In this document: piece after piece, positions 1-64,000 of the stretch
How the letters are laid out: the number at the start of each line of letters is the position of its first letter
How positions within the stretch are numbered: position 1 is the first letter of the stretch
DNA from: an uncultured Clostridia bacterium
GTDB lineage: Bacteria; Bacillota; Clostridia; Christensenellales; UBA1242
Length of the DNA stretch: 64,000 bases
Assembly: GCA_944381205.1 (NCBI GenBank)
Contig: CALWKG010000003.1
Location: 27,573 to 91,572 of the forward strand
Reading direction: 5' to 3'
Position numbers and translations under genes: made by a program
The notes under the pieces: generated by a model
Seen by the model: the letters and a program-made list of their open reading frames with translations, nothing else
Databases searched by the model: none
Told to the model about the DNA's origin: nothing

Positions 1-2
1 TT

Positions 3-914
3 TCACAGTATGGAAACAACCAAAATTTGCTAGATGTCAGTATTGACACGTCAGATTTTACCCAAAGTGGTACAGGTGATAGGTCGTATATATTTGAGTT
101 GTGTTACGAACCTTATATCGCGTCCAGTTCAGGATTGTTTTTTGGCGTAGCAAAAAGACAGGGGGATACTAGCGGTGGGACTACAATCTTTGCAACTCAA
201 AATTTTAATCAAGAAGAAATAAATACAATTTACAACAAACTAGTAAATGTGAAAAATAACTTTGACGTGTTTTATGATGCAAAAACCGTTTACGAAGGTA
301 GTCAAGGCAACCTTTACTACAAGGAAACAATAGAAGCACTAAATAATTTAATATCTAGTTTGTATGATTTAAACGATAATTTTGCCACGTATTATTTTAA
401 CTATTACTATACCGATTTTTCTACCCAAAACACTTTATTAGACGGCAGTTTGAAGGATTTTATGTGGTATGAGTTGTGTGCGATGTCAAAGGTTTCGTTT
501 ACATATGAACTTAAAGATTTGACACTTAGCAATCCCAACGGGGAAGTGCTTACTTGGTACAACAACACAAAGACGGTAAAAGATTTTGTTCAAAGGTCTA
601 GCAAAATTTTGGATAATCTTAACAAAAATAATTTGGTAGATAGTTTATTCGACGAGCAAAAACAGACAATTTTAACAGTTTTAAAAAACATTCAGGTCGA
701 AATTCCCGGTTATGAAAGCGAGTACAGTTTGTTTGAGCAAATGGTGTCTATTGTAGACCTAAAAGAGTATTTTGATGCTACAAATCAAGATTCCTATATA
801 CAAAGTTGCCCGGCAAATCAGCAATCTGCCTATAATATTATAAATAATTTTTTGGAAGGCAGGTATATGGGTTTTATAGAAGGCATTGAAAAGATTATGC
901 AAAACCTAGTTTAA
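3..914 (+). CDS. hypothetical protein, C-terminal part (frame open to the left window edge)
   Basis: The 27..914 ORF frame has no stop back to nt 3. Position 27 is a TTG with no convincing RBS, so the gene probably starts upstream of the window. The protein is Asn/Tyr-rich and has no motif I recognise. The stop lies 12 nt before gltX. Confidence 0.45.
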   Translation, partial: SQYGNNQNLLDVSIDTSDFTQSGTGDRSYIFELCYEPYIASSSGLFFGVAKRQGDTSGGTTIFATQNFNQEEINTIYNKLVNVKNNFDVFYDAKTVYEGSQGNLYYKETIEALNNLISSLYDLNDNFATYYFNYYYTDFSTQNTLLDGSLKDFMWYELCAMSKVSFTYELKDLTLSNPNGEVLTWYNNTKTVKDFVQRSSKILDNLNKNNLVDSLFDEQKQTILTVLKNIQVEIPGYESEYSLFEQMVSIVDLKEYFDATNQDSYIQSCPANQQSAYNIINNFLEGRYMGFIEGIEKIMQNLV

Positions 915-926
915 AAGGACATTAAA

Positions 927-2603
927 ATGGATTACAAAAAGTTAGCGGATTTGTTGTTTAAAGATTATGACTTAACTTACGAGAATTGTTTAAAAACTTT
1001 TCCTGATAGAAGCTTGCCTAAGGGTGCGGAAGTCGTCCGTATAGCGCCTAGCCCTACGGGGTATTTGCACATAGGGTCTGTATATGGGGCTTTTATAGAC
1101 AAATTAATTGCCTATCACTCAGGTGGAATTTTTTATATGAGATTAGAAGACACTGACTCTAAGCGAGAAGTGGAAAACGCAGGTGATATTGCCTATGATA
1201 TGTTATCCACTTTTGGCTTAAAGCCAGACGAAGGCTATACAGGCGATGGCAAAGCCCAAAAAGGCAGTTATGGTGATTACGTCCAAAGTAGGCGAAAAAA
1301 GTATTATATTGCCTTTGCAAAACATTTAGTTAGCATAGGGCGGGCTTATCCTTGCTTTTGTAAAAGTTTGGACGGAATAGATGAGATAAAAAAAAGACGT
1401 CAGGAAGAGATAGAAAAAACTTGTGATATTGAAGAAAAGGACAAGTGCAGAAATTTAACCTTTGAGCAAATAGAAGAAAATCTAAAAAGGGGAATGAGTT
1501 TTGCCATTAGGCTAAAATCTATGGGCGACGAAAATAAAGTTTTTAAATTTTATGACGAGATTAAAGGCGAAAGGGAAATTAGGGAAAACACAAAAGATAT
1601 AGTTTTACTTAAAAGTGATTTTACTCCGCCTTATGCTTTGGCACACGTAGTGGACGATACTTTAATGCACACTACCATTGTCGTTAGGGGGGAAGAATGG
1701 TACAGTTCGCTTGCCAGTCACTTAGAGATTTTTAAGGCTTTGGGACTTAATCCGCCTAAATATGCGCACACCCCTGTGGTCTGCAAAATGGACGAAAACG
1801 GAAATAAGCGAAAACTCAGTAAACGTAAAGACCCAGAAGCCGACGCAAGATTTTTTATAGAGCAAGGTTACCCAATAGATAGTGTTATGGAGTACCTTTT
1901 AAATCTTATTAATTCTGACTATGAAGATTGGCGAAAGGTCAACCCGGATAAGTCTTATTATGACTTTCCGTTTAAGGTTTCAAAAATTGGTTCTAATAAT
2001 CCCATATTTGATTTTCAAAAACTAAATGATTTTTCAAAGCAGGTTATAAGCAGATTTACCGCCGAGCAAATTTTTAGCAGTGTCAAAGATTGGGCAGAAA
2101 CTTACGATAAGCAGTTTTTTGACAAAATAAAAGACAAAAAAGATTTTTGCGTTAAGTTGTTTAGCATAGATAGAGTAAACGTTAAGAATGTCAGGAAGGA
2201 CATTTCTAGGTGGGGGGAAGTTTATTCTCTATATGACTATATGTTTGACAACTTAAACTTAAAGACCTTGCCGGATTATGAGTTTGATAGTGGTTTAGAT
2301 AAAAATTTAACAATTAAGTTTTTACAAGAATACAAAACTTTATATAGTTCTAGTGACGAAAAGGACACGTGGTTTGACAAAATACGAAACCTTTGCCCAA
2401 AGTTTAATTTTGCAAGTAATATGAAAGATTATAAAAAATCCCCAGATAGTTTTGCCGGCAGTATTGCCGATGCAAGTAGCATTATAAGGGTTGCCATAAC
2501 TACGCGTAAAAATTCGCCAGACCTTTATTACATTATGAATTTATTAGGGCAAGACGAGATTATTAGTAGGATAGACAAAACTATTGATTTGTTAAGCAGA
2601 TAA
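927..2603 (+). CDS. gltX: glutamate--tRNA ligase (class I aaRS, GluRS type)
   Basis: HIGH-type motif 'PSPTGYLHIGS', 'RLEDTD' box typical of GluRS, and KMSKS-type 'KLSKRK'. ATG start with a purine-rich RBS-like 'aaaagga' upstream. Confidence 0.85.
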   Translation: MDYKKLADLLFKDYDLTYENCLKTFPDRSLPKGAEVVRIAPSPTGYLHIGSVYGAFIDKLIAYHSGGIFYMRLEDTDSKREVENAGDIAYDMLSTFGLKPDEGYTGDGKAQKGSYGDYVQSRRKKYYIAFAKHLVSIGRAYPCFCKSLDGIDEIKKRRQEEIEKTCDIEEKDKCRNLTFEQIEENLKRGMSFAIRLKSMGDENKVFKFYDEIKGEREIRENTKDIVLLKSDFTPPYALAHVVDDTLMHTTIVVRGEEWYSSLASHLEIFKALGLNPPKYAHTPVVCKMDENGNKRKLSKRKDPEADARFFIEQGYPIDSVMEYLLNLINSDYEDWRKVNPDKSYYDFPFKVSKIGSNNPIFDFQKLNDFSKQVISRFTAEQIFSSVKDWAETYDKQFFDKIKDKKDFCVKLFSIDRVNVKNVRKDISRWGEVYSLYDYMFDNLNLKTLPDYEFDSGLDKNLTIKFLQEYKTLYSSSDEKDTWFDKIRNLCPKFNFASNMKDYKKSPDSFAGSIADASSIIRVAITTRKNSPDLYYIMNLLGQDEIISRIDKTIDLLSR

Positions 2604-2619
2604 AAAAGGAAAAATTATT

Positions 2620-2910
2620 ATGATTATTTTAAAAAGTTTTTCAAAGTTTTTTAGTGTCTTGGGCAGTATTATGGCTTTTTTAACTATTATAATGATAGGG
2701 CTTATCTACCTTAACCAAGTAGTACCCGTTGCTTTTTTGCCAGAGGATTTTTATAATACCATTGTTAGTATAAAGGACTATGCTGTAATTATAACTTTAA
2801 CGGTGTGTGCAATGGCTTTTGCAAGCCGAAGGTCTATTATAATATTTATTCCTTTTTGCATTTTGGCGATTTGTGCACTTGCGTGTTACTCTATAATCGT
2901 TTTTGGATAG
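2620..2910 (+). CDS. small integral membrane protein (hypothetical)
   Basis: 96 aa with three hydrophobic helices. ATG is preceded by 'aaaggaaaa'. It follows gltX after 16 nt and is followed by a terminator hairpin. Confidence 0.5.
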   Translation: MIILKSFSKFFSVLGSIMAFLTIIMIGLIYLNQVVPVAFLPEDFYNTIVSIKDYAVIITLTVCAMAFASRRSIIIFIPFCILAICALACYSIIVFG

Positions 2911-3010
2911 GCAATTTGTTGTTAAAGAATTTTCTTAATTACAATATTTTAAAAATAAATCTTAAAAAATAATTTGATTAAATTTTAACTTTTTAGATTA
3001 TATAAACTTT

Positions 3011-3042
3011 TTTTAAATTTCCTTAGTTTAAATTTTAAACTA
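3011..3042 (+). terminator. rho-independent terminator candidate
   Basis: 'ccttagttt-aaatttt-aaactaggg' forms a 9-bp stem (one G-U pair) followed by 'tttttta'. It lies downstream of the gltX/small-membrane-protein pair. Confidence 0.55.
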
Positions 3043-3243
3043 GGGTTTTTTATTTGTGAAAATTTTTAGTAATTTGCATATTGTTTACATTAGGTTTTAG
3101 TAAATTGAAACACTAAAAATAAGGGGCTTTTTTGACGGAATATTTTACTTACAACGTATAATTTATCATAATTTTTAAATTGTTTTGCATAAATTTAGTA
3201 GTACAAACTATGTGGTTTGAATTTATATCTTTTAGGTGATAAA

Positions 3244-4755
3244 TTGAAAAAGAGTATAAGTTATAAAAGAATAATTTTTGCAGTAACAATTACATTATTT
3301 TTATTGCTAGGGGTGACAGTTGTTGTTTCATGCAAGGATAGTGTAGAAAAGCAAAGCAAAAACCTTACAAACTACAATATAAATTTGTCCTTTGACGATG
3401 GGACAAAACTCTTAACCGGTAGTCAGACGGTAGATTATGTTAATCCGTACGAAGTGTGCTTAAATAAGTTGGAATTTCACTTGTATCCCAATGCTTTTAG
3501 GGGTGACGCAAAAGTTCGCCCAGTAAACTCTAACAATTTTACAAAAGCATACGATAATGGATTTTCGGAAGGCAAAATTGACGTTTCGTCCGTAAAGGTT
3601 AATGACGAAGATAGGGCGGTTAACGTGTCGGGCGAAGATAATAATATGTTAGTGGTCGACTTAAATTTTGATTTGTATCCGGACGATAGGGTAAAGGTGC
3701 AAATAGATTATATAGTAACTCTGCCTAATTGTAACCACAGATTTGGCTACGGGGTAAACACGTATAATTTCGGGAATTTTTATCCAGTCGTTAGTATTTA
3801 TCAAAACGGCGGTTTTAGGCAAGATTTATATGGTGCCAATGGTGACCCTTTTTACAGCGATATGGCTAATTACTATGTAAATATCACTTACGATAGCGAT
3901 TTTACACTTGCAAGTTCGGGTGTTCAAAATTCTACAAACCAAAATACTACTAAAAACACTACGCAAATTACTGCCCTAGGGGTTAGAGATTTTGCCTTTG
4001 TTCTAAGCAAAAATTTTTCGGTAAAAAGTGCCACTGCGGGCAATACCACGGTGTACTACTATTACTATGACGACCCAAGTCCAGACCAAAGCCTTAAAGC
4101 AGGGGTAGATGCCATAAATACTTTTAATAAATTGTTTGGGGAATATCCATATTCGACATATTCAGTTGTAAAAACAAATTTTGTCCACGGCGGTATGGAA
4201 TATCCAAATCTAGTTTATATTTCAGACAGTGTAGAAGATTATAAAGATTACATAAATGTAATTATCCACGAAACTGCTCACCAGTGGTGGTACAATTTGG
4301 TGGGGTCTGACGCGTGTAATAATGCGTGGCAGGACGAAGGTTTAACTGAATTTTCCACACTTATGTTTTATAGAGAAAACCCTGATTATAATGTAGATAT
4401 GCAACAAAATATCAATGCTTCATTGTCTAGTTATATCTTGTTTAGCGAAGTGTACGAAAGTGTTTACGGAAAATTTGACTCTGTTATGAGTAAAAATGTA
4501 AACGATTTTAGCGGAGAAATGTTATATGTCTATAACACCTATGTAAAGGGAGAATTGTTTTTTGACGCATTAGAAGACCTTTTGGGCGAAAAGTTGTTTT
4601 TAAAGGGCTTAAAAAATTATTTTAACAACTGTAAGTTTAAAATTGCGTCAACCGATGATATGATTTCCAGTTTCGAAATGGTATCAAATAGGGATTTAAA
4701 GGGATTTTTTGACTCGTGGCTTAACGGCAAGGTAATATTACAAAGTTATAATTAA
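3244..4755 (+). CDS. M1-family zinc metallopeptidase (aminopeptidase N-like), membrane- or lipid-anchored
   Basis: 'HETAHQWWYNLVG' (HEXXH), downstream Glu ligand 'WQDEGLTEF', and GAMEN-like 'GGMEYPN'. N-terminal hydrophobic segment ends 'VVVSCKD'. The ORF track starts at TTG 3217; I prefer TTG 3244 because 'aggtga' sits 4 nt upstream. Confidence 0.8.
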   Translation: MKKSISYKRIIFAVTITLFLLLGVTVVVSCKDSVEKQSKNLTNYNINLSFDDGTKLLTGSQTVDYVNPYEVCLNKLEFHLYPNAFRGDAKVRPVNSNNFTKAYDNGFSEGKIDVSSVKVNDEDRAVNVSGEDNNMLVVDLNFDLYPDDRVKVQIDYIVTLPNCNHRFGYGVNTYNFGNFYPVVSIYQNGGFRQDLYGANGDPFYSDMANYYVNITYDSDFTLASSGVQNSTNQNTTKNTTQITALGVRDFAFVLSKNFSVKSATAGNTTVYYYYYDDPSPDQSLKAGVDAINTFNKLFGEYPYSTYSVVKTNFVHGGMEYPNLVYISDSVEDYKDYINVIIHETAHQWWYNLVGSDACNNAWQDEGLTEFSTLMFYRENPDYNVDMQQNINASLSSYILFSEVYESVYGKFDSVMSKNVNDFSGEMLYVYNTYVKGELFFDALEDLLGEKLFLKGLKNYFNNCKFKIASTDDMISSFEMVSNRDLKGFFDSWLNGKVILQSYN

Positions 4756-4821
4756 TACTAAAATTTTTGTAGTTTTTTAAGAAAATATGATATAATATGT
4801 GCAGTTTAAAAAGAGGAAAAA

Positions 4822-5613
4822 ATGAGAACTGTTAATTTGGCAAGTGGAAGTAAAGGCAACTGTACATATATAGAGTCGCGCGAAGCAAAAATTTTAATAG
4901 ACGAAGGTTTAAGTTATACCAGCATTAAGCAAAGGTTAAAACAAATTAATGTGGAGCCTTACGAAATTGACGCGATACTACTAACACACGAGCATACCGA
5001 CCACATTGGTGGGATTGCAAATTTTTTAAAAAGAAATAAAACTACCAAGGTCTACATTCCGCTTTTTGTAAAAACCTATGATATTCCCGGCATAAACGCA
5101 CTGCCATATAATCAAATCGAGTGGTATAAGACAAGCGACTTTTTTATAAAGGATATGACTATTTCCTCTTTTTTATTGCCACACGATAGCAAATTTTGTG
5201 TGGGGTATAGTGTGTATTTTGACAACAAAAAGGTAAGCATTGCTACCGACCTAGGCTTTGTGTCGGACAAGGTTTTATCTTATATCGCGGGCAGTAATGT
5301 TTTGTTTTTAGAAAGTAATCACGACGAAAATTTATTGTTAAAAAATCCAAAATATCCGGCAAAGACAAAAAAGAGAATTTTAAGCAACGAAGGGCATTTG
5401 TCTAATATTACCTGTGGACATACTCTTGCAAAATTAGTCAAAACGGGGGTTGTGCAAGTGGTGCTGTCGCATTTAAGTCAAGAAAACAACACCCCGATGC
5501 TTGCTTATTCCACAGTAAAAAATATCTTGGCTAGGTACGGAATAATAGAAGGCAAAAACATTTGCGTAGATGTTGCCTATCAAGATAAAGTGGGTACAAT
5601 TTTTAATTTTTAA
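4822..5613 (+). CDS. MBL-fold metallo-hydrolase (YycJ/WalJ-like size and motifs)
   Basis: 'LTHEHTDHIGG' (HxHxDH) and later His/Asp ligands ('ESNHDE', 'GHLS'). 263 aa. RBS 'agaggaaaa' before the ATG. Confidence 0.8.
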   Translation: MRTVNLASGSKGNCTYIESREAKILIDEGLSYTSIKQRLKQINVEPYEIDAILLTHEHTDHIGGIANFLKRNKTTKVYIPLFVKTYDIPGINALPYNQIEWYKTSDFFIKDMTISSFLLPHDSKFCVGYSVYFDNKKVSIATDLGFVSDKVLSYIAGSNVLFLESNHDENLLLKNPKYPAKTKKRILSNEGHLSNITCGHTLAKLVKTGVVQVVLSHLSQENNTPMLAYSTVKNILARYGIIEGKNICVDVAYQDKVGTIFNF

Positions 5614-5665
5614 AAACTTTTTCAAAAATTTGATTAACTAGGCAAGGTTGTGATATAATTTTTGT

Positions 5666-6796
5666 ATGAAGCGGACAAAGTATTATTTTAAGGATTTTAG
5701 TATAGTTTTTATTTTTGCAGTAATTGTTTTTTTGCTGGCAAGTGTTATTTTAAGTCAAATTATAAGTTTAATTGCTAATGGAGAAGGGATAAATTTTATA
5801 GACGTATATTCTAGGCCTTGGGCGATTTATCTTAATGCTTTTTTGACTGAGTTTGCATATTTTTTGATATTTATAATTTATTCAAAACTACATAAGATTG
5901 ATATTAAAAACGCAACGAGTTTAACTATTCCTAAACTTAATAAAAGGACTAATATTGCACTGCCTTTTATTGTATCTTTACTTACGTTTGTGACTTTTTT
6001 TTGTAGCCTTAATTTTATTAATATGATTACTCACTTTTTGTCACAAGGTTTGGTTGCTCCTACATCTAGTGTTCCGCTAGCAAACTTTGGGCAATTTTTA
6101 CTTAGTGTTCTGTTTTTTGCAGTAGTGCCTGCTGTGGTAGAAGAATTGCTTTTTAGGGGGCTTATTTTTAACGGGTTAAAAAATTCTTTTAATGCAAAAA
6201 TAGCGGTTATATTGTCAAGTATCATTTTTACGTTAATTCACTTTTCAATTTTTCAAACGGTATATCAATTAATTTTAGGGGTTGTGCTTAGTTTAATACT
6301 TTTGTTTACAAATAGTTTACTTTTGACTATGCTAATGCACTTTTTAAATAACTTTTTAATAGTTTTTATAAGTTATTTGTCGCAGGGTAAAAGTGTTTTT
6401 GAATTTGCAAATTTTGGAGTGCTAGAAATCGTTTTATCCATTGTTATATTTTTAGTTGGTGTTGCCATTGTGTGTTTTATTTTTTATTTTATTAAAAGAC
6501 TAGTAAAAGACGGAAAAAATAGTAAAATAAAAGAAGATGAGATAAACGGTAAGGCAAACCTAAAAAAAGATAAGACAAGTGTAGAAATAAATTTTGAAAA
6601 AGACGGGTCAAAAGAGATTATAAATAGCAAATTGAATAAACAAGGTAAAAGCAGTGTTAGTGATAACAAAATAAAAGTTGCACCAAATGACGAGTTAGAC
6701 ACGCCAAACTCTGTTACAAGGGAAAGTATTGCCCTAAGTTGTATAGGTGTTTTTATTGCGTTAGTACTATGGTGTATTAATTCTTTTGGGGGATAA
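5666..6796 (+). CDS. CPBP-family intramembrane glutamic endopeptidase (CAAX protease/Abi family) with Lys-rich C-terminal extension
   Basis: Signature motifs 'VVEELLFRG', 'FTLIHF' and 'HFLNNF' within a polytopic membrane protein. The C-terminal ~100 aa are hydrophilic and Lys-rich, followed by one more TM helix. Confidence 0.75.
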   Translation: MKRTKYYFKDFSIVFIFAVIVFLLASVILSQIISLIANGEGINFIDVYSRPWAIYLNAFLTEFAYFLIFIIYSKLHKIDIKNATSLTIPKLNKRTNIALPFIVSLLTFVTFFCSLNFINMITHFLSQGLVAPTSSVPLANFGQFLLSVLFFAVVPAVVEELLFRGLIFNGLKNSFNAKIAVILSSIIFTLIHFSIFQTVYQLILGVVLSLILLFTNSLLLTMLMHFLNNFLIVFISYLSQGKSVFEFANFGVLEIVLSIVIFLVGVAIVCFIFYFIKRLVKDGKNSKIKEDEINGKANLKKDKTSVEINFEKDGSKEIINSKLNKQGKSSVSDNKIKVAPNDELDTPNSVTRESIALSCIGVFIALVLWCINSFGG

Positions 6797-6797
6797 A

Positions 6798-7922
6798 ATG
6801 GAACAAAAAAAATTATCTATTATGTCTAGTGCGCTTATTACATACTTTGTATTAATCACTTGCTTTATTTTGGTAAGGGTGGTTTTTTTGTATGTAAGTT
6901 TACCTTTTAGTGCAGAAGTTAGCGACCTTATAACCACAATTTTTGTTCAAGGTGGGTTAATGTTTGGCTTGTCGGTTTTTATGTTTTCGGCATTGGCAAA
7001 GCAAAAGCCAAAGCAAACTTTGCAAGATTTTGGGTTTAGCAAAACCTCATTTATTACAATACTAATCAGTATTTTAATAGGCATAGTGTGTTATTTTTTA
7101 AATACCTTTATTGCATCGTTTTTTAGGAACATTATAGCATTTTTAGGATACGAAGGGATACCTACACTTGCAAGTGGAACTACGACCGACTATTCGGTCT
7201 GGGCTTTTATATTACAAATTATAAGTGTGTGCATTTTTCCGGCTATTTGTGAAGAAACGGCACATAGGGGGCTTTTGTTAAACGGGTTAAAAGGTATGGG
7301 TATTGTTAAGGCAATGCTTTTGTCGTCATTATTTTTTGGGTTAATGCACTTAAATATTAATCAATTTTTCTATGCGACAATTTTAGGTTTTATAATATCT
7401 ATATCTGTGGTTGCTAGCAAAAATATTTTGCCCGCAATTATAGTGCATTTTATGAATAATTTTTTAAACACCTATTTTAGTTTTGCAAGTCACAATAATT
7501 GGGTGCTGGGCGATTTGCCAAGTTTAATAGAAAATTTTATTTACGGTGGCAATAGTGTGTTTTCATATTTTATAACCAGTTTACTGTCACTTGCTTGTAT
7601 TATGATGTTACTTGTTTTGCTATTTACTTGGCTGTTTAAGGAAACTCGCATTAAAGGGGTTGTAAATATGTTAGCGGATATTTCAAATATTAATAGACAG
7701 TATCAAAGTGGCAATGTCATTATGACAAAAAATATGGTAGATATGTATAACCTTAATAAACTTATGGGGGATTACAACATAAAAAGTCTTAACAAAATGA
7801 TTTTTACCGATTTGGAAAGTCGCCCCCGAAAATTAGAAAAAATGGAAATACTTTTTTTAGTCGCTTGCATTGTTGTAGGCGGGTTTGTGACTTTATCGAC
7901 TTTTATTTGGGGAGTATTGTAA
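6798..7922 (+). CDS. CPBP-family intramembrane glutamic endopeptidase (second tandem copy)
   Basis: 'ICEETAHRG', 'FGLMHL' and 'HFMNNF'. I prefer ATG 6798, which has 'ggggga' 5 nt upstream, over the track's TTG 6786, which overlaps the previous gene. Confidence 0.75.
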   Translation: MEQKKLSIMSSALITYFVLITCFILVRVVFLYVSLPFSAEVSDLITTIFVQGGLMFGLSVFMFSALAKQKPKQTLQDFGFSKTSFITILISILIGIVCYFLNTFIASFFRNIIAFLGYEGIPTLASGTTTDYSVWAFILQIISVCIFPAICEETAHRGLLLNGLKGMGIVKAMLLSSLFFGLMHLNINQFFYATILGFIISISVVASKNILPAIIVHFMNNFLNTYFSFASHNNWVLGDLPSLIENFIYGGNSVFSYFITSLLSLACIMMLLVLLFTWLFKETRIKGVVNMLADISNINRQYQSGNVIMTKNMVDMYNLNKLMGDYNIKSLNKMIFTDLESRPRKLEKMEILFLVACIVVGGFVTLSTFIWGVL

Positions 7923-7923
7923 A

Positions 7924-8394
7924 TTGTACAAAATAAATATTGTGTGCGTGGGAACTCTTAAAGAGAATTTTTATAAGTTGGCAGAAGCAGAATTTTTAAA
8001 ACGGCTTAGCAGATTTTGCGAAGTGAATGTTATAGAACGTGCGGAAAATTTGTTGCCTAAAAACCCTAGTGAAAAGGATATAACCTTGTCGCTTGAAAGG
8101 GAGTATGTTGACTTACTGCCATATCTTAAAGGCAAGGTTGTGGTTATGGATTCGGGCGGAAAGGGTTATAGTAGTGTGGAGTTTAAGGAGTTATTATTTG
8201 AAACTTTTAATAACTTTGATATGCTAACTTTTGTTATAGGTAGTTCGTATGGTTTGTCTAAGAAGATAAAACAGGGTAACTCCTGCATTAGTTTTTCTAA
8301 GATGACCTTTCCGCACAATCTTATTAGAATTATGTTAGAGGAGCAAATTTACCGCGCCTTTACCATACAAAATAATATTACATATCACAAATAA
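7924..8394 (+). CDS. rlmH: 23S rRNA (pseudouridine1915-N3)-methyltransferase RlmH (SPOUT)
   Basis: 156 aa. N-terminus 'INIVCVGTLKE' and C-terminus 'MLEEQIYRAFTIQNNITYHK' match the RlmH family pattern. TTG start 2 nt after the previous stop. Confidence 0.8.
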   Translation: MYKINIVCVGTLKENFYKLAEAEFLKRLSRFCEVNVIERAENLLPKNPSEKDITLSLEREYVDLLPYLKGKVVVMDSGGKGYSSVEFKELLFETFNNFDMLTFVIGSSYGLSKKIKQGNSCISFSKMTFPHNLIRIMLEEQIYRAFTIQNNITYHK

Positions 8395-8420
8395 TTAAAT
8401 CTAAAAATATATATCACTAG

Positions 8421-9263
8421 ATGAGTGAAGATTATAAACTATTGTGTAAAGAGTTAGAAAATTTACGTGGTAATACCGAATATTTCGTGTTTGGGTATAG
8501 CGAGTTAAACGAGCCACTTTATGCTTTCGTTTTGGGAAATAAGGACAGTAAAAAGTCTATTTTAGTTCAGGGAACAATTCACGCAAGGGAGTACATTAAC
8601 AGTTTTGTTTTAATAGAAATTATAAAGCATTTAAAAACTTTAAGTTTGCCACACAAGGTTGTAATTGTTCCTTTGCTAAATCCAGATGGGGTAAGGATTT
8701 GCCTAGAAGGTTGTGAGTTTATCAAAAACGAAAGTTATAAGGATTTGGTAAAAAATATTTTAAAAACCTTTCCGCAAAAAATGTACAAGGCAAATGCAAG
8801 GGGAGTAGATTTAAACACAAACTTTGACGCAAATTGGGGTAGGGGAAAAAGTAATATAAAACTTGCCCCTGCGGGAGAAAATTTTATTGGATTTAAGCCT
8901 AATAGCGAAAGTGAAGTTTTGGCGCTTATCAATTTAACCAAAACTCTTGCCCCAAAGATTACTTTAAGTTATCATAGTAAGGGCAATGTCATATACTACG
9001 GCTACGCAGGACAGTTAGAAAATACTTTAAAAGACCAAACTAAGTTTTTAAACATTATAAAAAAATCAACTGGATACACGGGCATATATACGATGGATAG
9101 TGCTGGCGGATACAAAGATTATTGTTTGCTAAAACTAGGAATTTTGGGTTATACAATCGAAACGGGGGCAGATTATTTAACCCACCCAATAGGGCTAGAA
9201 AGTTTGGAAGAAATTTTTAAAAGCAATAAAAATTTGATTTTAGATATTTTAAAAGAGTTGTGA
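8421..9263 (+). CDS. M14-family zinc carboxypeptidase (gamma-D-glutamyl-meso-DAP peptidase-like)
   Basis: 'GTIHAREYI' (HxxE zinc ligands), 'RGVDLNTNF' (the DLNRNF-type motif), and 'SYHSKG' (third His ligand). Confidence 0.7.
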   Translation: MSEDYKLLCKELENLRGNTEYFVFGYSELNEPLYAFVLGNKDSKKSILVQGTIHAREYINSFVLIEIIKHLKTLSLPHKVVIVPLLNPDGVRICLEGCEFIKNESYKDLVKNILKTFPQKMYKANARGVDLNTNFDANWGRGKSNIKLAPAGENFIGFKPNSESEVLALINLTKTLAPKITLSYHSKGNVIYYGYAGQLENTLKDQTKFLNIIKKSTGYTGIYTMDSAGGYKDYCLLKLGILGYTIETGADYLTHPIGLESLEEIFKSNKNLILDILKEL

Positions 9264-9985
9264 TTATGGAACAAAAATTTATGAATTTGGCAATTAGCCA
9301 GGCAAAAAAGGCTTTAAAAAACGGGGACGTGCCAGTAGGGGCGATTATCGTAAAGGACGGCAAAGTTTTGTCCCGCGCCTATAATACTAAGGAGTCTAAA
9401 CAAAATGCCACGCACCACGCAGAGTTGTTGGCAATTTCAAAGGCGTGTAAAAAATTAAAAAATTTTAGGCTAAATGATGCTGATTTGTATGTAACGTTAG
9501 AGCCTTGCCTTATGTGTATGGGGGCAATCTTAGGGGCTAGGATAAAACGGCTTTACATTGGCTGTGAAGACCGCCAGTATGGCTATGCAATTAGTAACAA
9601 AATACAAGGAACATATAACTTAGAAATACAAACAGGTGTTTTGTTTGATAAGTGTAAAGATTTATTAGACCAATTTTTTTTGGATATTAGGCAAAAAAAG
9701 CAGGTAAAAAAATTGCTAGAAAAACAAGTAAACTTTATACAGGGGAAATATTTTGTAGAAGATAGAGAATTAACAAACAAAGTTATCAATCTGTCTAAAA
9801 ACTCTAACCAGCCACTTTTTGTCATTGCGATTATAGAAGAATTATCCACAAACACGGTACAAATTGTTATCAATGACAGTTTTTTAAAAGCGGATAAAAT
9901 TTTTGAAATTTTAGGGAATAATTTTAGCAAAAAAACTATTAAAATTTTTACAAAGTTGGACAAGTGTAACATATATAATGTGTAA
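9260..9985 (+). CDS. tadA: tRNA adenosine(34) deaminase TadA with ~90-aa C-terminal extension
   Basis: 'HAELLAI' and 'LEPCLMCMGAI' (CDA-fold H[A]E...PCxxC). The track start GTG 9260 overlaps the M14 stop; ATG 9266 is an alternative start. Confidence 0.8.
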   Translation: MIMEQKFMNLAISQAKKALKNGDVPVGAIIVKDGKVLSRAYNTKESKQNATHHAELLAISKACKKLKNFRLNDADLYVTLEPCLMCMGAILGARIKRLYIGCEDRQYGYAISNKIQGTYNLEIQTGVLFDKCKDLLDQFFLDIRQKKQVKKLLEKQVNFIQGKYFVEDRELTNKVINLSKNSNQPLFVIAIIEELSTNTVQIVINDSFLKADKIFEILGNNFSKKTIKIFTKLDKCNIYNV

Positions 9986-10026
9986 GTATAGTTGACAAAT
10001 TAAAAAGAAAAAACTACTATAAAACT

Positions 10027-10812
10027 ATGAACGAATATTGCCTTTCAACCGAATTTTTAACTGAGTTTGAATTAACAAAAAAAGAAGAAGCAAAAATTAA
10101 AATTTTGGTTTTGTTTGAAGAAAAATTAAAGCAAATATACTCGCAAGATTTAATGGGGCAAACTTCGCCTAATCTTGTTAAACTAGCATGTGGGCAGTTT
10201 GAAGTGGAAGAAGTTAATTTGCCTAGTTCTTATAATTTGCAAGATATAGCAAGGTCGCACGCGGGAGATTGCGATTATGTTGTTTTGTTGTATGCTTCTA
10301 CCGCTTTACTTAGGCAAAACACACTTTTAGATGCGGTGGAATACGCAACTACCAAGGGGCTTGACTATTGCAAATTGCACCACGGGGCTATTTTTAAGAC
10401 AAAAGCCCTAATAGATAATAAAATAGAGTATATGGGCGAAGCGAATTTTTTAGATAAAGAAGATTTTTATACTGTGTTTGACAATAAGTCTTGTGAGCGG
10501 GCAAGGGAGATATTAAGACAACGCATTTTAGATAACCTGATAAAAAAAGGTGTTAAAATTTATAACAAAAACACCACGTATATTGATTTTGACGTGACGA
10601 TTGAGCCGGGTGTAGAAGTTTATCCCAATAACACAATAAGGGGAAATTCTACTATATGTAGCGGGGCTTGTTTGCTGGGGAACAATATCATAACTAATAG
10701 TATCATTGGTAAAAATAGCAAGGTTGTTTTTTCTTTTATATCAAACGCAAAAGTTGCAGATAATAGTAGTGTTGGACCTTTCGTTAAAGTTGTAGATAAG
10801 GAGAAAAAATGA
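10027..10812 (+). CDS. GlmU-like protein, truncated or degenerate (no G-loop, short left-handed beta-helix)
   Basis: It occupies the position glmU has upstream of pth/mfd in Bacillota. 'YVVLLYASTALLRQNTLLDAV' resembles the GlmU 'VLVLYGDVPLI' segment. 'GVKIYNKNTTYIDFDVTIEPGVEVYPNNTIRGNSTI...' resembles the GlmU linker and first hexapeptide repeats. It is only 261 aa and lacks an 'LxxGxGTRM'-type motif. Confidence 0.5.
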   Translation: MNEYCLSTEFLTEFELTKKEEAKIKILVLFEEKLKQIYSQDLMGQTSPNLVKLACGQFEVEEVNLPSSYNLQDIARSHAGDCDYVVLLYASTALLRQNTLLDAVEYATTKGLDYCKLHHGAIFKTKALIDNKIEYMGEANFLDKEDFYTVFDNKSCERAREILRQRILDNLIKKGVKIYNKNTTYIDFDVTIEPGVEVYPNNTIRGNSTICSGACLLGNNIITNSIIGKNSKVVFSFISNAKVADNSSVGPFVKVVDKEKK

Positions 10813-11333
10813 AGTTAATTTTTGGGCTAGGTAACCCCGGTAGAGAATACGAAGGCACCTACCATAACATTGGTTTTATGGCGATTAACAAACTGGCAAA
10901 CAGGTTAGATATTTCGCTTAACAAATCTAAGTTTAATGCTATTTATGGTCAGGGCAAATATAATGACGAGATAGTTTTTTTAATAAAACCCTTAACTTAT
11001 ATGAATTTAAGCGGAAATGCGGTTGCGGATTTTGTACGGTTTTATAAGTGCAGTGATAGCGACGTGATTGTTTTTGTAGACGACATAGATTTGCCTAAGG
11101 GAGTGTCGCGTTTTCGCGAACACGGCAGTGCGGGTACTCATAATGGGCTTAAAAGCATAGTCCATTGTCTTAATAGCGAAAATTTTAAAAGGATAAAAAT
11201 TGGCGCGGGACAAGATAAAACTATGGACTTAAAAGATTATGTTTTAAGCAAAATAGATAGTGATAGTTTGGCATTAATTTCTGGCGCTATTGACGAAGGG
11301 ATAGAAAAGGTGCTAAAATTAATCGGTAAATGA
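10809..11333 (+). CDS. pth: peptidyl-tRNA hydrolase
   Basis: 'MKLIFGLGNPGREYEGTYHNIGFM' is the canonical Pth N-terminus. There is an ATGA overlap with both the upstream and the downstream gene. Confidence 0.9.
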   Translation: MKLIFGLGNPGREYEGTYHNIGFMAINKLANRLDISLNKSKFNAIYGQGKYNDEIVFLIKPLTYMNLSGNAVADFVRFYKCSDSDVIVFVDDIDLPKGVSRFREHGSAGTHNGLKSIVHCLNSENFKRIKIGAGQDKTMDLKDYVLSKIDSDSLALISGAIDEGIEKVLKLIGK

Positions 11334-14300
11334 AAAATTTTGAGTTAAGAATACAGGATTTTAATCAAAATAAAAACTTAGCGATAAGCGGGCTTAATGT
11401 TGGTGAAAAGACTTTTTTGCCGTATTTTTTGTCGCTAAAAAAATGTGTGATTGTTTGTCTAAATAAAAAAGATTTGGACTTGTATAGTGAAACTCTTAAA
11501 TCCTTAAACAAAAGGGTTATTTACTTAGAAGATAAGTTGCCACTCTTGGTTACAATAAGTGAAAGGAATGCAAAAGAATTTAGCCAATATTACAAATTTG
11601 TAAGTAGGCTTGCGCAAGGAGATTACGATGTTGCCATTATTACTCCGCAGGTGTTGTTTCAAAAATTACCCAACAAAGACTATATTTTAAGTCACACTTT
11701 AACTATAAAAAAAGGTGAAAAATTGTCCGTTTTTGACATAAAAAAAACACTTGTAAATATGGGGTATATTAATAGTGATATTGTGACTAATCCCGGGGAA
11801 TTTAGCCTAAGGGGTGACGTGCTTGATGTATACGCAATAGATAGTTTGGATATTATAAGGGTGTCTTTTTTTGATGACGAAGTAGAGTACATTCACAGCC
11901 TAGACTCTACAACTTATAAAACAAGGCAAGAACTTGATATTGTAAGCATTTGTTGCAATACCTTTATAGATTTGACAAAAGAGCAAAAGGAAGACGTCAA
12001 GGCTTTAATAAAGCAGGATTTGATAAAACTTAACCTTAAAAAATCAGATAGTATGGTTAGAATAAGCGAGATAGTCAATACCCAAATTGATTATTTAGAT
12101 AACAATTTGATGAGTGTGTCTAGTGTGTTTTTCTTGCCGTATTTAGATTATTTTAATGCTTCCATTTTTGACTATTTAGACGCGCAGACGACTATTATTT
12201 TTGATGAGCCAAAATTAATTACCGATAAACTAGCAGAAATAGACGAAGACAATATAAATAGTTTCCTAACCTTGTCGTTAGGCGGGGAATTTTTGCCACG
12301 GAATATGGATTTTTATTTTAAACGCGATAAATTGCTTTCTAACATACAAGATTTTAAACTTGTGGCTTATTCTAGGCTCCTTAGCCAAAATAAAATTTTT
12401 AACCCCGATTTTGTTTTAAATTTTTCTTGCCCACACATAAAAAATTACTTTGATAATTATATTGATTTAGTAAACGACATAAAGCAATTTTTAGATAACG
12501 GCTATAATGTTGCTATAAGTGCTAGACAAGACGAAGTAAATAAAAAACTAACCACTTTTTTAAAGGATAAGGGAATTGATTTTAGGGAAACAGGTGATTT
12601 GGATTTTTCGCAAAATTCACTAATACTACTAAAAACGGGCTTTAATTTATCCTGTTATTTTGAACTAGAAAAAGTGGTTTTTATAGGCGATAATAATCTT
12701 AGCAAGACACAACTAAACACCGCTAAGCCAGTATCTTCAAAGCCGGCTTATTTGCCCGCGGTAAATGATTATGTTGTGCATGAAGTCCACGGTATAGGCA
12801 AGTGCGTAGGCATAAAAAATTTAAAAATCACCAATGTTTTTAGGGACTATATAATAATAGAGTACCGCGACCACGATTTACTTTATGTTCCGTGTGAAAA
12901 CGCGAATATGCTTTCAAAATACACTGCGGAAGGGGAAGTGAAGTGCAACAAAATAGGCGGGGCTGAATTTTATAAAACCAAGCAAAAAGTAAAAAAATCT
13001 ATTAAGCAAATGACCTTTGATTTGCTTAAAGTTTATGCCGAAAGATTAAATGCTCGCGGATTTAGGTATTCCAACGATGGTTATCTTCAAAGTGAATTTG
13101 AAAAGGCATTTCCATATACCTATACAGAAGACCAAATAAAAGCCATCAATGACATAAAGGCGGATATGGAAGGCCCACGCATTATGGATAGACTTTTGTG
13201 TGGAGATGTTGGCTTTGGCAAGACGGAAGTCGCTTTGGTTAGCGCCTATAAGGCTATTCAAGACGGAAAACAAGTGGCGATAATTTGCCCAACTACCATT
13301 TTAAGCGAACAGCACTACGCGACTGCACTTTCTCGTATGAAAAACTTTCTTGTAAACGTGCAGGTTATCAATAGGTTTAAAACAAAAAAAGAGCAAGACA
13401 AAATTTTAAATGATTTGAGTATAGGCAAAATAGATTTAATAGTTGGCACTCATAGACTACTTAGTAAAGACGTAAAATTTAAAGATTTGGGGCTTATTAT
13501 TATCGACGAAGAACAGCGATTTGGGGTAGAAGATAAGGACAAACTAAAAAGCATAAAAAAGAGTGTAGACGTGCTATCTCTTTCTGCCACTCCTATCCCA
13601 AGGACATTATATATGTCGCTAGTAGGCATAAGGGACGTAAGTTTTTTGTCTACTCCGCCTAAAATGAGAAAACTAATTAAAACCTCTGTGGTTGACTACT
13701 CGGATACGATTTTGGTCGAAGCCTGCAAAAGAGAACTATCTAGGGGTGGGCAGGTTTTGGTGGTTTATAATAAGGTTCAGTCTATTTTAAACTTTTACAA
13801 CCACTTAAAAAATCTTCTGCCCGGCATAAATATCGACTATGCTCACGGGCAAATGAATAGTCGCAGTTTGGAAGACGCAATATATAGACTGTACTCACAT
13901 TCAACTCAAATTTTGGTAAGTACAATTTTGATAGAAAACGGGGTAGACTTGCCCTTGGCTAACACTCTTTTTGTAATCGACGCAGATAAACTAGGGCTTA
14001 GCCAGTTGTATCAGTTAAGGGGCAGGATTGGGCGGAGTGATATTGAAGCTTATGCCTATTTTAGTTTTAGTAAAGACAAACTATTAACGGTGGATTCTTA
14101 TAAAAGGCTGGACGCAATTATGGAGTTTTCCAACCTTGGCAGTGGCTACCAAGTTGCTTTGCGTGACCTTCAAATTCGTGGTGCGGGCGATGTTTTGGGC
14201 AGGACTCAGCACGGGCATATGCAACAGGTGGGATTTGACCTTTATGTTAAACTGCTTAACGAAGCGGTAAAAGAGATAAAGGGCGAAAAAATCCAAGATT

Positions 14301-14749
14301 TGCGAGATATAAAAATAAATATTTCCATTAATGCCTATGTGCCAAACGATTATATTAGTTCTAATGAAAATAGGATAGAGTTTTATACCAAAGTCAGTAA
14401 AATTTCCAGTATTCAGCAGTTAAAAGACCTTTTGGCAAATACGCAAGACAGGTACGGCTCTTTGCCAAATTCTGTTATAGAGTTGTGCTACATTGGGCTA
14501 ATTAAAAATTTGGGACAAAATATTAATGCAAGTAATATTACATTAAACGACTTTGGCACCAAAATAGTTTTGTATGAAGATATGAAAGATAGCCCACTTA
14601 TCCAAAATTTGAAAGGTGGCGGGGTAGATTATGTCTTAAATTTGGATAAAATGCCAATAATAATACTAAAAAAACAGCCAGATTTGATTAAGTCGCAGGA
14701 AGCCCTTATAAATTTTCTTTTAAAATGCTCACAAATTGTCAATAAATAA
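11330..14749 (+). CDS. mfd: transcription-repair coupling factor Mfd
   Basis: 1139 aa. CarD/TRCF-type 'VVHEVHGIGK', helicase Walker A 'GDVGFGKTEVA', 'IIDEEQRFG' (DEEQ box) and 'LRGRIGRS'. The pth-mfd order is conserved. Confidence 0.92.
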   Translation: MKNFELRIQDFNQNKNLAISGLNVGEKTFLPYFLSLKKCVIVCLNKKDLDLYSETLKSLNKRVIYLEDKLPLLVTISERNAKEFSQYYKFVSRLAQGDYDVAIITPQVLFQKLPNKDYILSHTLTIKKGEKLSVFDIKKTLVNMGYINSDIVTNPGEFSLRGDVLDVYAIDSLDIIRVSFFDDEVEYIHSLDSTTYKTRQELDIVSICCNTFIDLTKEQKEDVKALIKQDLIKLNLKKSDSMVRISEIVNTQIDYLDNNLMSVSSVFFLPYLDYFNASIFDYLDAQTTIIFDEPKLITDKLAEIDEDNINSFLTLSLGGEFLPRNMDFYFKRDKLLSNIQDFKLVAYSRLLSQNKIFNPDFVLNFSCPHIKNYFDNYIDLVNDIKQFLDNGYNVAISARQDEVNKKLTTFLKDKGIDFRETGDLDFSQNSLILLKTGFNLSCYFELEKVVFIGDNNLSKTQLNTAKPVSSKPAYLPAVNDYVVHEVHGIGKCVGIKNLKITNVFRDYIIIEYRDHDLLYVPCENANMLSKYTAEGEVKCNKIGGAEFYKTKQKVKKSIKQMTFDLLKVYAERLNARGFRYSNDGYLQSEFEKAFPYTYTEDQIKAINDIKADMEGPRIMDRLLCGDVGFGKTEVALVSAYKAIQDGKQVAIICPTTILSEQHYATALSRMKNFLVNVQVINRFKTKKEQDKILNDLSIGKIDLIVGTHRLLSKDVKFKDLGLIIIDEEQRFGVEDKDKLKSIKKSVDVLSLSATPIPRTLYMSLVGIRDVSFLSTPPKMRKLIKTSVVDYSDTILVEACKRELSRGGQVLVVYNKVQSILNFYNHLKNLLPGINIDYAHGQMNSRSLEDAIYRLYSHSTQILVSTILIENGVDLPLANTLFVIDADKLGLSQLYQLRGRIGRSDIEAYAYFSFSKDKLLTVDSYKRLDAIMEFSNLGSGYQVALRDLQIRGAGDVLGRTQHGHMQQVGFDLYVKLLNEAVKEIKGEKIQDLRDIKINISINAYVPNDYISSNENRIEFYTKVSKISSIQQLKDLLANTQDRYGSLPNSVIELCYIGLIKNLGQNINASNITLNDFGTKIVLYEDMKDSPLIQNLKGGGVDYVLNLDKMPIIILKKQPDLIKSQEALINFLLKCSQIVNK

Positions 14750-14835
14750 TTGCAATATAAATGTTTTTAATGTATAATACTTTTTGTCTAAATGGGCAAT
14801 CCTTTTTAGTGCAAAATTTAAGCGGAGTTTTAATA

Positions 14836-16578
14836 ATGAACAAAAAAAAATATGCAATACTTTTGTTAGTCTTACTATCGTGCGTTACAATCCTTACGGG
14901 CTGTAATTTGTTTTCAACTAACAACTATGTTGCGCTGTCTTCAATAGTCGCAACTAGCGGTAATATTTCTGTTACTAGGGAAGACCTTCTTAACGCATAT
15001 TACAGTAGCGGGTACTACTATAACTATGTCTATGGCTATACGCAGGAAGAAGCAATTAGAATGACTATTGACGATTTGATAGACCAAAGGTACCTACTAG
15101 ACTATATCGACTCTAACGAAAAATATGCCTTAAATAACGACAATTACAATAAGGCTATTTATGACACTTATAGTTATATGAATAGTCGTCTTCAAACAGT
15201 TGTTAACGAAGTTCGAAGCGAGTTTGGACTGACTGTGGAAGAAGTCGCCACAGACGAAGAAACCGAAGAGCCAGAGTTTGCCCCGCAGGAAAGATACCAA
15301 ACAAAGTTTGACTATGTAAACGGCAAAGTTATTTATGAAAATTACACGTCTTCTGACGAAGATGACGAAGAGACTGAATTTTACGGTAACTTTTTAAGTG
15401 TGGATAGCGCAAAGCAATACACCATTGATAACTATATCGTGACCAATCATATAAAGGGTAGTAGTAGCCACTTTAAGTCACTTGTTCAAGATAGATTTAT
15501 GACAACTTTAAAGCAGGAGCAAGCGGGTTACGGCTATAAAGATTTAAGCGACAGTGCAGTTTTAAAAAGAGAAATTGAAACCATTTTTGATGGGAATATA
15601 GACTCTCAAAAAATTGCTAGATTTCAGTATATCGTACAACGTGAAAACGGCTTTGTGTTTGACGAAGGAGAAAATAATTACGTTATAACGCAAGATTTAT
15701 TACAAGATATTGTTGACGAATACAAGACAATTTATGCTAGCAATATGGCAGAATATAGGTCAAGTTCACAGCAAAACAGGTCAAGTTATTTTATCAATGT
15801 AGCCGATAGCAGTAAAAGAGTAAATTACGTTTATTACGGCAACCCTGATGAAGAAACTCTAATTACTTGTACCCACATTCTAATAAAACTTAGTGACGAA
15901 CAATTATCTCAAATAGAAGATTTAGAAGCAAACAAATTGTATTATGGAGAAAAATTAGAAAGAGCAAAAAGAGCCATCACATCTTGGGCGAATACTTTTG
16001 CCTACGAAAGAAGCCTAACCACAGGTGAAGTGATAGACGAAGTTGGTCTTTCGGTCGAAACTCTATTTGATAATGTTAAAAATGATGTAAATAGGCAATC
16101 TTCCTTGGAAGATAAAATAAACCAATTTAATGATTATTTGTATAGATATAATGTAGATACTGGCATAATAAATGCAAAGTACGATTACGTTGTTGGGACA
16201 AATAATAGTGCTATGGTGGATAGTTTTACCAACCTTGTAAGAGATTTGTACGACAATGGCAACGGCACTGTGGGTTCCATAAGTTATTGCTATGAAGAAA
16301 ATGATAATTACAGCGGTTATCACATTGTAATGTATACTGGTACGTTGCAAAACCTTTATTCTTCTTTGTCAGACCTTCAATCTTTAACAATACAAAATGT
16401 CTATCAAGTGCTTTCAAGTGAAAAGACATCTTTGTCTTATAACCAAACGATGTTTGAACTTATGTTTGATACGGTTGTTCAAGATAACTACGAAGAATAT
16501 GCAACTAGCATTGTAGAAACTCAAAAGAGCGGTGCAAGCATAAATTATAATGTGGGAAATTTTTCTGATTTATATTAA
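14836..16578 (+). CDS. lipoprotein, divergent PrsA/PpiC (parvulin)-like foldase candidate
   Basis: ATG 14836 has 'ggag' 8 nt upstream and gives 'MNKKKYAILLLVLLSCVTILTGC' (lipobox LTGC). Parvulin-like 'TCTHILIKL', 'MVDSFTNLV' and 'GYHIVMYTG' occur near the C-terminus. The track start 14761 adds 25 implausible residues. Confidence 0.5.
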   Translation: MNKKKYAILLLVLLSCVTILTGCNLFSTNNYVALSSIVATSGNISVTREDLLNAYYSSGYYYNYVYGYTQEEAIRMTIDDLIDQRYLLDYIDSNEKYALNNDNYNKAIYDTYSYMNSRLQTVVNEVRSEFGLTVEEVATDEETEEPEFAPQERYQTKFDYVNGKVIYENYTSSDEDDEETEFYGNFLSVDSAKQYTIDNYIVTNHIKGSSSHFKSLVQDRFMTTLKQEQAGYGYKDLSDSAVLKREIETIFDGNIDSQKIARFQYIVQRENGFVFDEGENNYVITQDLLQDIVDEYKTIYASNMAEYRSSSQQNRSSYFINVADSSKRVNYVYYGNPDEETLITCTHILIKLSDEQLSQIEDLEANKLYYGEKLERAKRAITSWANTFAYERSLTTGEVIDEVGLSVETLFDNVKNDVNRQSSLEDKINQFNDYLYRYNVDTGIINAKYDYVVGTNNSAMVDSFTNLVRDLYDNGNGTVGSISYCYEENDNYSGYHIVMYTGTLQNLYSSLSDLQSLTIQNVYQVLSSEKTSLSYNQTMFELMFDTVVQDNYEEYATSIVETQKSGASINYNVGNFSDLY

Positions 16579-16709
16579 TATCGACAATATTTAACAAAAA
16601 ATATTAAAAATAATTCATTAATTTTTAACAAATAACGATAAACTAATAGATAGTAACCTTAAAAATATTTTACTAATTTTATAAAAATATACTTAAAAAG
16701 GAGGAGAGA

Positions 16710-18101
16710 ATGTCTGATAAAGTTGTTGAAGACAAAAATGATTTGTCTTTAAAGCATAACTCTATCCCTTTTTTGAAGCATAGGTTTTATAAAAGCAGTA
16801 AATTAGTTAGGTTTTTAAGCAACTATGGCGCTAGTGTCACAGAAGATACAAAATATTTCTTTAAAGCCCCAACTTGTACAGAACTTATTGAAGAACAAAA
16901 AGAAACAGACCAAAACGTTTTAAAGCAAAGTAATATAAAGTCAAAAAAGAAGAAAAAACTTTGGAATTTTCTTTATTTTATAATAAATATTGCCGTTATT
17001 GCCATCACTTTAACGTTGCAGTTGTCTAGCGAAGAAGACCCTAGCGCGTCACTATCTGTAATTTTTGATGCAAATTGGTGGTTTATATTCGCCGCTTTTG
17101 GGGTTTTTGCTGCGGGTATGTTTTTAGACCAAATTAGGTTTCTTGAACTTATTCGTAAAGCAACTGGTGTTTTTAGGTTTAACCTTGCGTATAAGGTTTC
17201 CGCACAAGGCAAATATTATGACGTTATCACTCCGCTAAGCACGGGGGGACAGCCTTTTCAGGTGCTGTATCTTAACAGGTACGGGGTAAAAGCAGGGCAG
17301 GGTATTTCTATCGTAATGGCAAAGTATATCTTTTACCAAATAGTCTATTTTATAGGGGCATCGTACTTTTTGTTTAGAAGCACATTTTTTGCAGATATTG
17401 CGACGTCAGATTCACTTTTTTTAAGTGGTACCGCTTTAACTTTTAGTTGGGTAGGATATATATGTATTGCGGTTGTTATATTTTTGGTGGGATTCATTTC
17501 CTTTAACAAACGTGCCGGGGCGGGCTTTGTTGTAGGTATTCTTAAACTACTCAGTAAGATTAAAATAGGCAAATTTAGACTTATAAAGGACTATAAGAAA
17601 AGTTTCCAAAGTGTTATGCGTACGGTAAATACTTGGCAAAGGACAACTAAACAGTATAGCAAATCGGCTTGGATAATAATAGTCAATGTTATATGCTCGG
17701 TTTTGTATTTCTTACTAAATTACAGTATGCTTTTCTTTATCTATTGTGCGTTTGAAGGCTGGCACCCAGAAATGTGGCTAGAAATTATGTCTATGGGGGT
17801 ACTAGTAGACTTGGCATCTGCCTTTAACCCATTACCTATGGGGACAGGTACGGCAGAACTATCCTTCTCGGCACTTATTGCGGTTTTGTTTTCATCAAAC
17901 GGGGCGGCGGTTTGGGCATTGATAATTTGGAGAATTTTATATAATTATAGTTATATTATACAGGGATTCTTGTTAATTAGTTACGATTATATAATAGGAA
18001 ATAGAAGGCTAGAAAAAAATAAAGAGTTTTGGTTGCACCCAGTAAGAGAAAGAATAAAAATAAAACGTGAACAGTTTTTTAATTCCAAAAAAAACAAGTA
18101 G
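16710..18101 (+). CDS. flippase-like / lysylphosphatidylglycerol-synthase TM-region family membrane protein (UPF0104-like)
   Basis: Polytopic membrane protein with 'YYDVITPLSTGGQPFQVLYLNRYGV', which resembles the conserved loop of this family. Strong RBS 'aaaggaggagaga' before the ATG. Confidence 0.6.
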   Translation: MSDKVVEDKNDLSLKHNSIPFLKHRFYKSSKLVRFLSNYGASVTEDTKYFFKAPTCTELIEEQKETDQNVLKQSNIKSKKKKKLWNFLYFIINIAVIAITLTLQLSSEEDPSASLSVIFDANWWFIFAAFGVFAAGMFLDQIRFLELIRKATGVFRFNLAYKVSAQGKYYDVITPLSTGGQPFQVLYLNRYGVKAGQGISIVMAKYIFYQIVYFIGASYFLFRSTFFADIATSDSLFLSGTALTFSWVGYICIAVVIFLVGFISFNKRAGAGFVVGILKLLSKIKIGKFRLIKDYKKSFQSVMRTVNTWQRTTKQYSKSAWIIIVNVICSVLYFLLNYSMLFFIYCAFEGWHPEMWLEIMSMGVLVDLASAFNPLPMGTGTAELSFSALIAVLFSSNGAAVWALIIWRILYNYSYIIQGFLLISYDYIIGNRRLEKNKEFWLHPVRERIKIKREQFFNSKKNK

Positions 18102-18166
18102 TCGACAATCAATTTTGTTTATTTAAACGCATATTCTAATATAAAACTACAAATAAGACGAACTCA

Positions 18167-18194
18167 CTCGACTAATTAGTCGGGTATTTTTTTT
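18167..18194 (+). terminator. rho-independent terminator
   Basis: 'ctcgacta-at-tagtcggg' forms an 8-bp stem (one G-U pair) followed by 'tatttttttt'. It lies 66 nt after the stop at 18101. Confidence 0.6.
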
Positions 18195-18206
18195 ATGCCT
18201 TTGCTT

Positions 18207-18479
18207 AGGGGATTCTTCGCTAACGCTCAGAATGACGAAAAGTACTCAGAATGACGGATAAACCTGTGGGATTCGCTAATGCTCAGAATGACATAGTGGG
18301 TTCGGGGTGACGGGAAAAGACATATTAATTGGTAGACCTATATGCTTTCGTCATTCTGAGATTCGACCCGCAACGGTGGACTCCCGAAGAATCCCCGAGA
18401 ACTTTACAATCATTTTATCTTAGTGTTTTTTTGTCATTCTAAGATGGGCAAAAATTGCTCGGCTATCGAAGAATCTCCC
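18207..18479. repeat. cluster of >=5 hairpin repeats of the 'CGTCATTCTGAG...CGAAGAATCCC' family (mixed orientation)
   Basis: Minus-orientation copies at 18207-18238, 18245-18257 (partial) and 18268-18292. A variant 'ggggtgacggg' sits at 18304-18314. Plus-orientation long-loop copies at 18347-18396 and 18431-18479. The same family recurs at 62.86-63.86 kb. Confidence 0.7.
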
Positions 18480-18629
18480 TTTTTGAAAATGTATAATTTT
18501 TTATAATTCTTGACTTGTAAATTTGCCGTTTAATAATCTCTAAATATTTTGTTGCATATAAGAGCATTTTGTTAAAGGACTTTTGTGTTGTGTTTAAAAT
18601 TATAACACTTTGTTTATTTAATTGTTTAT

Positions 18630-19100
18630 TTGGCAATAATTAGTCGTATGAAAAAGTTTTGTATTGGTTTTATTTTGTTAGTTTGTTGTATTTGTACATA
18701 TTGTATAAGGGATAACAATAACTTTGTTTTTAGTTATTTATCAAATATTTCCAATGTGGAATATTGCTATGTCAGTAGAACAAGTGTTAATGAAGCAAAA
18801 AGCATTAAAACTGGCGGGTATACTTTTTCTTATTTTGGTGAATACGACAGCAAAATAAGGGATTTTTCGTTTCTGGAAGCGAGATTTTATGGCGATAAAA
18901 ACTTGATTATGCAAATTATTAATGATTTGTCGTTGCAAGTTTGTTTTTGCGAAGGTTTTGAGGATATATATATTGTCTATTGCTACACTCCTAATCTTAG
19001 TAAATATTGTTCGTCGCACGGGGGTAAGGTAAATGTTCAGTTTGCTTTTTGTGACGATAAAATAACTCTTGGCTATCCTATGATTTATACCGGGTATTAA
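18630..19100 (+). CDS. hypothetical secreted or membrane protein
   Basis: It is co-oriented with all neighbours. 'MKKFCIGFILLVCCICTYC' is a signal or TM-like N-terminus, and the internal ATG at 18648 is the likelier start. Candidate promoter TTGACT 18510-18515 with 'aataat' 18532-18537. I found no recognisable motif, and an antisense ORF of similar size exists. Confidence 0.4.
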   Translation: MAIISRMKKFCIGFILLVCCICTYCIRDNNNFVFSYLSNISNVEYCYVSRTSVNEAKSIKTGGYTFSYFGEYDSKIRDFSFLEARFYGDKNLIMQIINDLSLQVCFCEGFEDIYIVYCYTPNLSKYCSSHGGKVNVQFAFCDDKITLGYPMIYTGY

Positions 19101-19155
19101 ATTTTTGTTTATAAAAATTTTTCTTGTCAATAATTAGGACAAGGAGGATAAACGT

Positions 19156-19734
19156 ATGAGTGAGCAAGTAAAATACTTTTTTCACAGACACAAAAGATTA
19201 CTTTTAACTTTGGGGGCTTGCTTTATTGCGATATTATTAATTAGTATTGTAGCGGTAAAGAGTTCTCAAACAAGCAAAATAGAAGACAATGTACAAACGA
19301 CAGCGCCAACAAATATCACTTTTATTATGCCTGTGCAAGATGGGGTTATAATAAAAGATTATTCTAGCACGGCATTAAAATTTAATTCTACTTTAAAGCA
19401 ATGGGAAGCCCATAAAGCAGTAGATATTAAAGGTTCCGATAATGCCGAGGTAAAAGCCGTCTATCAGGGAGAAGTTGTCAGTGTGGAAAGTGACTACCTA
19501 AGGGGAAATGTTGTAACAATAAAGCACAGCGATAACTTGCAAACGGTGTATGCTTCGCTTGCCGACGACGTTAAGGTTAAGGTGGGTGATAAAGTTAAAC
19601 AAGGCGACGTTATCGGTATGGTTTCTACAAGTGCAAAAGGAGAATTAAACGACGGGCCACATTTGCATTTTGAAGTATTGCTAAATGGAGTAAAAGCAGA
19701 CCCAAATCTTTACCTTGAAAATTCTAATAAGTAG
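19156..19734 (+). CDS. M23-family (LytM-type) metallopeptidase with N-terminal TM anchor (SpoIIQ-like architecture)
   Basis: 'HKAVDI' (HxxxD) and 'GPHLHFEV' (HxH). Single N-terminal TM 'LLLTLGACFIAILLISIVAV'. RBS 'aaggagga'. Confidence 0.8.
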   Translation: MSEQVKYFFHRHKRLLLTLGACFIAILLISIVAVKSSQTSKIEDNVQTTAPTNITFIMPVQDGVIIKDYSSTALKFNSTLKQWEAHKAVDIKGSDNAEVKAVYQGEVVSVESDYLRGNVVTIKHSDNLQTVYASLADDVKVKVGDKVKQGDVIGMVSTSAKGELNDGPHLHFEVLLNGVKADPNLYLENSNK

Positions 19735-19886
19735 TAAAATTTGCTTTACTTAACCCGCCAAATATTATATAATTTAGTATAATTTAATAGGTAATACTGC
19801 TCTTATATATGTGAAACATTGTTTTTATTAAATTATTAACTTTTAGGGTAAAAATTTTGACTTTTTATTAATATTTGGAGGAAATT

Positions 19887-20117
19887 ATGACATTAGATAA
19901 GGTTAAAGAAATGCTAGCAAGTCAATTAAACGTGGATTTGAGTAAAATTAACGAAAATTCTAGGATTATAGAAGATTTGGGGGCGGATTCCCTTGATATG
20001 ATAGAAATGCTTATGGCTCTTGAAGAGGAGTTTAATATTACCGTTCCAGATGAAAAGGCGGAAAGTTTAAAAACTGTTGGGGATATCGCAAAGTATATTG
20101 ACTCTGTAAAAAATTAA
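19887..20117 (+). CDS. acpP: acyl carrier protein
   Basis: 'EDLGADSLDMIEMLMALEEEF' carries the DSL phosphopantetheine-attachment Ser. ATG 19887 has 'ggagg' 5 nt upstream; the track start 19875 overlaps that RBS. Confidence 0.85.
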   Translation: MTLDKVKEMLASQLNVDLSKINENSRIIEDLGADSLDMIEMLMALEEEFNITVPDEKAESLKTVGDIAKYIDSVKN

Positions 20118-20523
20118 TAGATTAGCGTGTATTTTAATAAAGACTTAAAAAATAAAGTGGGTAATTTTTATCTTACCTCTTTTTTAATAATGTGTTTTTA
20201 ATTTTATATCATAGGCTTAACTTTATGAATTAAAACTAATTTTTTAGGTTTAAACTCTTTTAATTTACACGGTTAAATTTTGAGATAAAACTACAAATTT
20301 TTAAACTTAGTGTATGCTAAATACAATTTTAAACTGATACCCTTAGATTTTTCTAGGGGTATTTTATATTTAACTTAAAATATTAAGTTTGGTTTGCTCT
20401 ATTTACATATTAGGTTGCGATATTTTTATATTTAGTTTAGCGGAGATTTTTTATTTACAATAATTTTAGGGTATTGCGTATATTTTAATAACAAAAATCA
20501 ACATATTTAGACATAATAATACA

Positions 20524-20565
20524 ACTTGTTCTCATATCTTTATATTGGGAGAGCAAGTTTTTTTT
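20524..20565 (+). terminator. strong terminator-like hairpin with no upstream ORF
   Basis: 'acttgttctc' (20524-20533) pairs with 'gagagcaagt' (20549-20558) over 10 bp (one G-U pair), followed by T7-8. It lies 46 nt upstream of the spoIIID start. Confidence 0.55.
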
Positions 20566-20611
20566 GTATTAGTAAAATAAAAAATTTAAACTATTGTTTA
20601 TGGGGGTGTAA

Positions 20612-20872
20612 ATGGATATTGAAGAAAGAGTAATAAGGGAAGCAGTTTTTATTTTACAAAAAAACGGAACGGTAAGGAGTGTTGCGAAGGCTTTTAAAGT
20701 GTCAAAAAGTACCGTGCATTTTGATTTGAGCAAAAGATTAAAAAAGTTAGATTTGAGTTTGTTTTTTAGTGTAGAAAAATTGCTTAAACTTAATCTTAGC
20801 CAAAGACATATCCGGGGCGGAGAAGCCACAAAATTAAAATACATAAACAAAAAAACGGTAAGAAAACAATAA
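20612..20872 (+). CDS. spoIIID: sporulation transcriptional regulator SpoIIID
   Basis: 86 aa. HTH 'VRSVAKAFKVSKSTVHFDLSKRL' and C-terminal basic region 'RHIRGGEATKLKYINKK' closely follow the SpoIIID pattern. RBS 'gggggtg'. Confidence 0.85.
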   Translation: MDIEERVIREAVFILQKNGTVRSVAKAFKVSKSTVHFDLSKRLKKLDLSLFFSVEKLLKLNLSQRHIRGGEATKLKYINKKTVRKQ

Positions 20873-21540
20873 AAAAATAACAAAAAAATGATAAAAAGAT
20901 ATTAAAAAAATAGTAAAAAAGAAGTAAAATAAGCGATAAAGTAGGAATAAAAAAGTGATAAAATAAGCGATAAAAACACGATATAAAAGTGATATAAAAA
21001 ATAAAAAAAGCAGTCAAAAGAATAATAAACTAGGGGTGAAAAATACTAATTTTTTAAGCAAAAAACATACGAATTTTTAAGCAAAAATCAACATAAGATT
21101 TGTCTAGGAATTAATTAAATTTAGGTAAGAATTATATCAAATTTTACATAGAAATCGATTGAGTTTTAAGTAAAAATATACTTAATTTTAATAGGGAAAT
21201 ATTAAAGTTTTTAAGCGAGATTATAATAAATTTTAAACAAAAAAATACTAAATTTTATGTAAAAATTATATTAAAATTTATGTAAAAATTAATAAAATTT
21301 TTGGGGAAAACACTAAAAAATTGAGTAAAAAATACTGAAATATAGGTAAAAAAATTATAAAAATTAAGTGAAAAATTGCAAAAATTATTAAAAATTTTAA
21401 TAAAAATCTACAAAAATATCGATAAAAATAAATAAAAAATTAGTAAAAAATAGCAATATTTTGATAATAAATTTGTTAAAATTTTATAAAAATTTAAATA
21501 ATTTTAGATAAAAAAGCACTAATTTTTTGACAAAAAAATC
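20871..21540 (+). repeat. helically phased A-tract array (degenerate ~11-bp periodic A-rich satellite), predicted intrinsically curved DNA
   Basis: A4-7 tracts start at 20871, 882, 893, 904, 915, 926, 938, 949, 960, 972, 985 and 996. They resume at 21261, 273, 284, 294, 307, 315, 327, 338, 348, 359, 371, 380, 390, 402, 412, 424, 434 and 445, then at 21478, 488, 510 and 532. Spacings are 8-13 bp or multiples of ~11, with a mean of about 10.8-11.4. Confidence 0.75.
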
Positions 21541-21607
21541 AATGGATTATTAATAAAATAATTACTAAAAATTGAAAAAAATGGGTAAGACAATTAAAGT
21601 AAAAAAT

Positions 21608-21772
21608 GGCAAATATAATCGATTTAAAATAATAAAAAAATTTATAAAGTAGACAACTTTAAATAATCATAAGGGCTGTAAAGTAGACAAAATCAAATAA
21701 AAAAAACTATAAAGTGGACTATTTTAAATAAGCAAAATAGGCAAATATATTAGGTTTTAAATAATAAAAAAA
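21608..21772 (+). repeat. iteron-like triple direct repeat TAAAGTRGACWA flanked by a ~33-bp direct repeat
   Basis: 'taaagtagacaa' at 21645-21656 and 21679-21690, and 'taaagtggacta' at 21710-21721 (spacings 34 and 31 bp). The set is bracketed by 'ggcaaatata..ttt(t)aaa(a)taataaaaaaa' at 21608-21640 and 21740-21772. Confidence 0.55.
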
Positions 21773-21922
21773 GGCGGGAATAATTAAAACAAAAAAACGC
21801 AACAAATTTATAAAAACCAGATAAAATGTGAACGTAGAATTAAGAAAAAGGCTTTGCAAGATGGGGTTTAGAAATTTTAAATAAAAGGAGCAAAAATTTT
21901 TATAATCTAACTTAATAAAAAT

Positions 21923-21942
21923 TGTGGATAAAATGTGGATAA
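21923..21942 (-). promoter_or_regulatory. two perfect tandem DnaA boxes (TTATCCACA on the minus strand)
   Basis: 'tgtggataa' at 21923-21931 and again at 21934-21942, 11 bp start to start. This is the reverse complement of the consensus DnaA box TTATCCACA. The pair lies ~165-185 bp upstream of the -35 of the giant-gene promoter. Confidence 0.6.
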
Positions 21943-22106
21943 ATTATTCAAAACTATAAATGTATAATTTCCGCTAAAATAAAGAAGATTAGCCTTTTAT
22001 AATTTCGTTAAATTTTTTTAGAAATTAATTGCAAAACGAGAAAAAAAAATTATAAAAAGGCAAGTAAAAAAAATAAAAAAAACATCTATTTTTTATGCGT
22101 AATCGT

Positions 22107-22136
22107 TTGACAAAAAATGATAATATAAAATATAAT
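22107..22136 (+). promoter_or_regulatory. sigma-A type promoter candidate for giant gene 1
   Basis: TTGACA (22107-22112), an 18-bp spacer, then TATAAT (22131-22136). This predicts a 5' UTR of roughly 60 nt before ATG 22203. Confidence 0.5.
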
Positions 22137-22202
22137 TAACTAAACTTATTGCTTGACTTGATAAAACTAACTGAAAACTCACATAATAAAAGTAGGTGTT
22201 TT

Positions 22203-22268
22203 ATGAAAAAGGTATTTGTGTTTTTATCAATTTTCTTACTCTCATTTTCAGGGGTGTTATTTGCGTGT
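22203..22268 (+). other. lipoprotein signal peptide (SPase II type) of giant gene 1
   Basis: KK n-region, a hydrophobic core, and the lipobox L-F-A-C with Cys at residue 22. Confidence 0.75.
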
Positions 22269-25200
22269 AACGAAGACAAGTACGCCGATTTAAGAGTTGT
22301 ACTAGGTTCTGTTACAAACGCAGACTCGGGCGGGACGTTATCTCCTAACGAAGATGGGGTGTACGAAATTTACTATGGGGACACCGTTAGAATTAATGCG
22401 GAAGTGTCGTCTTCTAGCGATGTAAGTAGGGTGCTGGACTTTATAAGTCATAGTTCGGACAACTTCCCAGAAATTTCTAGTAGTAGGACGCAGACGTCTG
22501 CTGAGTTTAAAGCAGAGATGCCTTCAAAGGGTGAAATTTTTAGGGTGACTGTAAAATCGAGAGAAACAAATCGGGGTTCGCTAGATTTAAGGTTTAAAGT
22601 GCTTTTGCCAACGGACGAGATTTCATTGTCTGATAATTTGGGCTTGGTAAGCGGTATAGAGTTAGACCTAAATGACAACGTCGATTTTGTGAGCGATTTA
22701 ACAAGTGCCTACGAACCTGACGAAAAAGGTGTGAGTTTTGCAATATCTTCGTACATTGATGAAAATGGCGATGACTTTAAGGTTGAATTAAAAGAAAATG
22801 GGGTATATTACATAGAGGGAAGTAGTACTCCATCTTTTGCTTTAAATGACGGGGTTATAGAAATTGTGGACAACACTCTTGATGGACAAGTTGTGGTGGA
22901 AGCGGTTTCTGAAAAATACGACGTCAATTTAGAGTCTAATTTGGAAGATATGGATTTAACCGATGAAGAAAAACAAGCCTTAATTGCGGAAAACAACAGA
23001 CTAAAAGATTTGACAAACATAGACATTGTTCAAAAAATAACCTTAGACGACATTACTTTTAGCGGGGCGCAAATAGGGTTTATGAACTATAAATCAAGCG
23101 ACAAACAGGTAAAGTTATCTGCTGACTTGTACAACAACGTGTCTAGCAAGTACGTTTATAATGGCAGTGAATATTCCTATCAATTTGAAAGGGTAAACGT
23201 GTTAGTCGCTAGCCAAGAAGATTTTGAAATAGTTTACGAAATTGGCGATATGATTATTGGTGATGAGATTTATCAAAGTCAAAGCGGGGTAATTAATGTT
23301 TCAAACGTAAGTGGAACAGAAAACAATAAGGTCTTTGAATTTTTAAGTGGCGAAGCAGGTACTGCGTATGTTGACTTTGTTATACAATACAACTTTGACA
23401 ACGTGATAGAATTTAGTTTTTCGGATTTATACCTAGAATACCTAAATTCGCTAGAAAGCAGTGTTTATGAACAATTAAACGAATACGAAAAGTACACAAA
23501 ATTGGTCTTTAATGTGAGTAGGTTGCCAGAGTCAATTACTGTGACACAGGACGACGAAATTGTTTTAAGAGATGGCAAGTATGTAGATAAGGTTCAGACA
23601 GATGAAATTGCCATTTTTGATACATACACGGGGACTAAAAATCAAAACGGAAGCATTATAAAATTAAACCTTGGTGGAACGGGAGTTTTGGACGAAAACA
23701 AAACTGTTAGGGTTTATATCAAAGGGCAGACTGCGGAAATAGTTGTGTCCGACTACTTGACGATAGTTGATAGCAACAAAACTACAATACCACTATCTAA
23801 CATTGACGTTGACGACGTGACATATTATTATTTTGACTTAGATGTAACAAACGAAAAAACCAGTATGTTCTATATTAGGGCAAAAAATGTTAACGAAAGC
23901 AATTTGTTCTCACTAGAATTTGAAAATATCATTGGTAGCAAGGTTTATAACAGGGAAGGTGAAGAAGTAACTTCTACCCTTGCTGGCAACAAAGTTGGGA
24001 CACAGGTTGTGACGTCTAAGGGTATTCAAAGTTTAGAGGTAAAGGCTATATCTGGCACAAATGAATTTGTAAACCTAGACGTAGAACACATTGGAAATAA
24101 CGAAGATTACTTAAAGCAGATGGTTTTAAGTAAAGACAAAAAGACAGGGTCTTTGCTGGCATATTTTTATGACGAAGGTGCAGATTGCAACATAACTATA
24201 AGCGGTTATGACAAAAATATTATAGAACTTGTAAAAACTAGCGAAGACGACTCTACCCTAGAAGATTTATTTGGTAAAGCCTATGACGATAGCCTTTTAG
24301 ATATTGGCGGAGTGTTGGTTTTTAGGGGGCTTAAAGCGGGGTCTACTACTATAACCTTTACTGCGGAAAACGGCTACACTACAAGTGTTAATGTTTTGGT
24401 GGTTAACGACGTTTCTGACATTAATTTTACGATAGAAGAACTCACTGCGGATACTGTAAATGCTGACTTGTTGACTAATCCGGACAACTATGTTTCTATG
24501 AAATATGGATATAGTTTTGACATAAAGGTCAATACGATAAGTGCAACGGGGATTATTGGAACTAGTTTTACTAGCACTAACAGCGCGGTTGCAAGTATTG
24601 ACGCGAGAAATGGCAGAGTAACTGCAAATAGAGAAGGCACAACTACTATAACCGTAACGGTGTCCTATTATACTTTTGGCACTATTGTAGGTGCGGGTGA
24701 TTATATCGTTTGGGATAAGGCGGAAAAACAACTAAAATTTGAACTAGAAGTTTACATTCCGCTAGAAGATATCAGGGTTACTCAAAACGCAATTTTGGTT
24801 TATGATGTAAATTCGCTAGCCTATGACAACACAGACAAGGCAAGAATTAACATTGGGGTTGATATTGTCGCAGATGACGCAACTATAAAAAATGACCCTA
24901 ATGCCGTGAGAATTGAAGTTAGGGGAGCGGACTACTTACAAGGTGTAGAATATGACATAAATAACAACACCATTATTGGTACAAACCTTAGCGCAGTTGC
25001 TTCGCTACCAAAAACCGCCAAAAGCGCGACGGTTAAGTTTATAATTTACGTAAACGAGTTTGGAACTGAGATAACAAGGGAATGTTCTATAAACATTGTG
25101 CGTGCTACACAAGTGGATAGCATAGACGTTGCAGTTTCGCAAGAAGATGACAATGTGGTAGTAGATAGGGAGCAGGAAGAATATTCTTTTAGAATTCGCT

Positions 25201-28200
25201 CGGGGGAAACGGTAGATGTTAGGGCTATTGTCGAGCCAGACAATGTGCTTGATAGACGTTTGGTCGCCAGAATAGAAAGCGAAGAAGGCGATGTTATTGA
25301 TATTGCTGGTTTGAGTTTTGGAGATAGTTACAACGTAAGCGAGATAAGATTAAATGCGGGTGAAACGTTTAGTTTGGGAACAAAAGAAGGTTCTAGCGGA
25401 ACGTTTGATTTAATTTTGATTGCAAGCGACAGCTATATTAGAGAAGATAATTATACTACTTATAGAATTATACATATTACCATTGAAGACGGGGTAAAGT
25501 ATGCGTATTCTATTTCTAACAGCCAAGAACTTAAAGATATAGAGTTGGCACCAGAGAAAAATTATATGTTGGTATCTGACATAATTTTATCATCACAGTG
25601 GGAGCCTATCAAAAACTTCACCGGGGTTCTCAATGGAAATAATCACACAATAACTGGGCTTCAAATTAGCAAACTACAATCAAATAAGGTTGGGCTGTTT
25701 GAAGAAATTAACAATTATTACAGTGTTGTGAATGAAGAAACGGGAACAACCGCACTTACAAGGTACGGAACGGTTTATGATTTAAAATTAGTTGTATCTT
25801 CTATAAACATAAATAGTGAAAATAGCGAGCAACTACTTGTTGGCGCGCTGGCAGGAGAAAACAAGGGTATTATAATGAATGTTGCCGTTGAATTTGGCGA
25901 CATAAAGGTAAATGCTTTGGGGGATACAAATGTTGGCGGATTGGTTGGGCTTAATAGTGGTGTCATATACAATTTCAGCATTGACGTTCATAGGGATAAC
26001 GAAGATGACGAAACCATAGCAACAAAGTACTTTGGGGTTGACCCAGCGCTTAGTTTGTTTAACCGCTTTGAAACGGGCAATGTGCCTAGCGATGTTAATG
26101 TAGACGATTGCATTGCAGAAAATTACAGTGTTGGCAATATTACCGTTACAAGCAGTGGGCTAGCATACGTTGGTGGCTTGGTGGGAAGGAACAATCACAG
26201 GATTAACGGTTACTATGGAGTGTACAGCAAACAAAAACAAAGCGACGGAACGATTATTGTGACTTCTTATCAAAGCGAAGGCATAGACGTAAGGGTTGAT
26301 ATAAACGTAAACGGCGGTAGTTTGACAAACAAAAACTCGGCAATAGGTGGAATTTCGGGCTATAACGGCGGGATTATATCTAACGTTGCCGTTGAAGGTA
26401 ATATTGGTAATTATAGTTTCGTAGACGGGGTTCTTTTGGGGACAAAAGACAACGTTGGTGGTATTATTGGGGTTAACAATGGTGGTTACCTTTTGAACGC
26501 GACTACAAGTGTAAAGGTTCGCGGAGAAGAAAATGTTGGTGGCGCGGTAGGGCTATCTTTGGGGAGTTCTTCAAACAAGGGCAAAATCAATAATGTTTAT
26601 GTCGAAAGTTACAGGCAATTTAACCAAGCGGACAACACTTTAATAGTTGGGCAAAACAACGTTGGCGGTATTATTGGTAATGCAAGCAACACGGATATAG
26701 AAGATAGTTATTCCTATGGCTATGCAGATAAGTTTGAAGATATGTATGTCTTGTATGGCGACATATACGTTTATGGGCAAGACGCGTTTGCCGGTGGTAT
26801 AACTGGTAAAAATAGTGCAGTTAGTGCGACTACTGTATTTTCTACTTTTAACATTATTGCGGGTCAATCATCTAATGTAAGGGGGTTATTTGGGTCAGGA
26901 GATGTGTACGTATCTAATGCCTTTTATGTTGGGGTGTTTGACATAATCGAAAGTTTAAGTTCGATTAACGACATTTTGGGTGTGGTACAGATGGCTAGTG
27001 ACAATGTCCCATTCTACTACGTGCTTAAATATGCGCAAGAAGATACCCTTATGCAAGACCTAACAACTCAAAGCGGTTTTGACTGTTTTGTGGCGGTAAA
27101 GTACTTTGACGACGGGGTACAAGAAGATAATCCTAACATTGTATTTGACTGCTTTGTTTTGGGTGACGAAGACGAAGGGTATTCCTTAGTTGAAATTTTA
27201 AAAAGGACAGAACTGCTTCGTGATTTGCCGGTAGAAATTGACGTTACTGGCGCGGGGACTAATGCAACGCAAGAAGAAGACGAATACATACTTGAATTTA
27301 GCACTAACGCAAACAGAAACGTGTTTTATAATTATTCCTATATGGATTTAAACAATAACAAGCAAAATGTGCTTATTATTAACTATTCTGCTGGGCTTTC
27401 TAACTTTGAATTAAGCGAATTGTTTACGGTTGCGACTAAGCCAGAAGGGATAAACAGGGTTAATCTTTTGGTAGAAAAGGTCGAACAGAACAACAACGTA
27501 CTTACTATTTATAGAAACGGGACTGTAACGATTAATTCCCTAGGGGAGATTGATTTAGAGTTTAGTCTTAGGGAAAATAGTTCGGTAAAGTCTAGGGTTC
27601 ACGTAATTGTTATCCCTAACTTTGACAAGTTGTTGTTATCCACTAGTTTTACCTACACTCCATCTCTATTTGACAACACGCAGGACAATCCTTTATACGT
27701 TGTAAAGGACAGGGCTGTAAACTTTAACTATTTGCTTGTAGAAGGTCAAGAAAATAGCGAAATTGGTTATACTAACAACTACACCATTGAATACGACGTT
27801 TTGTTTAGCGATACAGTAAACGGAGAATATTCAACAAGCGAAGAAATCGAAGGTTACTACTCTTTGACAAATGGAGAGATGGTTATCTCGCAAGTGGGGT
27901 ACTATCGGGTGGCTGTATCCTTGGTGTTTAGTGACAACAGCGGGACAAAGTACAGGATAAAAGATTCTTCTTGGGTGTTTTATTTGCAGGCGGGGGTGAG
28001 TGCTTATGATATTTCGACCAATGCCGACCAAATTGTTATCGAAGGGGACTCGTCAGAAGATATTCTTGTAACCCTAATTGCAAGCGAGCAGGAAGAAATT
28101 CCTAATTTAAGTATGAGATTAAAAACACCTACTGGCGCAGAGTTTAACTTAATAAGGACAGTAGTAGATGAGATGACGGGCGAATGTCTGTATGACGACG

Positions 28201-31200
28201 AAGCATCTCCGTTTAACATATCTTTAATTCCACACTCGCAAGAGCAGGGCGGGTTCCACTACGCAGTAAGTATATCATTAAAAGACGAATATAAAGATAC
28301 TTCTGTGGTGGAAACTTACAATCTTATGATTTTTGACGAAGCGGGGGCTTTAATTAACGACTATGCCGATTTGAATATTGTAATTAGCCCAGCGAGTTTA
28401 AATTCTATTAGTTTGGCTCACTATACCTACGAATCTCAAATGGGGAGCAGTTCTGACGGGCAAAATTTGCCAACAGAGTTTTATTCTTATTCACTGCTTC
28501 AAAAGGACAGCATTGTGCCTGTGTACGGCGGTATGCTGACTATTGACCTTGTACCTTTCTATGCCAACATTAAGTCTATTACAATTTCTTCTTCGCTAGG
28601 TACTGCTGGCGATGGGGTGGAATTTGTACAGATGGTTAAGGTAAAGGATTCGTTAGACGCAAACAAGTTCTATTATGTTTATGGACCTACTACAAAAGTC
28701 AATGCAGATGGAAGTCTTTCTCTTAACCTTGTGTCGTCAATTTCTAATGCGGAAGTTATTGTTACAAACGGCAACGGGGTTTTAAATGTAGACGGGGAGA
28801 TTAAGTATGCCTTTGACGAAGAAGCAAACTATCCTAATGTAGGCAGGTTATATGTAAGGACTATCGCGCCTAGTTCGATAAGCGAACTAGATAACTTTGA
28901 CATAACTGTTAAGGTGGAATACAACTGGCTAAACGAAGACGGTGTGTTAACTACTAGGACAGAAACTAGGACAAAGAGATTGGATATTGTTTCCACACCG
29001 GGTATTAGTTTAACGACTAGTAATAATGGAAACGAAAGAGATATCATAGCCTATACCGGTACTAATTTGGAAAATGCAACCCAAGCGGACTATGTGGACG
29101 TATTTGCTAATGTTGAAAAAGACTACGAATACGACGTATCCTTTACGATAATAAGTAACGGGCAAGATATGGGCGAAAGCACGGACTATGCAGTACTGAC
29201 TCCACAAGGGGATAAGTATGTTTTAACTCTTGGGCCTAAGGCTCAGGTGGGGGATAAGATAAGGCTTAGCCTAGACGTAGAAGTCAATTATGGCAACGAA
29301 ACGGTTGTACAGCACTACATTAAGGAAATAGTTGTAGTAGACGCGGTGATTAACAGTGTTATCATTGAAGGAATGGACGAAAATGCCGATGTTAAAATGA
29401 CTAGGGCTTCTGCTAGACCTTTAAGGATTGAAATTGACGGCTACGGCACAAACGAAGCCTTAAATACAATAGCCCAAAATGTTTCAAGGGCGGTGGTATC
29501 TCCACAGGGAACACCTTATTATTGGTTTGGCGAAATTGGCAACACGGGCAATTATGTCAATATAAACTCGTCTGATTTGCAGTCATATTTGCCTTTTATT
29601 GTCAATCAATTACCTATTGATAACGAAAATATTCAGGAATACATTGTAAATAGTTCGATGCTAGGGTTTGTTTCCGGAAACGAGCAATCGTTTACAATGG
29701 CTTATGACACTATCTATCTTGACGGGGCGACAAGTTATGATTCGGTTTCGCTTTGTGTAAGTTTTTCGTACGTATATAACGAAGGTAGAGTTCTTTTAGT
29801 TCCAAACAACATTAACACTAGTTATAAACAAGAGATGTACTTTACCGTATCCATTGTACAGGGCGAAGAAGAAGACTTAACCGAAATTAACGACGAAGAA
29901 GATTTGGATTTGCTAGAAAGCGACGACGGGACGGGCAATTATATTTTAATGAATGACCTTACCCTAGATGTTTATCGTCCAATAGTTGCTAACTGTGCTT
30001 CATTTGACGGAAATAACAAGGTTATTACTATTAATAGTTTTTGGTACGAAGCGGGTAGCCCTGACTTTGCGTCTTCGTTAAATTTGGGGCTATTTAGTAC
30101 TATTAGTGGTGATACTATCATAAAAAATCTTATTGTTGCTTTGCCTAACAACAAGACGTCTAGTATGGGGCTAACAAATTATTCTTCGCTTAACTTTGGG
30201 GTAATAGCGGGGCAAAACAAAGGTATTATTACTAACTGTGATGTCATAACAACATCGGTATCTACAACTCCTAACTACACCTTAAACTTTGATACAACAG
30301 GTGGCAGAAATATCAACATAGGGCTGTTTGTTGGTATTAATGATGGGATAATTACAAATTCCAGAGTTGGTAGAGATGAAGTAGAAGTTTTGCGCTCTGA
30401 GTCGAGCGAGTCGGTTATTGTAAGGCGAGTTTTACTAGACGACGTGGCTTCTCGCACTATTGTAAATGTAACGGGGCCTGCAAACGTAGGTGGCTTTGTG
30501 GCACTTAACTCGGGGACAATATCTTCTAGTTATGCAAAAAATCTTCAAATAGAAGTATTTGACGGCAGAAATCAAAGTTCTACCAATATTAGAACCGCTG
30601 GCTTTGCCGTTACAAATAGCGGGTACATTAACGGGTCATTTGCAAGCGGATATGAAGAAGAAGATTATGCCGGAACACAGGGACTTAGAAACGCAAATAG
30701 AAAACTTGGCGGTGGGTTGTATTCTAATGGCCCAGTAAGCGGATTTGTGTTTAATAACCAAAACTACATTCAGGATTGTTACTCTAACATAAACCTTAGC
30801 GGAAATTACGAAACATCGGCAAAGACAAACGGTATTATTTCAAGGCTTAATGGCGAAAATTTGGAAAGTGTTAGTGCTAGTGGTTTTGTTTATAATATGA
30901 GCGACAATGCCTATGTCTACACGTCATATTCGTTAAGCAAAATAGGGGTAAATCCTAATACTCACAGTGCGTTTGAAGGCACTCTTGATGCTCTTAATGT
31001 AATTGGGGAAACTGTTTCTCAAAGGGGAACTATTGAAAATTGCTATTTCTTGCGTGAGTCAAACGAAAACTTTACCATTGTGGAAGAACGCGCAATGGAG
31101 TTGTCCGACAGTGTTGTAATATCAAGCACTGACGAAGATGTCCAATCGGGAGTAAATCAGTTTACAAATAGGGATAGTTTTAACGGCTTTGCTTTTGACT

Positions 31201-34200
31201 ATGACATAGACGATTTCTCGACATATACAGGGGCTGGCACTGGTGGAGTGTGGGCGATTACTCTTGGGGCGGAAAATAGCGGTTATCCGGAATTAATTAG
31301 TGCAAACACAATAGCATTGTCTACCCGTGTTGGCAAAACGACCGAAAACGAAAACGGTGGCACTACTACTAGGTATTACTATGTAGCAGACTACGAACTT
31401 GGCTCTCAAAATAACCCATATTTAATTGCTAGTGCCGAACAATACAACAACATTTTTAGGGCATACAATTTGGGAACTCCAACGGGAGATATTACTGCAA
31501 AATTTACGGGCAATGTTAGGTTAATAAATTATATAGATTTTGACGGGATTAGCCCATTATCCACGTCGGTAGAATACACGTCAAAACTAGGCGAAAGGGC
31601 GGTATTTGATGGTAACTATTTGGCTATGTACGATGTATCGCTAACCGATAGCAGTGCAGGTAGTCATTCCTTTGGTTTGTTTAGAGATATTTACGAAGTG
31701 GGTGTAAAAAATATTACCCTTGGGGTGTCTAGGATTAATGCCGGTAACAGTACTAGTGTCGGTGCTTTGGCAGGGGTTATAGTTAATAGTGATATTTCAA
31801 ATATTTCGCTTGTTTCAAGTTCTTCCAACAACTCTGGCATACTTGGCAACAATTACGTTGGCGGGCTTGCAGGCATAATAACCGCGGGTTCGACGGGCGA
31901 AATTTATTACATAGCAAACATAAAGTCCAATCTAACCGTTATGGGCGGTAGGGATAGTGGCAGTTCGTCCACATCTTCTATAAAGTCGTCCTTTGACGTT
32001 TGGTCTAAGATAGAGCCTACAAGTGCGTCGGGCACAGGCGGTAGAGATTTAAGGCTACATAATCTTGACAAAAACGTCTTCTATGCCGGCGGTATTGCAG
32101 GTGTAATAGATTTAAGGCAACAAACAAGCGAAGGTGGCACGGCAATACTATCCACCGAAAACGCGAAAAATCTTTTAGTTGGTGAATTTGCAAAGGGAGT
32201 AGATTATATCCCAGAAACCAATTACAGTGTTGGGGTAGGTGTATTGTCTGACTATGTAGGCGGTTTGTTTGGGTTTATAGGCGAGCAGACTTATCTTGCA
32301 AAATCACAATACATTGCAAGCAACGCAAGTTCTATATCTGGCAAGCAAGTTGCTGGTGGTATTGCTGGGGTAAACTTTGGGTTTATTGCAAAAACTTATG
32401 TTTCCTACAACAAGGAGATTATGGAAGAAGAAGACAAGTACCTTGTATATTATGCTCTTGGGGTAGATTATACTAGAAGCAGTGAAGTAACAGATAGGTT
32501 ATTCTCTGCCGACGAAGAAGAATATGCTCCAAAATACATCGGTGGTATAGCGGGTATTAATGCGGGCGCGGGGACAAGTGGCTCGGGTACTATTGCCGAT
32601 AGTTACAACAGGGTAGATGTTAAAAACAGTGGTTCGGTAGGTGTAGGTGGTATAGTAGGTGCTAGTTACATAGGCGAGATTAGAAACGTCTACACAACCG
32701 CATCTGTTATAGCCAATCTTGATACAAAAAATCCACAAGATGTTTACATAGGCGGGATAATTGGTAAGATTTTTGATGATGCTAGCGAAGGGTATTTCAG
32801 TGATTCAATTTCCGGCGAAAAGACTTTGACATTGAGTAACATAGTGGCTTTAAATGCCTATGACGAAGATGACTTTGAGTTATTGTTTAACTACAATCAG
32901 GTAAAACCGGGTCGCCTTGGTGGTTTGTATGGCAAGTACGAAAATCAAACCGAACAAAAAATGGGCATTGTAAGGATTGAACCAAATTCAAATATATATG
33001 TTCCAACATACATTTTAAAGAACTATAATAACGAATATTTGGCAAGCATAAGTGCTTATGACGATTTTGTTATTGGGCCAAAGACAAACGACGATGGCGA
33101 TTATGTCGCGACTTATGTTGACGCTAATGCCGACGGTGTGGCTGACAGCGAAGAAGTGACGTATATCAGGCTTTGGGGTTCTGAAACAGAAACAGAAGGA
33201 AACATTTATTATGACGAATTCTTGGCAGAGTATTTTAGTGGCAATGACAACTACAAAATAGACCCGCAAGATTATAGAATTCTATTTGGGGGCTCTAACA
33301 TTGCCATTGAAGCAAATCTTTCCGGCGACATAAGTCAAGACGAGTATAACTTGCTAAGAGATACGTATTTTAGCAGTGTAAACTGGCCTAGGACAACCTG
33401 GCAATATGAAGACGCAGACTTGTTGCCACTACTCAGTTATGGTTATGACTCGTCTGTGGTTAGAATTTACACCGCGGAACAATTTATACAGGCGGTTTCT
33501 AGCAAAAACAATGCCGAAATGACTTATCTAGTTATGAACGACATTGATTTTAGCGGGATAAAAGACTTGTCGCCTATTACTACAACGTTTAGCGGTAGGC
33601 TTACCGGTAATGCGGTGACCTATACGGAAGGTGGCAGGGAATATTCTAGGTATCCTATACTATTTAACATTAACATTAACGCAACTGACGTAGGGGCTTC
33701 AAGTTATGCTTTGTTTGAAACCGTTAGTGGCGGGTCTATATCCAACCTTAACTTTATAATTTCTGACTACAACGTACAATTTGCGTCAGAAGTTATGTCA
33801 AGTGCGGTAGCAGGTATTTTGATTGCTGATGCCGAAAACGTGACGATAAATAACGTTAATATTTATAACAGCCTTATTGATAATGTTTCAAAGTATGCTT
33901 CAAATAGGACATATTCCACAAGTTTAAGCGACGTAGACTTTAACGTTACTCAGGGCTTAGCATACAACGATGCAAATATTGTGGATAGTATTAGTTCGGT
34001 GTCGTACTTAAAACTTGCAGAAGTGGTAGGTCTAACCGAATATTCTGGCACTACATATTTGTTTACACTAAATCTAGACGGGCAAAAGAATTTCTTTGCC
34101 GTTAAATCCACTATTACAAATGGGATAGAAACTCCTACTACACTTAGTTATACCATTGAAATTAAGCAAGATGGCAAAATTAACACAAATGCTTCTACCT

Positions 34201-37200
34201 TTGGGGCTATTGTGGCTACCACAGGGGAAAGCACCGTTACCATTGAAAACAGCGGGGCTAGTGTAGATGTAATGTTTACCTATTCCGGTTCGGTTAGTAG
34301 TGTTTATGCCGGCGGTATCGTAGGGTACGGCAAGGGGTATATCAGAAATTCTTCTTCACAGTCAAAGATGGAAATTCAGTCATCGCTAGCAAATAAGACG
34401 AGTGGGGAAAGGGATATAAGTTCTCTTTACCTTGGTTTAGTTGCGGGGTATTTCCAAGGCGAACTTGAAAATATCTACGTATCAAACGGTGCCATTACAG
34501 TTGGCGGTTCGCCACAAGGACAAAGGACAGAAGACGAGATAGTTGTCAATTCGTCGTCTAGCGGTATAAGTGGCGCTTACATTGGCGGAGTAGTTGGTAG
34601 TTTGGGCAGGTATCAAAACACCAATAGTTCTACTATGACCGGGCTTCTTGAAAGTGTTTATGTATATGATTTGGCTATCGAAACTTACATAACCGGTAGG
34701 GCATCTATTGCGGGTGTTGTAGGTAAAAACCAAGCAGAAACCAGAGATATATACGTAAGGCAATCGGGGGTTACAAGCGAGATAACGTCATTGGTTGGTG
34801 GCAGGTCTGGCGGTGGAATATTAGTTCACATCAACAACGAAAACTCTAACGCAAACGTTGCGGGAGTATTTGCGGAAAGTACGACTTCAATATTAGAAAA
34901 TATTTACTCTAATATTTCCATAAAAGTAGATAGCACGGTTTACAACAACTTGTATTTGGGCGGAATTATTGGGCAATCCACGTCTGATTTGCAGATGCTA
35001 AATGTTGTAAACGATGCCGAAAAACTAGAAGTGGTTAAAAACCCTATTGAAAGAGAAGACGGAACAGTTTACTACGAAAACGACGTAATATACGTTGGCG
35101 GGTTGGTCGCCAGTGGCGAAAGCATAACCCTTGACCAAGCAATTTCTAGCGCGGATATAATTATCAATCAAGAAAACACGATGTTTGTTGGCGGGACGGT
35201 TGGCTTTGTAAAGACCTTGGTGGTAAACAATGTGATTGTCTTATCAGACATAACCCTAAAAAGAGGCCGTGGAAATGGAGATTCGTATTTCTATCTAAAT
35301 GGTTCTGACTACTACGTGGGCGGACTTGCGGGGCAGATTTTGAGTACTCTTACCGTAACGGGTAGGAGCGACGAAGAAATTTTGGTGGCTTCGACAATAA
35401 GAGATTATGCTATTGCGCAAAAGTTAGATGCTCACATAGGTAGTGTTATTGGCGGAAACATTAACGCAATAACTTACAATGGCGATTTGTCAAAGATTAA
35501 CTTTAACGAAAATATTTCGTTAGTTCTTAACAACAACAACACAAATGTAACGGGTAGTGGCGGTAACGTAGGCATTAGCCCGTCTAGTGTGTCAAATTTC
35601 TCTGCTATATCTCAGTTAGACCTTGGGGCTAAGTTTAAAGAGATTTTTGGTTTGTTTGTTGAAACATCTTCCGGCAACTTGGTTAAACTAGAAACAGTAG
35701 AGTACCAAAGCGGGAAGTATTCCACTTTGTATAGTGACTACTGCACAAGTGACGACGAGTTGTACGCAGGTAGCAAGTTAAACCCTATTGTATATACGGG
35801 TGGTAGCCTTGTTAACTCGCAATACTACATTTTAACTAGCGACTTGCAACTTGCTTCTACCATTAGTGCAAATGACACTAAAAACTGGGTGCTAAACGCA
35901 CAGGGTTATTCAATTACAACTGTTGCTAACGGTAATGTGTTGCCTGTTTTGGATACCATTACAGAAGGTTCTGCCGTGATTGGTCTTATGGTAAATATTT
36001 CGGGCGAAACGTCTGCACAAAACAGTTTTGCGGGCATAGCGAAAAACAACTACGGGTTCATATTCGCCTGTGGTGTTAGCGGGGATATTAACAAAAATAC
36101 CAATGCTCAATCTGTTGTTTCTATTGTAAACAGAAACTACGGTGTAATTAACAGTGTGTTTAGTTTGGCAGACATTACAAGTATAGGTGCCGCGGGGCTG
36201 GTGCTTTACAATGGGTACGATAGCGACGACTTTATAGGGAATATTTACGATTCATACTACACGGGTTCAATAACTGCTTCCGGCGGGAGCGAAACAAGTA
36301 CCTATTCTGGTATGGCTTACAGGAGTGACTTTGGGGTTATATCTAATTCCTACACTATGGCAGACATAGAAGCGCCAGAAACGAGTTACGATAACACCTT
36401 CCCTGTGGTGGGGATTGACAAAAAGAGCGGTGCAGTTGTAAAGAACAACTTATATAGGACTTTCTATGACTATGTGGCTTACCTTGGCAACAACGAAGGC
36501 ACAAATGTTAACAGCATCATAAACGCGGGTTCTAATAACGAGTTGTTTATAACAAACCTTGGGATTTATGTGTGGACTACTACATTCTCCGGGGATTTGA
36601 CCTTGGATAATCCGTCCAACCCAAGTATTGGGGCTAGTGTCACCATTATAGATATTTTGCAAAATAATTGGATTGGGGTAAGCAATAAGTTTGAACTAAT
36701 TAACAACTTTGCGGTAATAAATATCGAAGAAAGTACCAAAATTGACACAACTTGGTTTAACTTTGGCTATGCTACAAAAAATCTTCAAAATATCTTTGTA
36801 GGCGAAGACGAAGTCGAAAAGACCAAAAACTACTTCCTAATGATTTACACTGGTAATGGTTTGGCGGATATTAGCAACGTTAGGGGAGAAGGTGCTCCAA
36901 ACCTTGCAGAACACGCAAATGGCTTTGCCGATATGCCATACAGCATTAAGCACGGTGGTTTGCTTGATATGTTGGTGGTAGAAAATTGCAGGGAGAACAC
37001 CCCTAAGTTTAGATACTATATCTTTACCAGAAACATTAACTTAATTAAGTACCAAAACGGGACATATTGGTCAGAAAATTGGGATAAGATAAACGCAATA
37101 TTTGTCGGTAGCCTAGACGGAGATGGCAAGATTGTTTCTAATATGTTCTCTACCTATGGGCTTGTTAGGGCAATGCCTAGTGTGTCTGGGGTAGTAGAAA

Positions 37201-40200
37201 CAATAGAAGTGAAAAATGTCAAATTTAATAAAGGAAATATCTCCAAAACCGGTCTTGTTGCTGGTTACTTGGGTGGCGGGCAAATACACAACATTACCAT
37301 TACTGACGAAGGCGACCAAGGTGCTAACTACATTTACAACGGTAATTTGTTTGACGTTATTGGCAAGGATAAGATGGATTTGTATAAGACCGAAACTGGC
37401 GATATTGACCCTAAGTTTGATATCTTGGAAGAAACAATTACAAAGATTGATATGAAGACCTTTACGGGAAATAACGACGGCGCTATTACCGAAAGTGATT
37501 ACATTCCTGCCACGGACTTGTATCAAAACGAAGACAAAAAGACTACCTTTGCCGGTGGTTTGGTAGGGGTTATGACTGGCGGGCTTATTACCAACATCAC
37601 CATACAAAAACTAACCGTTATGGCATATAATGAGATTTCCGACGGTGACGATACAAAGGTTGACTTGTCAAAGACTAAAAATGAGATAAGTTACACAGGC
37701 GGTATAGTTGGTATTATGCGCGGTGGTATAATAACTAGCACAGTAGTAGAAGGTCAGATAGAAGACCAAACTATTATAGGTACGATAGACATTCAAGGTA
37801 TAACAGTGGCTTCTAGTTTTAAAGATTCGCAGATGGTTCAGCCGTTCTCATACGTAGGCGGTATTGCCGGTTATATGGGCGGAGCAAGTAGCATAATTCA
37901 GGGCATTGATATGAAAAACGACCTTAATAATGCTAACAAATCAGTCACAATAGCCACAATCTATACTGCGGGTGGCTTTGTGGGGGTACTAGATGGCGGA
38001 ACGGTCACGAATTGTAACTATTTGGTTTATAGCGATTTCTCAAACTCTACTGGACTTAGAATTGGATATGTAAATTGGGAAGAAAAAGACGGTGTGATAT
38101 CTGCGACTACGAGTGATTTGAGTCAGTTAAGTCTTAGCGCAAATATAGGGGCTATTTATTCAACAGAGTTTGCCTTGGGTGGCATTGCTGGGCTTATGAG
38201 GTCAGGGACGATAAAGAATTCCAACTTTGGCTCTAACGATAAATCGGCTATGGTTAACATTAACCCAAATAGCCTTGGCGGTTTTTATTCAATACACCTA
38301 GGCGGTATTGTTGGTGACTTAAACGAAAAGCAAGTCGTTGCAAATTCTTCTACTAATAGTGCAGAAGCAATAATTACAAATTGCAAGGTAGTTAATTCCG
38401 TACTTAAAATGAAGTCCGCGCAAGAAGGCATTGTTGGCGGTATTGCAGGCAGAATGAGGGGCGGTACAATAAGGAATGTTTCTACAACAGGGAGTGTGAC
38501 ATCTCTTACCGCTGACCTTACGGTATATCTAAATGGTAATTTTGAAGGCAACTTTGACTCAGAAGCGGTAGAAATGTACAAGCAGATTGGCGATTACTAT
38601 GCTGACAACTGGATAAGGCTTGGGGTAGTAAGTCCTAAGTTTAAAAATTACTTTGGTTACTATACTGAAAACGTTGGTTTGGGGCAAGGCATAGAACACT
38701 TTGTAGACGTTTGGGGTGGCTTGCAAATGAAGACAAGCGAAGGTTACAGTGTTGCAGGCGGTATAGTAGGTAGGCTTATTTACGGCAAACTTATGGGCGA
38801 CTATGGTAGGAGCGAAGAAGAAACCGAACAAAACCCTTACGGACGAATTTTAAATAACGCGACCATAACATCAAATTATTCCACAGGTGGTGTAATTGGC
38901 GAGATTTTAAATACAGAGTTGACCTATTCGGATAAAAAATCGGTGCTTGTAAGCGGGGTTGAAAACACCGGTAGTGTTTATGGTGTAGGTGCGATAATGA
39001 TGACAGGTGGCATTGGCTCAACTTTGGTTGGAGAGATGGACCTTGAATCCTTAAAAGAAGCGATGTTTGACTTGGTTGGTAGTTTGTTTTCCGATAATGA
39101 CTTCTTGGTTGAAGCCGCTGGTGGATTAAAGCAGGCAAATGCAGGCGGTATTGTAGGGTATATTTTATCTGATAATTTACGAAATCCATCGCCATTTGTT
39201 ACAATAGATAATTGCGCTTCTGTACACTATAACACCAATGGGATTCATTCAAGTCCTGTTGTAGGCTCGGCGCTTGCGACCTTCTCTGGCGGGATAGTTG
39301 GGTTGGCACACGGTGGGGTAAGTACAAACATTGTCATATCTAATTGTGAGTCAAACAACACACTGCAAGGGTATTTAATTAGGTCTTTTGCAGGCGGAAT
39401 TGTAGGATTTTTGGACGGGGCAATGGTAGTTGATTGTACATATTCGGCATCGTTGTTATCTCAGTTGAGTACTTTACTTAATATTGGCGAAGACACTGGA
39501 CCTTCCAATGAAGAAATAAGTAGCGGTATTGGTGATTTCTTAAAGGCATTTTCGTCTGTTTTAGGAATACCAAATGTGGCTGGCGGTATAGTAGGGTATT
39601 CAAATAGCGGTACAGTTAAAGACTGTGCGGTAAGTTCGTTTAACGTGACAGACGGCGGGATTTACGACAAGATTAGCAGTTTTGTCCCTGGCATAATAAT
39701 GGGCGTTAGGGTTGCTGGTGGTATTTGTGGTATAGCCGCTGGTGGAGAGTTCGTTTCGGATACCATTATGTACAACAACAATATGGTATATGCTCTATAC
39801 GGTATAGCAGGCGGTTTATTTGGGGTGCTTGCGGGCGCCGAAATAGACTCCTTTGGCGGAAATTTAAGTTTGACGTCAGTTTTCGATGAGTTCTTAAATA
39901 TATTTAAAGAAGACTTTTGGACTAGTAGCGATTCGGGCGTAGATGTTTCGACAGAAGACCCGGCAGGCAGTTTTGAGAGAGGATTTAACAAGATATTTGG
40001 CGGTAGTGACGAAAGCGGTGCCGGCATTATGGTTAATGGTATTACTGGGTTTGTATTTGGGTACATTTCGGGCGGTATAATAGGGTACTACGATTCGGCG
40101 ACGATTAGTCTGGTGGATAGAAACGGCAACCCATCAGGCAACAGAAGCGCCAAAGATTTGCACGGTGTGTTTAACTTTGGTAGAGTTTACTCTAATATAA

Positions 40201-43200
40201 CATTGCTCTTTACGTCTGGCTCGGTTATCAAAGAACTTCAAGAGTTAGAAGAAAGCATTATGAGTGCAAACATTGACGGCGACATAAACGATATGGACTT
40301 TGACGACCTAATACCGAGTTTGTCAAAAAAGATAGAAGATTTTGGCTTTGGGTTTAGCACAGGTGTTACTGTTGATGGGCAGAAGATACCTATTATAGAA
40401 ATAGGCTCAACCACCAACCTGCTATTGATGTTTGATTTTGATGTTTCGGTAGACGTTGATATAGGCTTTGATAGTGTTTCGGGGGTAGAGTTTGGCGACT
40501 ACTTTACCAATATAGTCGCAAATGAATATAGTTGGAACCCGTACTGGGGACCAAACGATGGCGGTTTGGAAGTGGGTGGCTTAACCGCAACTTCAAATAT
40601 TTGTAACGTAGGCGACGATTTCTTTGACAGCACAATAGTTGATACTGCTGATACAGGGCTTTTGGACGACAACATTAACCACACCAGTGATAGTGTTCAA
40701 GCGGGAAGGGGCTCGGTAGGTGGCATTATTGGCTACAAGTCAGGCAAAAACGACTTAACTATTAGCCTTGCGTTTAACTATGGCATAACCTTGCCAGAAC
40801 TTGGCGGAGTGGGGTCGTTCCTATCCCCAGCGATTGTTTCTAGCGGTATTGCGGGCGGAATAGTGGGCTTTGCAGAATCGGGATTGACCGTCACGTCTTC
40901 TACCAACTTCCTAAACGTAATAGGTAGGACGGCAGGCGGAATAATTGGCTTTGCGGATAGCAGTTCGGTAAGGGTTGTATCGGCAAATCCTAACGTATCC
41001 TTTGCGGGAACCAACTTAACGGATTTGATTAAGTCTGTTTTAAATGAAGAAACATTCTATTCACAAGTTCAAAATATGGGTATGGTAAACGGCGAAATCT
41101 TTGCCGGCGGTATCTATGGTTATGCAAGAAACGCGACTATTAATAGCGCTCAAATAGAATACTTACTTATGGCGCACGATATTGGTTATTACTACGATTG
41201 GTCTTTCTTTGGCTCTACTGGTGGTGACCAATATAACTGGTTCCAATCTCCTGAACTTTCCGGCTGGGGAGTGTTGCAGGTAATTAATTCGGGCTCGGTA
41301 ATTTCGTCAAAATATGCTGGTGGGTTAATTGGCTTTATGGACGAAGGCTCTGGGGCTTATGTGGCAAGGGTAAATCCGGGTGTGGGTGCCTTGCTTGGTA
41401 GTTTGGATAATTTAATTGACGCGATAACTGGTAACTTAAAGCAAAACATCTTTGGCTGTTACTCCGGCGGTATAGTGGGGTATATGCAGGGTGGATATAT
41501 TTCGGGAACTTGCTCTGTTGGTAACGACGGCTTTAACGTGGGCAAGGTAAACATCGCCGCGGCAAAATCGACCTTGGCTTTTGGCGAAGAAAAGAACGAC
41601 TTAATAGCAAGCGAAGGGCAATCGGCATACAAGTATGGTGGCTTTGCCGGTGGTGTAGCAGGCATTTTAAGGGACGGCAAGATTGGCGGTAAAAACAGCC
41701 TACACCCTACCGGGAAGATTTTGCAGACTAAGGTAAGTTCTAACGTCACATACGGAATGAGCGAAAATCAAGATGCGGAATACGTTGGCGGTGCGATAGG
41801 ATACTACGACAAGGCGCAAATTGTTACCGGTACGGGCGCGGAAAGTTCGGAAGTGGCTCTACTAGACATACACGTAAACGTAACGGGAACGGTTTCTAAC
41901 GGGAAGTATGTGGGTGGATACTTTGGTAGGATAAATGACGGCGGTGGAATTAGTTTCAAAATTGGCGAAACAACAAGCGAAACGGACGAAACTGTAAAAT
42001 ATCCTGTTATAGAAATTTTGGGACTTTTCACAGAAATGACGGAAACTTCAAGTAGGCAAGGAACACTTACTGTTAAGGGTTCGGAAGGTGGATACGCAGG
42101 CGGTGTTGTAGGATACTTAAAGAACGGCAAACTGCAAAACATTATATCTAGCATATACGTTACTGGCGATGCTGACTCGACTATGGGCGGTGTTGTAGGG
42201 TATATGAATGGCGGAACAATTACGGACGTTGTTTACGCAAAGGTGGTTACCGACGTGGTTGACCCGTTAAAGAACGAAGCCACTATTAAGTACGGAGAGC
42301 AACTGGTAATTATAGACAAAAAACTCGACTTTAATGAGTCTCACAATGGTTCTGTTGGCGGTATAGTTGGATTGGCAGACGTTAACGAAAACAATAACGC
42401 AAGCAAAGACAACACGGTTTACATAAATAATGCCATTGTGCTTGCGGATATGAGTGGCGGTTGGTATTCCGGCGGTATTGTTGGTAGTTTGGAAAACGGT
42501 ATAATAGAAAGCAGTCACGTAATAGGCAGTGTGGAAGATGCTCGCTATGCCGGTGGTATAGCGGGAAAGATAGGCGAAAAGGGTATCATAAACAGCAGTG
42601 ACATTGGGCAGTACAATGATAATATGAATTTCACTCAAACAGTTGATTATCTAAGCAAAAACTACTTAAACGGATTGAAAATTTTGGCTACCGACCTTGA
42701 AGTTAGGGTAAATATTAGCGGTAGTTTTGCAGCGGGTGGTGTTGCAGGACTTTCAAGTGGTAACATAAACTATTCTAATATTAACGAAGAAAGAGTTACC
42801 GTTACAAGTACGGATATTCCAGAAGACACAGAGCAAGAAGAAGCAAGCAGAGATGAATTATTCCTTCAATTCCCGGGATATGTAGGCGGTATTGTAGGGC
42901 AGTTGATGGGTGGCAGTATTGGTGTTAGTGAAGACCAACTAGGAGATGGCTTAAAGGTCATAACCGGAGCTAACGTCAGTGGTAGGACTGCCGGCGGTGT
43001 TGTTGGTAGTATGTTTGGCGGAGAGATAATAAATGCCAAATCGCGAAACGTCGAAGTCACCGACGACGGCTTCTACGGTGGTGGTTTTGTTGGGTATATG
43101 TATGGCGGACAAGTTACAAAAGTAACGTCTGACGAAAACGAAAATGTCACGGTACTGGCAAACGTTAACGGGGCTGAAAGCGACGACGATATGGACGGCA

Positions 43201-45620
43201 TTGCTCTTGGCGGTGTGGTAGGCTTGTATAGGGGTGGACAGTTAAGGTCGTTTGATGCCGTAAAGGTAAACGGCGGTATGTACGGCGGTGGTATCGTGGG
43301 TGAACTTAAAGGCGATTTCCCTAGCATAGATGGGTTTGTTCCAGATAGCATTATGTCCGAGTATGCTGGCGGGCTTATTGGTAGGTATGTTTCGGGCAGT
43401 ATTTTGGGTTCAGAAATTAGAAATCAAAACAATGTTGACATATACGGCTCTAAGGCCGCGGGTGGTATTGTTGGCTTTGCTATGAAAGATACAAACAGCA
43501 CTAATAATAAAATTGAAATTATGGTGAGTAGGATTTCTTCTGGCAGTGGCGACCAATTAGACATTTCTAGCGAAAACTACACCGGTGGGCTTATAGGCGA
43601 AGTGAGAGATTTGGAAATTCACGTAAATAGAGCCTTTACAGTAATAGGCAACCTTAGCGGAAAGTACATCGGCGGTATAGTAGGGCATATGAAGGGCACA
43701 AATGCAAAACTAGGCGGAACTGACCAACGTAGCAGAAGCAGTGTAACCTTCTCGTGCAAAGTAGACGTGATAGGTAATGAGTCTTACTTTGGCGGAGTAG
43801 TAGGTCATTTGGAAGAAGGTGCAGTGTTCTTTATCTATATGAGAGAAGACACCTGCGACAGTTTGACCCTTGGTATAGAAAGCAACTTAATAGTAGGCAG
43901 TGTGGTTGGTATGAGTTACGGCGGTTACATTTATAACTGCGAAAACAACTTTGACCAGTTTAGCGACGTTGTGGCAGACCAAAATGACGTTGTTAAGATT
44001 ACTATACAGGGCGGAATTGTCGGGGTTGCAAGTCATACCTACGTTGTGGATTGCGTAAACAATGCCGATATAAAAGCAATTAGTCCTAACGTCATACTTG
44101 GCGGTATCGCTGGTAAGGCTGTATCTGCAACAATAGCAGGCGCTACAAACAATGGAGATTTGATATTGGGCGCTACTCCAACCTTTGTAGGCAATGGTTA
44201 CAATTCGATTGCCACAAAAGACGTGGGTCCTTGGGCAGAGTCAGAAACAAAACCATCGGGTATTCGTGGCTCGTCGGCAAATGTTACTAGTTTCTCTCAA
44301 TTCCTAAGTTCTAGCAACGGGACTGTTGGTGGCATAGTTGGGGTTGCCAGTGTCGAAAGAACTACCGAAGAAGGTCAAGCAACTATTGAAAAGACTATTG
44401 TAGAAGGCACTAACAATGCCGACGTCTACGGGTATTATTACTATTCTACTAGAAGTTCCAACGGAGAAGCACCTGAGTATGATAAACTTTATTCCTACAA
44501 CCCTGAGGGAGATGACGCGGACTTAGCATACAAGGTATATGTTTCTGACAAACGTGGTAACATAGTTGGGATTATAGATAGCAGTGAAGAATTAAAGAAG
44601 TATATTCAGGTAAAAAATTCAGGCGATACTCACCCGACTAAGACAAAGGTCGGCGAACCGCAAGAAGTCGAAATTACCTGGGCTGATAGAAACGAAAATA
44701 TAGAAATAGGTAAACAAATATCACACGTAATTGGGTATAAAATTGTGTTTAATTATCATACGTGGTTGCCGGTTGAGGGAGGAGGTTGGACAGAAAATCC
44801 TGTTGTTGTTCCGAACACAAAATATTTCTTAATGAGAGCAACAACAGACTTTGATAATAGTCTTTTGCCTAAGGAAGTCACCGGGGCAAGTCAAATTATA
44901 GTTACTTCTCAACTATTAGGACAAGGATTTGAAGAATGTAATTTGCCTATCGAAATGTTAGAAGAAACCGAAATTATAAGCGAAGACTTAGCGCACGAAA
45001 GCGAAGATACTAAGTTAAATACTACGGGTCTTCAAGGTTCTCCTACACCAGGTGTTCCTTATGATATAATTGACGTATATAAGTACACTGCTGAGATAGA
45101 CACCACGTATACATTCCAGCATTATCTATATGAAGGCTTGCAAGATGTGGGCTACACAACAGGTGATGATGGCTATGTTAGAGATGCCAAGAGTAGAGAT
45201 GAGTACCTTACTCACGAATATCAAAATATGCAGATTGTGCTTGAAATGTACGACCAATGCGTTTGCGAAGAAGGTATACTTGATATGCCAGTACTACCAA
45301 AGGTAGAAGATATTGGCTACAAAACTCAGGCATCAGGCGAAACAGGTGGCGAAACAGGTGGTGAAGAAACAACAACAAGTAACGTCATAAGTAAAAATTT
45401 GACAGCAAGTGCCAAAACGGGCAGTATTACGGGTGATAATATCACGACAAATACTAGTTTAAAAGATACTACTCAAACAACTGCTGGTAGTGATAGTTCA
45501 ACTAATTTAAGTGGGGAAACAAGCGGTGAAAGTGCTACTATTTTTAGCACCACCGCAAGTGGAACCATAAACCTAACCGGCGATAAAAAAAGAAAAGCCG
45601 ACAGGTTGTTTAAGGTTTAG
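22203..45620 (+). CDS. giant surface lipoprotein (7,805 aa) with Ig-like (Big_2-like) domains and GLUG-motif beta-helix repeat modules
   Basis: A 23.4-kb frame with no stop. ATG 22203 has 'aggtg' upstream and gives 'MKKVFVFLSIFLLSFSGVLFAC' (lipobox LFAC). Big_2-like segments include 'GSTTITFTAENGYTTSVNVLVV' and 'VASIDARNGRVTANREGTTTITVTV'. There are dozens of GG[ILV][VAI]G repeats of the type 'VGGLVGLNSGVIYN' and 'AGGIAGRMRGGTIRN'. Confidence 0.9.
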   Translation: MKKVFVFLSIFLLSFSGVLFACNEDKYADLRVVLGSVTNADSGGTLSPNEDGVYEIYYGDTVRINAEVSSSSDVSRVLDFISHSSDNFPEISSSRTQTSAEFKAEMPSKGEIFRVTVKSRETNRGSLDLRFKVLLPTDEISLSDNLGLVSGIELDLNDNVDFVSDLTSAYEPDEKGVSFAISSYIDENGDDFKVELKENGVYYIEGSSTPSFALNDGVIEIVDNTLDGQVVVEAVSEKYDVNLESNLEDMDLTDEEKQALIAENNRLKDLTNIDIVQKITLDDITFSGAQIGFMNYKSSDKQVKLSADLYNNVSSKYVYNGSEYSYQFERVNVLVASQEDFEIVYEIGDMIIGDEIYQSQSGVINVSNVSGTENNKVFEFLSGEAGTAYVDFVIQYNFDNVIEFSFSDLYLEYLNSLESSVYEQLNEYEKYTKLVFNVSRLPESITVTQDDEIVLRDGKYVDKVQTDEIAIFDTYTGTKNQNGSIIKLNLGGTGVLDENKTVRVYIKGQTAEIVVSDYLTIVDSNKTTIPLSNIDVDDVTYYYFDLDVTNEKTSMFYIRAKNVNESNLFSLEFENIIGSKVYNREGEEVTSTLAGNKVGTQVVTSKGIQSLEVKAISGTNEFVNLDVEHIGNNEDYLKQMVLSKDKKTGSLLAYFYDEGADCNITISGYDKNIIELVKTSEDDSTLEDLFGKAYDDSLLDIGGVLVFRGLKAGSTTITFTAENGYTTSVNVLVVNDVSDINFTIEELTADTVNADLLTNPDNYVSMKYGYSFDIKVNTISATGIIGTSFTSTNSAVASIDARNGRVTANREGTTTITVTVSYYTFGTIVGAGDYIVWDKAEKQLKFELEVYIPLEDIRVTQNAILVYDVNSLAYDNTDKARINIGVDIVADDATIKNDPNAVRIEVRGADYLQGVEYDINNNTIIGTNLSAVASLPKTAKSATVKFIIYVNEFGTEITRECSINIVRATQVDSIDVAVSQEDDNVVVDREQEEYSFRIRSGETVDVRAIVEPDNVLDRRLVARIESEEGDVIDIAGLSFGDSYNVSEIRLNAGETFSLGTKEGSSGTFDLILIASDSYIREDNYTTYRIIHITIEDGVKYAYSISNSQELKDIELAPEKNYMLVSDIILSSQWEPIKNFTGVLNGNNHTITGLQISKLQSNKVGLFEEINNYYSVVNEETGTTALTRYGTVYDLKLVVSSININSENSEQLLVGALAGENKGIIMNVAVEFGDIKVNALGDTNVGGLVGLNSGVIYNFSIDVHRDNEDDETIATKYFGVDPALSLFNRFETGNVPSDVNVDDCIAENYSVGNITVTSSGLAYVGGLVGRNNHRINGYYGVYSKQKQSDGTIIVTSYQSEGIDVRVDINVNGGSLTNKNSAIGGISGYNGGIISNVAVEGNIGNYSFVDGVLLGTKDNVGGIIGVNNGGYLLNATTSVKVRGEENVGGAVGLSLGSSSNKGKINNVYVESYRQFNQADNTLIVGQNNVGGIIGNASNTDIEDSYSYGYADKFEDMYVLYGDIYVYGQDAFAGGITGKNSAVSATTVFSTFNIIAGQSSNVRGLFGSGDVYVSNAFYVGVFDIIESLSSINDILGVVQMASDNVPFYYVLKYAQEDTLMQDLTTQSGFDCFVAVKYFDDGVQEDNPNIVFDCFVLGDEDEGYSLVEILKRTELLRDLPVEIDVTGAGTNATQEEDEYILEFSTNANRNVFYNYSYMDLNNNKQNVLIINYSAGLSNFELSELFTVATKPEGINRVNLLVEKVEQNNNVLTIYRNGTVTINSLGEIDLEFSLRENSSVKSRVHVIVIPNFDKLLLSTSFTYTPSLFDNTQDNPLYVVKDRAVNFNYLLVEGQENSEIGYTNNYTIEYDVLFSDTVNGEYSTSEEIEGYYSLTNGEMVISQVGYYRVAVSLVFSDNSGTKYRIKDSSWVFYLQAGVSAYDISTNADQIVIEGDSSEDILVTLIASEQEEIPNLSMRLKTPTGAEFNLIRTVVDEMTGECLYDDEASPFNISLIPHSQEQGGFHYAVSISLKDEYKDTSVVETYNLMIFDEAGALINDYADLNIVISPASLNSISLAHYTYESQMGSSSDGQNLPTEFYSYSLLQKDSIVPVYGGMLTIDLVPFYANIKSITISSSLGTAGDGVEFVQMVKVKDSLDANKFYYVYGPTTKVNADGSLSLNLVSSISNAEVIVTNGNGVLNVDGEIKYAFDEEANYPNVGRLYVRTIAPSSISELDNFDITVKVEYNWLNEDGVLTTRTETRTKRLDIVSTPGISLTTSNNGNERDIIAYTGTNLENATQADYVDVFANVEKDYEYDVSFTIISNGQDMGESTDYAVLTPQGDKYVLTLGPKAQVGDKIRLSLDVEVNYGNETVVQHYIKEIVVVDAVINSVIIEGMDENADVKMTRASARPLRIEIDGYGTNEALNTIAQNVSRAVVSPQGTPYYWFGEIGNTGNYVNINSSDLQSYLPFIVNQLPIDNENIQEYIVNSSMLGFVSGNEQSFTMAYDTIYLDGATSYDSVSLCVSFSYVYNEGRVLLVPNNINTSYKQEMYFTVSIVQGEEEDLTEINDEEDLDLLESDDGTGNYILMNDLTLDVYRPIVANCASFDGNNKVITINSFWYEAGSPDFASSLNLGLFSTISGDTIIKNLIVALPNNKTSSMGLTNYSSLNFGVIAGQNKGIITNCDVITTSVSTTPNYTLNFDTTGGRNINIGLFVGINDGIITNSRVGRDEVEVLRSESSESVIVRRVLLDDVASRTIVNVTGPANVGGFVALNSGTISSSYAKNLQIEVFDGRNQSSTNIRTAGFAVTNSGYINGSFASGYEEEDYAGTQGLRNANRKLGGGLYSNGPVSGFVFNNQNYIQDCYSNINLSGNYETSAKTNGIISRLNGENLESVSASGFVYNMSDNAYVYTSYSLSKIGVNPNTHSAFEGTLDALNVIGETVSQRGTIENCYFLRESNENFTIVEERAMELSDSVVISSTDEDVQSGVNQFTNRDSFNGFAFDYDIDDFSTYTGAGTGGVWAITLGAENSGYPELISANTIALSTRVGKTTENENGGTTTRYYYVADYELGSQNNPYLIASAEQYNNIFRAYNLGTPTGDITAKFTGNVRLINYIDFDGISPLSTSVEYTSKLGERAVFDGNYLAMYDVSLTDSSAGSHSFGLFRDIYEVGVKNITLGVSRINAGNSTSVGALAGVIVNSDISNISLVSSSSNNSGILGNNYVGGLAGIITAGSTGEIYYIANIKSNLTVMGGRDSGSSSTSSIKSSFDVWSKIEPTSASGTGGRDLRLHNLDKNVFYAGGIAGVIDLRQQTSEGGTAILSTENAKNLLVGEFAKGVDYIPETNYSVGVGVLSDYVGGLFGFIGEQTYLAKSQYIASNASSISGKQVAGGIAGVNFGFIAKTYVSYNKEIMEEEDKYLVYYALGVDYTRSSEVTDRLFSADEEEYAPKYIGGIAGINAGAGTSGSGTIADSYNRVDVKNSGSVGVGGIVGASYIGEIRNVYTTASVIANLDTKNPQDVYIGGIIGKIFDDASEGYFSDSISGEKTLTLSNIVALNAYDEDDFELLFNYNQVKPGRLGGLYGKYENQTEQKMGIVRIEPNSNIYVPTYILKNYNNEYLASISAYDDFVIGPKTNDDGDYVATYVDANADGVADSEEVTYIRLWGSETETEGNIYYDEFLAEYFSGNDNYKIDPQDYRILFGGSNIAIEANLSGDISQDEYNLLRDTYFSSVNWPRTTWQYEDADLLPLLSYGYDSSVVRIYTAEQFIQAVSSKNNAEMTYLVMNDIDFSGIKDLSPITTTFSGRLTGNAVTYTEGGREYSRYPILFNININATDVGASSYALFETVSGGSISNLNFIISDYNVQFASEVMSSAVAGILIADAENVTINNVNIYNSLIDNVSKYASNRTYSTSLSDVDFNVTQGLAYNDANIVDSISSVSYLKLAEVVGLTEYSGTTYLFTLNLDGQKNFFAVKSTITNGIETPTTLSYTIEIKQDGKINTNASTFGAIVATTGESTVTIENSGASVDVMFTYSGSVSSVYAGGIVGYGKGYIRNSSSQSKMEIQSSLANKTSGERDISSLYLGLVAGYFQGELENIYVSNGAITVGGSPQGQRTEDEIVVNSSSSGISGAYIGGVVGSLGRYQNTNSSTMTGLLESVYVYDLAIETYITGRASIAGVVGKNQAETRDIYVRQSGVTSEITSLVGGRSGGGILVHINNENSNANVAGVFAESTTSILENIYSNISIKVDSTVYNNLYLGGIIGQSTSDLQMLNVVNDAEKLEVVKNPIEREDGTVYYENDVIYVGGLVASGESITLDQAISSADIIINQENTMFVGGTVGFVKTLVVNNVIVLSDITLKRGRGNGDSYFYLNGSDYYVGGLAGQILSTLTVTGRSDEEILVASTIRDYAIAQKLDAHIGSVIGGNINAITYNGDLSKINFNENISLVLNNNNTNVTGSGGNVGISPSSVSNFSAISQLDLGAKFKEIFGLFVETSSGNLVKLETVEYQSGKYSTLYSDYCTSDDELYAGSKLNPIVYTGGSLVNSQYYILTSDLQLASTISANDTKNWVLNAQGYSITTVANGNVLPVLDTITEGSAVIGLMVNISGETSAQNSFAGIAKNNYGFIFACGVSGDINKNTNAQSVVSIVNRNYGVINSVFSLADITSIGAAGLVLYNGYDSDDFIGNIYDSYYTGSITASGGSETSTYSGMAYRSDFGVISNSYTMADIEAPETSYDNTFPVVGIDKKSGAVVKNNLYRTFYDYVAYLGNNEGTNVNSIINAGSNNELFITNLGIYVWTTTFSGDLTLDNPSNPSIGASVTIIDILQNNWIGVSNKFELINNFAVINIEESTKIDTTWFNFGYATKNLQNIFVGEDEVEKTKNYFLMIYTGNGLADISNVRGEGAPNLAEHANGFADMPYSIKHGGLLDMLVVENCRENTPKFRYYIFTRNINLIKYQNGTYWSENWDKINAIFVGSLDGDGKIVSNMFSTYGLVRAMPSVSGVVETIEVKNVKFNKGNISKTGLVAGYLGGGQIHNITITDEGDQGANYIYNGNLFDVIGKDKMDLYKTETGDIDPKFDILEETITKIDMKTFTGNNDGAITESDYIPATDLYQNEDKKTTFAGGLVGVMTGGLITNITIQKLTVMAYNEISDGDDTKVDLSKTKNEISYTGGIVGIMRGGIITSTVVEGQIEDQTIIGTIDIQGITVASSFKDSQMVQPFSYVGGIAGYMGGASSIIQGIDMKNDLNNANKSVTIATIYTAGGFVGVLDGGTVTNCNYLVYSDFSNSTGLRIGYVNWEEKDGVISATTSDLSQLSLSANIGAIYSTEFALGGIAGLMRSGTIKNSNFGSNDKSAMVNINPNSLGGFYSIHLGGIVGDLNEKQVVANSSTNSAEAIITNCKVVNSVLKMKSAQEGIVGGIAGRMRGGTIRNVSTTGSVTSLTADLTVYLNGNFEGNFDSEAVEMYKQIGDYYADNWIRLGVVSPKFKNYFGYYTENVGLGQGIEHFVDVWGGLQMKTSEGYSVAGGIVGRLIYGKLMGDYGRSEEETEQNPYGRILNNATITSNYSTGGVIGEILNTELTYSDKKSVLVSGVENTGSVYGVGAIMMTGGIGSTLVGEMDLESLKEAMFDLVGSLFSDNDFLVEAAGGLKQANAGGIVGYILSDNLRNPSPFVTIDNCASVHYNTNGIHSSPVVGSALATFSGGIVGLAHGGVSTNIVISNCESNNTLQGYLIRSFAGGIVGFLDGAMVVDCTYSASLLSQLSTLLNIGEDTGPSNEEISSGIGDFLKAFSSVLGIPNVAGGIVGYSNSGTVKDCAVSSFNVTDGGIYDKISSFVPGIIMGVRVAGGICGIAAGGEFVSDTIMYNNNMVYALYGIAGGLFGVLAGAEIDSFGGNLSLTSVFDEFLNIFKEDFWTSSDSGVDVSTEDPAGSFERGFNKIFGGSDESGAGIMVNGITGFVFGYISGGIIGYYDSATISLVDRNGNPSGNRSAKDLHGVFNFGRVYSNITLLFTSGSVIKELQELEESIMSANIDGDINDMDFDDLIPSLSKKIEDFGFGFSTGVTVDGQKIPIIEIGSTTNLLLMFDFDVSVDVDIGFDSVSGVEFGDYFTNIVANEYSWNPYWGPNDGGLEVGGLTATSNICNVGDDFFDSTIVDTADTGLLDDNINHTSDSVQAGRGSVGGIIGYKSGKNDLTISLAFNYGITLPELGGVGSFLSPAIVSSGIAGGIVGFAESGLTVTSSTNFLNVIGRTAGGIIGFADSSSVRVVSANPNVSFAGTNLTDLIKSVLNEETFYSQVQNMGMVNGEIFAGGIYGYARNATINSAQIEYLLMAHDIGYYYDWSFFGSTGGDQYNWFQSPELSGWGVLQVINSGSVISSKYAGGLIGFMDEGSGAYVARVNPGVGALLGSLDNLIDAITGNLKQNIFGCYSGGIVGYMQGGYISGTCSVGNDGFNVGKVNIAAAKSTLAFGEEKNDLIASEGQSAYKYGGFAGGVAGILRDGKIGGKNSLHPTGKILQTKVSSNVTYGMSENQDAEYVGGAIGYYDKAQIVTGTGAESSEVALLDIHVNVTGTVSNGKYVGGYFGRINDGGGISFKIGETTSETDETVKYPVIEILGLFTEMTETSSRQGTLTVKGSEGGYAGGVVGYLKNGKLQNIISSIYVTGDADSTMGGVVGYMNGGTITDVVYAKVVTDVVDPLKNEATIKYGEQLVIIDKKLDFNESHNGSVGGIVGLADVNENNNASKDNTVYINNAIVLADMSGGWYSGGIVGSLENGIIESSHVIGSVEDARYAGGIAGKIGEKGIINSSDIGQYNDNMNFTQTVDYLSKNYLNGLKILATDLEVRVNISGSFAAGGVAGLSSGNINYSNINEERVTVTSTDIPEDTEQEEASRDELFLQFPGYVGGIVGQLMGGSIGVSEDQLGDGLKVITGANVSGRTAGGVVGSMFGGEIINAKSRNVEVTDDGFYGGGFVGYMYGGQVTKVTSDENENVTVLANVNGAESDDDMDGIALGGVVGLYRGGQLRSFDAVKVNGGMYGGGIVGELKGDFPSIDGFVPDSIMSEYAGGLIGRYVSGSILGSEIRNQNNVDIYGSKAAGGIVGFAMKDTNSTNNKIEIMVSRISSGSGDQLDISSENYTGGLIGEVRDLEIHVNRAFTVIGNLSGKYIGGIVGHMKGTNAKLGGTDQRSRSSVTFSCKVDVIGNESYFGGVVGHLEEGAVFFIYMREDTCDSLTLGIESNLIVGSVVGMSYGGYIYNCENNFDQFSDVVADQNDVVKITIQGGIVGVASHTYVVDCVNNADIKAISPNVILGGIAGKAVSATIAGATNNGDLILGATPTFVGNGYNSIATKDVGPWAESETKPSGIRGSSANVTSFSQFLSSSNGTVGGIVGVASVERTTEEGQATIEKTIVEGTNNADVYGYYYYSTRSSNGEAPEYDKLYSYNPEGDDADLAYKVYVSDKRGNIVGIIDSSEELKKYIQVKNSGDTHPTKTKVGEPQEVEITWADRNENIEIGKQISHVIGYKIVFNYHTWLPVEGGGWTENPVVVPNTKYFLMRATTDFDNSLLPKEVTGASQIIVTSQLLGQGFEECNLPIEMLEETEIISEDLAHESEDTKLNTTGLQGSPTPGVPYDIIDVYKYTAEIDTTYTFQHYLYEGLQDVGYTTGDDGYVRDAKSRDEYLTHEYQNMQIVLEMYDQCVCEEGILDMPVLPKVEDIGYKTQASGETGGETGGEETTTSNVISKNLTASAKTGSITGDNITTNTSLKDTTQTTAGSDSSTNLSGETSGESATIFSTTASGTINLTGDKKRKADRLFKV

Positions 45621-45688
45621 GTATTTATTAGACAAAAAATTTAACAAGTATTGTGCAAAATTTTACATTAAACAGGTTTTATAGGATT

Positions 45689-45923
45689 AAACAGGTTTAA
45701 TAAATAACAGGTTATACACAAAAGAAGAGATTTATATCAAAATCAACAGGAAAAGAGTAAAAGTTTTACAACTTAAACACATTTACAACAAAATAGCAGG
45801 TTATATACAAAGGAACCAAAGATAAAAAATGCAGAGTAAACAGGTTTAATAAATAACAAGTTTTATATGAAAAGTTTTACAACTTAAATACATTTACAAC
45901 AAAATAGCAGGTTATATACAAAA
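45689..45923 (+). repeat. imperfect tandem duplication plus 7 copies of A(A/G)CA(G/A)GTT in the inter-giant-gene spacer
   Basis: 'aaaagttttacaacttaaaCacatttacaacaaaatagcaggttatatacaaa' at 45759-45811 is repeated with one mismatch at 45870-45923. 'taaacaggtttaataaataaca' occurs at 45688 and 45837. The octamer is found at 45671, 45690, 45706, 45795, 45839, 45855 and 45906. Confidence 0.65.
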
Positions 45924-45974
45924 GAATAAATTATATACAAAATTTTATAGGAGAAAAAAAAGGATAGGGACAAT

Positions 45975-46043
45975 ATGAAAAGACTATTTAGTGCACTGTT
46001 TGTGTTTTTAATAATGGGCTTTACATTTGTATTAGTTGGTTGT
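45975..46043 (+). other. lipoprotein signal peptide (SPase II type) of giant gene 2
   Basis: KR n-region, a hydrophobic core, and the lipobox L-V-G-C with Cys at residue 23. Confidence 0.75.
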
Positions 46044-49000
46044 AATGACAGATATGGGGGATTATCCATGTCCCTATCTTTTTCCTTTTCACCTAATGGC
46101 GAAAACGTAGAAGTCCTAGACGACGGCACCTACCGAGTGATAACCGGCGGGGGTGTTTTTGACGCAAAAAGGGACGGCAGTTATGTGATTTATATTGGGG
46201 AAGAAAATGCGAGAATTCCGCTAGACATTGTATATCACAACGCGCCAGACGACTTTAACTATGACGTAAATTTTTCCTATAATTCGGAGGCTTTTACGTG
46301 CGACAAATCGGACAAAAATTTTATAACAAACGGGATACAGGTGACCGTGGTTGCGTCTAGCATAGGCAAGGGCAACCTAACGGTAATAAATTCCGAAGCG
46401 AACATAAAATCCAGCATTTACATTGAAGTTGTTAAAATTGCAAACGAAATTAGTTTTAAAAATAGCAGTCTTGGAATTTCGGTTGAAGAAAGGTCAATCA
46501 TAAATTTTGCAAACGAATTAACGGGCATACCGCAGGGGCAAAATTTTGAGATAAGTTTTGGCACGGGCAGTGTGGAAAATTTTAGCCCAATGACCTATGA
46601 AGAACTTATGACAAAGGGCTTTAACTACAACATAAACACTAAGTCGCTATCGCTTGCCAGAACTACCAATATCGAATTAGACAGTTTTTTGGTTAAGGCT
46701 ACTTACACAAGTCCACTGGGGGAAGAACTTGTTGCCTACGCGACGATTGACGTTTTGCCCGCGCTAAGTGGTTTTGAAATTTATTTGGGTAGCGACATAG
46801 ACTCTGTTTTGCCAGAAAACAGGGTGGATTTAAACTCGGCATTAGAGTTTGTTTATAACAATGTAGACGGCAGGCTTAACTATAAAGACTTTATTTTTAA
46901 AATTAATTCCAATGGCGAAAAGGTTACTTTTGGGGCGATTTATGAAGAAGGGCTTTATCCTTTTAAGGTGGGCGAAAATATACTAACCCCACAGCCTTTG
47001 TTTAACAAAAGCCCGTACGTTTATGTAAACCAAAACGGGCAAGTGGTTGACGACTACTCGCAGGCGACCACCACTTATGGATTTTTTAGGCTAGAAGCGA
47101 TAAAAAGTACAGAAGACCCAAAATACACTAACAGCATTTATACCATTAACTTTACTTGTGATTATGCCGATTACGAGATAACAAATTACCCACTAGTTTT
47201 AAATGTAGATAGCACTATTTTTAGTTTGGTAGAAACTTTTGAGATAAACGGCGACAGTGTTGATAGCACCTTTTTTGAAAAGGGCGAACTGGCGGGCTCA
47301 ATAGACAGCATTATTGACAAGTTTTACCAAAACAAACTATACCTTAACACGTCAGGTGACATTAGCGGGGAGAGTTTTGAGATTTCGGTAGCAAGCCCAA
47401 GCAATATTAACGAGCAAAACTCAAAGTTTTACGTAGAATTTTACGACGACAACTACAATTTGATAGCCGACCCGAGTTATTATTTGACAATTAGTTACGA
47501 ATACGCGGGCAATAGTTACAATTACGTTAGTTCGGACAATCAACTATTTAGCAAGGACACGACCTTTTACATTAAGCCAAAGAGAGAAACCACTAGCGCA
47601 AACGACCAGTTTTTTATGATTATCCGTGCCGAAAAGCCAACAGATATGCCTGCGGTGGCGGGACTTCACTTTGTGGTGGTGGAAGGCATTAGCGAGATTG
47701 AAAGTTACGACTACACAAACTACACCTATTCGGTAAATGAAGAAACAGGCGAGTACATACTGGACGAGTTTGGCAACAAGATAATTGTAAATAGCGGTAG
47801 CGAAGGGGTTTTGTTTACCGAAAGCACGTCAAGTAGCAAGACTATGGTTGGGGTAGAAACCATAAACGTCGACCTAAACGTCAAGCAAGACATTTTTATT
47901 AGCCTTAATGCCGACTATGAAGAATATTCTAACGTAAGTATCCAGTCTTCCGACCCTAGCATTTTGATAATTAAGGAAATTAACGGCGGGGATATAACCG
48001 CTCAGGCTTTAAAAAAGGGTAGCGCCAAAATAATAGTTAGAGTGGAAAGTTTGTCTATGGTATACGAGATAGACATCAATGTTTTTAGCCCAATAACATC
48101 TTTTTACACAACCCTAAACACTTACGACAATGGAGTGGGCGAATACGAAATTGACGACGACAAAATTAGTACCAAAAGCGCAACCGTCGAAGCCAAGACC
48201 ACGTTTAGTGTTTTAATCTCGACTCGCCCTTTGGAAGAAAAAGTCTATGATTTGATAACTAGGCTTTATGTCAAGGTAGCCGAAAATGACTACCAACTAG
48301 TTGGCGAATACCTGGGGGCAGGTGACGGGGTTATACAAGACGGATATATAACCTACAATGCAATAAATCACAGTTTTACCTTTTATAGCGACGACGCGGA
48401 AGGTAGAGAATACATAGTTGTGTACGAAATTCACAACTTAGACGGGGCTATTTTAAGAAAGCAGATAACCCTTAAATGTTTTGTTCCAATTAGGGATATT
48501 ATGATAGAAACTACCACCACTCAAATTTACGAGCCGGACTCCATTTATTACGGCGACAAGGTTTTGAGTGCACAAGATTTGTCCCTTAGGCAAGACGACC
48601 CTAGCATATTCGGGCTAAGGGTTAACGTCAACCACGTAAGCGAAAGAATTCCGACCTTTACCTTTGAAGATTACGGGGTTATCGAGATTGAGTTTAACGG
48701 AAATATTTACAATAGGTATAGTGTAAAAAATGGGGTTTTGGTGGAAGAATACATTAGCACTTTAAGCCCAATTTCTGCACTATCTAATATAATGACTAAC
48801 GGCTATTACTGGTTTAGGCTAAACGAAGACAGAAAACTATCAAATGACAGTCTTTTAATAAATGCCTATGTTAGAGAGTTTAGTAAAAACAACTTTGAAG
48901 ACAACAAAAAGATTGAAATCATACCCGTAAGCGCGGTAAAGTCCATCGTGTCAAATGACGGCACGGACATTAATTTTAGGCAGGGTATTGACAACTCGTT

Positions 49001-52000
49001 TAGCGCAAATTTGCAGGTCTTTGACGGCGACATTTACAATAGCGAGTTGCTGTACATACCAGTAGTGGTGCTAGAAGATAAATTTGCAGTCGTTCAAAAT
49101 GGCGGTCTTTTTACAATAAGCATTAACAAAACCTACGAAAATATGTTCAGGCTAGACTTTGGATTAAATCACAAGTTTGGCGGTTACGGGGCGGTGGTTA
49201 TTATTCCGCAAGACAAGATAAACACTTTAAGCGATTATACCACTTGGAACAGTTACACCTACACACAAGTGACCGTTAACGAAGATAGTTTTGTTCAAGG
49301 GCTATATTACATTATGCAGGGGGAAGAATATTTCCTTGCTAGCGAATATTTCGAAACCCAAACCTACTACATAAAGGGCATTGATTTATCCCAAGTGCTG
49401 TCTATTTGGCAGGGGGCTTTGGTGCTAAACATAAGTGTTTCCGACGGGGAAGGGATACCTTACCACATCTCTACCTATGAAGAACTAGTCGAGATAGGTA
49501 GCAGTGCGGAGTCGGCTTCCAAAAACTACGTCCTAACGCGTGATATAGAAATTCCAAGCAGTTACAGGTGGCAAGCCATACAAAATTACTACGTGGCAAA
49601 TGTTACTAGTCAGGAAGAATTTTTGCTAGACACATATTACATTAAAGACGGCGAAGACTACGTTATTAGTGAAGAGTACGACGAAGATGCCACTTACTAC
49701 GGGCTGGGCTTTAACGGTAATTTGACCGGCAAGTACGAGATTGTCGATTACAGGACAGGGCAAACCATAACCGAATACTACTCCATTACAAACGTAAGGT
49801 ACGAAGGCGGGTATAATTCTTCCCTAATGGGAATATTCACAAAACTTGGTGTAGACGGGGTCATAAGCGATTTAAAGGTTGAATATAGTTATTTCCAACC
49901 TAGCACTACCACTGCTGGTTACTACGGCGGTATCGTTGGAGAAAACAGGGGAAATATCCAAAACGCAAGTGTTAGGTTTAGCGATTACAGGCTAACCATA
50001 ACCAAGCCAAACGACAACGAATTTAAGGTCGTTGTGGGCGGAATTGCAGGGGTAAACTACGGAACCATTGAAAACAGCAGGCTACTAGACGAGTCTTCCT
50101 TGCAGGGTAACCTAAGTGTTGTACTACTTAGCGAAGATATCGACGCGCTTGTTGGTGGCTTTGCGGGCGAAAACTACGGGGTAATTAGCGGTTCGTATGA
50201 TACAGACAAGCAAATTGAGTATACTTTTAACGACATTGGCTTTGACTCTGTTTTGGGGATTAGAGTGGACGGAAAGTCGGTTAATTCTCGAATAGGCGGG
50301 GTGGCGGGTCTAAACAGTGGCAAGATAAAAAACATTGCCTTGCAGGGCAAAATCGTGGCAAGCGGGCTTAACTACGTCGGCGGGATAGTTGGTTACAATG
50401 ATGTTTCGTCTAACAGAGAATATTCTATCGAGAGAAGTTACTTTGCGGGTACGGTTTCTGGCAATGACTTTGTTGGCGGGGTGGTTGGAAATTCTAGCAA
50501 TGGCAGTTACTACAACATTAGCGCCGAAAACTATGCCACAAGCACAAACAGTTCGCGAACCTTTGTCACGGGCAACAGGAACGTCGGCGGATTGATAGGT
50601 TATGCCAGCAACGTGCAGGTGCAGTTTAGTTTTGTAGTGAGTTACTTTGGTTGCGACAGCATAGAAAGTAAGTTTGTCGAGTCTTCAAGCAGTTACGACG
50701 TTATCGGGCAAGAAAACGTCGGCGGGCTTGCTGGGGTGTTTGTAAATTCGCAGGTTAGCGCAAGCGCCACCTATGTAAACGTGCGGGGAAATGACGCGGT
50801 TTCTAATTTTAGTGCGGTGACTAACTCGTCTAGTATTGAAGACGCGTTTGCCATAGGCTGTATATACGCGGTCAATGGGGTAAGCCACAACCCGCTTAGC
50901 ATTGCGCAAAATTCCTATTCCATCATAACGGACGTAAGGCAGGGGGTTACCTACACCAACGGCTACGAAGACGGGGTTATAAATATAACAATAGAAGACC
51001 CGTGGAAAGCAAGCGAAGTCGCGGACAACCCGCCATACCTTGTGTTTGAAGGCGAAGCGCTACTATCCACTAGCCAAATTGTAATCACGGCAAGTGTAAA
51101 GGATAACGACGCGCCTTACACTAACTACATTAAAGCCACAGACACGGCACTATTGCTGTTTTATGGCTATGACGAGTTTAATAGATATTCTAGTTCGCTA
51201 ATGAACCAAGTAAACACCATAGGCTTAAAGGACCTGATTGACCTTAAAGTAGAACTAGAAACTCACAAAACCACTAGATTTGACGTCAGGTCTAGCAATT
51301 TATCCGTGCTTACCATAAGCCAAAACGGAGATATTAGGGTAGTGGGTACGGGCAAAGCGATAATTACAATTTCTTCCAAATTAAATTCCAGTGTGTTTAA
51401 GCAAATAGAAGTAGTTGTAATAAACGGCATTACGGGTATGGAAGTGTACTCCAACCCGTCAATGACGCAAAACGCGGACGATTTAGATTTAACCCTTGTA
51501 AAATCTCAAAGTTTGGGGCTGTATTCGGAGATAGAATACACAAGGCAAATTGACAACCAAGAGTTGCAACTTTTAAGTAGCGAGCAGGTTGGGGTTAGGT
51601 TTAAGGTGTACGACGACGAGAGTTTGCAGGAACTTTTGCAGTCGCTGGTGGACGACGAAGAAGGTGTGTACTACGAGTTAAACGACATTTTGCGCATAGC
51701 GGGTAACACGTGGGCGCAAGACCCTAACGGCTTTTATTACGTGGACGTTGACTATAACTCTCAAATTTCAATAGTTCCGCAAATAGCCTTTGATTTACCT
51801 ATAACAATTTCCTACACTCCGTACATAAAGACGGTGTTTAATTCGGGCGAGATAGTGACCTTGCTAGATATGATAGGCGAGAGATTTTTTAGGGTCACCG
51901 CTCAAAACGGGGCTACCGATATCGTCTTAGAAAATAACATTTTATCCACAGTGGATATCAATCAGTTGGAGTACTTTACCTTTACCGTTACCGTGTATAC

Positions 52001-55000
52001 TGATTATGAAGAAGAAGACATCGACAGCAACATAAACACTATTACTGACCAAAACTTTGGCTTTAACCCGGGCAACAAGGTCATAAACAAGGACTCAAAC
52101 GGCAAAGTTGTCAGTGTGTCTAGAAGTTACACCGTTTGGTACAAAGACAAGGTAAACACAATAGATGAAGAAAAGGTATACAACCTTAACTTTTGGGCTG
52201 TAACTAACGCGAGCGAAAATTCGCTTAGTTTGACGATAGTCGTTCACGGGCAGGACGGGGTTAGCGATATAAGCGCTAGGATTTTCTCCGACGTGAAGGA
52301 AGACTTTCCGCAAAAGCCTAGCGACAGCAACACCATCTACAACGCAAGGACGGGGCTACTGGCATTTGAAGTGTACCCGTATTTTGCAAACTACTCTAAA
52401 CTAAGGGTAAGTTACAGTGGCAACATAAACTATGCCATAACCTTAACCCAACTGTACTACAACGCGGATAACACGGGGGATAAGTTCTCAATCTACACAA
52501 ACTCCGGTACGACTTTTGACGAAAACGGCAACCTTATTGTCTTAAAAACTAGCGGGCAGGACAGCGCGTCTATTAGCACTAACGGGATTTATTCGTATAG
52601 CAGAATGTATTTCTTTGGCATACTGGTGCCTAGCGGTGTGCCTGATAGGACTAGTTATGTGATAACTATTGACGTTTTGGATAGCAAAAACAACGTGATT
52701 TACTCCGAGCAAGTTCCGTTTAGCACTCTTGCTAGGTCTGACCTTAATTTGAGTTTTGACGCAAAGTTCTTGGGCGAAGACGGCTTGTACTACTTGCCGG
52801 CAAATACAAGGCAGGAATTGGTCGTAAATGCCAATACCGAATACGAGGCAATTTCCTTTGAAATTTCTTCACCAGACTACCAGTTAAGCGAGATAGAAAA
52901 GGAAATCTTTGAGCCTACTTTAAGCGATGGCGGGTATTATGTTTGGGTAATGGACTATAAAAACAACCTGTTTAGTACCGACCTTATCGGTAAAACTATC
53001 GAGATTGAAGCGGTGCTTGATGACGGCGAAACCGCAGACCCGGCAAGCATTAGTTTTGTAATAAGTTTATTCACAGTAACGGGGGTAAATGTCAATAACT
53101 TAAATCAGGGATATATGACACTAGAAAATTCGGTCACAACCCCATTAACTGTAAATGTAGAGGCAGTGTATGACGAGAGTTTGGTAAATAGTAGCCAAAA
53201 CTGGTACACCACTTGGTACAATAACTTTGGCGAAGACCAGACAAATTCGCTTTATCTAAACATTTTAAACGCGGGGTACAGCATAGAAGCCAACTTTGTA
53301 GACTACCTATCTCAACTGCAAGATAGCATTGCAAAGGCAAACTACAATAGTTCTAGCACTTCCACCACAAAGACGTCAGGGGTGTGGCTGTATGTGGATA
53401 GCCAAGGCACTTTGTCCGCACTAAGAAGCGGAAATATGTACAACAACAATGCCTTTGGGGTAGAAAATTACAGGGATTACATAGCGGTGTATGGGTACGA
53501 AACGGATAGAAATTCCAACCTAATACTAAATGTAAGGCTAACCTACTCGCACTACGATATGTCGACGTCCACAAGGGTAAAAGACAGTAGCGGTGTGCCT
53601 AGTGTAAGGGACTATAACTACGAGTTTGCACTGTATCAAAGCAACTTTACCTTTGAGCAGGAGTTTACGTTGACTTTTGTAGATAGGATAGGGCTTAATA
53701 ACCCAACACCTATATCTAGTGCTAGCGAGTTTTTGGACCTAGCGGAAGAAACCGAAGGCGATTTTAGATTAGTCAACGACATAGAACTGACAAATTACAC
53801 CCCAATTAATCTAAACGTGGATAGTTTTGACGGCAACAATTACACCATTTACATTACTAGTTTTAGCAATTCCGCCACCAACTTTGCGCTATTTGACACC
53901 ATTGATAGCGAAAGTATGGCATACAACGCAACGGTATACTACACCAGCAGGGTGGATTATTCTACCGAACTTGAAACCATTATCCCGCGTGCCTATCCTA
54001 TTGAAATTGAACTAAATCAAACCGGGTCGTACAACTTTGGTGGGCTAGCGATAACAAATAAAGGAATTATAACCAACTGCACGGTGACGGGCGGGGTGAC
54101 ATTTGATACCAATTTAAGTTTAAGTGTCACAAACGGCGGTCTTGTTACCCAAAACAGCACAAGCGGGTTTATTACAAACTCTAAGGTAACCCACTTTATT
54201 TTGACTTGCTATGGCACAACGGGCGGTTTTGTCGCACAAAATATGGGTAAAGTGGTCGCGTCGTACTTTGACAATAGTTCTATCACCAACCTATCCACCG
54301 CAAACACGGGCGGATTTGTGTACCAAAACAGCGGTGAAATCTACGAGTGCTACGCACAGGGGGCAAGAAGCACCACCGATAACGACATTCGCAACACCGG
54401 CGCGGGAATTTCTTCCGACGGGGGTAACGTGGGTGGCTTTGCGTACCAAAACACCAGCCTAATTAGTGACTGCTACTCCAACATACTAATTTCTACGTCA
54501 AATATGATGGCGGGCTTTGTGTACGTGGATAGCGAGTCCAGTGTGATTAGTAAGTGTTACTCTATAAGTTGTAAACGTTCGGGCGATAACGAAACAACCG
54601 CCTTCCCGTTTGTGGGACCTAGCGCGGAACACATCATTCCGCTAAGGGTAATAGTAAACGGTACCCTAAATAACTGCTACTATTTGACCACCGGTGGCTC
54701 GTGGGAAGAGTCTAATTTCTACTTGCCAGACAGCACTAACCCAAGGCTCACCCCTGCCAATAAAAAGGCAGAAGCCCTAGAAACCGACGATTTTGCCACT
54801 CACGACAGTTTTATCAATTACGACTTGTCGCTTGTGTACAACACCGATTACTATGAAGATAGGACACAATTTAACTACATAGACGGCTACACGTGGGTTA
54901 TTGTGGAAGGCAAACCACTACTTGTGTCTACCTTAACTAATACCATCAGCCAGCAGGACTATCAGGGCAAACAGAAAAATTATGACAGCGAAGAACTCGT

Positions 55001-58000
55001 CTGCTTTGACAAATCCAGCATTGGCGAACTGCACGCGGTGGAGCAGACAGAAGGGGTTATGGGCTCCAATCTCATTCGCACCAACTACTATGCTTTAAAG
55101 CAAAGCGGTGACTACCTTGATAGCGACATAATTTATTCTTCACTAAGGGATAACAACGCAAATCAAATCACCTACACCTTTAACCCTAAGGGCGAGTTTT
55201 TGGGGCTTAGCATTATTTGCAGTATTGTGGTAGACGAAAACGGCAAGGAAACTTACGTTTACGAAAGCGCCGAATACGGTGACGGAAAAATCTTGGATAT
55301 TAGGACTAACAGCGGTGACGTCTACTTTGACTCTGACGAAAATTTCAGGGCAAACGACACCATTGTGATTGAAAGGAACGAGCAAAACAACGAGATTTTG
55401 CGTATCACGTACAGGACTTTGCAGAGCGCGTCGTACTACTATTCTAGCAGTGTTTCGGGCATAAGCGACGTCTTAGGCACAAGGACTAACCCAAAGATTA
55501 TCTATAACGCAGAGTCGTTTAGATATTGGCTAACCGAAACCACCCTTAACAAAACCACCAACACCTTTTATAGGATTGTTAGCGATATTAATTTAGATAG
55601 CGAATATATCACGACGTCCAATTCCACTTTTAGCGGGGTTTTGCAGGGTAACTATATGTCAATAGAAAACTTGTCCTTGTCTTACTTTAATAATAGCGTC
55701 GAAGCCGGGCAAAACAGCACGTCCTTTGGGCTGTTCTCGTCCATTGCGACTAAAAAGGAGTCCACAAACGACACGGTCATTTCCAACCTTACCATTAACG
55801 TCGACCAAGTTTTGTCTAACGCGCATATGTTTGTCGGGGCTTTGGCGGGAATGATTAACGCGGACAGCACGTTGAGTTCTAAAAAGGTATTTTTAACAAA
55901 TATTTCCATTTTAACCCCAGAAGGAAGCAAATCTTTGGTAATGGGCAAAAACGCGGTAGGCGGGCTAGCGGGGTACGCGACGGGCAACGTGATTATTAAG
56001 GACATAACCGCCAGTGTTAGTGTCAATGCGTCATACGAAGCGCCTGATTCGGTCATTAACAGCACTCTTTACGCGGGGGCAAACACTAGCAACGTAAGTA
56101 GAATTTCCTACGCGGGCGGGGTAGTTGGGATATTTGACGTCAAAAAGGTCATTGACACCGCAACTCTTAGGAACTACAACGCAAGCAACATAATAGTAAA
56201 TGGCGAAAACACGTACGTTGGCAACATAGTAGGTAGCGCGTTTGGACTAGTTGGCGAAAACTGCATAATAAACTACGTCAACGCGAGTTTAACGCACTCC
56301 GAGATTTCGTTTATCAAAGCCACCAGTTACGCGGGCGGTTTGGTGGGCGAAAACCGCGGGACGATAATAAGTTCTTCGGCAAGCCAGTACGACGAGCAGG
56401 CAAACGAGCAGAACCACGGCATTGGCGACTCGCCTTATGACCAGTACGACCTGTTTTTCAGCGGGCTTGGGGGAGAAGTGCTTGCCATCGGCGGTTTGGT
56501 TGGGCTAAACAACGGCGGACTTGTGACAAATAGCATTTCAAAGGTAAATGTTACCAACAAAAAGGCGACCATCGCGGGCGGTGCCGTGGGTAGAATGTTA
56601 GAAGGCGCGCTAGAAAACGTAATTGCCAGCGGTGCGGTTTTAGGAAACAGGATTATGGGCGGTCTTGTCGGTAGCCTAAACGATATCGACTTAATGGCGA
56701 TAGAAGGCGAATACAACGCAGACGGTTTAATACCTTTTGATAGGCAAAAGTACATCGACTTTTACGGTAGTTTTGTCGCGGGCGAAGACACAAAGGTGAT
56801 AATCTCTAACTGCGTGGCGGGCAACAACTGGCTAGTTAAAGACTACTCCTATTACTTGTCTAGGATTAACAACGGTAACGCGCTCTTGGCTGGGTTTATC
56901 GGGGTAATATCCTACTACAATACGGTAAGTGCCATAAACGATTTGATTTTTGAAACAATCAGTTTTACAAAACCTAGTTTTTATGCCAATACCTTGTTTA
57001 CCACAGTCAATAGTCAAAACCCGGCTAGGATTTTGCAAAGCACCTATCTTTCCTACGAGTTGGACTCTGTGGAAGTAAACACCAACAGTCCAAATGTCCT
57101 AGTGGACGGTAACGGCGAGCAGGTGGTTTACCCGTATTCAACTAACGAATTCTACTACGAGTCGGCACAAAGCAAGGTAAACTACACGGTAATTAGCATT
57201 AACAACGAGTTATCCGGGGCAGGTTCGCCAAATGACGTCTATGCCAAAGAGTTTTACCAAATACGTCAGACCACCCCGTCAGAACTCATTAACTCGGAGT
57301 TTTTCTACACCCTAATTGACTATGACGAAGACGGTAATTGGGGTACTCCGTATAACCAACGCAGTTTCGACTGGTACCAAGATAGATTTGGCTACATTTA
57401 TTACCTAAACGAAAACAATTCCTACACCTTGGTAAATAGCGAGCAGGAGTTTATTGCTCTCGAAAAACTAAGCGACGGCAGTTTTAGGGAGTTTTACTAC
57501 ATACAAAGCCCGATTTTGACCGAGTTTAGTTATACGGAAGAATACCTAAGCACCGACGATAGCATATTTGTCTACGGCAACAACTTGTCTAGCAGTTCTA
57601 GGGTAAACGCGTATACGTTTGAGTCCATAGACGACTTAAAGGAGCAAACATACATCTCAATCAACGGCATACAAATACCTATTAATCTTCTCGATAGCGA
57701 AAACACCATAAGCGAAGAAATTTTCCTAGACGAACAGCACGAGCAGTTTAGCGAAGGCACCTACGAGTACAAAAACTTTAACCTTCCGCTAATAAACGGT
57801 GGGGAAATCACGTCGGTTAAAATTTACGTCAAATCCTACGTTCAGGCGGATAACATCAGGGCTTATGTCGAAAGGGTTCAGGTGGTTTACGAGTACAAAA
57901 ACGTCGGGTATAACACCCTTGATAACGAAAACGTCTTTGTGTCGCTACAATCCACTATTAACAATGCCCAAACTTTCTACGACCTAAAAATCAGTTCCAA

Positions 58001-61000
58001 AAAGGTGATATTTAGTTCGTTTAAAAACGGTTATTGGCAAATGGACGACAATTTCTTGTCCTACTCCCTAGACGACGTCAGCAGGTATCCGGTTAATTTG
58101 GAGTTTGCCGAAAAGTACGTGTGGAGCGATTTTAGGTCAACCAACGTTTCTACCACCATCTATACGGCAGAAGATTTAGCCGGCTTTGCCTATATGGTAA
58201 ACAGCGGGTATGATAGTTACGAAGGCAAGACCGTAACCCTTTCTAGCGACATTGATTTAAGCGGAAAGTATTGGCTTCCAATAGGTAGCGAAAAGTATCC
58301 ATTTAAAGGCACTTTTGACGGGCAGGGGTACAGCATTAAGTACGTGTCGGTAAACGAAAATTCGCTTAAAGATAGCAACAATTTGCCAAAGTACGCGGGG
58401 CTGTTTGGCTACACGGACGGGGCGACAATTTTCGACATAAATATCCTAGGCGGTGAAGTTTGTGGCGAGTACGCAGGCGGGCTGGTTGCCAAGGCAAACA
58501 ACACCACTATCTATAACGTTCAGTCTAGAAACAATGCCGTGGGGCAAGTTTCCGCGGGCGGAATAGTGGGCGAAATGCTTGGCGGTAGCATATACAACAC
58601 CCAAAATTATGCCAGGGTGGAAAGTAATTCCAACTCGACAAATTTAGTCTACGTGGGCGGAATAGTCGGCAATGCCACAGACACCGCTATGGGTGGAACA
58701 AGCGGGGATAGGGTCTTAACCAACACCAACTACGGTGAGATTTATGCTACAAATAACTCCACTAACTACATTTCAAACACTTTAATAGAACTATTCGTAG
58801 GCGGGATAGCAGGGCAGGTTAATAACGTGACCTTAATTGATAATTCCACCAACGAAGGCTCAATCACCGTCACCACTAATTCGGATAAAACTCACATAGG
58901 CGGGGTGGTCGGAAGTGTGGTTATCAACGATAAAACCCTAGTATTATCCAAAATTCAAAACAATGCAGATATTTTGGTAAATTATGTAAATAACTTTTCC
59001 GATGCCGACATTGGCGAAAGTGCAAACTACGACGATTACGCAGTAATGGACGTGGGCGGAGTGCTTGGGGTTAGCAACATAAACGGGACTTTTGTCAATA
59101 ACGAAGGCAACTTGACGGTCAACACCACCAGTTCTAACGACGCAAAAATTTCCGTCGGTGGCATAGTGGGTAGGATAGACGTGGACGGTGCTGGCGGGGT
59201 AGACCTACGCAATTCGTACAACATTGGGGATATAGAGTCGTTTTCTACCAACTCGTCTGTGTTTGGCATAGGCGGACTGGTGGGGACAAGCGATTTGAGT
59301 TACTACGAAAACAACAATTCGGACGAAGCAAACGAAAAGACCAAAGACAAGATAAGCATTTACGACAGTTACAACGCGGGCGACGTCTTGTCTAGCAACA
59401 ACTGTGCCACCTTTATTGGCGGAATACTCGGGTATGCCTACGGTAGCAACGTGGTGTCAAACAGGGTGTTAATTCAAAGGACATTAAACGTGGGCGGGGT
59501 TAGCATTTACAACATTATGCGTACCCAAAACGCACTCGGCGCTATCGTGGGGATAGACGAACACATTTATACCACTAACCCTATGGCAAACACCACCGTT
59601 CAGGATATAGAAGATTACATTCCGCAGGGACTATATAATTTCTACCTAAGGGGAAGTGCGTACGCGTCGGGCGAAATGTACACCGCATTTAGCCAGTACG
59701 AGCCGTCTACGTCCTATTACACCGCGGTAGACGATATTCCAACCTTTGCGGTTGCCAAAATTTCGGATAGTTTAAAAGACGAAACTAACTATCAAATAGA
59801 AGTTGTAATTTCCGACATTACCTACACCTACGATACTTGGGACTTTGATAATACTTGGGAGCAGGAGTACGACACTTGGTACCCAACCCTAAAAAACAAC
59901 CTTGTTACTGCTTTTTGGGTAGAAAAACAGCAGGAAGTTCAAAGCACAGGGGTGAGTTATTCGGTAAATTCGGCAGAAGAACTAGCCTATGTCGGCAACT
60001 TGATTAATACCGGAAAGATTGAAAGCGAAGGTATCGTCATTAACCTAAACAGTTTTATTGACCTGTCTAACAGATTTTGGACCCCTATCGGCAACGACGA
60101 CTTTCCGTTTAAAGGTACCTTTAACGGCAATAGTTACGAGATTAAAAATTTGACGGTAGAAGGCTCTGTTTTAAGCGACAACACCTACGGCGGTCTGTTC
60201 GGGGTGGTAGAAGGCGCTACAATCACCAACCTTGGCTTTAATGCCCCTGTGGTTCAAAATGTCACAAATGCGGGCAGTGTCAGTGCTTTGGCAAAAAATT
60301 CCAATATCTCGTATATCTACGTCGAAAACGGCGACAGCGAGTCCAGTGTGATAGAAGGCATATCCCTTGCAGGCGGGATTGTGGGCGAGTTGGTCGACAG
60401 CAACGACAAATCATCTAGTGACAGGCGCGGGCTGTACTTTGCCTACAACAACACCCGAGTAAGCGCCGACACAGAAATCACCGGGCTATCGTCAGTGGGT
60501 GGCTTGGTGGGCAGTTTAAGCAGTTCCATTATCGGCAACGCGTACAATGGCGAAAGCGGTATCGTGGTCGTCAGGGACGCGAGTGTCAGCACGGGTAGTA
60601 TCGTGGTGGGCGAAGCGGATATTTCTAGCCAACTCATTAACGTGTTTAACTTGTCACCGCTTATGCAAACCATAGACCTAAGCGACATCGAGATTACCGA
60701 AAAGCAACTATACACCATAACCCTTAGCGAAGACAACCGCGTACTTGTAGTTAATACAGGTTACGAGCCAACCTTTGATAACCTTGTTAGCGACGACGAC
60801 TTGGGGCAAACGGTGGACGTTTTTACCAAGGAATACAGCCTAAATAGTGTAGAACTAATTGACTACCCAACCATAAGGGGTCTTGGCAGAGAGTGGAAGA
60901 ATACCGAAAGTGACAATTTGGTTTCCTACACCATATCTAGCGACTTTGGCGAAAAGGGTAGTATAGTAGATTACATTCAGTCAATCACGGTGGATAGTTC

Positions 61001-62726
61001 TTTAAGTGACGAAATCAATGCTTTAAGGATAAACCCAACACTGCTTAGTTTCGCAAACGACAACAACATAAAGGTTAATAAGGTCTACCTAATTTCTTCC
61101 GCGCAGGAGTTGGTTTTCCTAGCCAACAACGTAAACAACGGCTCACTGCTAACCACTAATACCGAGTTCATTTTGACCAGCGACATCGACCTAACAGGCA
61201 GTTATTGGACTCCTATTGGGCTGTCTTCGGTGTATCCGTTTATGGGTGTGTTTAACTTTAACGGTCACGTGATTAGCGGGCTTACCATAGACAATTCTTC
61301 CTACACCTACGCGGGACTGTTTGGCTATACCAAAAACGCATATATCATTAACGGCTACCTTCAAAACGCGTTTATCAAAATCAACAACCAAGGCATTAAT
61401 TCCGAGGTCTATGCGGGCGCTCTTGTGGGGCTAGGGGATAACACCACCATCAAAAACATAAGTGTCAGCGCGACCATTTCGGCTTATTCCAATTTCGCCA
61501 GTTACATTGGCGGGGTGGCGGGCTATCTAACCGGTAGCAGTTACAGTGTGCAAAACGTCAAATCTTTCAAAGGCGCTAAGTCGGTAGATTTGGGAAATTT
61601 TGTAAATAACGTCGTCGAACTCGAAGACAATACCGAGGTTAAGTCCGACAACTTGTATTTGGCGGGATTTAGCGACAAGGGCAGTGTCTACGCGGGCGGA
61701 ATTGCGGGCTACGTCGTGGGACCTGACAGGCAGGAAGACGATTTTAGTGTCATAACGTACGCACAAAGCGGTATCAACATTACCGCGGTTTCTCGCTCGG
61801 CTTCGGCAAACGTCTACGCGGGCGGAATTGCGGGCTACGGGGCAGAGTTTTTAACCGTTGATACGTCGTCTAGCACTAGCATAATAAAGACCTATTCGGC
61901 AAAATTCGACGTCGCGGGCGGGATAGTCGGCTACAACAACAATGGTGTGGTTTCCAACTCGCAGTTTGACGGGTACTTAGAAACAAGGCAGTCGTCGGGC
62001 AGAGTTTTCGACGCACCGCAAAACATTAGGTCGTACGTGGGCGGAATAGTCGGCAGTGCTCGTGGCGGGGTGATTTCCAACTGCATTAACAGTGGCTCCA
62101 CCCTTGCCAGCAACGTCAGCGAAGACGTTTCAATAGGCGCCATAATAGGCTATGCCATCGATAAGGAGTACACCGGCGACTCGCTCAGCATTTACTATAC
62201 AGGCAATAACGGCTTTGAGGACGCGATAGGTATTTACGTCTACGAAGTTCTCACCCAGCCTAGCGACATTCAGGATTTAATAAACGGAGTGTACACTAAC
62301 GACACAAGGCTAATTTCGGCAGAAGGCAGTCCATTTAGGGATAACCCTAGTTGGAAAGTCAACGGTTCCGAAGCAATCGTCCTATCAAATAAGGTGTTTT
62401 TAATGGGCGCGAATATGGCTTCGTTTAGGGTCAGTTACGGCGGGGAAACAAAGCCACTGCTCGGGCAGGAAGGTGTGGATAGCCAGCCGGGGCTTTTGGT
62501 AGACTTAGAAAACTTGGGCGACGTCGATATCTATAACATAGCCACGTCGTCTAGCGAGTCAAAAATAGCGGTAAGCCTATTAGTGCAGGGAGTAAACGGG
62601 CTAGAATACTACTATATCGAACAAACCCTAAGTGACTCCGCCGACGAAACCTTCAAACTCTCCACCGTCATAGGCTCCACCCTAAAATCCCAACTCGTCA
62701 CTTGCTTCATCTCTTATCTAGAATAG
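45975..62726 (+). CDS. giant surface lipoprotein (5,583 aa), paralogue of the upstream gene, with Ig-like domains and GLUG-motif beta-helix modules
   Basis: A 16.7-kb frame with no stop. It opens 'MKRLFSALFVFLIMGFTFVLVGC' (lipobox LVGC) with RBS 'ggga' 4 nt upstream. Big_2-like 'ITAQALKKGSAKIIVRVESL' and 'SVLTISQNGDIRVVGTGKAIITISS'. Canonical GLUG module 'IYTAEDLAGFAYMVNSGYDSYEGKTVTLSSDIDLSGKYWLPIGSEKYPFKGTFDGQGYSI...YAGGLVA...SAGGIVGEMLGGSIYN'. Confidence 0.9.
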   Translation: MKRLFSALFVFLIMGFTFVLVGCNDRYGGLSMSLSFSFSPNGENVEVLDDGTYRVITGGGVFDAKRDGSYVIYIGEENARIPLDIVYHNAPDDFNYDVNFSYNSEAFTCDKSDKNFITNGIQVTVVASSIGKGNLTVINSEANIKSSIYIEVVKIANEISFKNSSLGISVEERSIINFANELTGIPQGQNFEISFGTGSVENFSPMTYEELMTKGFNYNINTKSLSLARTTNIELDSFLVKATYTSPLGEELVAYATIDVLPALSGFEIYLGSDIDSVLPENRVDLNSALEFVYNNVDGRLNYKDFIFKINSNGEKVTFGAIYEEGLYPFKVGENILTPQPLFNKSPYVYVNQNGQVVDDYSQATTTYGFFRLEAIKSTEDPKYTNSIYTINFTCDYADYEITNYPLVLNVDSTIFSLVETFEINGDSVDSTFFEKGELAGSIDSIIDKFYQNKLYLNTSGDISGESFEISVASPSNINEQNSKFYVEFYDDNYNLIADPSYYLTISYEYAGNSYNYVSSDNQLFSKDTTFYIKPKRETTSANDQFFMIIRAEKPTDMPAVAGLHFVVVEGISEIESYDYTNYTYSVNEETGEYILDEFGNKIIVNSGSEGVLFTESTSSSKTMVGVETINVDLNVKQDIFISLNADYEEYSNVSIQSSDPSILIIKEINGGDITAQALKKGSAKIIVRVESLSMVYEIDINVFSPITSFYTTLNTYDNGVGEYEIDDDKISTKSATVEAKTTFSVLISTRPLEEKVYDLITRLYVKVAENDYQLVGEYLGAGDGVIQDGYITYNAINHSFTFYSDDAEGREYIVVYEIHNLDGAILRKQITLKCFVPIRDIMIETTTTQIYEPDSIYYGDKVLSAQDLSLRQDDPSIFGLRVNVNHVSERIPTFTFEDYGVIEIEFNGNIYNRYSVKNGVLVEEYISTLSPISALSNIMTNGYYWFRLNEDRKLSNDSLLINAYVREFSKNNFEDNKKIEIIPVSAVKSIVSNDGTDINFRQGIDNSFSANLQVFDGDIYNSELLYIPVVVLEDKFAVVQNGGLFTISINKTYENMFRLDFGLNHKFGGYGAVVIIPQDKINTLSDYTTWNSYTYTQVTVNEDSFVQGLYYIMQGEEYFLASEYFETQTYYIKGIDLSQVLSIWQGALVLNISVSDGEGIPYHISTYEELVEIGSSAESASKNYVLTRDIEIPSSYRWQAIQNYYVANVTSQEEFLLDTYYIKDGEDYVISEEYDEDATYYGLGFNGNLTGKYEIVDYRTGQTITEYYSITNVRYEGGYNSSLMGIFTKLGVDGVISDLKVEYSYFQPSTTTAGYYGGIVGENRGNIQNASVRFSDYRLTITKPNDNEFKVVVGGIAGVNYGTIENSRLLDESSLQGNLSVVLLSEDIDALVGGFAGENYGVISGSYDTDKQIEYTFNDIGFDSVLGIRVDGKSVNSRIGGVAGLNSGKIKNIALQGKIVASGLNYVGGIVGYNDVSSNREYSIERSYFAGTVSGNDFVGGVVGNSSNGSYYNISAENYATSTNSSRTFVTGNRNVGGLIGYASNVQVQFSFVVSYFGCDSIESKFVESSSSYDVIGQENVGGLAGVFVNSQVSASATYVNVRGNDAVSNFSAVTNSSSIEDAFAIGCIYAVNGVSHNPLSIAQNSYSIITDVRQGVTYTNGYEDGVINITIEDPWKASEVADNPPYLVFEGEALLSTSQIVITASVKDNDAPYTNYIKATDTALLLFYGYDEFNRYSSSLMNQVNTIGLKDLIDLKVELETHKTTRFDVRSSNLSVLTISQNGDIRVVGTGKAIITISSKLNSSVFKQIEVVVINGITGMEVYSNPSMTQNADDLDLTLVKSQSLGLYSEIEYTRQIDNQELQLLSSEQVGVRFKVYDDESLQELLQSLVDDEEGVYYELNDILRIAGNTWAQDPNGFYYVDVDYNSQISIVPQIAFDLPITISYTPYIKTVFNSGEIVTLLDMIGERFFRVTAQNGATDIVLENNILSTVDINQLEYFTFTVTVYTDYEEEDIDSNINTITDQNFGFNPGNKVINKDSNGKVVSVSRSYTVWYKDKVNTIDEEKVYNLNFWAVTNASENSLSLTIVVHGQDGVSDISARIFSDVKEDFPQKPSDSNTIYNARTGLLAFEVYPYFANYSKLRVSYSGNINYAITLTQLYYNADNTGDKFSIYTNSGTTFDENGNLIVLKTSGQDSASISTNGIYSYSRMYFFGILVPSGVPDRTSYVITIDVLDSKNNVIYSEQVPFSTLARSDLNLSFDAKFLGEDGLYYLPANTRQELVVNANTEYEAISFEISSPDYQLSEIEKEIFEPTLSDGGYYVWVMDYKNNLFSTDLIGKTIEIEAVLDDGETADPASISFVISLFTVTGVNVNNLNQGYMTLENSVTTPLTVNVEAVYDESLVNSSQNWYTTWYNNFGEDQTNSLYLNILNAGYSIEANFVDYLSQLQDSIAKANYNSSSTSTTKTSGVWLYVDSQGTLSALRSGNMYNNNAFGVENYRDYIAVYGYETDRNSNLILNVRLTYSHYDMSTSTRVKDSSGVPSVRDYNYEFALYQSNFTFEQEFTLTFVDRIGLNNPTPISSASEFLDLAEETEGDFRLVNDIELTNYTPINLNVDSFDGNNYTIYITSFSNSATNFALFDTIDSESMAYNATVYYTSRVDYSTELETIIPRAYPIEIELNQTGSYNFGGLAITNKGIITNCTVTGGVTFDTNLSLSVTNGGLVTQNSTSGFITNSKVTHFILTCYGTTGGFVAQNMGKVVASYFDNSSITNLSTANTGGFVYQNSGEIYECYAQGARSTTDNDIRNTGAGISSDGGNVGGFAYQNTSLISDCYSNILISTSNMMAGFVYVDSESSVISKCYSISCKRSGDNETTAFPFVGPSAEHIIPLRVIVNGTLNNCYYLTTGGSWEESNFYLPDSTNPRLTPANKKAEALETDDFATHDSFINYDLSLVYNTDYYEDRTQFNYIDGYTWVIVEGKPLLVSTLTNTISQQDYQGKQKNYDSEELVCFDKSSIGELHAVEQTEGVMGSNLIRTNYYALKQSGDYLDSDIIYSSLRDNNANQITYTFNPKGEFLGLSIICSIVVDENGKETYVYESAEYGDGKILDIRTNSGDVYFDSDENFRANDTIVIERNEQNNEILRITYRTLQSASYYYSSSVSGISDVLGTRTNPKIIYNAESFRYWLTETTLNKTTNTFYRIVSDINLDSEYITTSNSTFSGVLQGNYMSIENLSLSYFNNSVEAGQNSTSFGLFSSIATKKESTNDTVISNLTINVDQVLSNAHMFVGALAGMINADSTLSSKKVFLTNISILTPEGSKSLVMGKNAVGGLAGYATGNVIIKDITASVSVNASYEAPDSVINSTLYAGANTSNVSRISYAGGVVGIFDVKKVIDTATLRNYNASNIIVNGENTYVGNIVGSAFGLVGENCIINYVNASLTHSEISFIKATSYAGGLVGENRGTIISSSASQYDEQANEQNHGIGDSPYDQYDLFFSGLGGEVLAIGGLVGLNNGGLVTNSISKVNVTNKKATIAGGAVGRMLEGALENVIASGAVLGNRIMGGLVGSLNDIDLMAIEGEYNADGLIPFDRQKYIDFYGSFVAGEDTKVIISNCVAGNNWLVKDYSYYLSRINNGNALLAGFIGVISYYNTVSAINDLIFETISFTKPSFYANTLFTTVNSQNPARILQSTYLSYELDSVEVNTNSPNVLVDGNGEQVVYPYSTNEFYYESAQSKVNYTVISINNELSGAGSPNDVYAKEFYQIRQTTPSELINSEFFYTLIDYDEDGNWGTPYNQRSFDWYQDRFGYIYYLNENNSYTLVNSEQEFIALEKLSDGSFREFYYIQSPILTEFSYTEEYLSTDDSIFVYGNNLSSSSRVNAYTFESIDDLKEQTYISINGIQIPINLLDSENTISEEIFLDEQHEQFSEGTYEYKNFNLPLINGGEITSVKIYVKSYVQADNIRAYVERVQVVYEYKNVGYNTLDNENVFVSLQSTINNAQTFYDLKISSKKVIFSSFKNGYWQMDDNFLSYSLDDVSRYPVNLEFAEKYVWSDFRSTNVSTTIYTAEDLAGFAYMVNSGYDSYEGKTVTLSSDIDLSGKYWLPIGSEKYPFKGTFDGQGYSIKYVSVNENSLKDSNNLPKYAGLFGYTDGATIFDINILGGEVCGEYAGGLVAKANNTTIYNVQSRNNAVGQVSAGGIVGEMLGGSIYNTQNYARVESNSNSTNLVYVGGIVGNATDTAMGGTSGDRVLTNTNYGEIYATNNSTNYISNTLIELFVGGIAGQVNNVTLIDNSTNEGSITVTTNSDKTHIGGVVGSVVINDKTLVLSKIQNNADILVNYVNNFSDADIGESANYDDYAVMDVGGVLGVSNINGTFVNNEGNLTVNTTSSNDAKISVGGIVGRIDVDGAGGVDLRNSYNIGDIESFSTNSSVFGIGGLVGTSDLSYYENNNSDEANEKTKDKISIYDSYNAGDVLSSNNCATFIGGILGYAYGSNVVSNRVLIQRTLNVGGVSIYNIMRTQNALGAIVGIDEHIYTTNPMANTTVQDIEDYIPQGLYNFYLRGSAYASGEMYTAFSQYEPSTSYYTAVDDIPTFAVAKISDSLKDETNYQIEVVISDITYTYDTWDFDNTWEQEYDTWYPTLKNNLVTAFWVEKQQEVQSTGVSYSVNSAEELAYVGNLINTGKIESEGIVINLNSFIDLSNRFWTPIGNDDFPFKGTFNGNSYEIKNLTVEGSVLSDNTYGGLFGVVEGATITNLGFNAPVVQNVTNAGSVSALAKNSNISYIYVENGDSESSVIEGISLAGGIVGELVDSNDKSSSDRRGLYFAYNNTRVSADTEITGLSSVGGLVGSLSSSIIGNAYNGESGIVVVRDASVSTGSIVVGEADISSQLINVFNLSPLMQTIDLSDIEITEKQLYTITLSEDNRVLVVNTGYEPTFDNLVSDDDLGQTVDVFTKEYSLNSVELIDYPTIRGLGREWKNTESDNLVSYTISSDFGEKGSIVDYIQSITVDSSLSDEINALRINPTLLSFANDNNIKVNKVYLISSAQELVFLANNVNNGSLLTTNTEFILTSDIDLTGSYWTPIGLSSVYPFMGVFNFNGHVISGLTIDNSSYTYAGLFGYTKNAYIINGYLQNAFIKINNQGINSEVYAGALVGLGDNTTIKNISVSATISAYSNFASYIGGVAGYLTGSSYSVQNVKSFKGAKSVDLGNFVNNVVELEDNTEVKSDNLYLAGFSDKGSVYAGGIAGYVVGPDRQEDDFSVITYAQSGINITAVSRSASANVYAGGIAGYGAEFLTVDTSSSTSIIKTYSAKFDVAGGIVGYNNNGVVSNSQFDGYLETRQSSGRVFDAPQNIRSYVGGIVGSARGGVISNCINSGSTLASNVSEDVSIGAIIGYAIDKEYTGDSLSIYYTGNNGFEDAIGIYVYEVLTQPSDIQDLINGVYTNDTRLISAEGSPFRDNPSWKVNGSEAIVLSNKVFLMGANMASFRVSYGGETKPLLGQEGVDSQPGLLVDLENLGDVDIYNIATSSSESKIAVSLLVQGVNGLEYYYIEQTLSDSADETFKLSTVIGSTLKSQLVTCFISYLE

Positions 62727-62859
62727 ATATAACACCCCACCTGCTATGATAACCAAACCCTGCATTTTCAATTTTCACTGCCATCTTTTTTATCTTTTTA
62801 CCCCTATTTTTTATCCATTTTATCTAAAAAATCACCTATTTTGTCATATTGAATACATT

Positions 62860-63860
62860 CCGTCACCCTGTCCTTCTTCGTCATTCTGAGCGAAGCGAAG
62901 AATCCCATATCTCGAAGACGAACAACTTACACTATTGCGCATACCTTCGCTTATGGGACCCTTCGATTGCCCATCAAAGTAGGGAACTCTCAGGGTGACA
63001 GCGCTCGCACGTGATTGTAAGTTGCAACGCAAATATTAACTTATTTGCGCGTGCAACACGAACAATCACTACTCGCTTTTTCCCAAAAATGCAAGTCATT
63101 TTTGGGAGCCCTGTTTTCCCGTCATTCTGAGATGGGCAGTCTTGACCGGCTCCCGAAGAATCCCCCCATCTCTCTCAGCCACGACCTTTTGCTTTGTGTC
63201 TTATCTAGAATAGGGAAATCCCCGCCATTCTGTCTTTCTTCGTCATTCTGAGCGAAGCGAAGAATCCCATATCTCGTAGATGTTACCACCTTATTACCCA
63301 CCCGTACCATTCCGTCATTCTGAGATGGGCTATCAGGCTCGGCTCCCGAAGAATCCCATATATCATAGACCGATAACTTGTTTACAATATCTCTAAGTGT
63401 TTGTTTTCCGTATTTTTACGACCCACGCTCGCACGCGGTTTCTTGTCACCGCTCCCATTTTATCAAATGTGAGTTTGGTGACCTTTTTAACCGCTACTCG
63501 CTCTATCCCAAAAATCTGACGATTTTCGGGAGCCCTGTCATTCAAACCGTGCGAGCCACGGTTTTATTTACCATAAATCATACAACCACAAAAACTATCA
63601 CGAAGCAGTCACAGTTCCCAAAAGTAAACGGAAAGGAAAACAAATACCTTAGAGATATAAAGTACACTTATACTGTTTTCTCCCACCTATTATGAGATTC
63701 TTCGTAAGCCGGTCAAGTCTGCCCATCTCAGAATGACGGAGTAAGACCGGGGAATATTTCCGCCTGTCCATCATAGTATGAAACTCTCAGGGTGACGGGA
63801 AAAATGGTGGATATTTCGATTGCCCGTCTGTACTCGTCAACTCTCCGGGTAATGAGGTGT
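62860..63860. repeat. cluster of >=9 hairpin repeats of the 'CGTCA(TT/CC)CTGAG...CGAAGAATCCC' family plus other mosaic repeats; no credible CDS
   Basis: A 41-bp exact repeat 'ttcttcgtcattctgagcgaagcgaagaatcccatatctcg' occurs at 62874-62914 and 63236-63276. Long-loop copies lie at 63118-63167 (+), 63311-63357 (+) and 63694-63740 (-). The 'ctcagggtgac' variant lies at 62986-63003 (-) and 63781-63799 (-), with a degenerate copy near 63841. Composite hairpin repeats lie at 63069-63114 and 63494-63538. Confidence 0.7.
63544..63572 (+). terminator. terminator-like hairpin inside the repeat-rich right flank
   Basis: 'aaaccgtg-cgagc-cacggttt' forms a perfect 8-bp stem followed by 'tatttacc'. No ORF sits upstream, so its function is unclear. 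Confidence 0.35.
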
Positions 63861-64000
63861 CGCGGTGAAATATTCTTCCCAACTGCGTCATTGGGCTTTC
63901 TTTTTGTAGCCCGTTACTTTTTTGTAACCCGCTCCCACTTTCTAACCGCGCCTTGCGTTGCCGTTGCTCTTTTATGGCATCAAAAACCCACTTTTGTATA

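Follow-up and report, generated by a model that had tools for sequence, protein, structure and literature searches.

Our analysis of the window (the whole 64-kb stretch of DNA) revealed that the spacer between a spoIIID homolog and a giant lipoprotein gene contains an array of ∼0.7 kb, in which ∼40 short A-runs lie one helical turn apart, with T-runs in the middle. By structural modeling, its helically phased A/T tracts make this segment intrinsically curved, and it represents an unusually long example of the known promoter-upstream curved DNA. Our favored explanation, to which we give roughly even chances, is that the array is an expanded curved-DNA module upstream of the σA promoter of the giant lipoprotein operon and acts via DNA shape or topology. 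The parts of the locus are as follows:

20612–20872, + strand: spoIIID homolog, 86 aa (Pfam PF12116, E 7.5e-27)
20863–21019, unstranded: array block 1, with 14 A4–A7 tracts, all on the + strand, at a period of 11.2 bp
21039–21260, unstranded: array middle, with about nine degenerate 22/23-bp units (AATTTTWAAGYAAAAA)
21261–21545, unstranded: array block 2, with 21 A4–A7 tracts at a period of 10.8 bp
21520–21537, + strand: copy of the −35 region (TAATTTTTTGACAAAAAA; repeat family D4) at the proximal end of the array
21602–21772, + strand: nested ∼34- and ∼65-bp repeats (TRF period 34, 3.3 copies; families D2 and D3)
21895–22202, + strand: part of the spacer next to the promoter, colinear with the entire spacer of the nearest species
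21923–21942, − strand: two perfect tandem DnaA boxes (TTATCCACA), offset by 11 bp
22041–22094, + strand: promoter-proximal phased tracts A9, A5, A8, and A8, then T6 at about −50
22107–22136, + strand: σA-type promoter, TTGACA-18-TATAAT, matching the consensus at 12/12 positions
22180–22198, + strand: conserved leader box and ribosome-binding site (CACATAATAAAAGTAGGTG), from a multispecies alignment
22203–45620, + strand: giant gene 1, ∼7,800 aa, with a lipoprotein signal, starting MKKVFVFLSIFLLSFSGVLFAC (ORF listing)
45975–62726, + strand: giant gene 2, 5,583 aa, on the same strand as giant gene 1

The spoIIID product matches the SpoIIID structure (PDB 2L0K) with an E of 7e-17 and a conserved recognition helix, and the Lys-rich 3′ end of its gene already enters the periodic array. 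No intrinsic terminator was found after spoIIID. Giant gene 1 has one Big_2 match, and its N terminus is conserved in relatives. The two giant genes form a 40-kb pair of surface-protein genes. The spacer between spoIIID and giant gene 1 (20873–22202) is, as the preliminary description held, AT-rich and A-biased on the + strand (82% A+T; A 706, T 386, G 152, and C 87 over 20873–22203). A hidden ORF was rejected, again in agreement with that description, the only frames being 20 to 73 aa and none of them credible or gene-like.

The array holds 41 A4–A7 tracts within 20863–21558 (10 of four bases, 15 of five, nine of six, and seven of seven), and T4–T6 tracts are additionally present in its middle. 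The A4–A7 tracts of a first series start at 20871/882/893/904/915/926/949/960/972/985/996, and those of a second series at 21261/273/284/294/307/315/327/348/359/371/380/390/402/412/424/434/445 and later at 21478/488/510/532. Nearly all tract starts listed in the preliminary description were thereby reproduced, as was the mean interval of 10.8 bp in 21261–21445; two of them, 20938 and 21338, are merely A3. Fourier analysis of AA/TT dinucleotides, with 300 dinucleotide-preserving shuffles as the control, recovered the ∼11-bp phasing at 10.8 to 11.2 bp, with z scores of 10 to 20. Specifically, the peak lay at 11.2 bp in block 1 (20871–21010; z ∼11), at 10.8 bp in block 2 (21255–21545; z ∼20), and, for AA+TT, at 11.2 bp in the middle (21030–21260; z 9.8), and the spacer as a whole peaked at 11.0 bp (z 8.7). 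In the array middle, T- and A-tracts alternate in helical phase, with a T-tract every 22 bp (period 22.4 bp). The units share T-A(4–7)-T alone; their linkers vary, and no other sequence-specific motif common to them was found.

Within the window, the strong Fourier peak is confined to this spacer. When the full 64 kb was scanned in 300-bp steps of view, the sole sustained run with a power >15 comprised scan windows starting at 20701–21501, which are consecutive, span ∼1.1 kb, and reach a maximum of 39, against a median of 4.3 and a 99th percentile of 20.8; elsewhere, power exceeded 15 in just three isolated scan windows, each within coding sequence. The seven other intergenic regions gave z scores of −0.5 to 1.7. 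The 354-bp spacer upstream of giant gene 2 is not periodic (z 0.7), and the 560 bp between the array and the promoter are weakly phased (z ∼3.5). The same array is present in six independent metagenome assemblies and is therefore not an assembly artifact.

The static curvature suggested by the preliminary description was borne out in prediction: all three wedge models used placed the only >300-bp stretch in the top 1% of curvature in the window at 21242–21574. The three models, whose values are predictions, gave block 2 a curvature of 17.5 to 22.2 deg/turn, versus a window median of 7 to 8, and 75 to 80% of that predicted for an ideal synthetic (A6N5)n repeat. Block 2 combines the top predicted curvature in the window with the bottom duplex stability, and the array as a whole has the lowest duplex stability in the window at the 300- to 600-bp scale. 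The computed writhe of the array was +0.6 to +1.06, compared to 0.00 ± 0.09 in shuffles (the sign was verified), and that of block 2 was +0.34 to +0.58. The path of the array is predicted to be a right-handed superhelix of about one turn. Three features of phased A-tract DNA are found here, namely A4–7 and T runs without TpA, a 10- to 11-bp repeat above chance, and predicted curvature.

The preliminary description had placed the array upstream of a promoter. It is not directly upstream, as the promoter lies at 22107–22136 and the main array 570 to 1,240 bp upstream of it, a distance that is too great for a classical UP element or RNA polymerase wrapping. An UP-like element is expected within ∼150 bp of the −35 region; the proximal tracts at 22041–22094 lie in that range, and the array, which ends 570 bp upstream, does not. 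Judged from sequence, these proximal tracts are the conserved core of the curved module. On direct reading, no good −10 hexamer was found downstream of the −35 copy at 21520–21537. The giant-operon promoter is present in 13 of 13 species, 11 of which have the 18-nt spacer; TTGAC and TATAAT are invariant in a nine-species alignment, and among strains there are no substitutions in the 96 positions of 22107–22202.

Comparison across species supported the proposed tie between the phased tracts and the giant genes, as orthologous spacers are periodic, other intergenic regions are not, and tract phase is locked to the −35 region. The spacers upstream of giant genes in 13 species had a median z of 5.1, versus 0.7 (maximum 4.4) in 49 other intergenic regions (Mann–Whitney P = 1.6e-5), and the phase of the A/T tracts relative to the −35 region was coherent over −130 to −1 in the 13 species (R = 0.78 at 11 to 11.75 bp; permutation P = 0.003), a fixed helical phase such as is expected of UP-like elements; the species are phylogenetically related, which makes these P values optimistic. 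Phase locking gave a P of 0.006 with 10 lineages and was weaker (P 0.08 to 0.13) when the nonalignable distal part and independent lineages alone were used. Spacer periods in the relatives are 11.0 to 11.7 bp. Their spacers measure 120 to 500 bp, and some that precede the same conserved consensus promoter are not periodic. Two relatives (L026 and L029) have a spacer downstream of spoIIID without a giant gene, and neither spacer is periodic. Periodic stretches in three others (L016, L017, and L019) were ruled out as equivalents, being Lys-rich coding sequence. The clade that has the module consists of Christensenella-like gut Clostridia. A search with the giant protein for more relatives returned two fragments, and a scan of JGI metagenomes with its N terminus gave no matches. 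For the same genome outside the window, the proteins at the ends had no exact record, and contigs with GltX contribute <4 kb.

As read from its repeats, the array grew through tandem duplication of 11-, 22-, and 34-bp units. TRF resolved 20846–21514 into degenerate 11/22/23/34-bp arrays with unit matches of 63 to 80%; together with the repeat finder, it recovered the local duplications quoted in the preliminary description. Block 1 contains 11.7 copies of an 11-bp unit and 2.4 copies of a 34-bp unit, and the middle contains 8.7 copies of a 22-bp unit (repeat families D1 and D5). The G/C positions likewise recur at lags of 11, 22, 34, and 45, and even the pair of DnaA boxes was created by an 11-bp tandem duplication (TRF period 11, 21919–21943). 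The nested repeats at 21602–21772 carry AAAGTAGACAA twice and AAAGTGGACTA once, this motif being observed three times versus 0.26 expected. The nearest species (L011) matched the spacer with 69% identity over 426 bp by blastn; it is without the array and ∼350 bp beyond it and has the same promoter and giant gene. By this comparison, 20873–21894 (∼1 kb, array included) is an expansion specific to this lineage and missing from the closest species available, and because that species keeps the promoter and the giant gene, the expansion would be dispensable for basic function. A mobile-element insertion was rejected, as the region has no convincing terminal repeats, just low-complexity inverted matches.

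Duplication of this kind also underlies the leading alternative, which we consider somewhat unlikely: a near-neutral runaway minisatellite, in which a short functional module of phased A-tracts seeded replication slippage or unequal exchange between neighboring A-tracts, 11n-bp units were duplicated up to 0.7 kb, the phasing would simply follow from the length of the units, and the distal array would have no function. The degenerate TRF arrays, the G/C recurrence, the origin of the DnaA-box pair, and the absence of the expansion from the nearest species all agree with it. So does the variation among strains, where the sole multibase indel is exactly one 11-bp unit, after 20888, and where divergence of the array (1.9 to 4.0%) approximates the rate at fourfold sites (2 to 4.6%). 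The units are old, however, as their imperfect matches indicate, and copy number is nearly constant among haplotypes 2 to 4% apart, unlike in an actively slipping minisatellite. The spectral peak is kept in all haplotypes. Moreover, polymorphisms avoid the tracts, which make up 40% of bases and hold 5 of the 35 strain polymorphisms (P = 0.0015); at A/T sites alone, 5 of 271 were polymorphic in tracts compared to 16 of 296 outside (P = 0.027), a test in which sites were classed by one haplotype and to which mutation bias may contribute. Also contrary to the minisatellite reading, relatives such as L025 and L014 have periodic spacers before the same promoter with tracts that are not tandem copies, and other A+T-rich intergenic regions are unexpanded.

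An architectural role for bound protein appears improbable to us. Here, a nucleoid-associated protein (HU-like, a silencer, or the SpoIIID homolog) would spread along this curved, A+T-rich DNA or wrap it and repress or activate the giant operon. Extreme A+T content with curvature is the classical preference of several nucleoid proteins, and the gene of a DNA-binding protein, spoIIID, always adjoins. The AGACAA core occurs four times in the spacer versus 0.7 expected, but mostly outside the array, and the Bacillus subtilis SpoIIID consensus WWRRACARNY, a fair proxy because the DNA-binding regions of the homolog are conserved, was observed once versus 1.8 expected; an array of SpoIIID sites was therefore rejected. 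The lack of a common motif past T-A(4–7)-T argues against a protein platform, and none of the genes in the window was identified as a candidate silencer. Rok, the one characterized xenogeneic silencer of Firmicutes, and likewise MvaT disfavor rigid A-tracts, whereas H-NS prefers TpA steps (PMC6212790). The array is 82 to 88% A+T yet dominated by rigid A-tracts, although the silencer of this host may differ from Rok and MvaT.

We regard it as very unlikely that the A-rich strand acts as RNA, in the form of a 3′ UTR or a read-through leader that would be long and unstructured. The spacer is without an intrinsic terminator in 11 of 13 species, and A strongly outnumbers T on its coding strand, as might be so in such an element, but a promoter that is perfect and conserved lies downstream and has a short leader, and helical-repeat phasing has meaning in duplex DNA, not in RNA. 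A known structured RNA was rejected: the spacer has no tRNA and no Rfam family at the gathering score or even at E ≤ 1, and its RNA folding is no better than that of shuffles (MFE z −0.92). Finally, a role in replication or partition, whether as an unwinding region like that of an origin, a cluster of DnaA boxes, or an array of iteron or centromere type, is scarcely credible and largely refuted: the two perfect tandem DnaA boxes (the window has 4 boxes versus 0.52 expected), the low duplex stability, and the resemblance of 11-bp units to some plasmid centromeres, e.g., R1 parC, are outweighed by a cumulative GC skew that climbs through the region without reversal, co-oriented genes on both sides, the lack of a dnaA/dnaN, rep, or par gene nearby (the neighbors are spoIIID and the giant gene), the absence of the DnaA boxes from the nearest species, and repeat units with only T-A(n)-T in common and no conserved core.

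In the favored reading, a curved-DNA module, the conserved proximal part (−130 to −40) would aid promoter function through DNA shape, and the distal 0.7-kb expansion would work by topology rather than by sequence-specific sites. As RNA polymerases move through 40 kb of genes for membrane-targeted proteins, they would leave negative supercoils behind them, and the array may be a favored site for writhe, plectoneme tips, or melting at which these supercoils gather. Such collection could keep the promoter in a favorable state and/or shield spoIIID upstream. The phasing and its specificity, the predicted curvature, the conserved promoter and tract phase, the sparing of tracts by polymorphisms, the lack of a shared motif, and the low duplex stability speak for this reading; the distance of the array from the promoter, the weak phasing in between, the absence of the expansion from the nearest species, the divergence near the fourfold-site rate, and the weaker phase locking in the stricter tests speak against it. 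The 18-nt promoter spacer would be of the length favored by negative supercoiling, consistent with reports that high negative supercoiling favors long −35/−10 spacers (PMC9303308). In bacterial DNA, plectonemes become pinned at intrinsically curved sites upstream of promoters (PMC6301789), and by analogy, plectoneme pinning is our favored mechanistic model for the array. Similar to the pinning sites described by Kim et al. 2018 (PMC6301789), the array would provide sustained curvature over at least 70 bp upstream of a promoter; unlike it, those hot spots are short and lie ∼100 nt upstream of the start.

The array has several further counterparts among known curved DNAs. Kinetoplast minicircle bent DNA consists of A4–6 tracts phased near 10.5 bp that form planar bends over ∼200 bp. 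Both rely on classical phased-tract curvature, and the predicted per-turn curvature of the array is of the same order as that of the ideal repeat, but its period of 10.8 to 11.2 bp would give a superhelical path. In low-GC Gram-positives, promoter-upstream curved or UP-like phased A-tracts include those of Clostridium perfringens plc, for which a literature search returned nothing relevant, and of phage SP82 Alu156. As in these, phased tracts here lie upstream of a strong σA-type promoter, with their −35 phase conserved across species, and in its proximal tracts, at −40 to −70, the locus is typical of the class. However, such elements have three to six tracts within ∼100 bp of the −35 region, whereas the bulk of the present tracts (∼40 A-tracts plus T-tracts) lies 570 to 1,240 bp upstream, beyond direct RNA polymerase contact. 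Promoter-upstream curved DNA was treated by McAllister & Achberger 1989 (as cited in PMC6301789), and A-tract clusters by Tolstorukov et al. 2005 (as cited in PMC3940949). The array also resembles the intergenic segments with ∼11-bp AA/TT periodicity (Hosid, Trifonov & Bolshoy 2004, PMC516772; PerScan, PMC3372288) whose period is ∼11 to 11.3 bp, in having a period close to 11 bp rather than 10.5 bp, in being noncoding and beside a promoter, and in being read as supercoiling-related curvature or writhe. Those segments measure ∼100 to 150 bp, and we call the array a variant of them because its continuous phasing extends over ∼700 bp; it differs further in its strong strand bias and visible history of tandem duplication.

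A bolder form of the favored reading, which we consider improbable, sees in the array a topological device written into the DNA and thus a bacterial equivalent of the PATC (periodic An/Tn cluster) "mechanical insulators" of Caenorhabditis elegans. Being long, superhelically curved, readily melted, and independent of proteins, the segment would capture or buffer the very large wake of negative supercoiling behind a 40-kb, membrane-tethered transcription unit, feed the supercoiling-favored promoter with its 18-nt spacer, and insulate spoIIID upstream, its length being tuned by 11-bp unit duplication. PATCs likewise comprise hundreds of base pairs of phased A/T tracts derived from minisatellites, in their case those of Helitrons, and have been proposed to insulate by mechanical or topological means and not as motifs for protein binding (bioRxiv 10.64898/2026.08.08.743475). 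They differ in being eukaryotic, with a 10-bp period, nucleosomal chromatin, and a transposon origin, and the resemblance is functional, without homology.

For decades, phased A-tracts have been known to curve the DNA near promoters of bacteria, and the purpose of this curvature is debated among RNA polymerase contact, nucleoid packing, and supercoil positioning. The present locus offers an unusually clean test case, as it combines a very long and strongly phased array with natural spacer variants in relatives and a giant transcription unit expected to produce extreme supercoiling. Should the length of the array prove irrelevant, the locus would show a functional curved module expanding neutrally by helical-repeat-sized slippage. 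Should it matter, DNA mechanics encoded in the sequence would be shown to regulate giant-gene expression in an evolvable way.

The 1,330 bp between the stop codon of the spoIIID homologue and the ATG of the lipoprotein gene (22203) have base counts of A 706, T 386, G 152 and C 87 (20873 to 22203). An ORF listing confirmed the preliminary description in finding no credible ORF in this spacer (20873 to 22202). The flanking genes are as follows:

20612 to 20872, spoIIID homologue (Pfam PF12116)
22203 to 45620, giant gene 1, about 7800 aa, with a lipoprotein signal peptide
45975 to 62726, giant gene 2, 5583 aa

The two giant genes are almost without Pfam matches, with a single Big_2 domain, and giant gene 1 contains many GG[IV]xG-type repeats.

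Against 300 dinucleotide-preserving shuffles, the AA/TT Fourier spectrum peaked at 11.0 bp over the spacer as a whole (z of 8.7), at 11.2 bp for the first block of A-tracts (20871 to 21010; z of about 11) and at 10.8 bp for the second (21255 to 21545; z of about 20). The A-tract positions originally recorded are correct except at 20938 and 21338, where the tracts are A3, not A4. What had been described as a gap between the two series is filled by some nine degenerate units of 22 bp; here T-tracts alternate with A-tracts and helical phase is kept. When 300-bp sliding windows were scanned across all 64 kb in the 9.5- to 12-bp band, sustained strong periodicity was found only in windows starting at 20701 to 21501; the three other windows above threshold were isolated and all within coding sequence. 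Comparable periodicity is absent from the window's seven other intergenic regions (z ≤ 1.7), and the 354-bp spacer from giant gene 1 to giant gene 2 is not periodic. The 10.8- to 11.2-bp peak thus exceeds the shuffled background and, within the 64 kb, is specific to the spacer, and the phased array (20863 to 21558) stands as an observation. Strong AA/TT periodicity of ∼11.5 bp was also seen inside coding sequence, in part of mfd (window 11601 to 11950) and in the Lys-rich N-terminal region of a small membrane protein encoded in three related metagenome loci (L016 331 to 1041, L017 3710 to 4417 and L019 1180 to 1689); such signals probably reflect codon and amphipathic-helix periodicity, not curved regulatory DNA.

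Static curvature of the array, as first proposed, is predicted by all three dinucleotide wedge tables used (Bolshoy–Trifonov, De Santis and a pure AA wedge). In all three, 21242 to 21574 is the sole segment of more than 300 bp whose curvature ranks in the top 1%, and the second block has a mean predicted curvature of 17.5 to 22.2 degrees per helical turn (window median, 7 to 8), which corresponds to 75 to 80% of the value that the same models give for an ideal (A6N5)n synthetic repeat. The modelled axis follows a right-handed superhelix instead of bending in a plane, since the tracts recur at a period longer than the helical repeat; its writhe is +0.6 to +1.06 over 675 bp (shuffles, 0.00 ± 0.09; sign convention checked). 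At the 300- to 600-bp scale, no duplex in the window is less stable than the array. The array belongs to a known class, ∼11-bp periodic, intrinsically curved intergenic DNA, but is about 700 bp long, compared to 100 to 150 bp in described bacterial segments (PMC516772), from which it also departs in its distal position, strand bias and clear minisatellite ancestry. The latter is shared with the PATCs of C. elegans, a likeness that is functional only. The proximal part of the spacer resembles classical promoter-upstream curved or UP-like elements.

The region's only 12/12 sigma-70-type match, TTGACA-18-TATAAT, lies at 22107 to 22136, 66 bp before the ATG. Hence the array, although upstream of the promoter as the preliminary description had it, does not abut it but lies 570 to 1,240 bp away. 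The promoter is present in every one of the 13 species in which spoIIID precedes the giant gene, and TTGAC and TATAAT do not vary across an alignment of nine species; 11 of the 13 have a −35/−10 spacer of 18 nt, the usual optimum being 17 nt. Other candidate sites in the spacer are:

21520 to 21537, 18-nt copy of the promoter −35 region, TAATTTTTTGACAAAAAA, 580 bp upstream of the real −35
21602 to 21772, nested ∼34- and ∼65-bp repeats, with AAAGTAGACAA twice and AAAGTGGACTA once
21923 to 21942, minus strand, two perfect tandem DnaA boxes (TTATCCACA) offset by 11 bp, an 11-bp duplication
22180 to 22198, leader box GACATAATAA(G)GAGTAGGTG, directly before the start codon and kept in the nine aligned species

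The leader box is longer than a ribosome-binding site alone needs. The −35 copy, which has no matching −10 hexamer, may be a relic of promoter-region duplication. The AGACAA core, which resembles that of the Bacillus subtilis SpoIIID site, occurs four times in the spacer (0.7 expected), and the motifs at 21602 to 21772 may be sites at which the adjacent regulator acts; no enrichment was seen for the B. subtilis SpoIIID consensus itself, though the DNA-binding segments of the homologue are conserved. DnaA boxes number four in the window (0.52 expected), and the tandem pair is kept among strains and missing in the nearest species. The GC skew does not switch here, so the pair is not oriC, and an origin or partition role was rejected from GC skew and gene context despite the two perfect boxes.

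Scanning a genome collection with SpoIIID gave 23 loci in MAGs of uncultured "Christensenella sp." and of further uncultured Clostridia. Among the closer loci, most have spoIIID followed, after 120 to 500 bp, by an orthologous giant lipoprotein gene, a synteny found in at least 13 species (the window, L011 to L017, L019, L021, L022, L024 and L025). A canonical terminator follows spoIIID in only two of the 13 (L014 and L019), making read-through into the giant gene possible. The relatives' giant-gene spacers have AA/TT periods of 11.0 to 11.7 bp, with z of 4.8 to 9.7 in 7 of 12, whereas the 49 other intergenic regions compared, drawn from these loci and the window, all have z of 4.4 or less (medians, 5.1 versus 0.7; Mann–Whitney P = 1.6e-5, which is optimistic as the species are related). 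The spacers after spoIIID in L026 and L029, where the giant gene is not next, showed no periodicity. In two more distant loci (L027 6244 to 7651; L028 6240 to 7218) an opposite-strand gene of ∼250 aa lies between spoIIID and the large gene; these large genes have a different N-terminus, and their upstream spacers are not clearly periodic. Averaging the AA/TT profile over sequences anchored at the −35 hexamer gives a visible oscillation, and phases cluster across the 13 species with a resultant of 0.78 at 11 to 11.75 bp, compared with 0.10 at 10.5 bp; the permutation P is 0.003 (0.006 for ten lineages), both values being optimistic given relatedness. Support is weaker for −130 to −46 only (P = 0.008 and 0.08, respectively). 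Several relatives carry tracts that are not tandem copies of one another. Together, periodicity and phase clustering indicate that promoter-locked phased A/T tracts are a conserved trait, of which the 0.7-kb array is an exaggerated, distally extended form.

A near-neutral origin of the distal array, by slippage between phased tracts, is the main rival explanation. Tandem Repeats Finder tiled 20846 to 21514 with degenerate arrays of period 11, 22, 23 and 34 (63 to 81% matches), and the scarce G/C positions repeat at lags of 11, 22, 34 and 45; the array was therefore built by duplication of ∼11-bp-multiple units. In the nearest available species (L011, SpoIIID 76% identical) the spacer is 336 bp and colinear only with window 21895 to 22300; thus the entire array falls within a lineage-specific expansion of ∼1 kb. 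Divergence also fits slippage: it reaches 1.9 to 4.0% among divergent strains, close to the 2 to 4.6% at four-fold-degenerate sites. Promoter and leader show no changes (0/96). Polymorphism nevertheless spares the tracts: only 5 of 35 polymorphic sites fall within them, although tracts make up 40% of bases (P = 0.0015); for A/T sites only, the counts are 5/271 in tracts and 16/296 outside (P = 0.027). The array is present in six independent metagenome assemblies from this species, which share an identical SpoIIID protein, at 96 to 99.7% identity to the window, one haplotype (L005) being identical. The spectral peak is retained in every haplotype, and the sole multi-base difference is one additional 11-bp unit after 20888. 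Contigs L007, L008 (end about 160 bp after spoIIID), L009 and L010 break inside or shortly after the array, and in two of them the M23-peptidase/acpP/spoIIID block is preceded by different genes. Assembly appears to break at the array, and upstream synteny differs between strains.

The array units share T-A(4-7)-T with a variable 3- to 5-nt linker and nothing else, and neither an RNA family (Rfam) nor a stable fold (against shuffles) was found at the array. The lack of a shared motif, of SpoIIID enrichment and of RNA points to a DNA-shape element. A protein coat is not favoured, given units without a motif and the known tendency of Rok and MvaT to avoid A-tracts (PMC6212790). We favour action through DNA topology, for several reasons. 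Plectonemes are pinned by intrinsic curvature upstream of bacterial promoters (PMC6301789), an ∼11-bp period is usually interpreted as a fit to negatively supercoiled DNA (PMC516772; PMC4132750), and high negative supercoiling favours promoters with 18- to 19-nt spacers in E. coli (PMC9303308). In addition, by the twin-domain model we infer that ∼40 kb of transcription of a lipoprotein-signal product, including the second giant gene if co-transcribed, would leave a large negative-supercoil wake upstream. Acting through topology, the array might trap writhe, melt or insulate spoIIID; on a bolder and more novel reading, which we consider improbable, it would be a DNA-encoded supercoil trap or insulator for the giant operon.

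What the first reader, a model, noticed from the sequence alone, without database searches (positions are those of the whole stretch)
25501..61289. Poly-modular design: at least six beta-helix cap motifs in each giant protein
Reading the translations, one N-cap pattern recurs: '[I/Y]xSAEEL…(N)Y.L..DIDL…W.PI…F.G.FDGNG[HY].I..L'. In gene 1 I see it at about 25501-25670, 29883-30041, 31413-31643, 33459-33611, 35778-35924 and 36933-37151. In gene 2 I see it at about 49455-49590, 53700-53874, 55488-55679, 58158-58351, 59958-60158 and 61080-61289. Each cap is followed by a run of GLUG-type coils. The three C-terminal modules of gene 2 are close to the canonical cap seen in annotated GLUG proteins, while the gene 1 caps are much more degenerate. 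This suggests the proteins grew by serial module duplication and are chains of separate beta-helical units rather than one homogeneous repeat.
Basis: partly seen in the sequence, partly recalled or inferred. Interest (0 to 1): 0.55.

Follow-up and report, generated by a model that had tools for sequence, protein, structure and literature searches.

The report
Giant surface proteins of beta-helix modules
Two neighbouring genes of an uncultured gut Clostridia (Christensenellales-like) bacterium encode 7,805- and 5,583-residue lipid-anchored surface proteins that are chains of divergent copies of a known building block, the beta-helix domain of streptococcal IgA1 proteases; this is a solid domain description of an unannotated protein family, not a new kind of biology.

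Summary
The observation largely holds. Against a cap profile built from 108 unrelated homologues, 11 of the 12 claimed caps score above what local shuffles give (0.005 hits per shuffle). Profile-profile scans find exactly five caps in gene 1 and six in gene 2. The twelfth (gene 1, nt 35778) aligns in register but is not significant, although AlphaFold2 starts a beta-rich domain there.

The cap is the C-terminal ~100 positions of Pfam Peptidase_M26_N, followed by GLUG coils. A profile of canonical modules hits PDB 3N6Z (E 3e-28) and IgA1 proteases (E 1e-14). Both AlphaFold2 models match these structures best.

AlphaFold2 and the coil map fit separate units joined by low-confidence linkers and coil-free spacers. 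But the N-terminus, modules 1-3 and probably module 4 are positional homologues between the two genes, and modules 1-3 also across about 40 related giant lipoproteins. An already modular ancestor was therefore duplicated whole. Only gene 2's last three modules look like an internal duplication. Gene 1 aa 5133-7402 is one long coil run behind a single cap.

The tandem pair is conserved in at least 11 gut MAG species. I found no catalytic domain. The likely role, inferred only, is a surface fibre or adhesin.

The parts
22203..45620 (+). Gene 1 (g1): 7,805-aa giant lipoprotein. Signal peptide plus lipobox ...VLFAC. The ORF is open from 22149, but the ATG at 22203 matches all orthologs.
45975..62726 (+). 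Gene 2 (g2): 5,583-aa giant lipoprotein (lipobox LVGC), a collinear paralog of g1.
25482..27008 (+). g1 module 1: cap (ORF aa 1112-1195) plus GLUG coils up to about aa 1620.
   Evidence: (prob 99.1)
29856..31298 (+). g1 module 2: cap (aa 2570-2666), variant coils (GGFVA.N.G.I) and a C-terminal W...GYPEL motif. This is among the most conserved stretches of the family.
   Evidence: (95.6)
31392..32828 (+). g1 module 3: cap (aa 3082-3196) plus coils.
   Evidence: (92)
33438..35408 (+). g1 module 4: cap (aa 3764-3873) plus coils up to about aa 4420.
   Evidence: (95.6)
Support from sequence is weak. AlphaFold2 predicts a beta-rich unit here.
36918..37307 (+). g1 module 5 cap (aa 4924-5053).
   Evidence: (94.4)
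37545..44354 (+). g1 long coil run, ORF aa 5133-7402. It holds at least 40 canonical aGGIVG...GG.I.N coils, a few inserts (for example a helical insert at aa 5457-5531) and no further cap.
49434..50834 (+). g2 module 1: cap (aa 1154-1305, apparently split by an insertion, by eye about 45 aa) plus 8 coils.
53700..54944 (+). g2 module 2: cap (aa 2576-2656) plus variant coils.
55470..56924 (+). g2 module 3: cap (aa 3166-3278) plus coils.
58128..59594 (+). g2 module 4: canonical cap (aa 4052-4162) plus 8 or more coils.
59931..60584 (+). g2 module 5: canonical cap (aa 4653-4760) plus a short coil run.
61059..62174 (+). g2 module 6: canonical cap (aa 5029-5134) plus coils.

Best explanation
g1 and g2 are tandem, anciently duplicated genes for giant lipoproteins anchored to the membrane by an N-terminal lipid. 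The host is an uncultured gut Clostridia (Christensenellales-like) bacterium.

Each protein has an N-terminal region of about 1,100 aa that holds at least one Ig-like (Big_2) domain. This is followed by a string of right-handed parallel beta-helix modules of the type seen in the N-terminal domain of M26 IgA1 proteases. A module has three parts:
- An N-cap made of strand, helix, strand and the DIDL...W.PIG...F.G.FDGNGH.I motif. This equals the C-terminal part of Pfam Peptidase_M26_N.
- A stack of GLUG coils.
- In some modules a C-terminal W...GYP.L tail.

Modules are separated by coil-free linkers or spacers. The core N-term / M1 / spacer / M2 / M3 (/ M4) architecture predates the g1/g2 duplication. 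After it, g2 carries three near-canonical modules and g1 carries one cap followed by a coil run of about 2,270 aa.

Shown here: the architecture, the homology, the predicted fold and the conservation. Inferred only: the proteins are non-enzymatic, extended and semi-rigid surface fibres or binding scaffolds (adhesin-like) that project from the cell. The beta-helix faces would serve as binding surfaces, as the IgA1-protease beta-helix does when it binds the Fab of its substrate.
For: Architecture and statistics:
- Cap-profile hits at 11 of 12 sites against 0.005 per shuffle.
- Family profile-profile peaks at five g1 sites and six g2 sites.
- Reverse test of positional profiles against canonical caps.
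- 85 coil hits against 0.065 in shuffles, confined to the modules.

Identity of the module:
- In homologues the cap maps to positions 145-248 of 250 of PF05342 and is followed by PF07581 GLUG.
- A module profile hits PDB 3N6Z (E 2.9e-28) and M26 IgA1 proteases 7UVL/6XJA (E 1e-14).

Fold:
- AlphaFold2 models are beta-rich, with high pLDDT in the modules.
- The best Foldseek matches are 3N6Z and the IgA1 proteases, then generic right-handed beta-helices.

Evolution:
- Reciprocal best hits M1-M1, M2-M2 and M3-M3.
- Collinearity from the N-terminus to M4.
- g1 orthologs are collinear over all 7,800 aa.
- Caps sit at conserved positions in about 40 family representatives.
- The g1-then-g2 tandem is found in 11 MAG species.

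Surface location:
- Lipoprotein signal peptides in g1, g2 and nearly all relatives.
- No other hydrophobic segment.

No enzyme signature:
- Pfam finds only Big_2 and a sub-threshold GLUG hit.
- No HExxH motif.

Literature:
- The IgA1-protease beta-helix binds the substrate Fab and gates the active site (PMC7695701).
- Peptidase_M26_N-like domains were flagged in predicted fibrillar adhesins, with ambiguous function (PMC9210967).
Against: - Function is inferred only. There is no ligand, expression or localisation data.
- Pectate-lyase-like beta-helices are often catalytic, and many homologues of the canonical modules sit in enzymes such as heparinase II/III and M26 peptidase. A catalytic or enzyme-scaffold role is therefore not excluded.
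- About 40% of each protein is uncharacterised and could hide an active domain. This covers the N-terminal 1,100 aa, the spacer at aa 1650-2570, g1 aa 4758-4942 and g2 aa 3650-4050. Of these, only g1 aa 4758-4942 was modelled, and it came out at pLDDT below 50.
- AlphaFold2 confidence is moderate (mean pLDDT 72 and 60). I could not inspect coordinates, so 'separate rigid units' rests on pLDDT and secondary-structure patterns and on fold matches.
- Pfam's own GLUG model does not reach its threshold on g1 or g2.
Confidence: 0.65

Rival explanations
1. The modules are catalytic, or the proteins are giant extracellular enzymes or enzyme scaffolds. Beta-helices of this superfamily carry polysaccharide lyase or hydrolase sites. 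Alternatively the modules present substrate to an undetected catalytic domain hidden in the uncharacterised spacers.
For: - Close homologues of the canonical g2 modules occur in proteins with heparinase II/III (PF07940), M26 peptidase, chitobiase-C and dockerin domains.
- Foldseek lists polygalacturonases, PL6 lyases and tailspikes after the IgA1-protease hits.
- PMC9210967 notes a possible catalytic function for this domain class.
- The most conserved stretches (g1 aa 2519-3500 and 4519-5000) could mark active regions.
Against: - There is no Pfam catalytic domain in g1, g2 or the two N-terminal ortholog fragments tested.
- There is no HExxH motif.
- In the solved IgA1 protease the beta-helix is a binding and gating domain, not the catalytic one (PMC7695701).
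- Matches to enzymes are weak generic beta-helix matches (probability 0.2 or less).
Confidence: 0.2
2. Each gene expanded on its own by serial tandem duplication of one module, so modules within a gene are each other's closest relatives.
For: g2 modules 4, 5 and 6 are each other's best hits, at 100, 61 and 65 bits.
Against: - g1 M1/M2/M3 are reciprocal best hits of g2 M1/M2/M3, not of each other.
- Collinearity extends from the N-terminus to M4.
- The same cap positions occur across about 40 family members.
- There are no DNA-level repeats within the genes.
- g1 orthologs are collinear at 25-60% identity.
Confidence: 0.1
3. The recurrence is a chance match of a loose pattern in low-complexity, G/N/S/T-rich giant ORFs, or the ORFs are assembly artefacts.
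For: - Several g1 caps score only 3-7 bits with a single-sequence HMM search.
- Pfam does not see them.
- One claimed cap (aa 4544) is not significant.
Against: - The shuffle control gives 0.005 hits per shuffle.
- Family profile-profile probabilities are 92-99% at exactly the claimed sites and nowhere else.
- The reverse test points the same way.
- Identical full-length proteins occur in at least five independent assemblies.
- Orthologs occur in 18 MAG species.
Confidence: 0.02

Closest known systems
N-terminal beta-helix domain of M26 IgA1 metalloproteases (S. pneumoniae IgA1P, PDB 6XJA/6XJB/7UVL; G. haemolysans 7UVK); Pfam Peptidase_M26_N (PF05342) plus GLUG (PF07581)
   Same: - Same cap motif and GLUG coils.
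- A profile of canonical modules hits these chains at E 1e-13 to 1e-14.
- They are among the best Foldseek matches of both models.
- It is a small right-handed beta-helix that acts as an independently folding binding unit (PMC7695701).
   Different: - There is no M26 catalytic domain (no HExxH), no G5 domain and no LPXTG anchor.
- There are 6 modules per protein instead of one.
- The g1 modules are so diverged that neither Pfam nor a g1-family profile finds the PDB relatives.
- The anchor is an N-terminal lipid.
BACOVA_03286 'putative immunoglobulin A1 protease' of Bacteroides ovatus (PDB 3N6Z)
   Same: It is the best sequence-profile match (E 2.9e-28) and the best structural match (TM 0.50 normalised to the target). 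It is a stand-alone cap plus GLUG beta-helix.
   Different: It is a single 339-363-residue domain of unknown function, not a giant multi-module protein.
Multi-module GLUG proteins of gut Clostridia/Oscillospiraceae (about 1,700-2,600 aa, often with heparinase II/III, dockerin or chitobiase-C domains), e.g. P0004, P0006, P0057, P0061
   Same: They carry 4-7 canonical caps at 280-400 aa spacing. They are the closest relatives of g2 modules 4-6.
   Different: - They are two to four times shorter.
- Their modules are adjacent and near-canonical.
- They usually carry a recognisable enzyme or anchoring domain.
- They lack the N-term / M1 / spacer / M2 / M3 core of the g1/g2 family.
Fibrillar adhesins and long beta-helical surface proteins (predicted fibrillar adhesins of PMC9210967; from my own knowledge, FHA/TpsA proteins and autotransporter passengers such as Ag43 and pertactin)
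   Same: They are very long, repetitive, extracellular, beta-solenoid-rich proteins. Ag43, pertactin and Hbp appear among the weak Foldseek matches.
   Different: - The secretion and anchoring logic differs: a lipoprotein signal here against TPS, type V or sortase.
- There is no identified terminal adhesive domain.
- The repeat family is different.

Membership tests
Peptidase_M26_N / GLUG beta-helix module (Pfam PF05342 + PF07581) | N-cap sequence matching the C-terminal part of PF05342 (..DIDL..W.PIG..F.G.FDGNGH.I..L) | tested here: met
   - In homologues the cap maps to PF05342 positions 145-248.
- A cap profile from those homologues hits 11 sites in g1 and g2.
- Pfam's own PF05342 model gave no hit on g1 or g2 directly.
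Peptidase_M26_N / GLUG beta-helix module (Pfam PF05342 + PF07581) | GLUG motif repeats reaching Pfam's gathering score | tested here: not met
   - PF07581 scores 17.5 bits against a cutoff of 20.5 on the g1 N-terminal half, and gives nothing on g2.
- A coil HMM built from the proteins themselves finds 85 coils against 0.065 in shuffles.
- The module profile reaches the GLUG-containing PDB chains.
- This is therefore a failure of model sensitivity, not an absence of the repeat.
Peptidase_M26_N / GLUG beta-helix module (Pfam PF05342 + PF07581) | Right-handed parallel beta-helix fold like 3N6Z or the IgA1-protease N-terminal domain | tested here: met
   AlphaFold2 models have 3N6Z and 6XJA/6XJB/7UVL as their top Foldseek matches, at probability 0.9-1.0. 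These are predictions only.
M26 IgA1-specific metallopeptidase (enzyme family) | Zinc-metalloprotease catalytic domain with HExxH | tested here: not met
   There is no Peptidase_M26_C or other peptidase hit. There is no HExxH motif anywhere in g1 or g2. They are not IgA1 proteases.
Bacterial lipoprotein | N-terminal signal peptide ending in a lipobox with invariant Cys | tested here: met
   - g1 ...FSGVLFAC and g2 ...FVLVGC.
- The same feature occurs in nearly all family members that have an intact N-terminus.
- I checked this by eye, not with a dedicated predictor.
Fibrillar adhesin (sensu PMC9210967) | Repetitive stalk, a distal adhesive domain and a cell-surface anchor | tested here: inconclusive
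   An anchor (lipid) and stalk-like repeats are present. No distinct adhesive tip domain was identified, and binding cannot be tested here.
g1/g2 giant-lipoprotein family of Christensenellales-like MAGs (defined here) | Lipoprotein signal, ~1,000-aa N-terminal region, M1, ~900-aa spacer, then M2 and M3 at conserved positions | tested here: met
   Collinear orthologs, conserved cap positions in about 40 representatives and g1/g2 collinearity.

The most novel reading that the evidence does not exclude
The g1/g2 family is a previously undescribed class of giant lipid-anchored surface fibres, so far seen only in uncultured gut Clostridia (Christensenellales-like MAGs). Its g1 branch would carry a single capped beta-helix of about 2,270 residues. 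Such a rod would be tens of nm long and among the longest continuous beta-solenoids known. The strongly conserved M2-M3 and X-M5 junction regions would be the functional heads, binding a host or microbial ligand. The proteins could then be major determinants of how these heritable gut commensals interact with mucus, IgA or partner microbes.
Probability: 0.25. Interest if true: 0.55.

Novelty: new variant of a known kind. Interest (0 to 1): 0.35.

Why it matters
The building block, the IgA1-protease-type GLUG beta-helix, is known and very common in gut metagenomes. These two genes and their relatives are nevertheless essentially unannotated. No public source names them, and Pfam sees almost nothing in 13,400 residues.

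This analysis shows three things:
- They are ordered chains of 5-6 diverged modules.
- The architecture is ancient and conserved as a tandem gene pair in at least 11 species-level MAGs.
- One paralog ends in an exceptionally long coil run.

That gives annotators a usable domain map. It also gives experimentalists defined, independently foldable pieces of what are probably the largest surface proteins of an abundant but uncultured gut lineage. Finally, it shows how profile methods built on orthologs recover modules that standard domain libraries miss.

Tried and rejected
- Whole-protein self-BLAST gave no internal hits because BLAST culls HSPs contained in the identity HSP. I redid it in chunks.
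- Pfam on g1, g2 and two orthologs gave nothing useful.
- phmmer of g2 aa 4050-5583 and g1 aa 4900-7400 against PDB sequences gave no hit. Only the module profile worked. The g1-family profile A2 found nothing.
- The search for homologous proteins with g1 aa 4500-5700 gave only one fragment. The giant orthologs were found only by the exhaustive representative search.
- hhalign self-mode on the N-terminal, spacer and C-terminal regions returned nothing, probably because that mode does not work as I used it. The internal structure of those regions remains unknown.
- The first attempt to iterate the coil HMM failed technically and was redone.
- A C-cap profile was too weak to delimit module ends.
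- I looked for hidden caps in g1 aa 5000-7800 and found none at probability >=50%.
- Rfam on the whole window gave no hit.
- Literature searches for GLUG plus beta-helix, and for giant proteins plus Christensenellales, gave no papers.
- The look-up of encoding contigs for the exact g2 protein gave only a short contig. A cluster member gave the downstream context.
Full report
**What is there**

The window is chromosomal DNA of a low-GC Clostridia-type bacterium.
- Upstream genes include gltX, pth, mfd, an M23 peptidase, an acyl carrier protein and a SpoIIID-like regulator.
- In a 383-kb scaffold carrying the same genes, rpoB and rpoC follow downstream.
- Two giant ORFs fill 22149-45620 and 45975-62726.
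- Both begin with lipoprotein signal peptides. For gene 1 (g1) the ATG at 22203 matches all orthologs, giving 7,805 aa.
- Both exact proteins occur in public collections, without any name. Versions of 7,805-7,817 aa and 5,583 aa were recovered in at least five independent assemblies. They are real genes, not assembly artefacts.

**Checking the observation**

All 12 claimed segments carry the motif when read by eye. I tested for chance as follows.
- I seeded an HMM with the three clean caps of gene 2 (g2) and collected 570 cap instances from 120 homologous proteins. Each of those proteins has 4-7 caps spaced 280-400 aa apart.
- I reduced these to 108 non-redundant caps and searched g1 and g2 with the resulting profile.
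- It hits g2 at aa 1154, 2580, 3166, 4052, 4653 and 5029. It hits g1 at ORF aa 1112, 2570, 3082, 3764 and 4924.
- These are 11 of the 12 claimed positions, and no other full-length hit appears.
- In 200 locally shuffled copies of both proteins, hits of >=3 bits spanning >=50 profile positions occur 0.005 times per shuffle.

An exhaustive search of 1.84 billion representative proteins found a family of collinear g1 orthologs of 7,400-8,000 aa.
- A sliding profile-profile comparison of that family alignment against the cap profile gives exactly five peaks. They lie at ORF aa ~1118, ~2578, ~3090, ~3773 and ~4930, with probabilities of 92-99% and E-values from 6e-7 to 1e-18. Nothing else reaches >=50%.
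- The same scan of g2 gives exactly six peaks.
- In the reverse direction, positional profiles of the g1 caps recognise canonical caps of unrelated proteins far above shuffles for M1-M5.

- It aligns in the expected register: YYILTSDLQL against ..L..DIDL, NAQGYSI against FDGqGh.I, and VIGL against GLFG.
- The score is only E 0.0076 and probability 5%. The reverse test is barely enriched.
- AlphaFold2 nevertheless starts a beta-rich unit of pLDDT 70-83 exactly there, and variant coils follow.
- I regard it as a plausible degenerate module that lacks the cap helix. It is not proven.

Coils were tested separately.
- The GG[ILV][VA]G motifs and a coil HMM give 85 hits against 0.065 in shuffles.
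- All hits lie downstream of caps. None lies in the N-terminal ~1,100 aa, in the ~900-aa spacer after module 1, or in the g1 C-terminal tail.
- Module 2 of both genes uses a variant coil, GGF[VA].N.G.I..CY.

**What the module is**

- In homologues, the cap corresponds to positions 145-248 of 250 of Pfam Peptidase_M26_N (PF05342) and is followed by GLUG motifs (PF07581).
- A profile of canonical modules hits PDB 3N6Z, a Bacteroides 'putative IgA1 protease', at E 2.9e-28. It hits the M26 IgA1 proteases of S. pneumoniae and G. haemolysans at about 1e-14.
- AlphaFold2 of g2 aa 4040-5140 (mean pLDDT 72) gives a cap of strand, helix and strand followed by long beta-coil regions at pLDDT 85-95 in two units. 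These are separated by low-confidence linkers, and a third cap follows.
- AlphaFold2 of g1 aa 4400-5599 (mean pLDDT 60) gives the X unit, a poorly predicted but highly conserved 185-aa stretch, the module-5 cap, and coils at pLDDT 80-92 interrupted by a helical insert.
- Both models have 3N6Z and the IgA1 proteases as their best Foldseek matches. Generic right-handed beta-helices follow: tailspikes, polygalacturonases, PL6 lyases and Ag43.
- In the solved IgA1 protease this beta-helix is a small, independently folding domain that binds the Fab of the substrate and gates the active site (PMC7695701).
- g1 and g2 have no peptidase domain, no HExxH motif, no LPxTG motif and no further hydrophobic segment.

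**How the architecture arose**

- Module-by-module comparison gives reciprocal best hits g1M1-g2M1 (E 2e-21), g1M2-g2M2 (2e-26) and g1M3-g2M3 (2e-17). The g2 modules M4/M5/M6 cluster with one another.
- Profile comparison of the g1 family with g2 extends the collinearity to the N-terminus, weakly to the spacer, and to M4.
- g1 positional profiles classify g2 caps 1-3 to their own positions.
- Across about 40 representative family members of 3,157-7,993 aa, almost all with lipoprotein signals, caps recur at ~900-1200, ~2100-2800 and ~2600-3350.
- A scan of GTDB species genomes found 18 loci, all gut MAGs. They are labelled uncultured Christensenella, Christensenellales, Clostridia or Oscillospiraceae, and come from sources that include sheep, goat and Hadza (human) gut samples.
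- In 11 of these loci the ORF immediately after the g1 ortholog is a g2 ortholog.
- Neither gene holds any DNA-level repeat.

The conclusion is that an already poly-modular ancestor was duplicated as a whole gene before these species diverged. Only g2 M4-M6 show an old internal triplication.

After the last g1 cap (aa 4929) come about 2,270 residues (aa 5133-7402) with at least 40 canonical coils.
- There are a few inserts, one coil-poor stretch (aa ~6000-6140), and no detectable internal N-cap or C-cap.
- It is also the least conserved part, at 20-45% identity among orthologs. M2-M3 and aa 4519-5000 are the most conserved, at 40-67%.

**Likely function**

The following points are shown or predicted here:
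- lipid-anchored, extracytoplasmic proteins;
- a beta-helix module chain;
- deep conservation;
- no recognisable enzyme domain.

Inferred: long, semi-rigid surface fibres or binding scaffolds of an adhesin type. Domains like Peptidase_M26_N were independently picked up in predicted fibrillar adhesins, with function called ambiguous (PMC9210967).

The main rival is a catalytic or enzyme-scaffold role. Many homologues of the canonical modules sit in heparinase II/III, M26 or dockerin-bearing proteins. About 40% of each protein remains uncharacterised.

**Novelty**

- The module and multi-module GLUG proteins are known.
- This giant family, its conserved core, the tandem pair and the very long capped coil run are undescribed in the literature I could search. 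They are also unnamed in the sequence sources.
- I rate it a new variant of a known kind. Interest is moderate to low for the finding as stated, which is a domain-architecture description.

Noticed in passing
window 62860-63800 (downstream of g2): A cluster of at least 5 copies, in both orientations, of a 45-60-nt element: CGTCATTCTGAG[CGAAGCGAAG or ATGGGC..GGCTCCCG]AAGAATCCC. It looks like a REP- or MITE-like intergenic repeat. It produces the spurious 'RYGILRFAQNDEE' and 'LLRHSE' small ORFs.
   Followed up: partly
window 45759-45829 and 45870-45940 (g1-g2 intergenic): A 71-nt direct repeat (89% identity) lies just upstream of g2. Each copy carries a TTTACA-18-CAAAAT promoter-like site. No terminator-like hairpin lies between g1 and g2.
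   Followed up: partly
window ~20900-22200: A ~1.3-kb stretch without ORFs and extremely AT-rich lies directly upstream of g1. GC is 21% in the 2-kb bin, against 31-47% elsewhere. It may be a large regulatory or leader region.
   Followed up: no
window 20612-20872 (+) and 19875-20117 (+): Two small genes: an 86-aa protein that looks like SpoIIID (by eye, helix-turn-helix ...VSKSTVH.DL...RHIRGGEATK) and an acyl carrier protein. The SpoIIID-like gene would hint at a spore-forming, or formerly spore-forming, Clostridia lineage.
   Followed up: no
g1 ORF aa 4758-4942 (window ~36420-36974): This is one of the most conserved stretches of the g1 family, with many invariant W/F/Y/G/N residues. Its motifs are YRTFYDYVAY, GIYVWTTTFSGD, DTSWFNYGY and MLYTGNGL. 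AlphaFold2 gives pLDDT below 50 and there are no coils. The function is unexplained.
   Followed up: partly
proteins P0137-P0196 (related loci, not in the window): A wider family of about 40 representative giant lipoproteins (3,157-7,993 aa) shares the N-term / M1 / spacer / M2 / M3 core but has variable C-terminal extensions. All of the 18 genome loci found come from gut MAGs.
   Followed up: partly
window 5666-7922: Two adjacent paralogous CPBP-family intramembrane protease / ABC-permease-like genes, both matching NF041647, lie upstream.
   Followed up: no

Follow-up and report, generated by a model that had tools for sequence, protein, structure and literature searches.

Introduction

Among the repeats of the kind that concerns us here are the NTS repeats of Neisseria (CGTCATTCCCGCGMAVGCGGGAATCYRG), which derive from dRS3 and are part of a broader class of Ssn-related motifs, or SRM (Chenal et al., Nat Commun, March 2025, PMC11893778). 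NTS repeats flank ssnA, a 94-aa single-domain GIY-YIG gene (cd10448). The SsnA nuclease binds the NTS hairpin only as single-stranded DNA (ssDNA) and cuts it a few nucleotides upstream, while double-stranded DNA, RNA and the reverse strand are all left without action. The three bases 5' of the palindrome (GTC) matter most for cutting and the C just 3' of it matters most for binding. Only very rarely do NTS repeats lie within genes; they cluster around surface-protein genes and lower the integration of transforming DNA. The same authors pointed out that the NTS-ssnA-NTS architecture resembles that of an insertion sequence (IS) and is analogous to REP/RAYT systems (all PMC11893778). Our literature search found no Ssn paper later than this one. 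The published search for SRM used a degenerate string, HGTCWYN(0-2)YYVSBRHN(0-5)WNVSBRGN(0-2)RNCYNB, which is a search heuristic and not a biological definition.

A second relevant body of work concerns DNA mini-hairpins. The sequences d(GCGNAGC) and d(GCGNNAGC) define a class of extraordinarily stable mini-hairpins (Hirao and co-workers; review PMC13037366). Those known in nature are single sites, such as the phage G4 origin, RSF1010 ssiA, the N4 promoter and the ops elements. Here, we describe a repeat in an uncultured Clostridia lineage (38.5% GC) where exactly this sequence class forms the tip of the short forms of a dispersed repeat family, and we compare it with the SRM.

Results

Repeats in the window

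The window is the whole stretch of DNA that we analysed, 64 kb in length. It contains a directional hairpin repeat with the consensus (C)GTCA-YYCT-GA-G[apex]C-GA-AGRR-TC, hereafter GA-type, in two clusters at 18211-18475 and 62860-63857 (Table 1). A covariance model built from 140 copies of other genomes recovered the copies of the window, with E values between 3e-10 and about 0.3, and its scan of the 64 kb returned no credible copy outside the two clusters. The 5' signature GTCAYYCTGAG, with at most one mismatch, has 12 matches where 0.89 are expected, all of them in 18226-18443 or 62880-63796. Exact matches to the 21-nt core ATTCTGAGCGAAGCGAAGAAT occur at 62883 and 63245 only, and never in shuffles. 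A third site, about 3.2 kb to the left of the window, holds a long form nearly identical to the one at 63696-63738; a short-read contig ends inside this copy. The family, first noticed in a sequence-only reading of the right flank, is therefore not restricted to that place.

Table 1. Repeat copies and half-sites in the window, in order of position.
Feature	Position	Strand	Remarks
Short-form SRM, GC-GTTA-GC apex	18211..18237	-	immediately follows the intrinsic terminator of the gene for the MprF-like protein; covariance model 35.6 bits
Orphan 5' half-site CGTCATTCTGAG	18245..18256	-	8 nt (TACTTTTC) 5' (minus strand) of the GTCA of copy 18211-18237
Decayed short form, truncated 3' arm	18266..18293	-	covariance model 15.5 bits
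Long-form SRM	18349..18393	+	signature search, covariance model
Long-form SRM, CTAAG variant in 5' arm	18432..18475	+	
Orphan 5' half-site CCGTCACCCTG	62860..62870	+	8 nt upstream of full copy; arrangement recurs across phyla
Short-form SRM CGTCATTCTGAGCGAAGCGAAGAATC, GCGAAGC apex	62879..62904	+	covariance model 47.4 bits, E 3e-10
Long-form SRM, compensated stem ACCCT/AGGGT	62957..62999	-	covariance model 10.6 bits
Long-form SRM, apex ATGGGCAGTCTTGACCGGCTCC	63120..63162	+	93% complementary to 63696-63739
Degenerate 5' half-site CCGCCATTCTG	63222..63232	+	upstream of second short form
Short-form SRM	63241..63266	+	within exact 41-bp duplicate
Long-form SRM, apex ATGGGCTATCAGGCTCGGCTCC	63313..63355	+	covariance model
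Long-form SRM	63696..63738	-	inverted partner of 63120-63162
Decayed long form	63752..63797	-	5' arm GTCACCCTGAG intact, 3' arm degenerate
Probable further decayed copy, uncertain	63810..63857	-	resembles 62957-62999

The anatomy proposed in that reading, i.e. a 5-bp stem, tandem G·A/A·G mismatches, a GCGAAGC apex that can vary and conserved ends, was correctly read. Every full copy in the window has (C/T)GTCA...TC as its ends. The segments 62874-62914 and 63236-63276 are indeed an exact repeat, of maximal exact length 41 bp, with GCGAAGC tips at 62887-62893 and 63249-63255. These tips had been taken for a documented stable mini-hairpin, and they match the definition of that class in the literature, from which their stability is taken (PMC13037366). 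The copy with a GC-GTTA-GC loop is also where it had been placed, in the left cluster. Long forms, previously said to carry an insert at the apex, have 22-24 nt between GAG and CGAAG (at 63121, 63314, 63737 on the minus strand, 18350 and 18433). Their apices are conserved in sequence in the host genome but are not clean stems. The variant CGTCACCCTGAG, on the minus strand at 62957-62999, has the stem ACCCT/AGGGT where other copies have ATTCT/AGAAT, which is a double compensatory change within the window.

No window copy lies inside a coding sequence, and the repeat is multi-copy, intergenic and clustered if one considers the two clusters and the site to their left. The right flank (62727-64000) has no credible gene, in agreement with the claim that it is gene-free. 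The open reading frames (ORFs) called there had been suspected of merely translating the repeats, and the peptide RYGILRFAQNDEE is simply what the 41-bp repeat gives when its reverse complement is read in frame 3. Nor did we find a real conserved protein-coding gene that would explain the repeats away: the 105-aa ORF at 63378-63695, which has a TTG start, has no Pfam match.

The nearest-neighbour folding energies of the window copies, computed with DNA parameters, are no better than those of shuffles (z from -1.3 to +0.6), so that these hairpins would have escaped a search based on predicted energy alone. Nearest-neighbour models give no credit to G·A or GNA motifs. Since the energies are unremarkable, the support for the structure is covariation and not predicted energy.

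Genomic context and strain comparison

The left cluster sits directly behind the intrinsic terminator of a gene encoding an MprF-like protein, and the right one begins 134 nt past the stop codon of a 5583-aa ORF. Between the clusters are this ORF, another of 7823 aa and four small genes. The giant ORFs have Big_2 and GLUG domains. The GA-type clusters flank two giant Ig-like surface-protein genes, which is reminiscent of Neisseria, where NTS clusters surround genes for surface proteins.

The left cluster varies between related genomes. A strain with a 98% identical MprF-like protein also carries it, but the count of roughly 41-nt units is not the same. It is absent from two relatives with a 76% identical protein, which have kept the terminator. 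This pattern indicates a recent gain and rapid turnover. One could instead see the copies as decaying relics of former Ssn/SRM activity or of horizontal transfer that no longer have a partner or a function in this host. This would fit the truncated or degenerate copies (63752-63857, 18266-18293 and the half-sites), the poor pairing of the long-form apices and the lack of an ssn gene in about 70 kb of host sequence. Yet the exact 41-bp duplicate, the different unit numbers in strains with 98% identical MprF-like proteins and the near-identical long forms at three separate sites argue for recent copying rather than old decay. We thus regard the relic reading as rather unlikely.

Covariation of the stem and composition of the apex

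We scanned IMG/VR with the pattern GTCANNCTGAGCGAAGCGAAGNNTC, in which two stem dinucleotides are left free. This revealed 74 copies on 66 contigs with unrelated flanks. The free NN/NN pair is Watson-Crick in 73 of the 74 viral-contig copies and takes five pair types. When viral, genome and ssn loci are pooled, 491 of 511 distinct copies are Watson-Crick there. An alignment of 140 sequences has 99.3% of its cells paired, against only 18-50% in slid registers, and its covariation score was reached by none of 500 shuffles. The free columns covary: one pair is U-A in 127 sequences and C-G in 12, and a second pair is C-G in 68, U-A in 60, G-C in 6 and A-U in 4. Apical stems covary too. The suspicion that selection acts on the structure, raised from the letters of the window, is therefore well founded.

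Within the G...C frame, 202 of the 247 five-nt apices are C-GNA-G, a count that includes 74 CGAAG cases forced by the viral search pattern. Tetraloop apices are GNYA in 20 cases and GNRA in 5, whereas RNA motifs have the reverse preference. Longer apices are stems, for example CC-GAA-GG, GCC-GCA-GGC or CGCCATCC-GCAG-GATGGC, and some copies stack a second G·A layer. The mismatch occurs in a Y-GA-R context on both strands of the stem, which fits tandem sheared G·A pairs. In the subtype, the foot of the stem has 5 bp (A-Y-Y-C-T). Above it come the tandem G·A/A·G mismatch in its Y-GA-R context and one G-C pair, and the apex is mostly a DNA mini-hairpin (GCGNAGC or GCGNNAGC), which a longer insert can replace. 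We also considered the ops/RfaH-UpxY hairpins of the non-template strand, which share the GCGNAGC tip, and rejected them: they are single strand-specific sites in 5'-UTRs, not repeats.

Strong stem covariation is also what one would see in a structured RNA motif, be it a 3'-UTR stabiliser, a protein-binding hairpin or a fragment of a ribozyme. Tandem G·A pairs occur in RNA too, and copies downstream of genes are probably transcribed. However, the 4227 models of Rfam gave nothing in the whole window at gathering thresholds, and relaxing the search to E up to 10 in 62700-64000 gave only a meaningless 12-bit match. The orientation of the copies relative to flanking genes is unbiased, the tips are GNA triloops and GNYA tetraloops instead of GNRA or UNCG, and the hairpin is not followed by a U-tract. 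Furthermore, the RNA version of the NTS site is left unbound by Neisseria SsnA (PMC11893778). An RNA motif is highly improbable given these observations. Hammerhead (CUGANGA...GAAA) and kink-turn readings of the core, examined by eye, were discarded because their registers do not fit. A hairpin of single-stranded DNA is the supported form, favoured by the GNA/GNYA tips, the Y-GA-R mismatch, the unbiased orientation and the lack of Rfam matches. Among the alternatives listed in the sequence-only reading, that of a REP-like, recombination-related DNA hairpin is the one supported, whereas that of an RNA motif is not, given the loops, the orientation, Rfam and the inactivity of Neisseria SsnA on RNA.

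Distribution across bacteria

We also scanned one genome of each GTDB species without constraining the apex, which identified at least 185 copies at no fewer than 120 loci. The matches listed include Chloroflexota, Acidobacteriota, Nitrospirota, Bacteroidota, Firmicutes and Proteobacteria, as well as Omnitrophota, Planctomycetota, Verrucomicrobiota, Melainabacteria and, among the Patescibacteria, Saccharibacteria, Gracilibacteria and Paceibacterota. The covarying stem is present in hundreds of copies in most bacterial phyla, i.e. its spread is pan-bacterial.

The intergenic bias and the orientation, which had been thought worth recording, could be assessed across the family. Copies are intergenic in 244 cases and within crude ORFs in 74, are co-oriented with flanking genes in 79 cases and opposed in 62, and are more common between convergent (45) than between divergent gene pairs (25). 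Where two copies are neighbours, they are mostly arranged as an inverted dimer that has GTCA on the outside (51 of 71 pairs), with spacers of 2-90 nt. The two halves often have different stems, which implies that each of them folds locally.

Such dimers, with outer ends TGTCA...TGACA, could also be MITEs, that is non-autonomous derivatives of IS with a DDE transposase, in which the 25-nt monomer would be the terminal inverted repeat. In some dimers the inverted repeat does extend about 10 nt further outward. But in most of them the flanks beyond GTCA are non-complementary (median of 4 out of 12 positions), the halves usually have different stems and favour local folding, and many copies are solitary monomers. 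We saw no target-site duplications around copies and no transposase ORF between inverted copies 0.3-3.5 kb apart. This makes MITEs extremely unlikely, and of the earlier description of the repeat as REP/MITE-like only the first half is retained.

Full copies are sometimes accompanied by an orphan 5' half-site 8-13 nt upstream (43 cases among 528 copies), against only 6 cases of a 3' half-site downstream. This arrangement of half-site, spacer and full copy is seen in the window and in a Planktothrix locus, and it may bear on how copies arise.

Association with GIY-YIG genes

We took 186 repeat-centred loci and clustered their ORFs of 100 aa or more all against all, and only phage structural proteins recurred. 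This procedure missed a GIY-YIG gene because it encodes fewer than 100 aa: an ORF of about 95 aa was spotted among those between inverted copies. A phmmer search then identified GIY-YIG ORFs in 4 of the 186 loci, each with copies immediately on both sides, in the orientation of the gene. The repeat-linked protein matches the Pfam GIY-YIG family and is the product of a stand-alone gene of about 90 aa. Searching the viral contigs with an alignment of these GIY-YIG proteins returned one locus, which was already in the set.

The reciprocal dataset consisted of 80 metagenome loci chosen by similarity of the GIY-YIG protein alone (590 of 600 candidate stretches were confirmed as relatives). The covariance model has 309 matches in the 190 kb of these loci, i.e. 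1.6 per kb. An independent structural pattern places a copy no more than 200 nt from the gene in 77 of the 80 loci (upstream in 67, downstream in 70 and on both sides in 60). The pattern matches 336 times, against 19 in reversed-sequence controls, and its matches are concentrated within about 300 nt of the gene. The protein linked to the GA-type is 46% identical over 89 aa to the SsnA orthologue of N. gonorrhoeae, whose locus is flanked by canonical NTS repeats. A Planktothrix agardhii plasmid has a gene annotated as 'GIY-YIG nuclease family protein' (WP_083616022.1) flanked by copies of GTCATTCTGAGTGAAACGAAGAATC. Other ssn loci have site types of their own, all of the form GTCA-stem...stem'-TC, and the site of a Spirosoma ssn locus (GTCATCCCGAGGAACGAGGGATC) is likewise GA-type. 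These results show that the GA-type repeat is tightly linked to ssn-like genes homologous to Neisseria ssnA. The cognate gene that had been sought on the model of RAYT thus exists, but it is the GIY-YIG nuclease Ssn and not a RAYT.

The host locus itself has no ssn gene, either in the 64-kb window or in the adjoining 3.5 kb upstream, and relatives have none at the syntenic loci. Two small ORFs were considered and rejected: the ORF at 63378-63695, which besides having no Pfam match has a low-complexity sequence, and a 96-aa ORF at 2620-2910, which is a small membrane protein.

The resemblance to REP, BIME and REPIN elements of Enterobacteria and Pseudomonas is extensive. Like these, the GA-type consists of short imperfect palindromes that lie outside genes and have a conserved tetranucleotide at the 5' end. 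It forms inverted dimers of differing halves, has a cognate gene with copies of the repeat on both sides and probably acts as a ssDNA hairpin. The copies could therefore be REP/BIME-type repeats mobilised by a RAYT, an IS200/IS605-like Y1 HUH transposase, and the enrichment between convergent genes fits this too. Yet the conserved 5' bases are GTCA in the GA-type and GTAG in REPs, the core sequence is the same across phyla whereas REPs are lineage-specific, and the partner that recurs beside copies is a GIY-YIG nuclease where REPs have an HUH Y1 transposase. We found no recurrent transposase family among the ORFs of at least 100 aa of the 186 loci, which is a weak test given that RAYTs are single-copy per genome. 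Finally, there is no GA-type motif in 5,426 genomes of E. coli, where classic REPs are present. A RAYT origin is already largely refuted, and we deem it very unlikely indeed.

Comparison with published SRM

The GA-type has in common with NTS and other SRM the 5' (C)GTCA, a pyrimidine-rich stem foot (ATTCY), the hairpin and the C right after the palindrome. The positions that are key to SsnA activity, GTC for cutting and the 3' C for binding, are conserved in every full window copy. The window repeat is, as an SRM should be, a hairpin-forming imperfect palindrome of 20-50 nt. Both kinds of repeat are directional, multi-copy, intergenic and clustered around genes, with a repeat-ssn-repeat layout. 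They differ in the core: NTS has a continuous Watson-Crick stem, whereas that of the GA-type is interrupted by a conserved tandem G·A mismatch and topped by a GCGNAGC mini-hairpin. They also differ in setting, since NTS sites are in Neisseria, where cleavage has been characterised, and the GA-type sites of the window are in an uncultured Clostridia host with no ssn gene in the window.

The published SRM string matches canonical NTS but has no match among the 140 GA-type monomers, in the sequence of the 80 ssn loci or in any copy of the window. Hence, the subtype of the window lies outside the published consensus, and its membership of the SRM rests on the shared architecture and on the linkage to the gene in other genomes. 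The GA-type is new relative to the published search string, but the 29 curated SRMs of Chenal et al. may include it. When we searched the literature with DNA strings and translated peptides, we retrieved primers only, or nothing.

Discussion

The repeats of the window are genuine, structurally selected hairpins that make up a distinct GA-mismatch subtype of SRM. Very probably, they work as ssDNA hairpins and are the sites recognised by GIY-YIG nucleases of the Ssn type (cd10448), which are small single-domain enzymes. The element is not novel in kind, SRM/NTS having been published in March 2025. It had been anticipated that the repeat could prove to be part of a known element: it did, as SRM/NTS, and the observation of the hairpin itself stands. 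What is new is the subtype with tandem G·A mismatch and its occurrence in an uncultured Clostridia lineage, where it flanks giant surface-protein genes.

A possible course of events can be drawn from the Neisseria system. A cognate Ssn would be present in the Clostridia genome and cut the sites of the window, presumably by the mechanism characterised for the SsnA/NTS pair of Neisseria, if this carries over to the GA-type. Copies would accumulate as REP/BIME do, probably via ssDNA intermediates, at permissive places that follow a terminator or the end of a gene. By analogy with NTS in Neisseria, the clusters next to the giant surface-protein genes may influence recombination of incoming or replicating ssDNA at these places.

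A bolder proposal is that the GA-mismatch SRM is the most widespread class of Ssn sites in bacteria, and that the half-site arrays with their 8-13-nt spacers are footprints of a cut-and-copy process initiated by Ssn. The GA-type occurs in candidate-phyla-radiation bacteria, Chloroflexota, Acidobacteriota, Bacteroidota, Firmicutes and phage contigs. We nevertheless hold this proposal to be speculative and distinctly improbable.

The repeat has practical consequences. It accounts for many spurious 'hypothetical proteins', such as those with ...ILRFAQNDE... or ...VILSEAKNL..., and it breaks metagenome assemblies. For the development of ssDNA tools, it also provides candidate enzyme-site pairs of new specificity, such as GTCATTCTGAGTGAAACGAAGAATC with the GIY-YIG gene of the Planktothrix plasmid. 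Our finding leaves the understanding of how SRM-type elements work unchanged. Yet because the published pattern misses the GA-type, current SRM counts probably underestimate the Ssn/SRM system. If the cut-and-copy proposal were true, this system would be a self-propagating ssDNA element in which a GIY-YIG nuclease takes the place of the HUH transposase.

Orphan half-sites and variation between strains

Full copies of the GA-type repeat, the Ssn-related motif (SRM) hairpin with a tandem G·A mismatch, can be preceded 8-13 nt upstream by a lone 5' arm in the same orientation (orphan 5' half-site, GTCAYYCTGAG). Among 528 copies, we counted 43 cases of a 5' half-site upstream, against 6 of a 3' half-site downstream. 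The orphan 5' half-sites are at times repeated as 2-3 tandem units, upstream spacer included, and they may be footprints of copy production or repair. The left cluster also varies between strains: its tandem units of ~41 nt differ in number and integrity, with about 3 in the strain locus L188 (11480-11600) and about 2.5 in the window (18207-18296), and the neighbouring MprF-like protein is 98% identical between the two.

Positions of orphan 5' half-sites and of the giant ORFs
Feature	Locus	Position	Remark
Orphan 5' half-site	window	18245-18256	
Orphan 5' half-site and spacer	window	62860-62878	
Orphan 5' half-site and spacer	window	63222-63240	
Orphan 5' half-site arrangement	L276 (Planktothrix plasmid)	1198-1268 and 1839-1909	
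Orphan 5' half-site arrangement	L025, L062, L197		
Giant ORF, 7823 aa	window	22149-45620	Big_2 and GLUG domains in the pair
Giant ORF, 5583 aa	window	45975-62726	Adjacent to the 7823-aa ORF; Big_2 and GLUG domains in the pair

Sequence context of the clusters

The 3' end of the 5583-aa ORF, a stretch of 25 nt that includes the stop codon (TTGCTTCATCTCTTATCTAGAATAG, 62702-62726), reappears 487 nt downstream at 63189-63213, immediately ahead of the second short-form copy (the form with a short apex, here GCGAAGC). This recurrence suggests segmental duplication of a unit made of the gene end plus the repeat. The same flank holds a second repeat family, unrelated to SRM, at 63002-63114 and 63426-63538. 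Its two copies are offset by 424 nt, and each includes a hairpin, CCCAAAAAT...ATTTTTGGG, followed by AGCCCTGT.

Both giant ORFs are kept in relatives, where the first encodes 7689-7903 aa. Upstream of the 7823-aa ORF lies an extremely AT-rich tract of 1.27 kb (20881-22149), built of degenerate units of ~20-25 nt (...taagtaaaaa..., ...gataaaa...). L190 and L191, two relatives with 76% identity in the MprF-like protein, have a matching gap of just 336 nt and 195 nt.

SRM repeats break up assemblies. One of the host's short-read contigs (Logan) terminates within a long-form copy, in which an insert replaces the apex (L277 1-29; L278 about 850-900); this copy adjoins rmuC, ~3.2 kb left of the window.

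Copies on a plasmid and on phage-like contigs

A small GIY-YIG nuclease gene (ssn-like) accompanied by GA-type repeats is found on a Planktothrix agardhii plasmid (NZ_LR882964.1, 17347-20613). There, gene and repeats lie within a defence island, with the DISARM gene drmA on one side and a type IIL MmeI restriction-modification gene on the other. Many phage-like contigs from IMG/VR (L001-L066) also carry GA-type copies, and one capsid-like protein family is common to 16 of these 66 loci. One possibility is that the copies on phage-like contigs reflect restriction of ssDNA, either of phages or by them.
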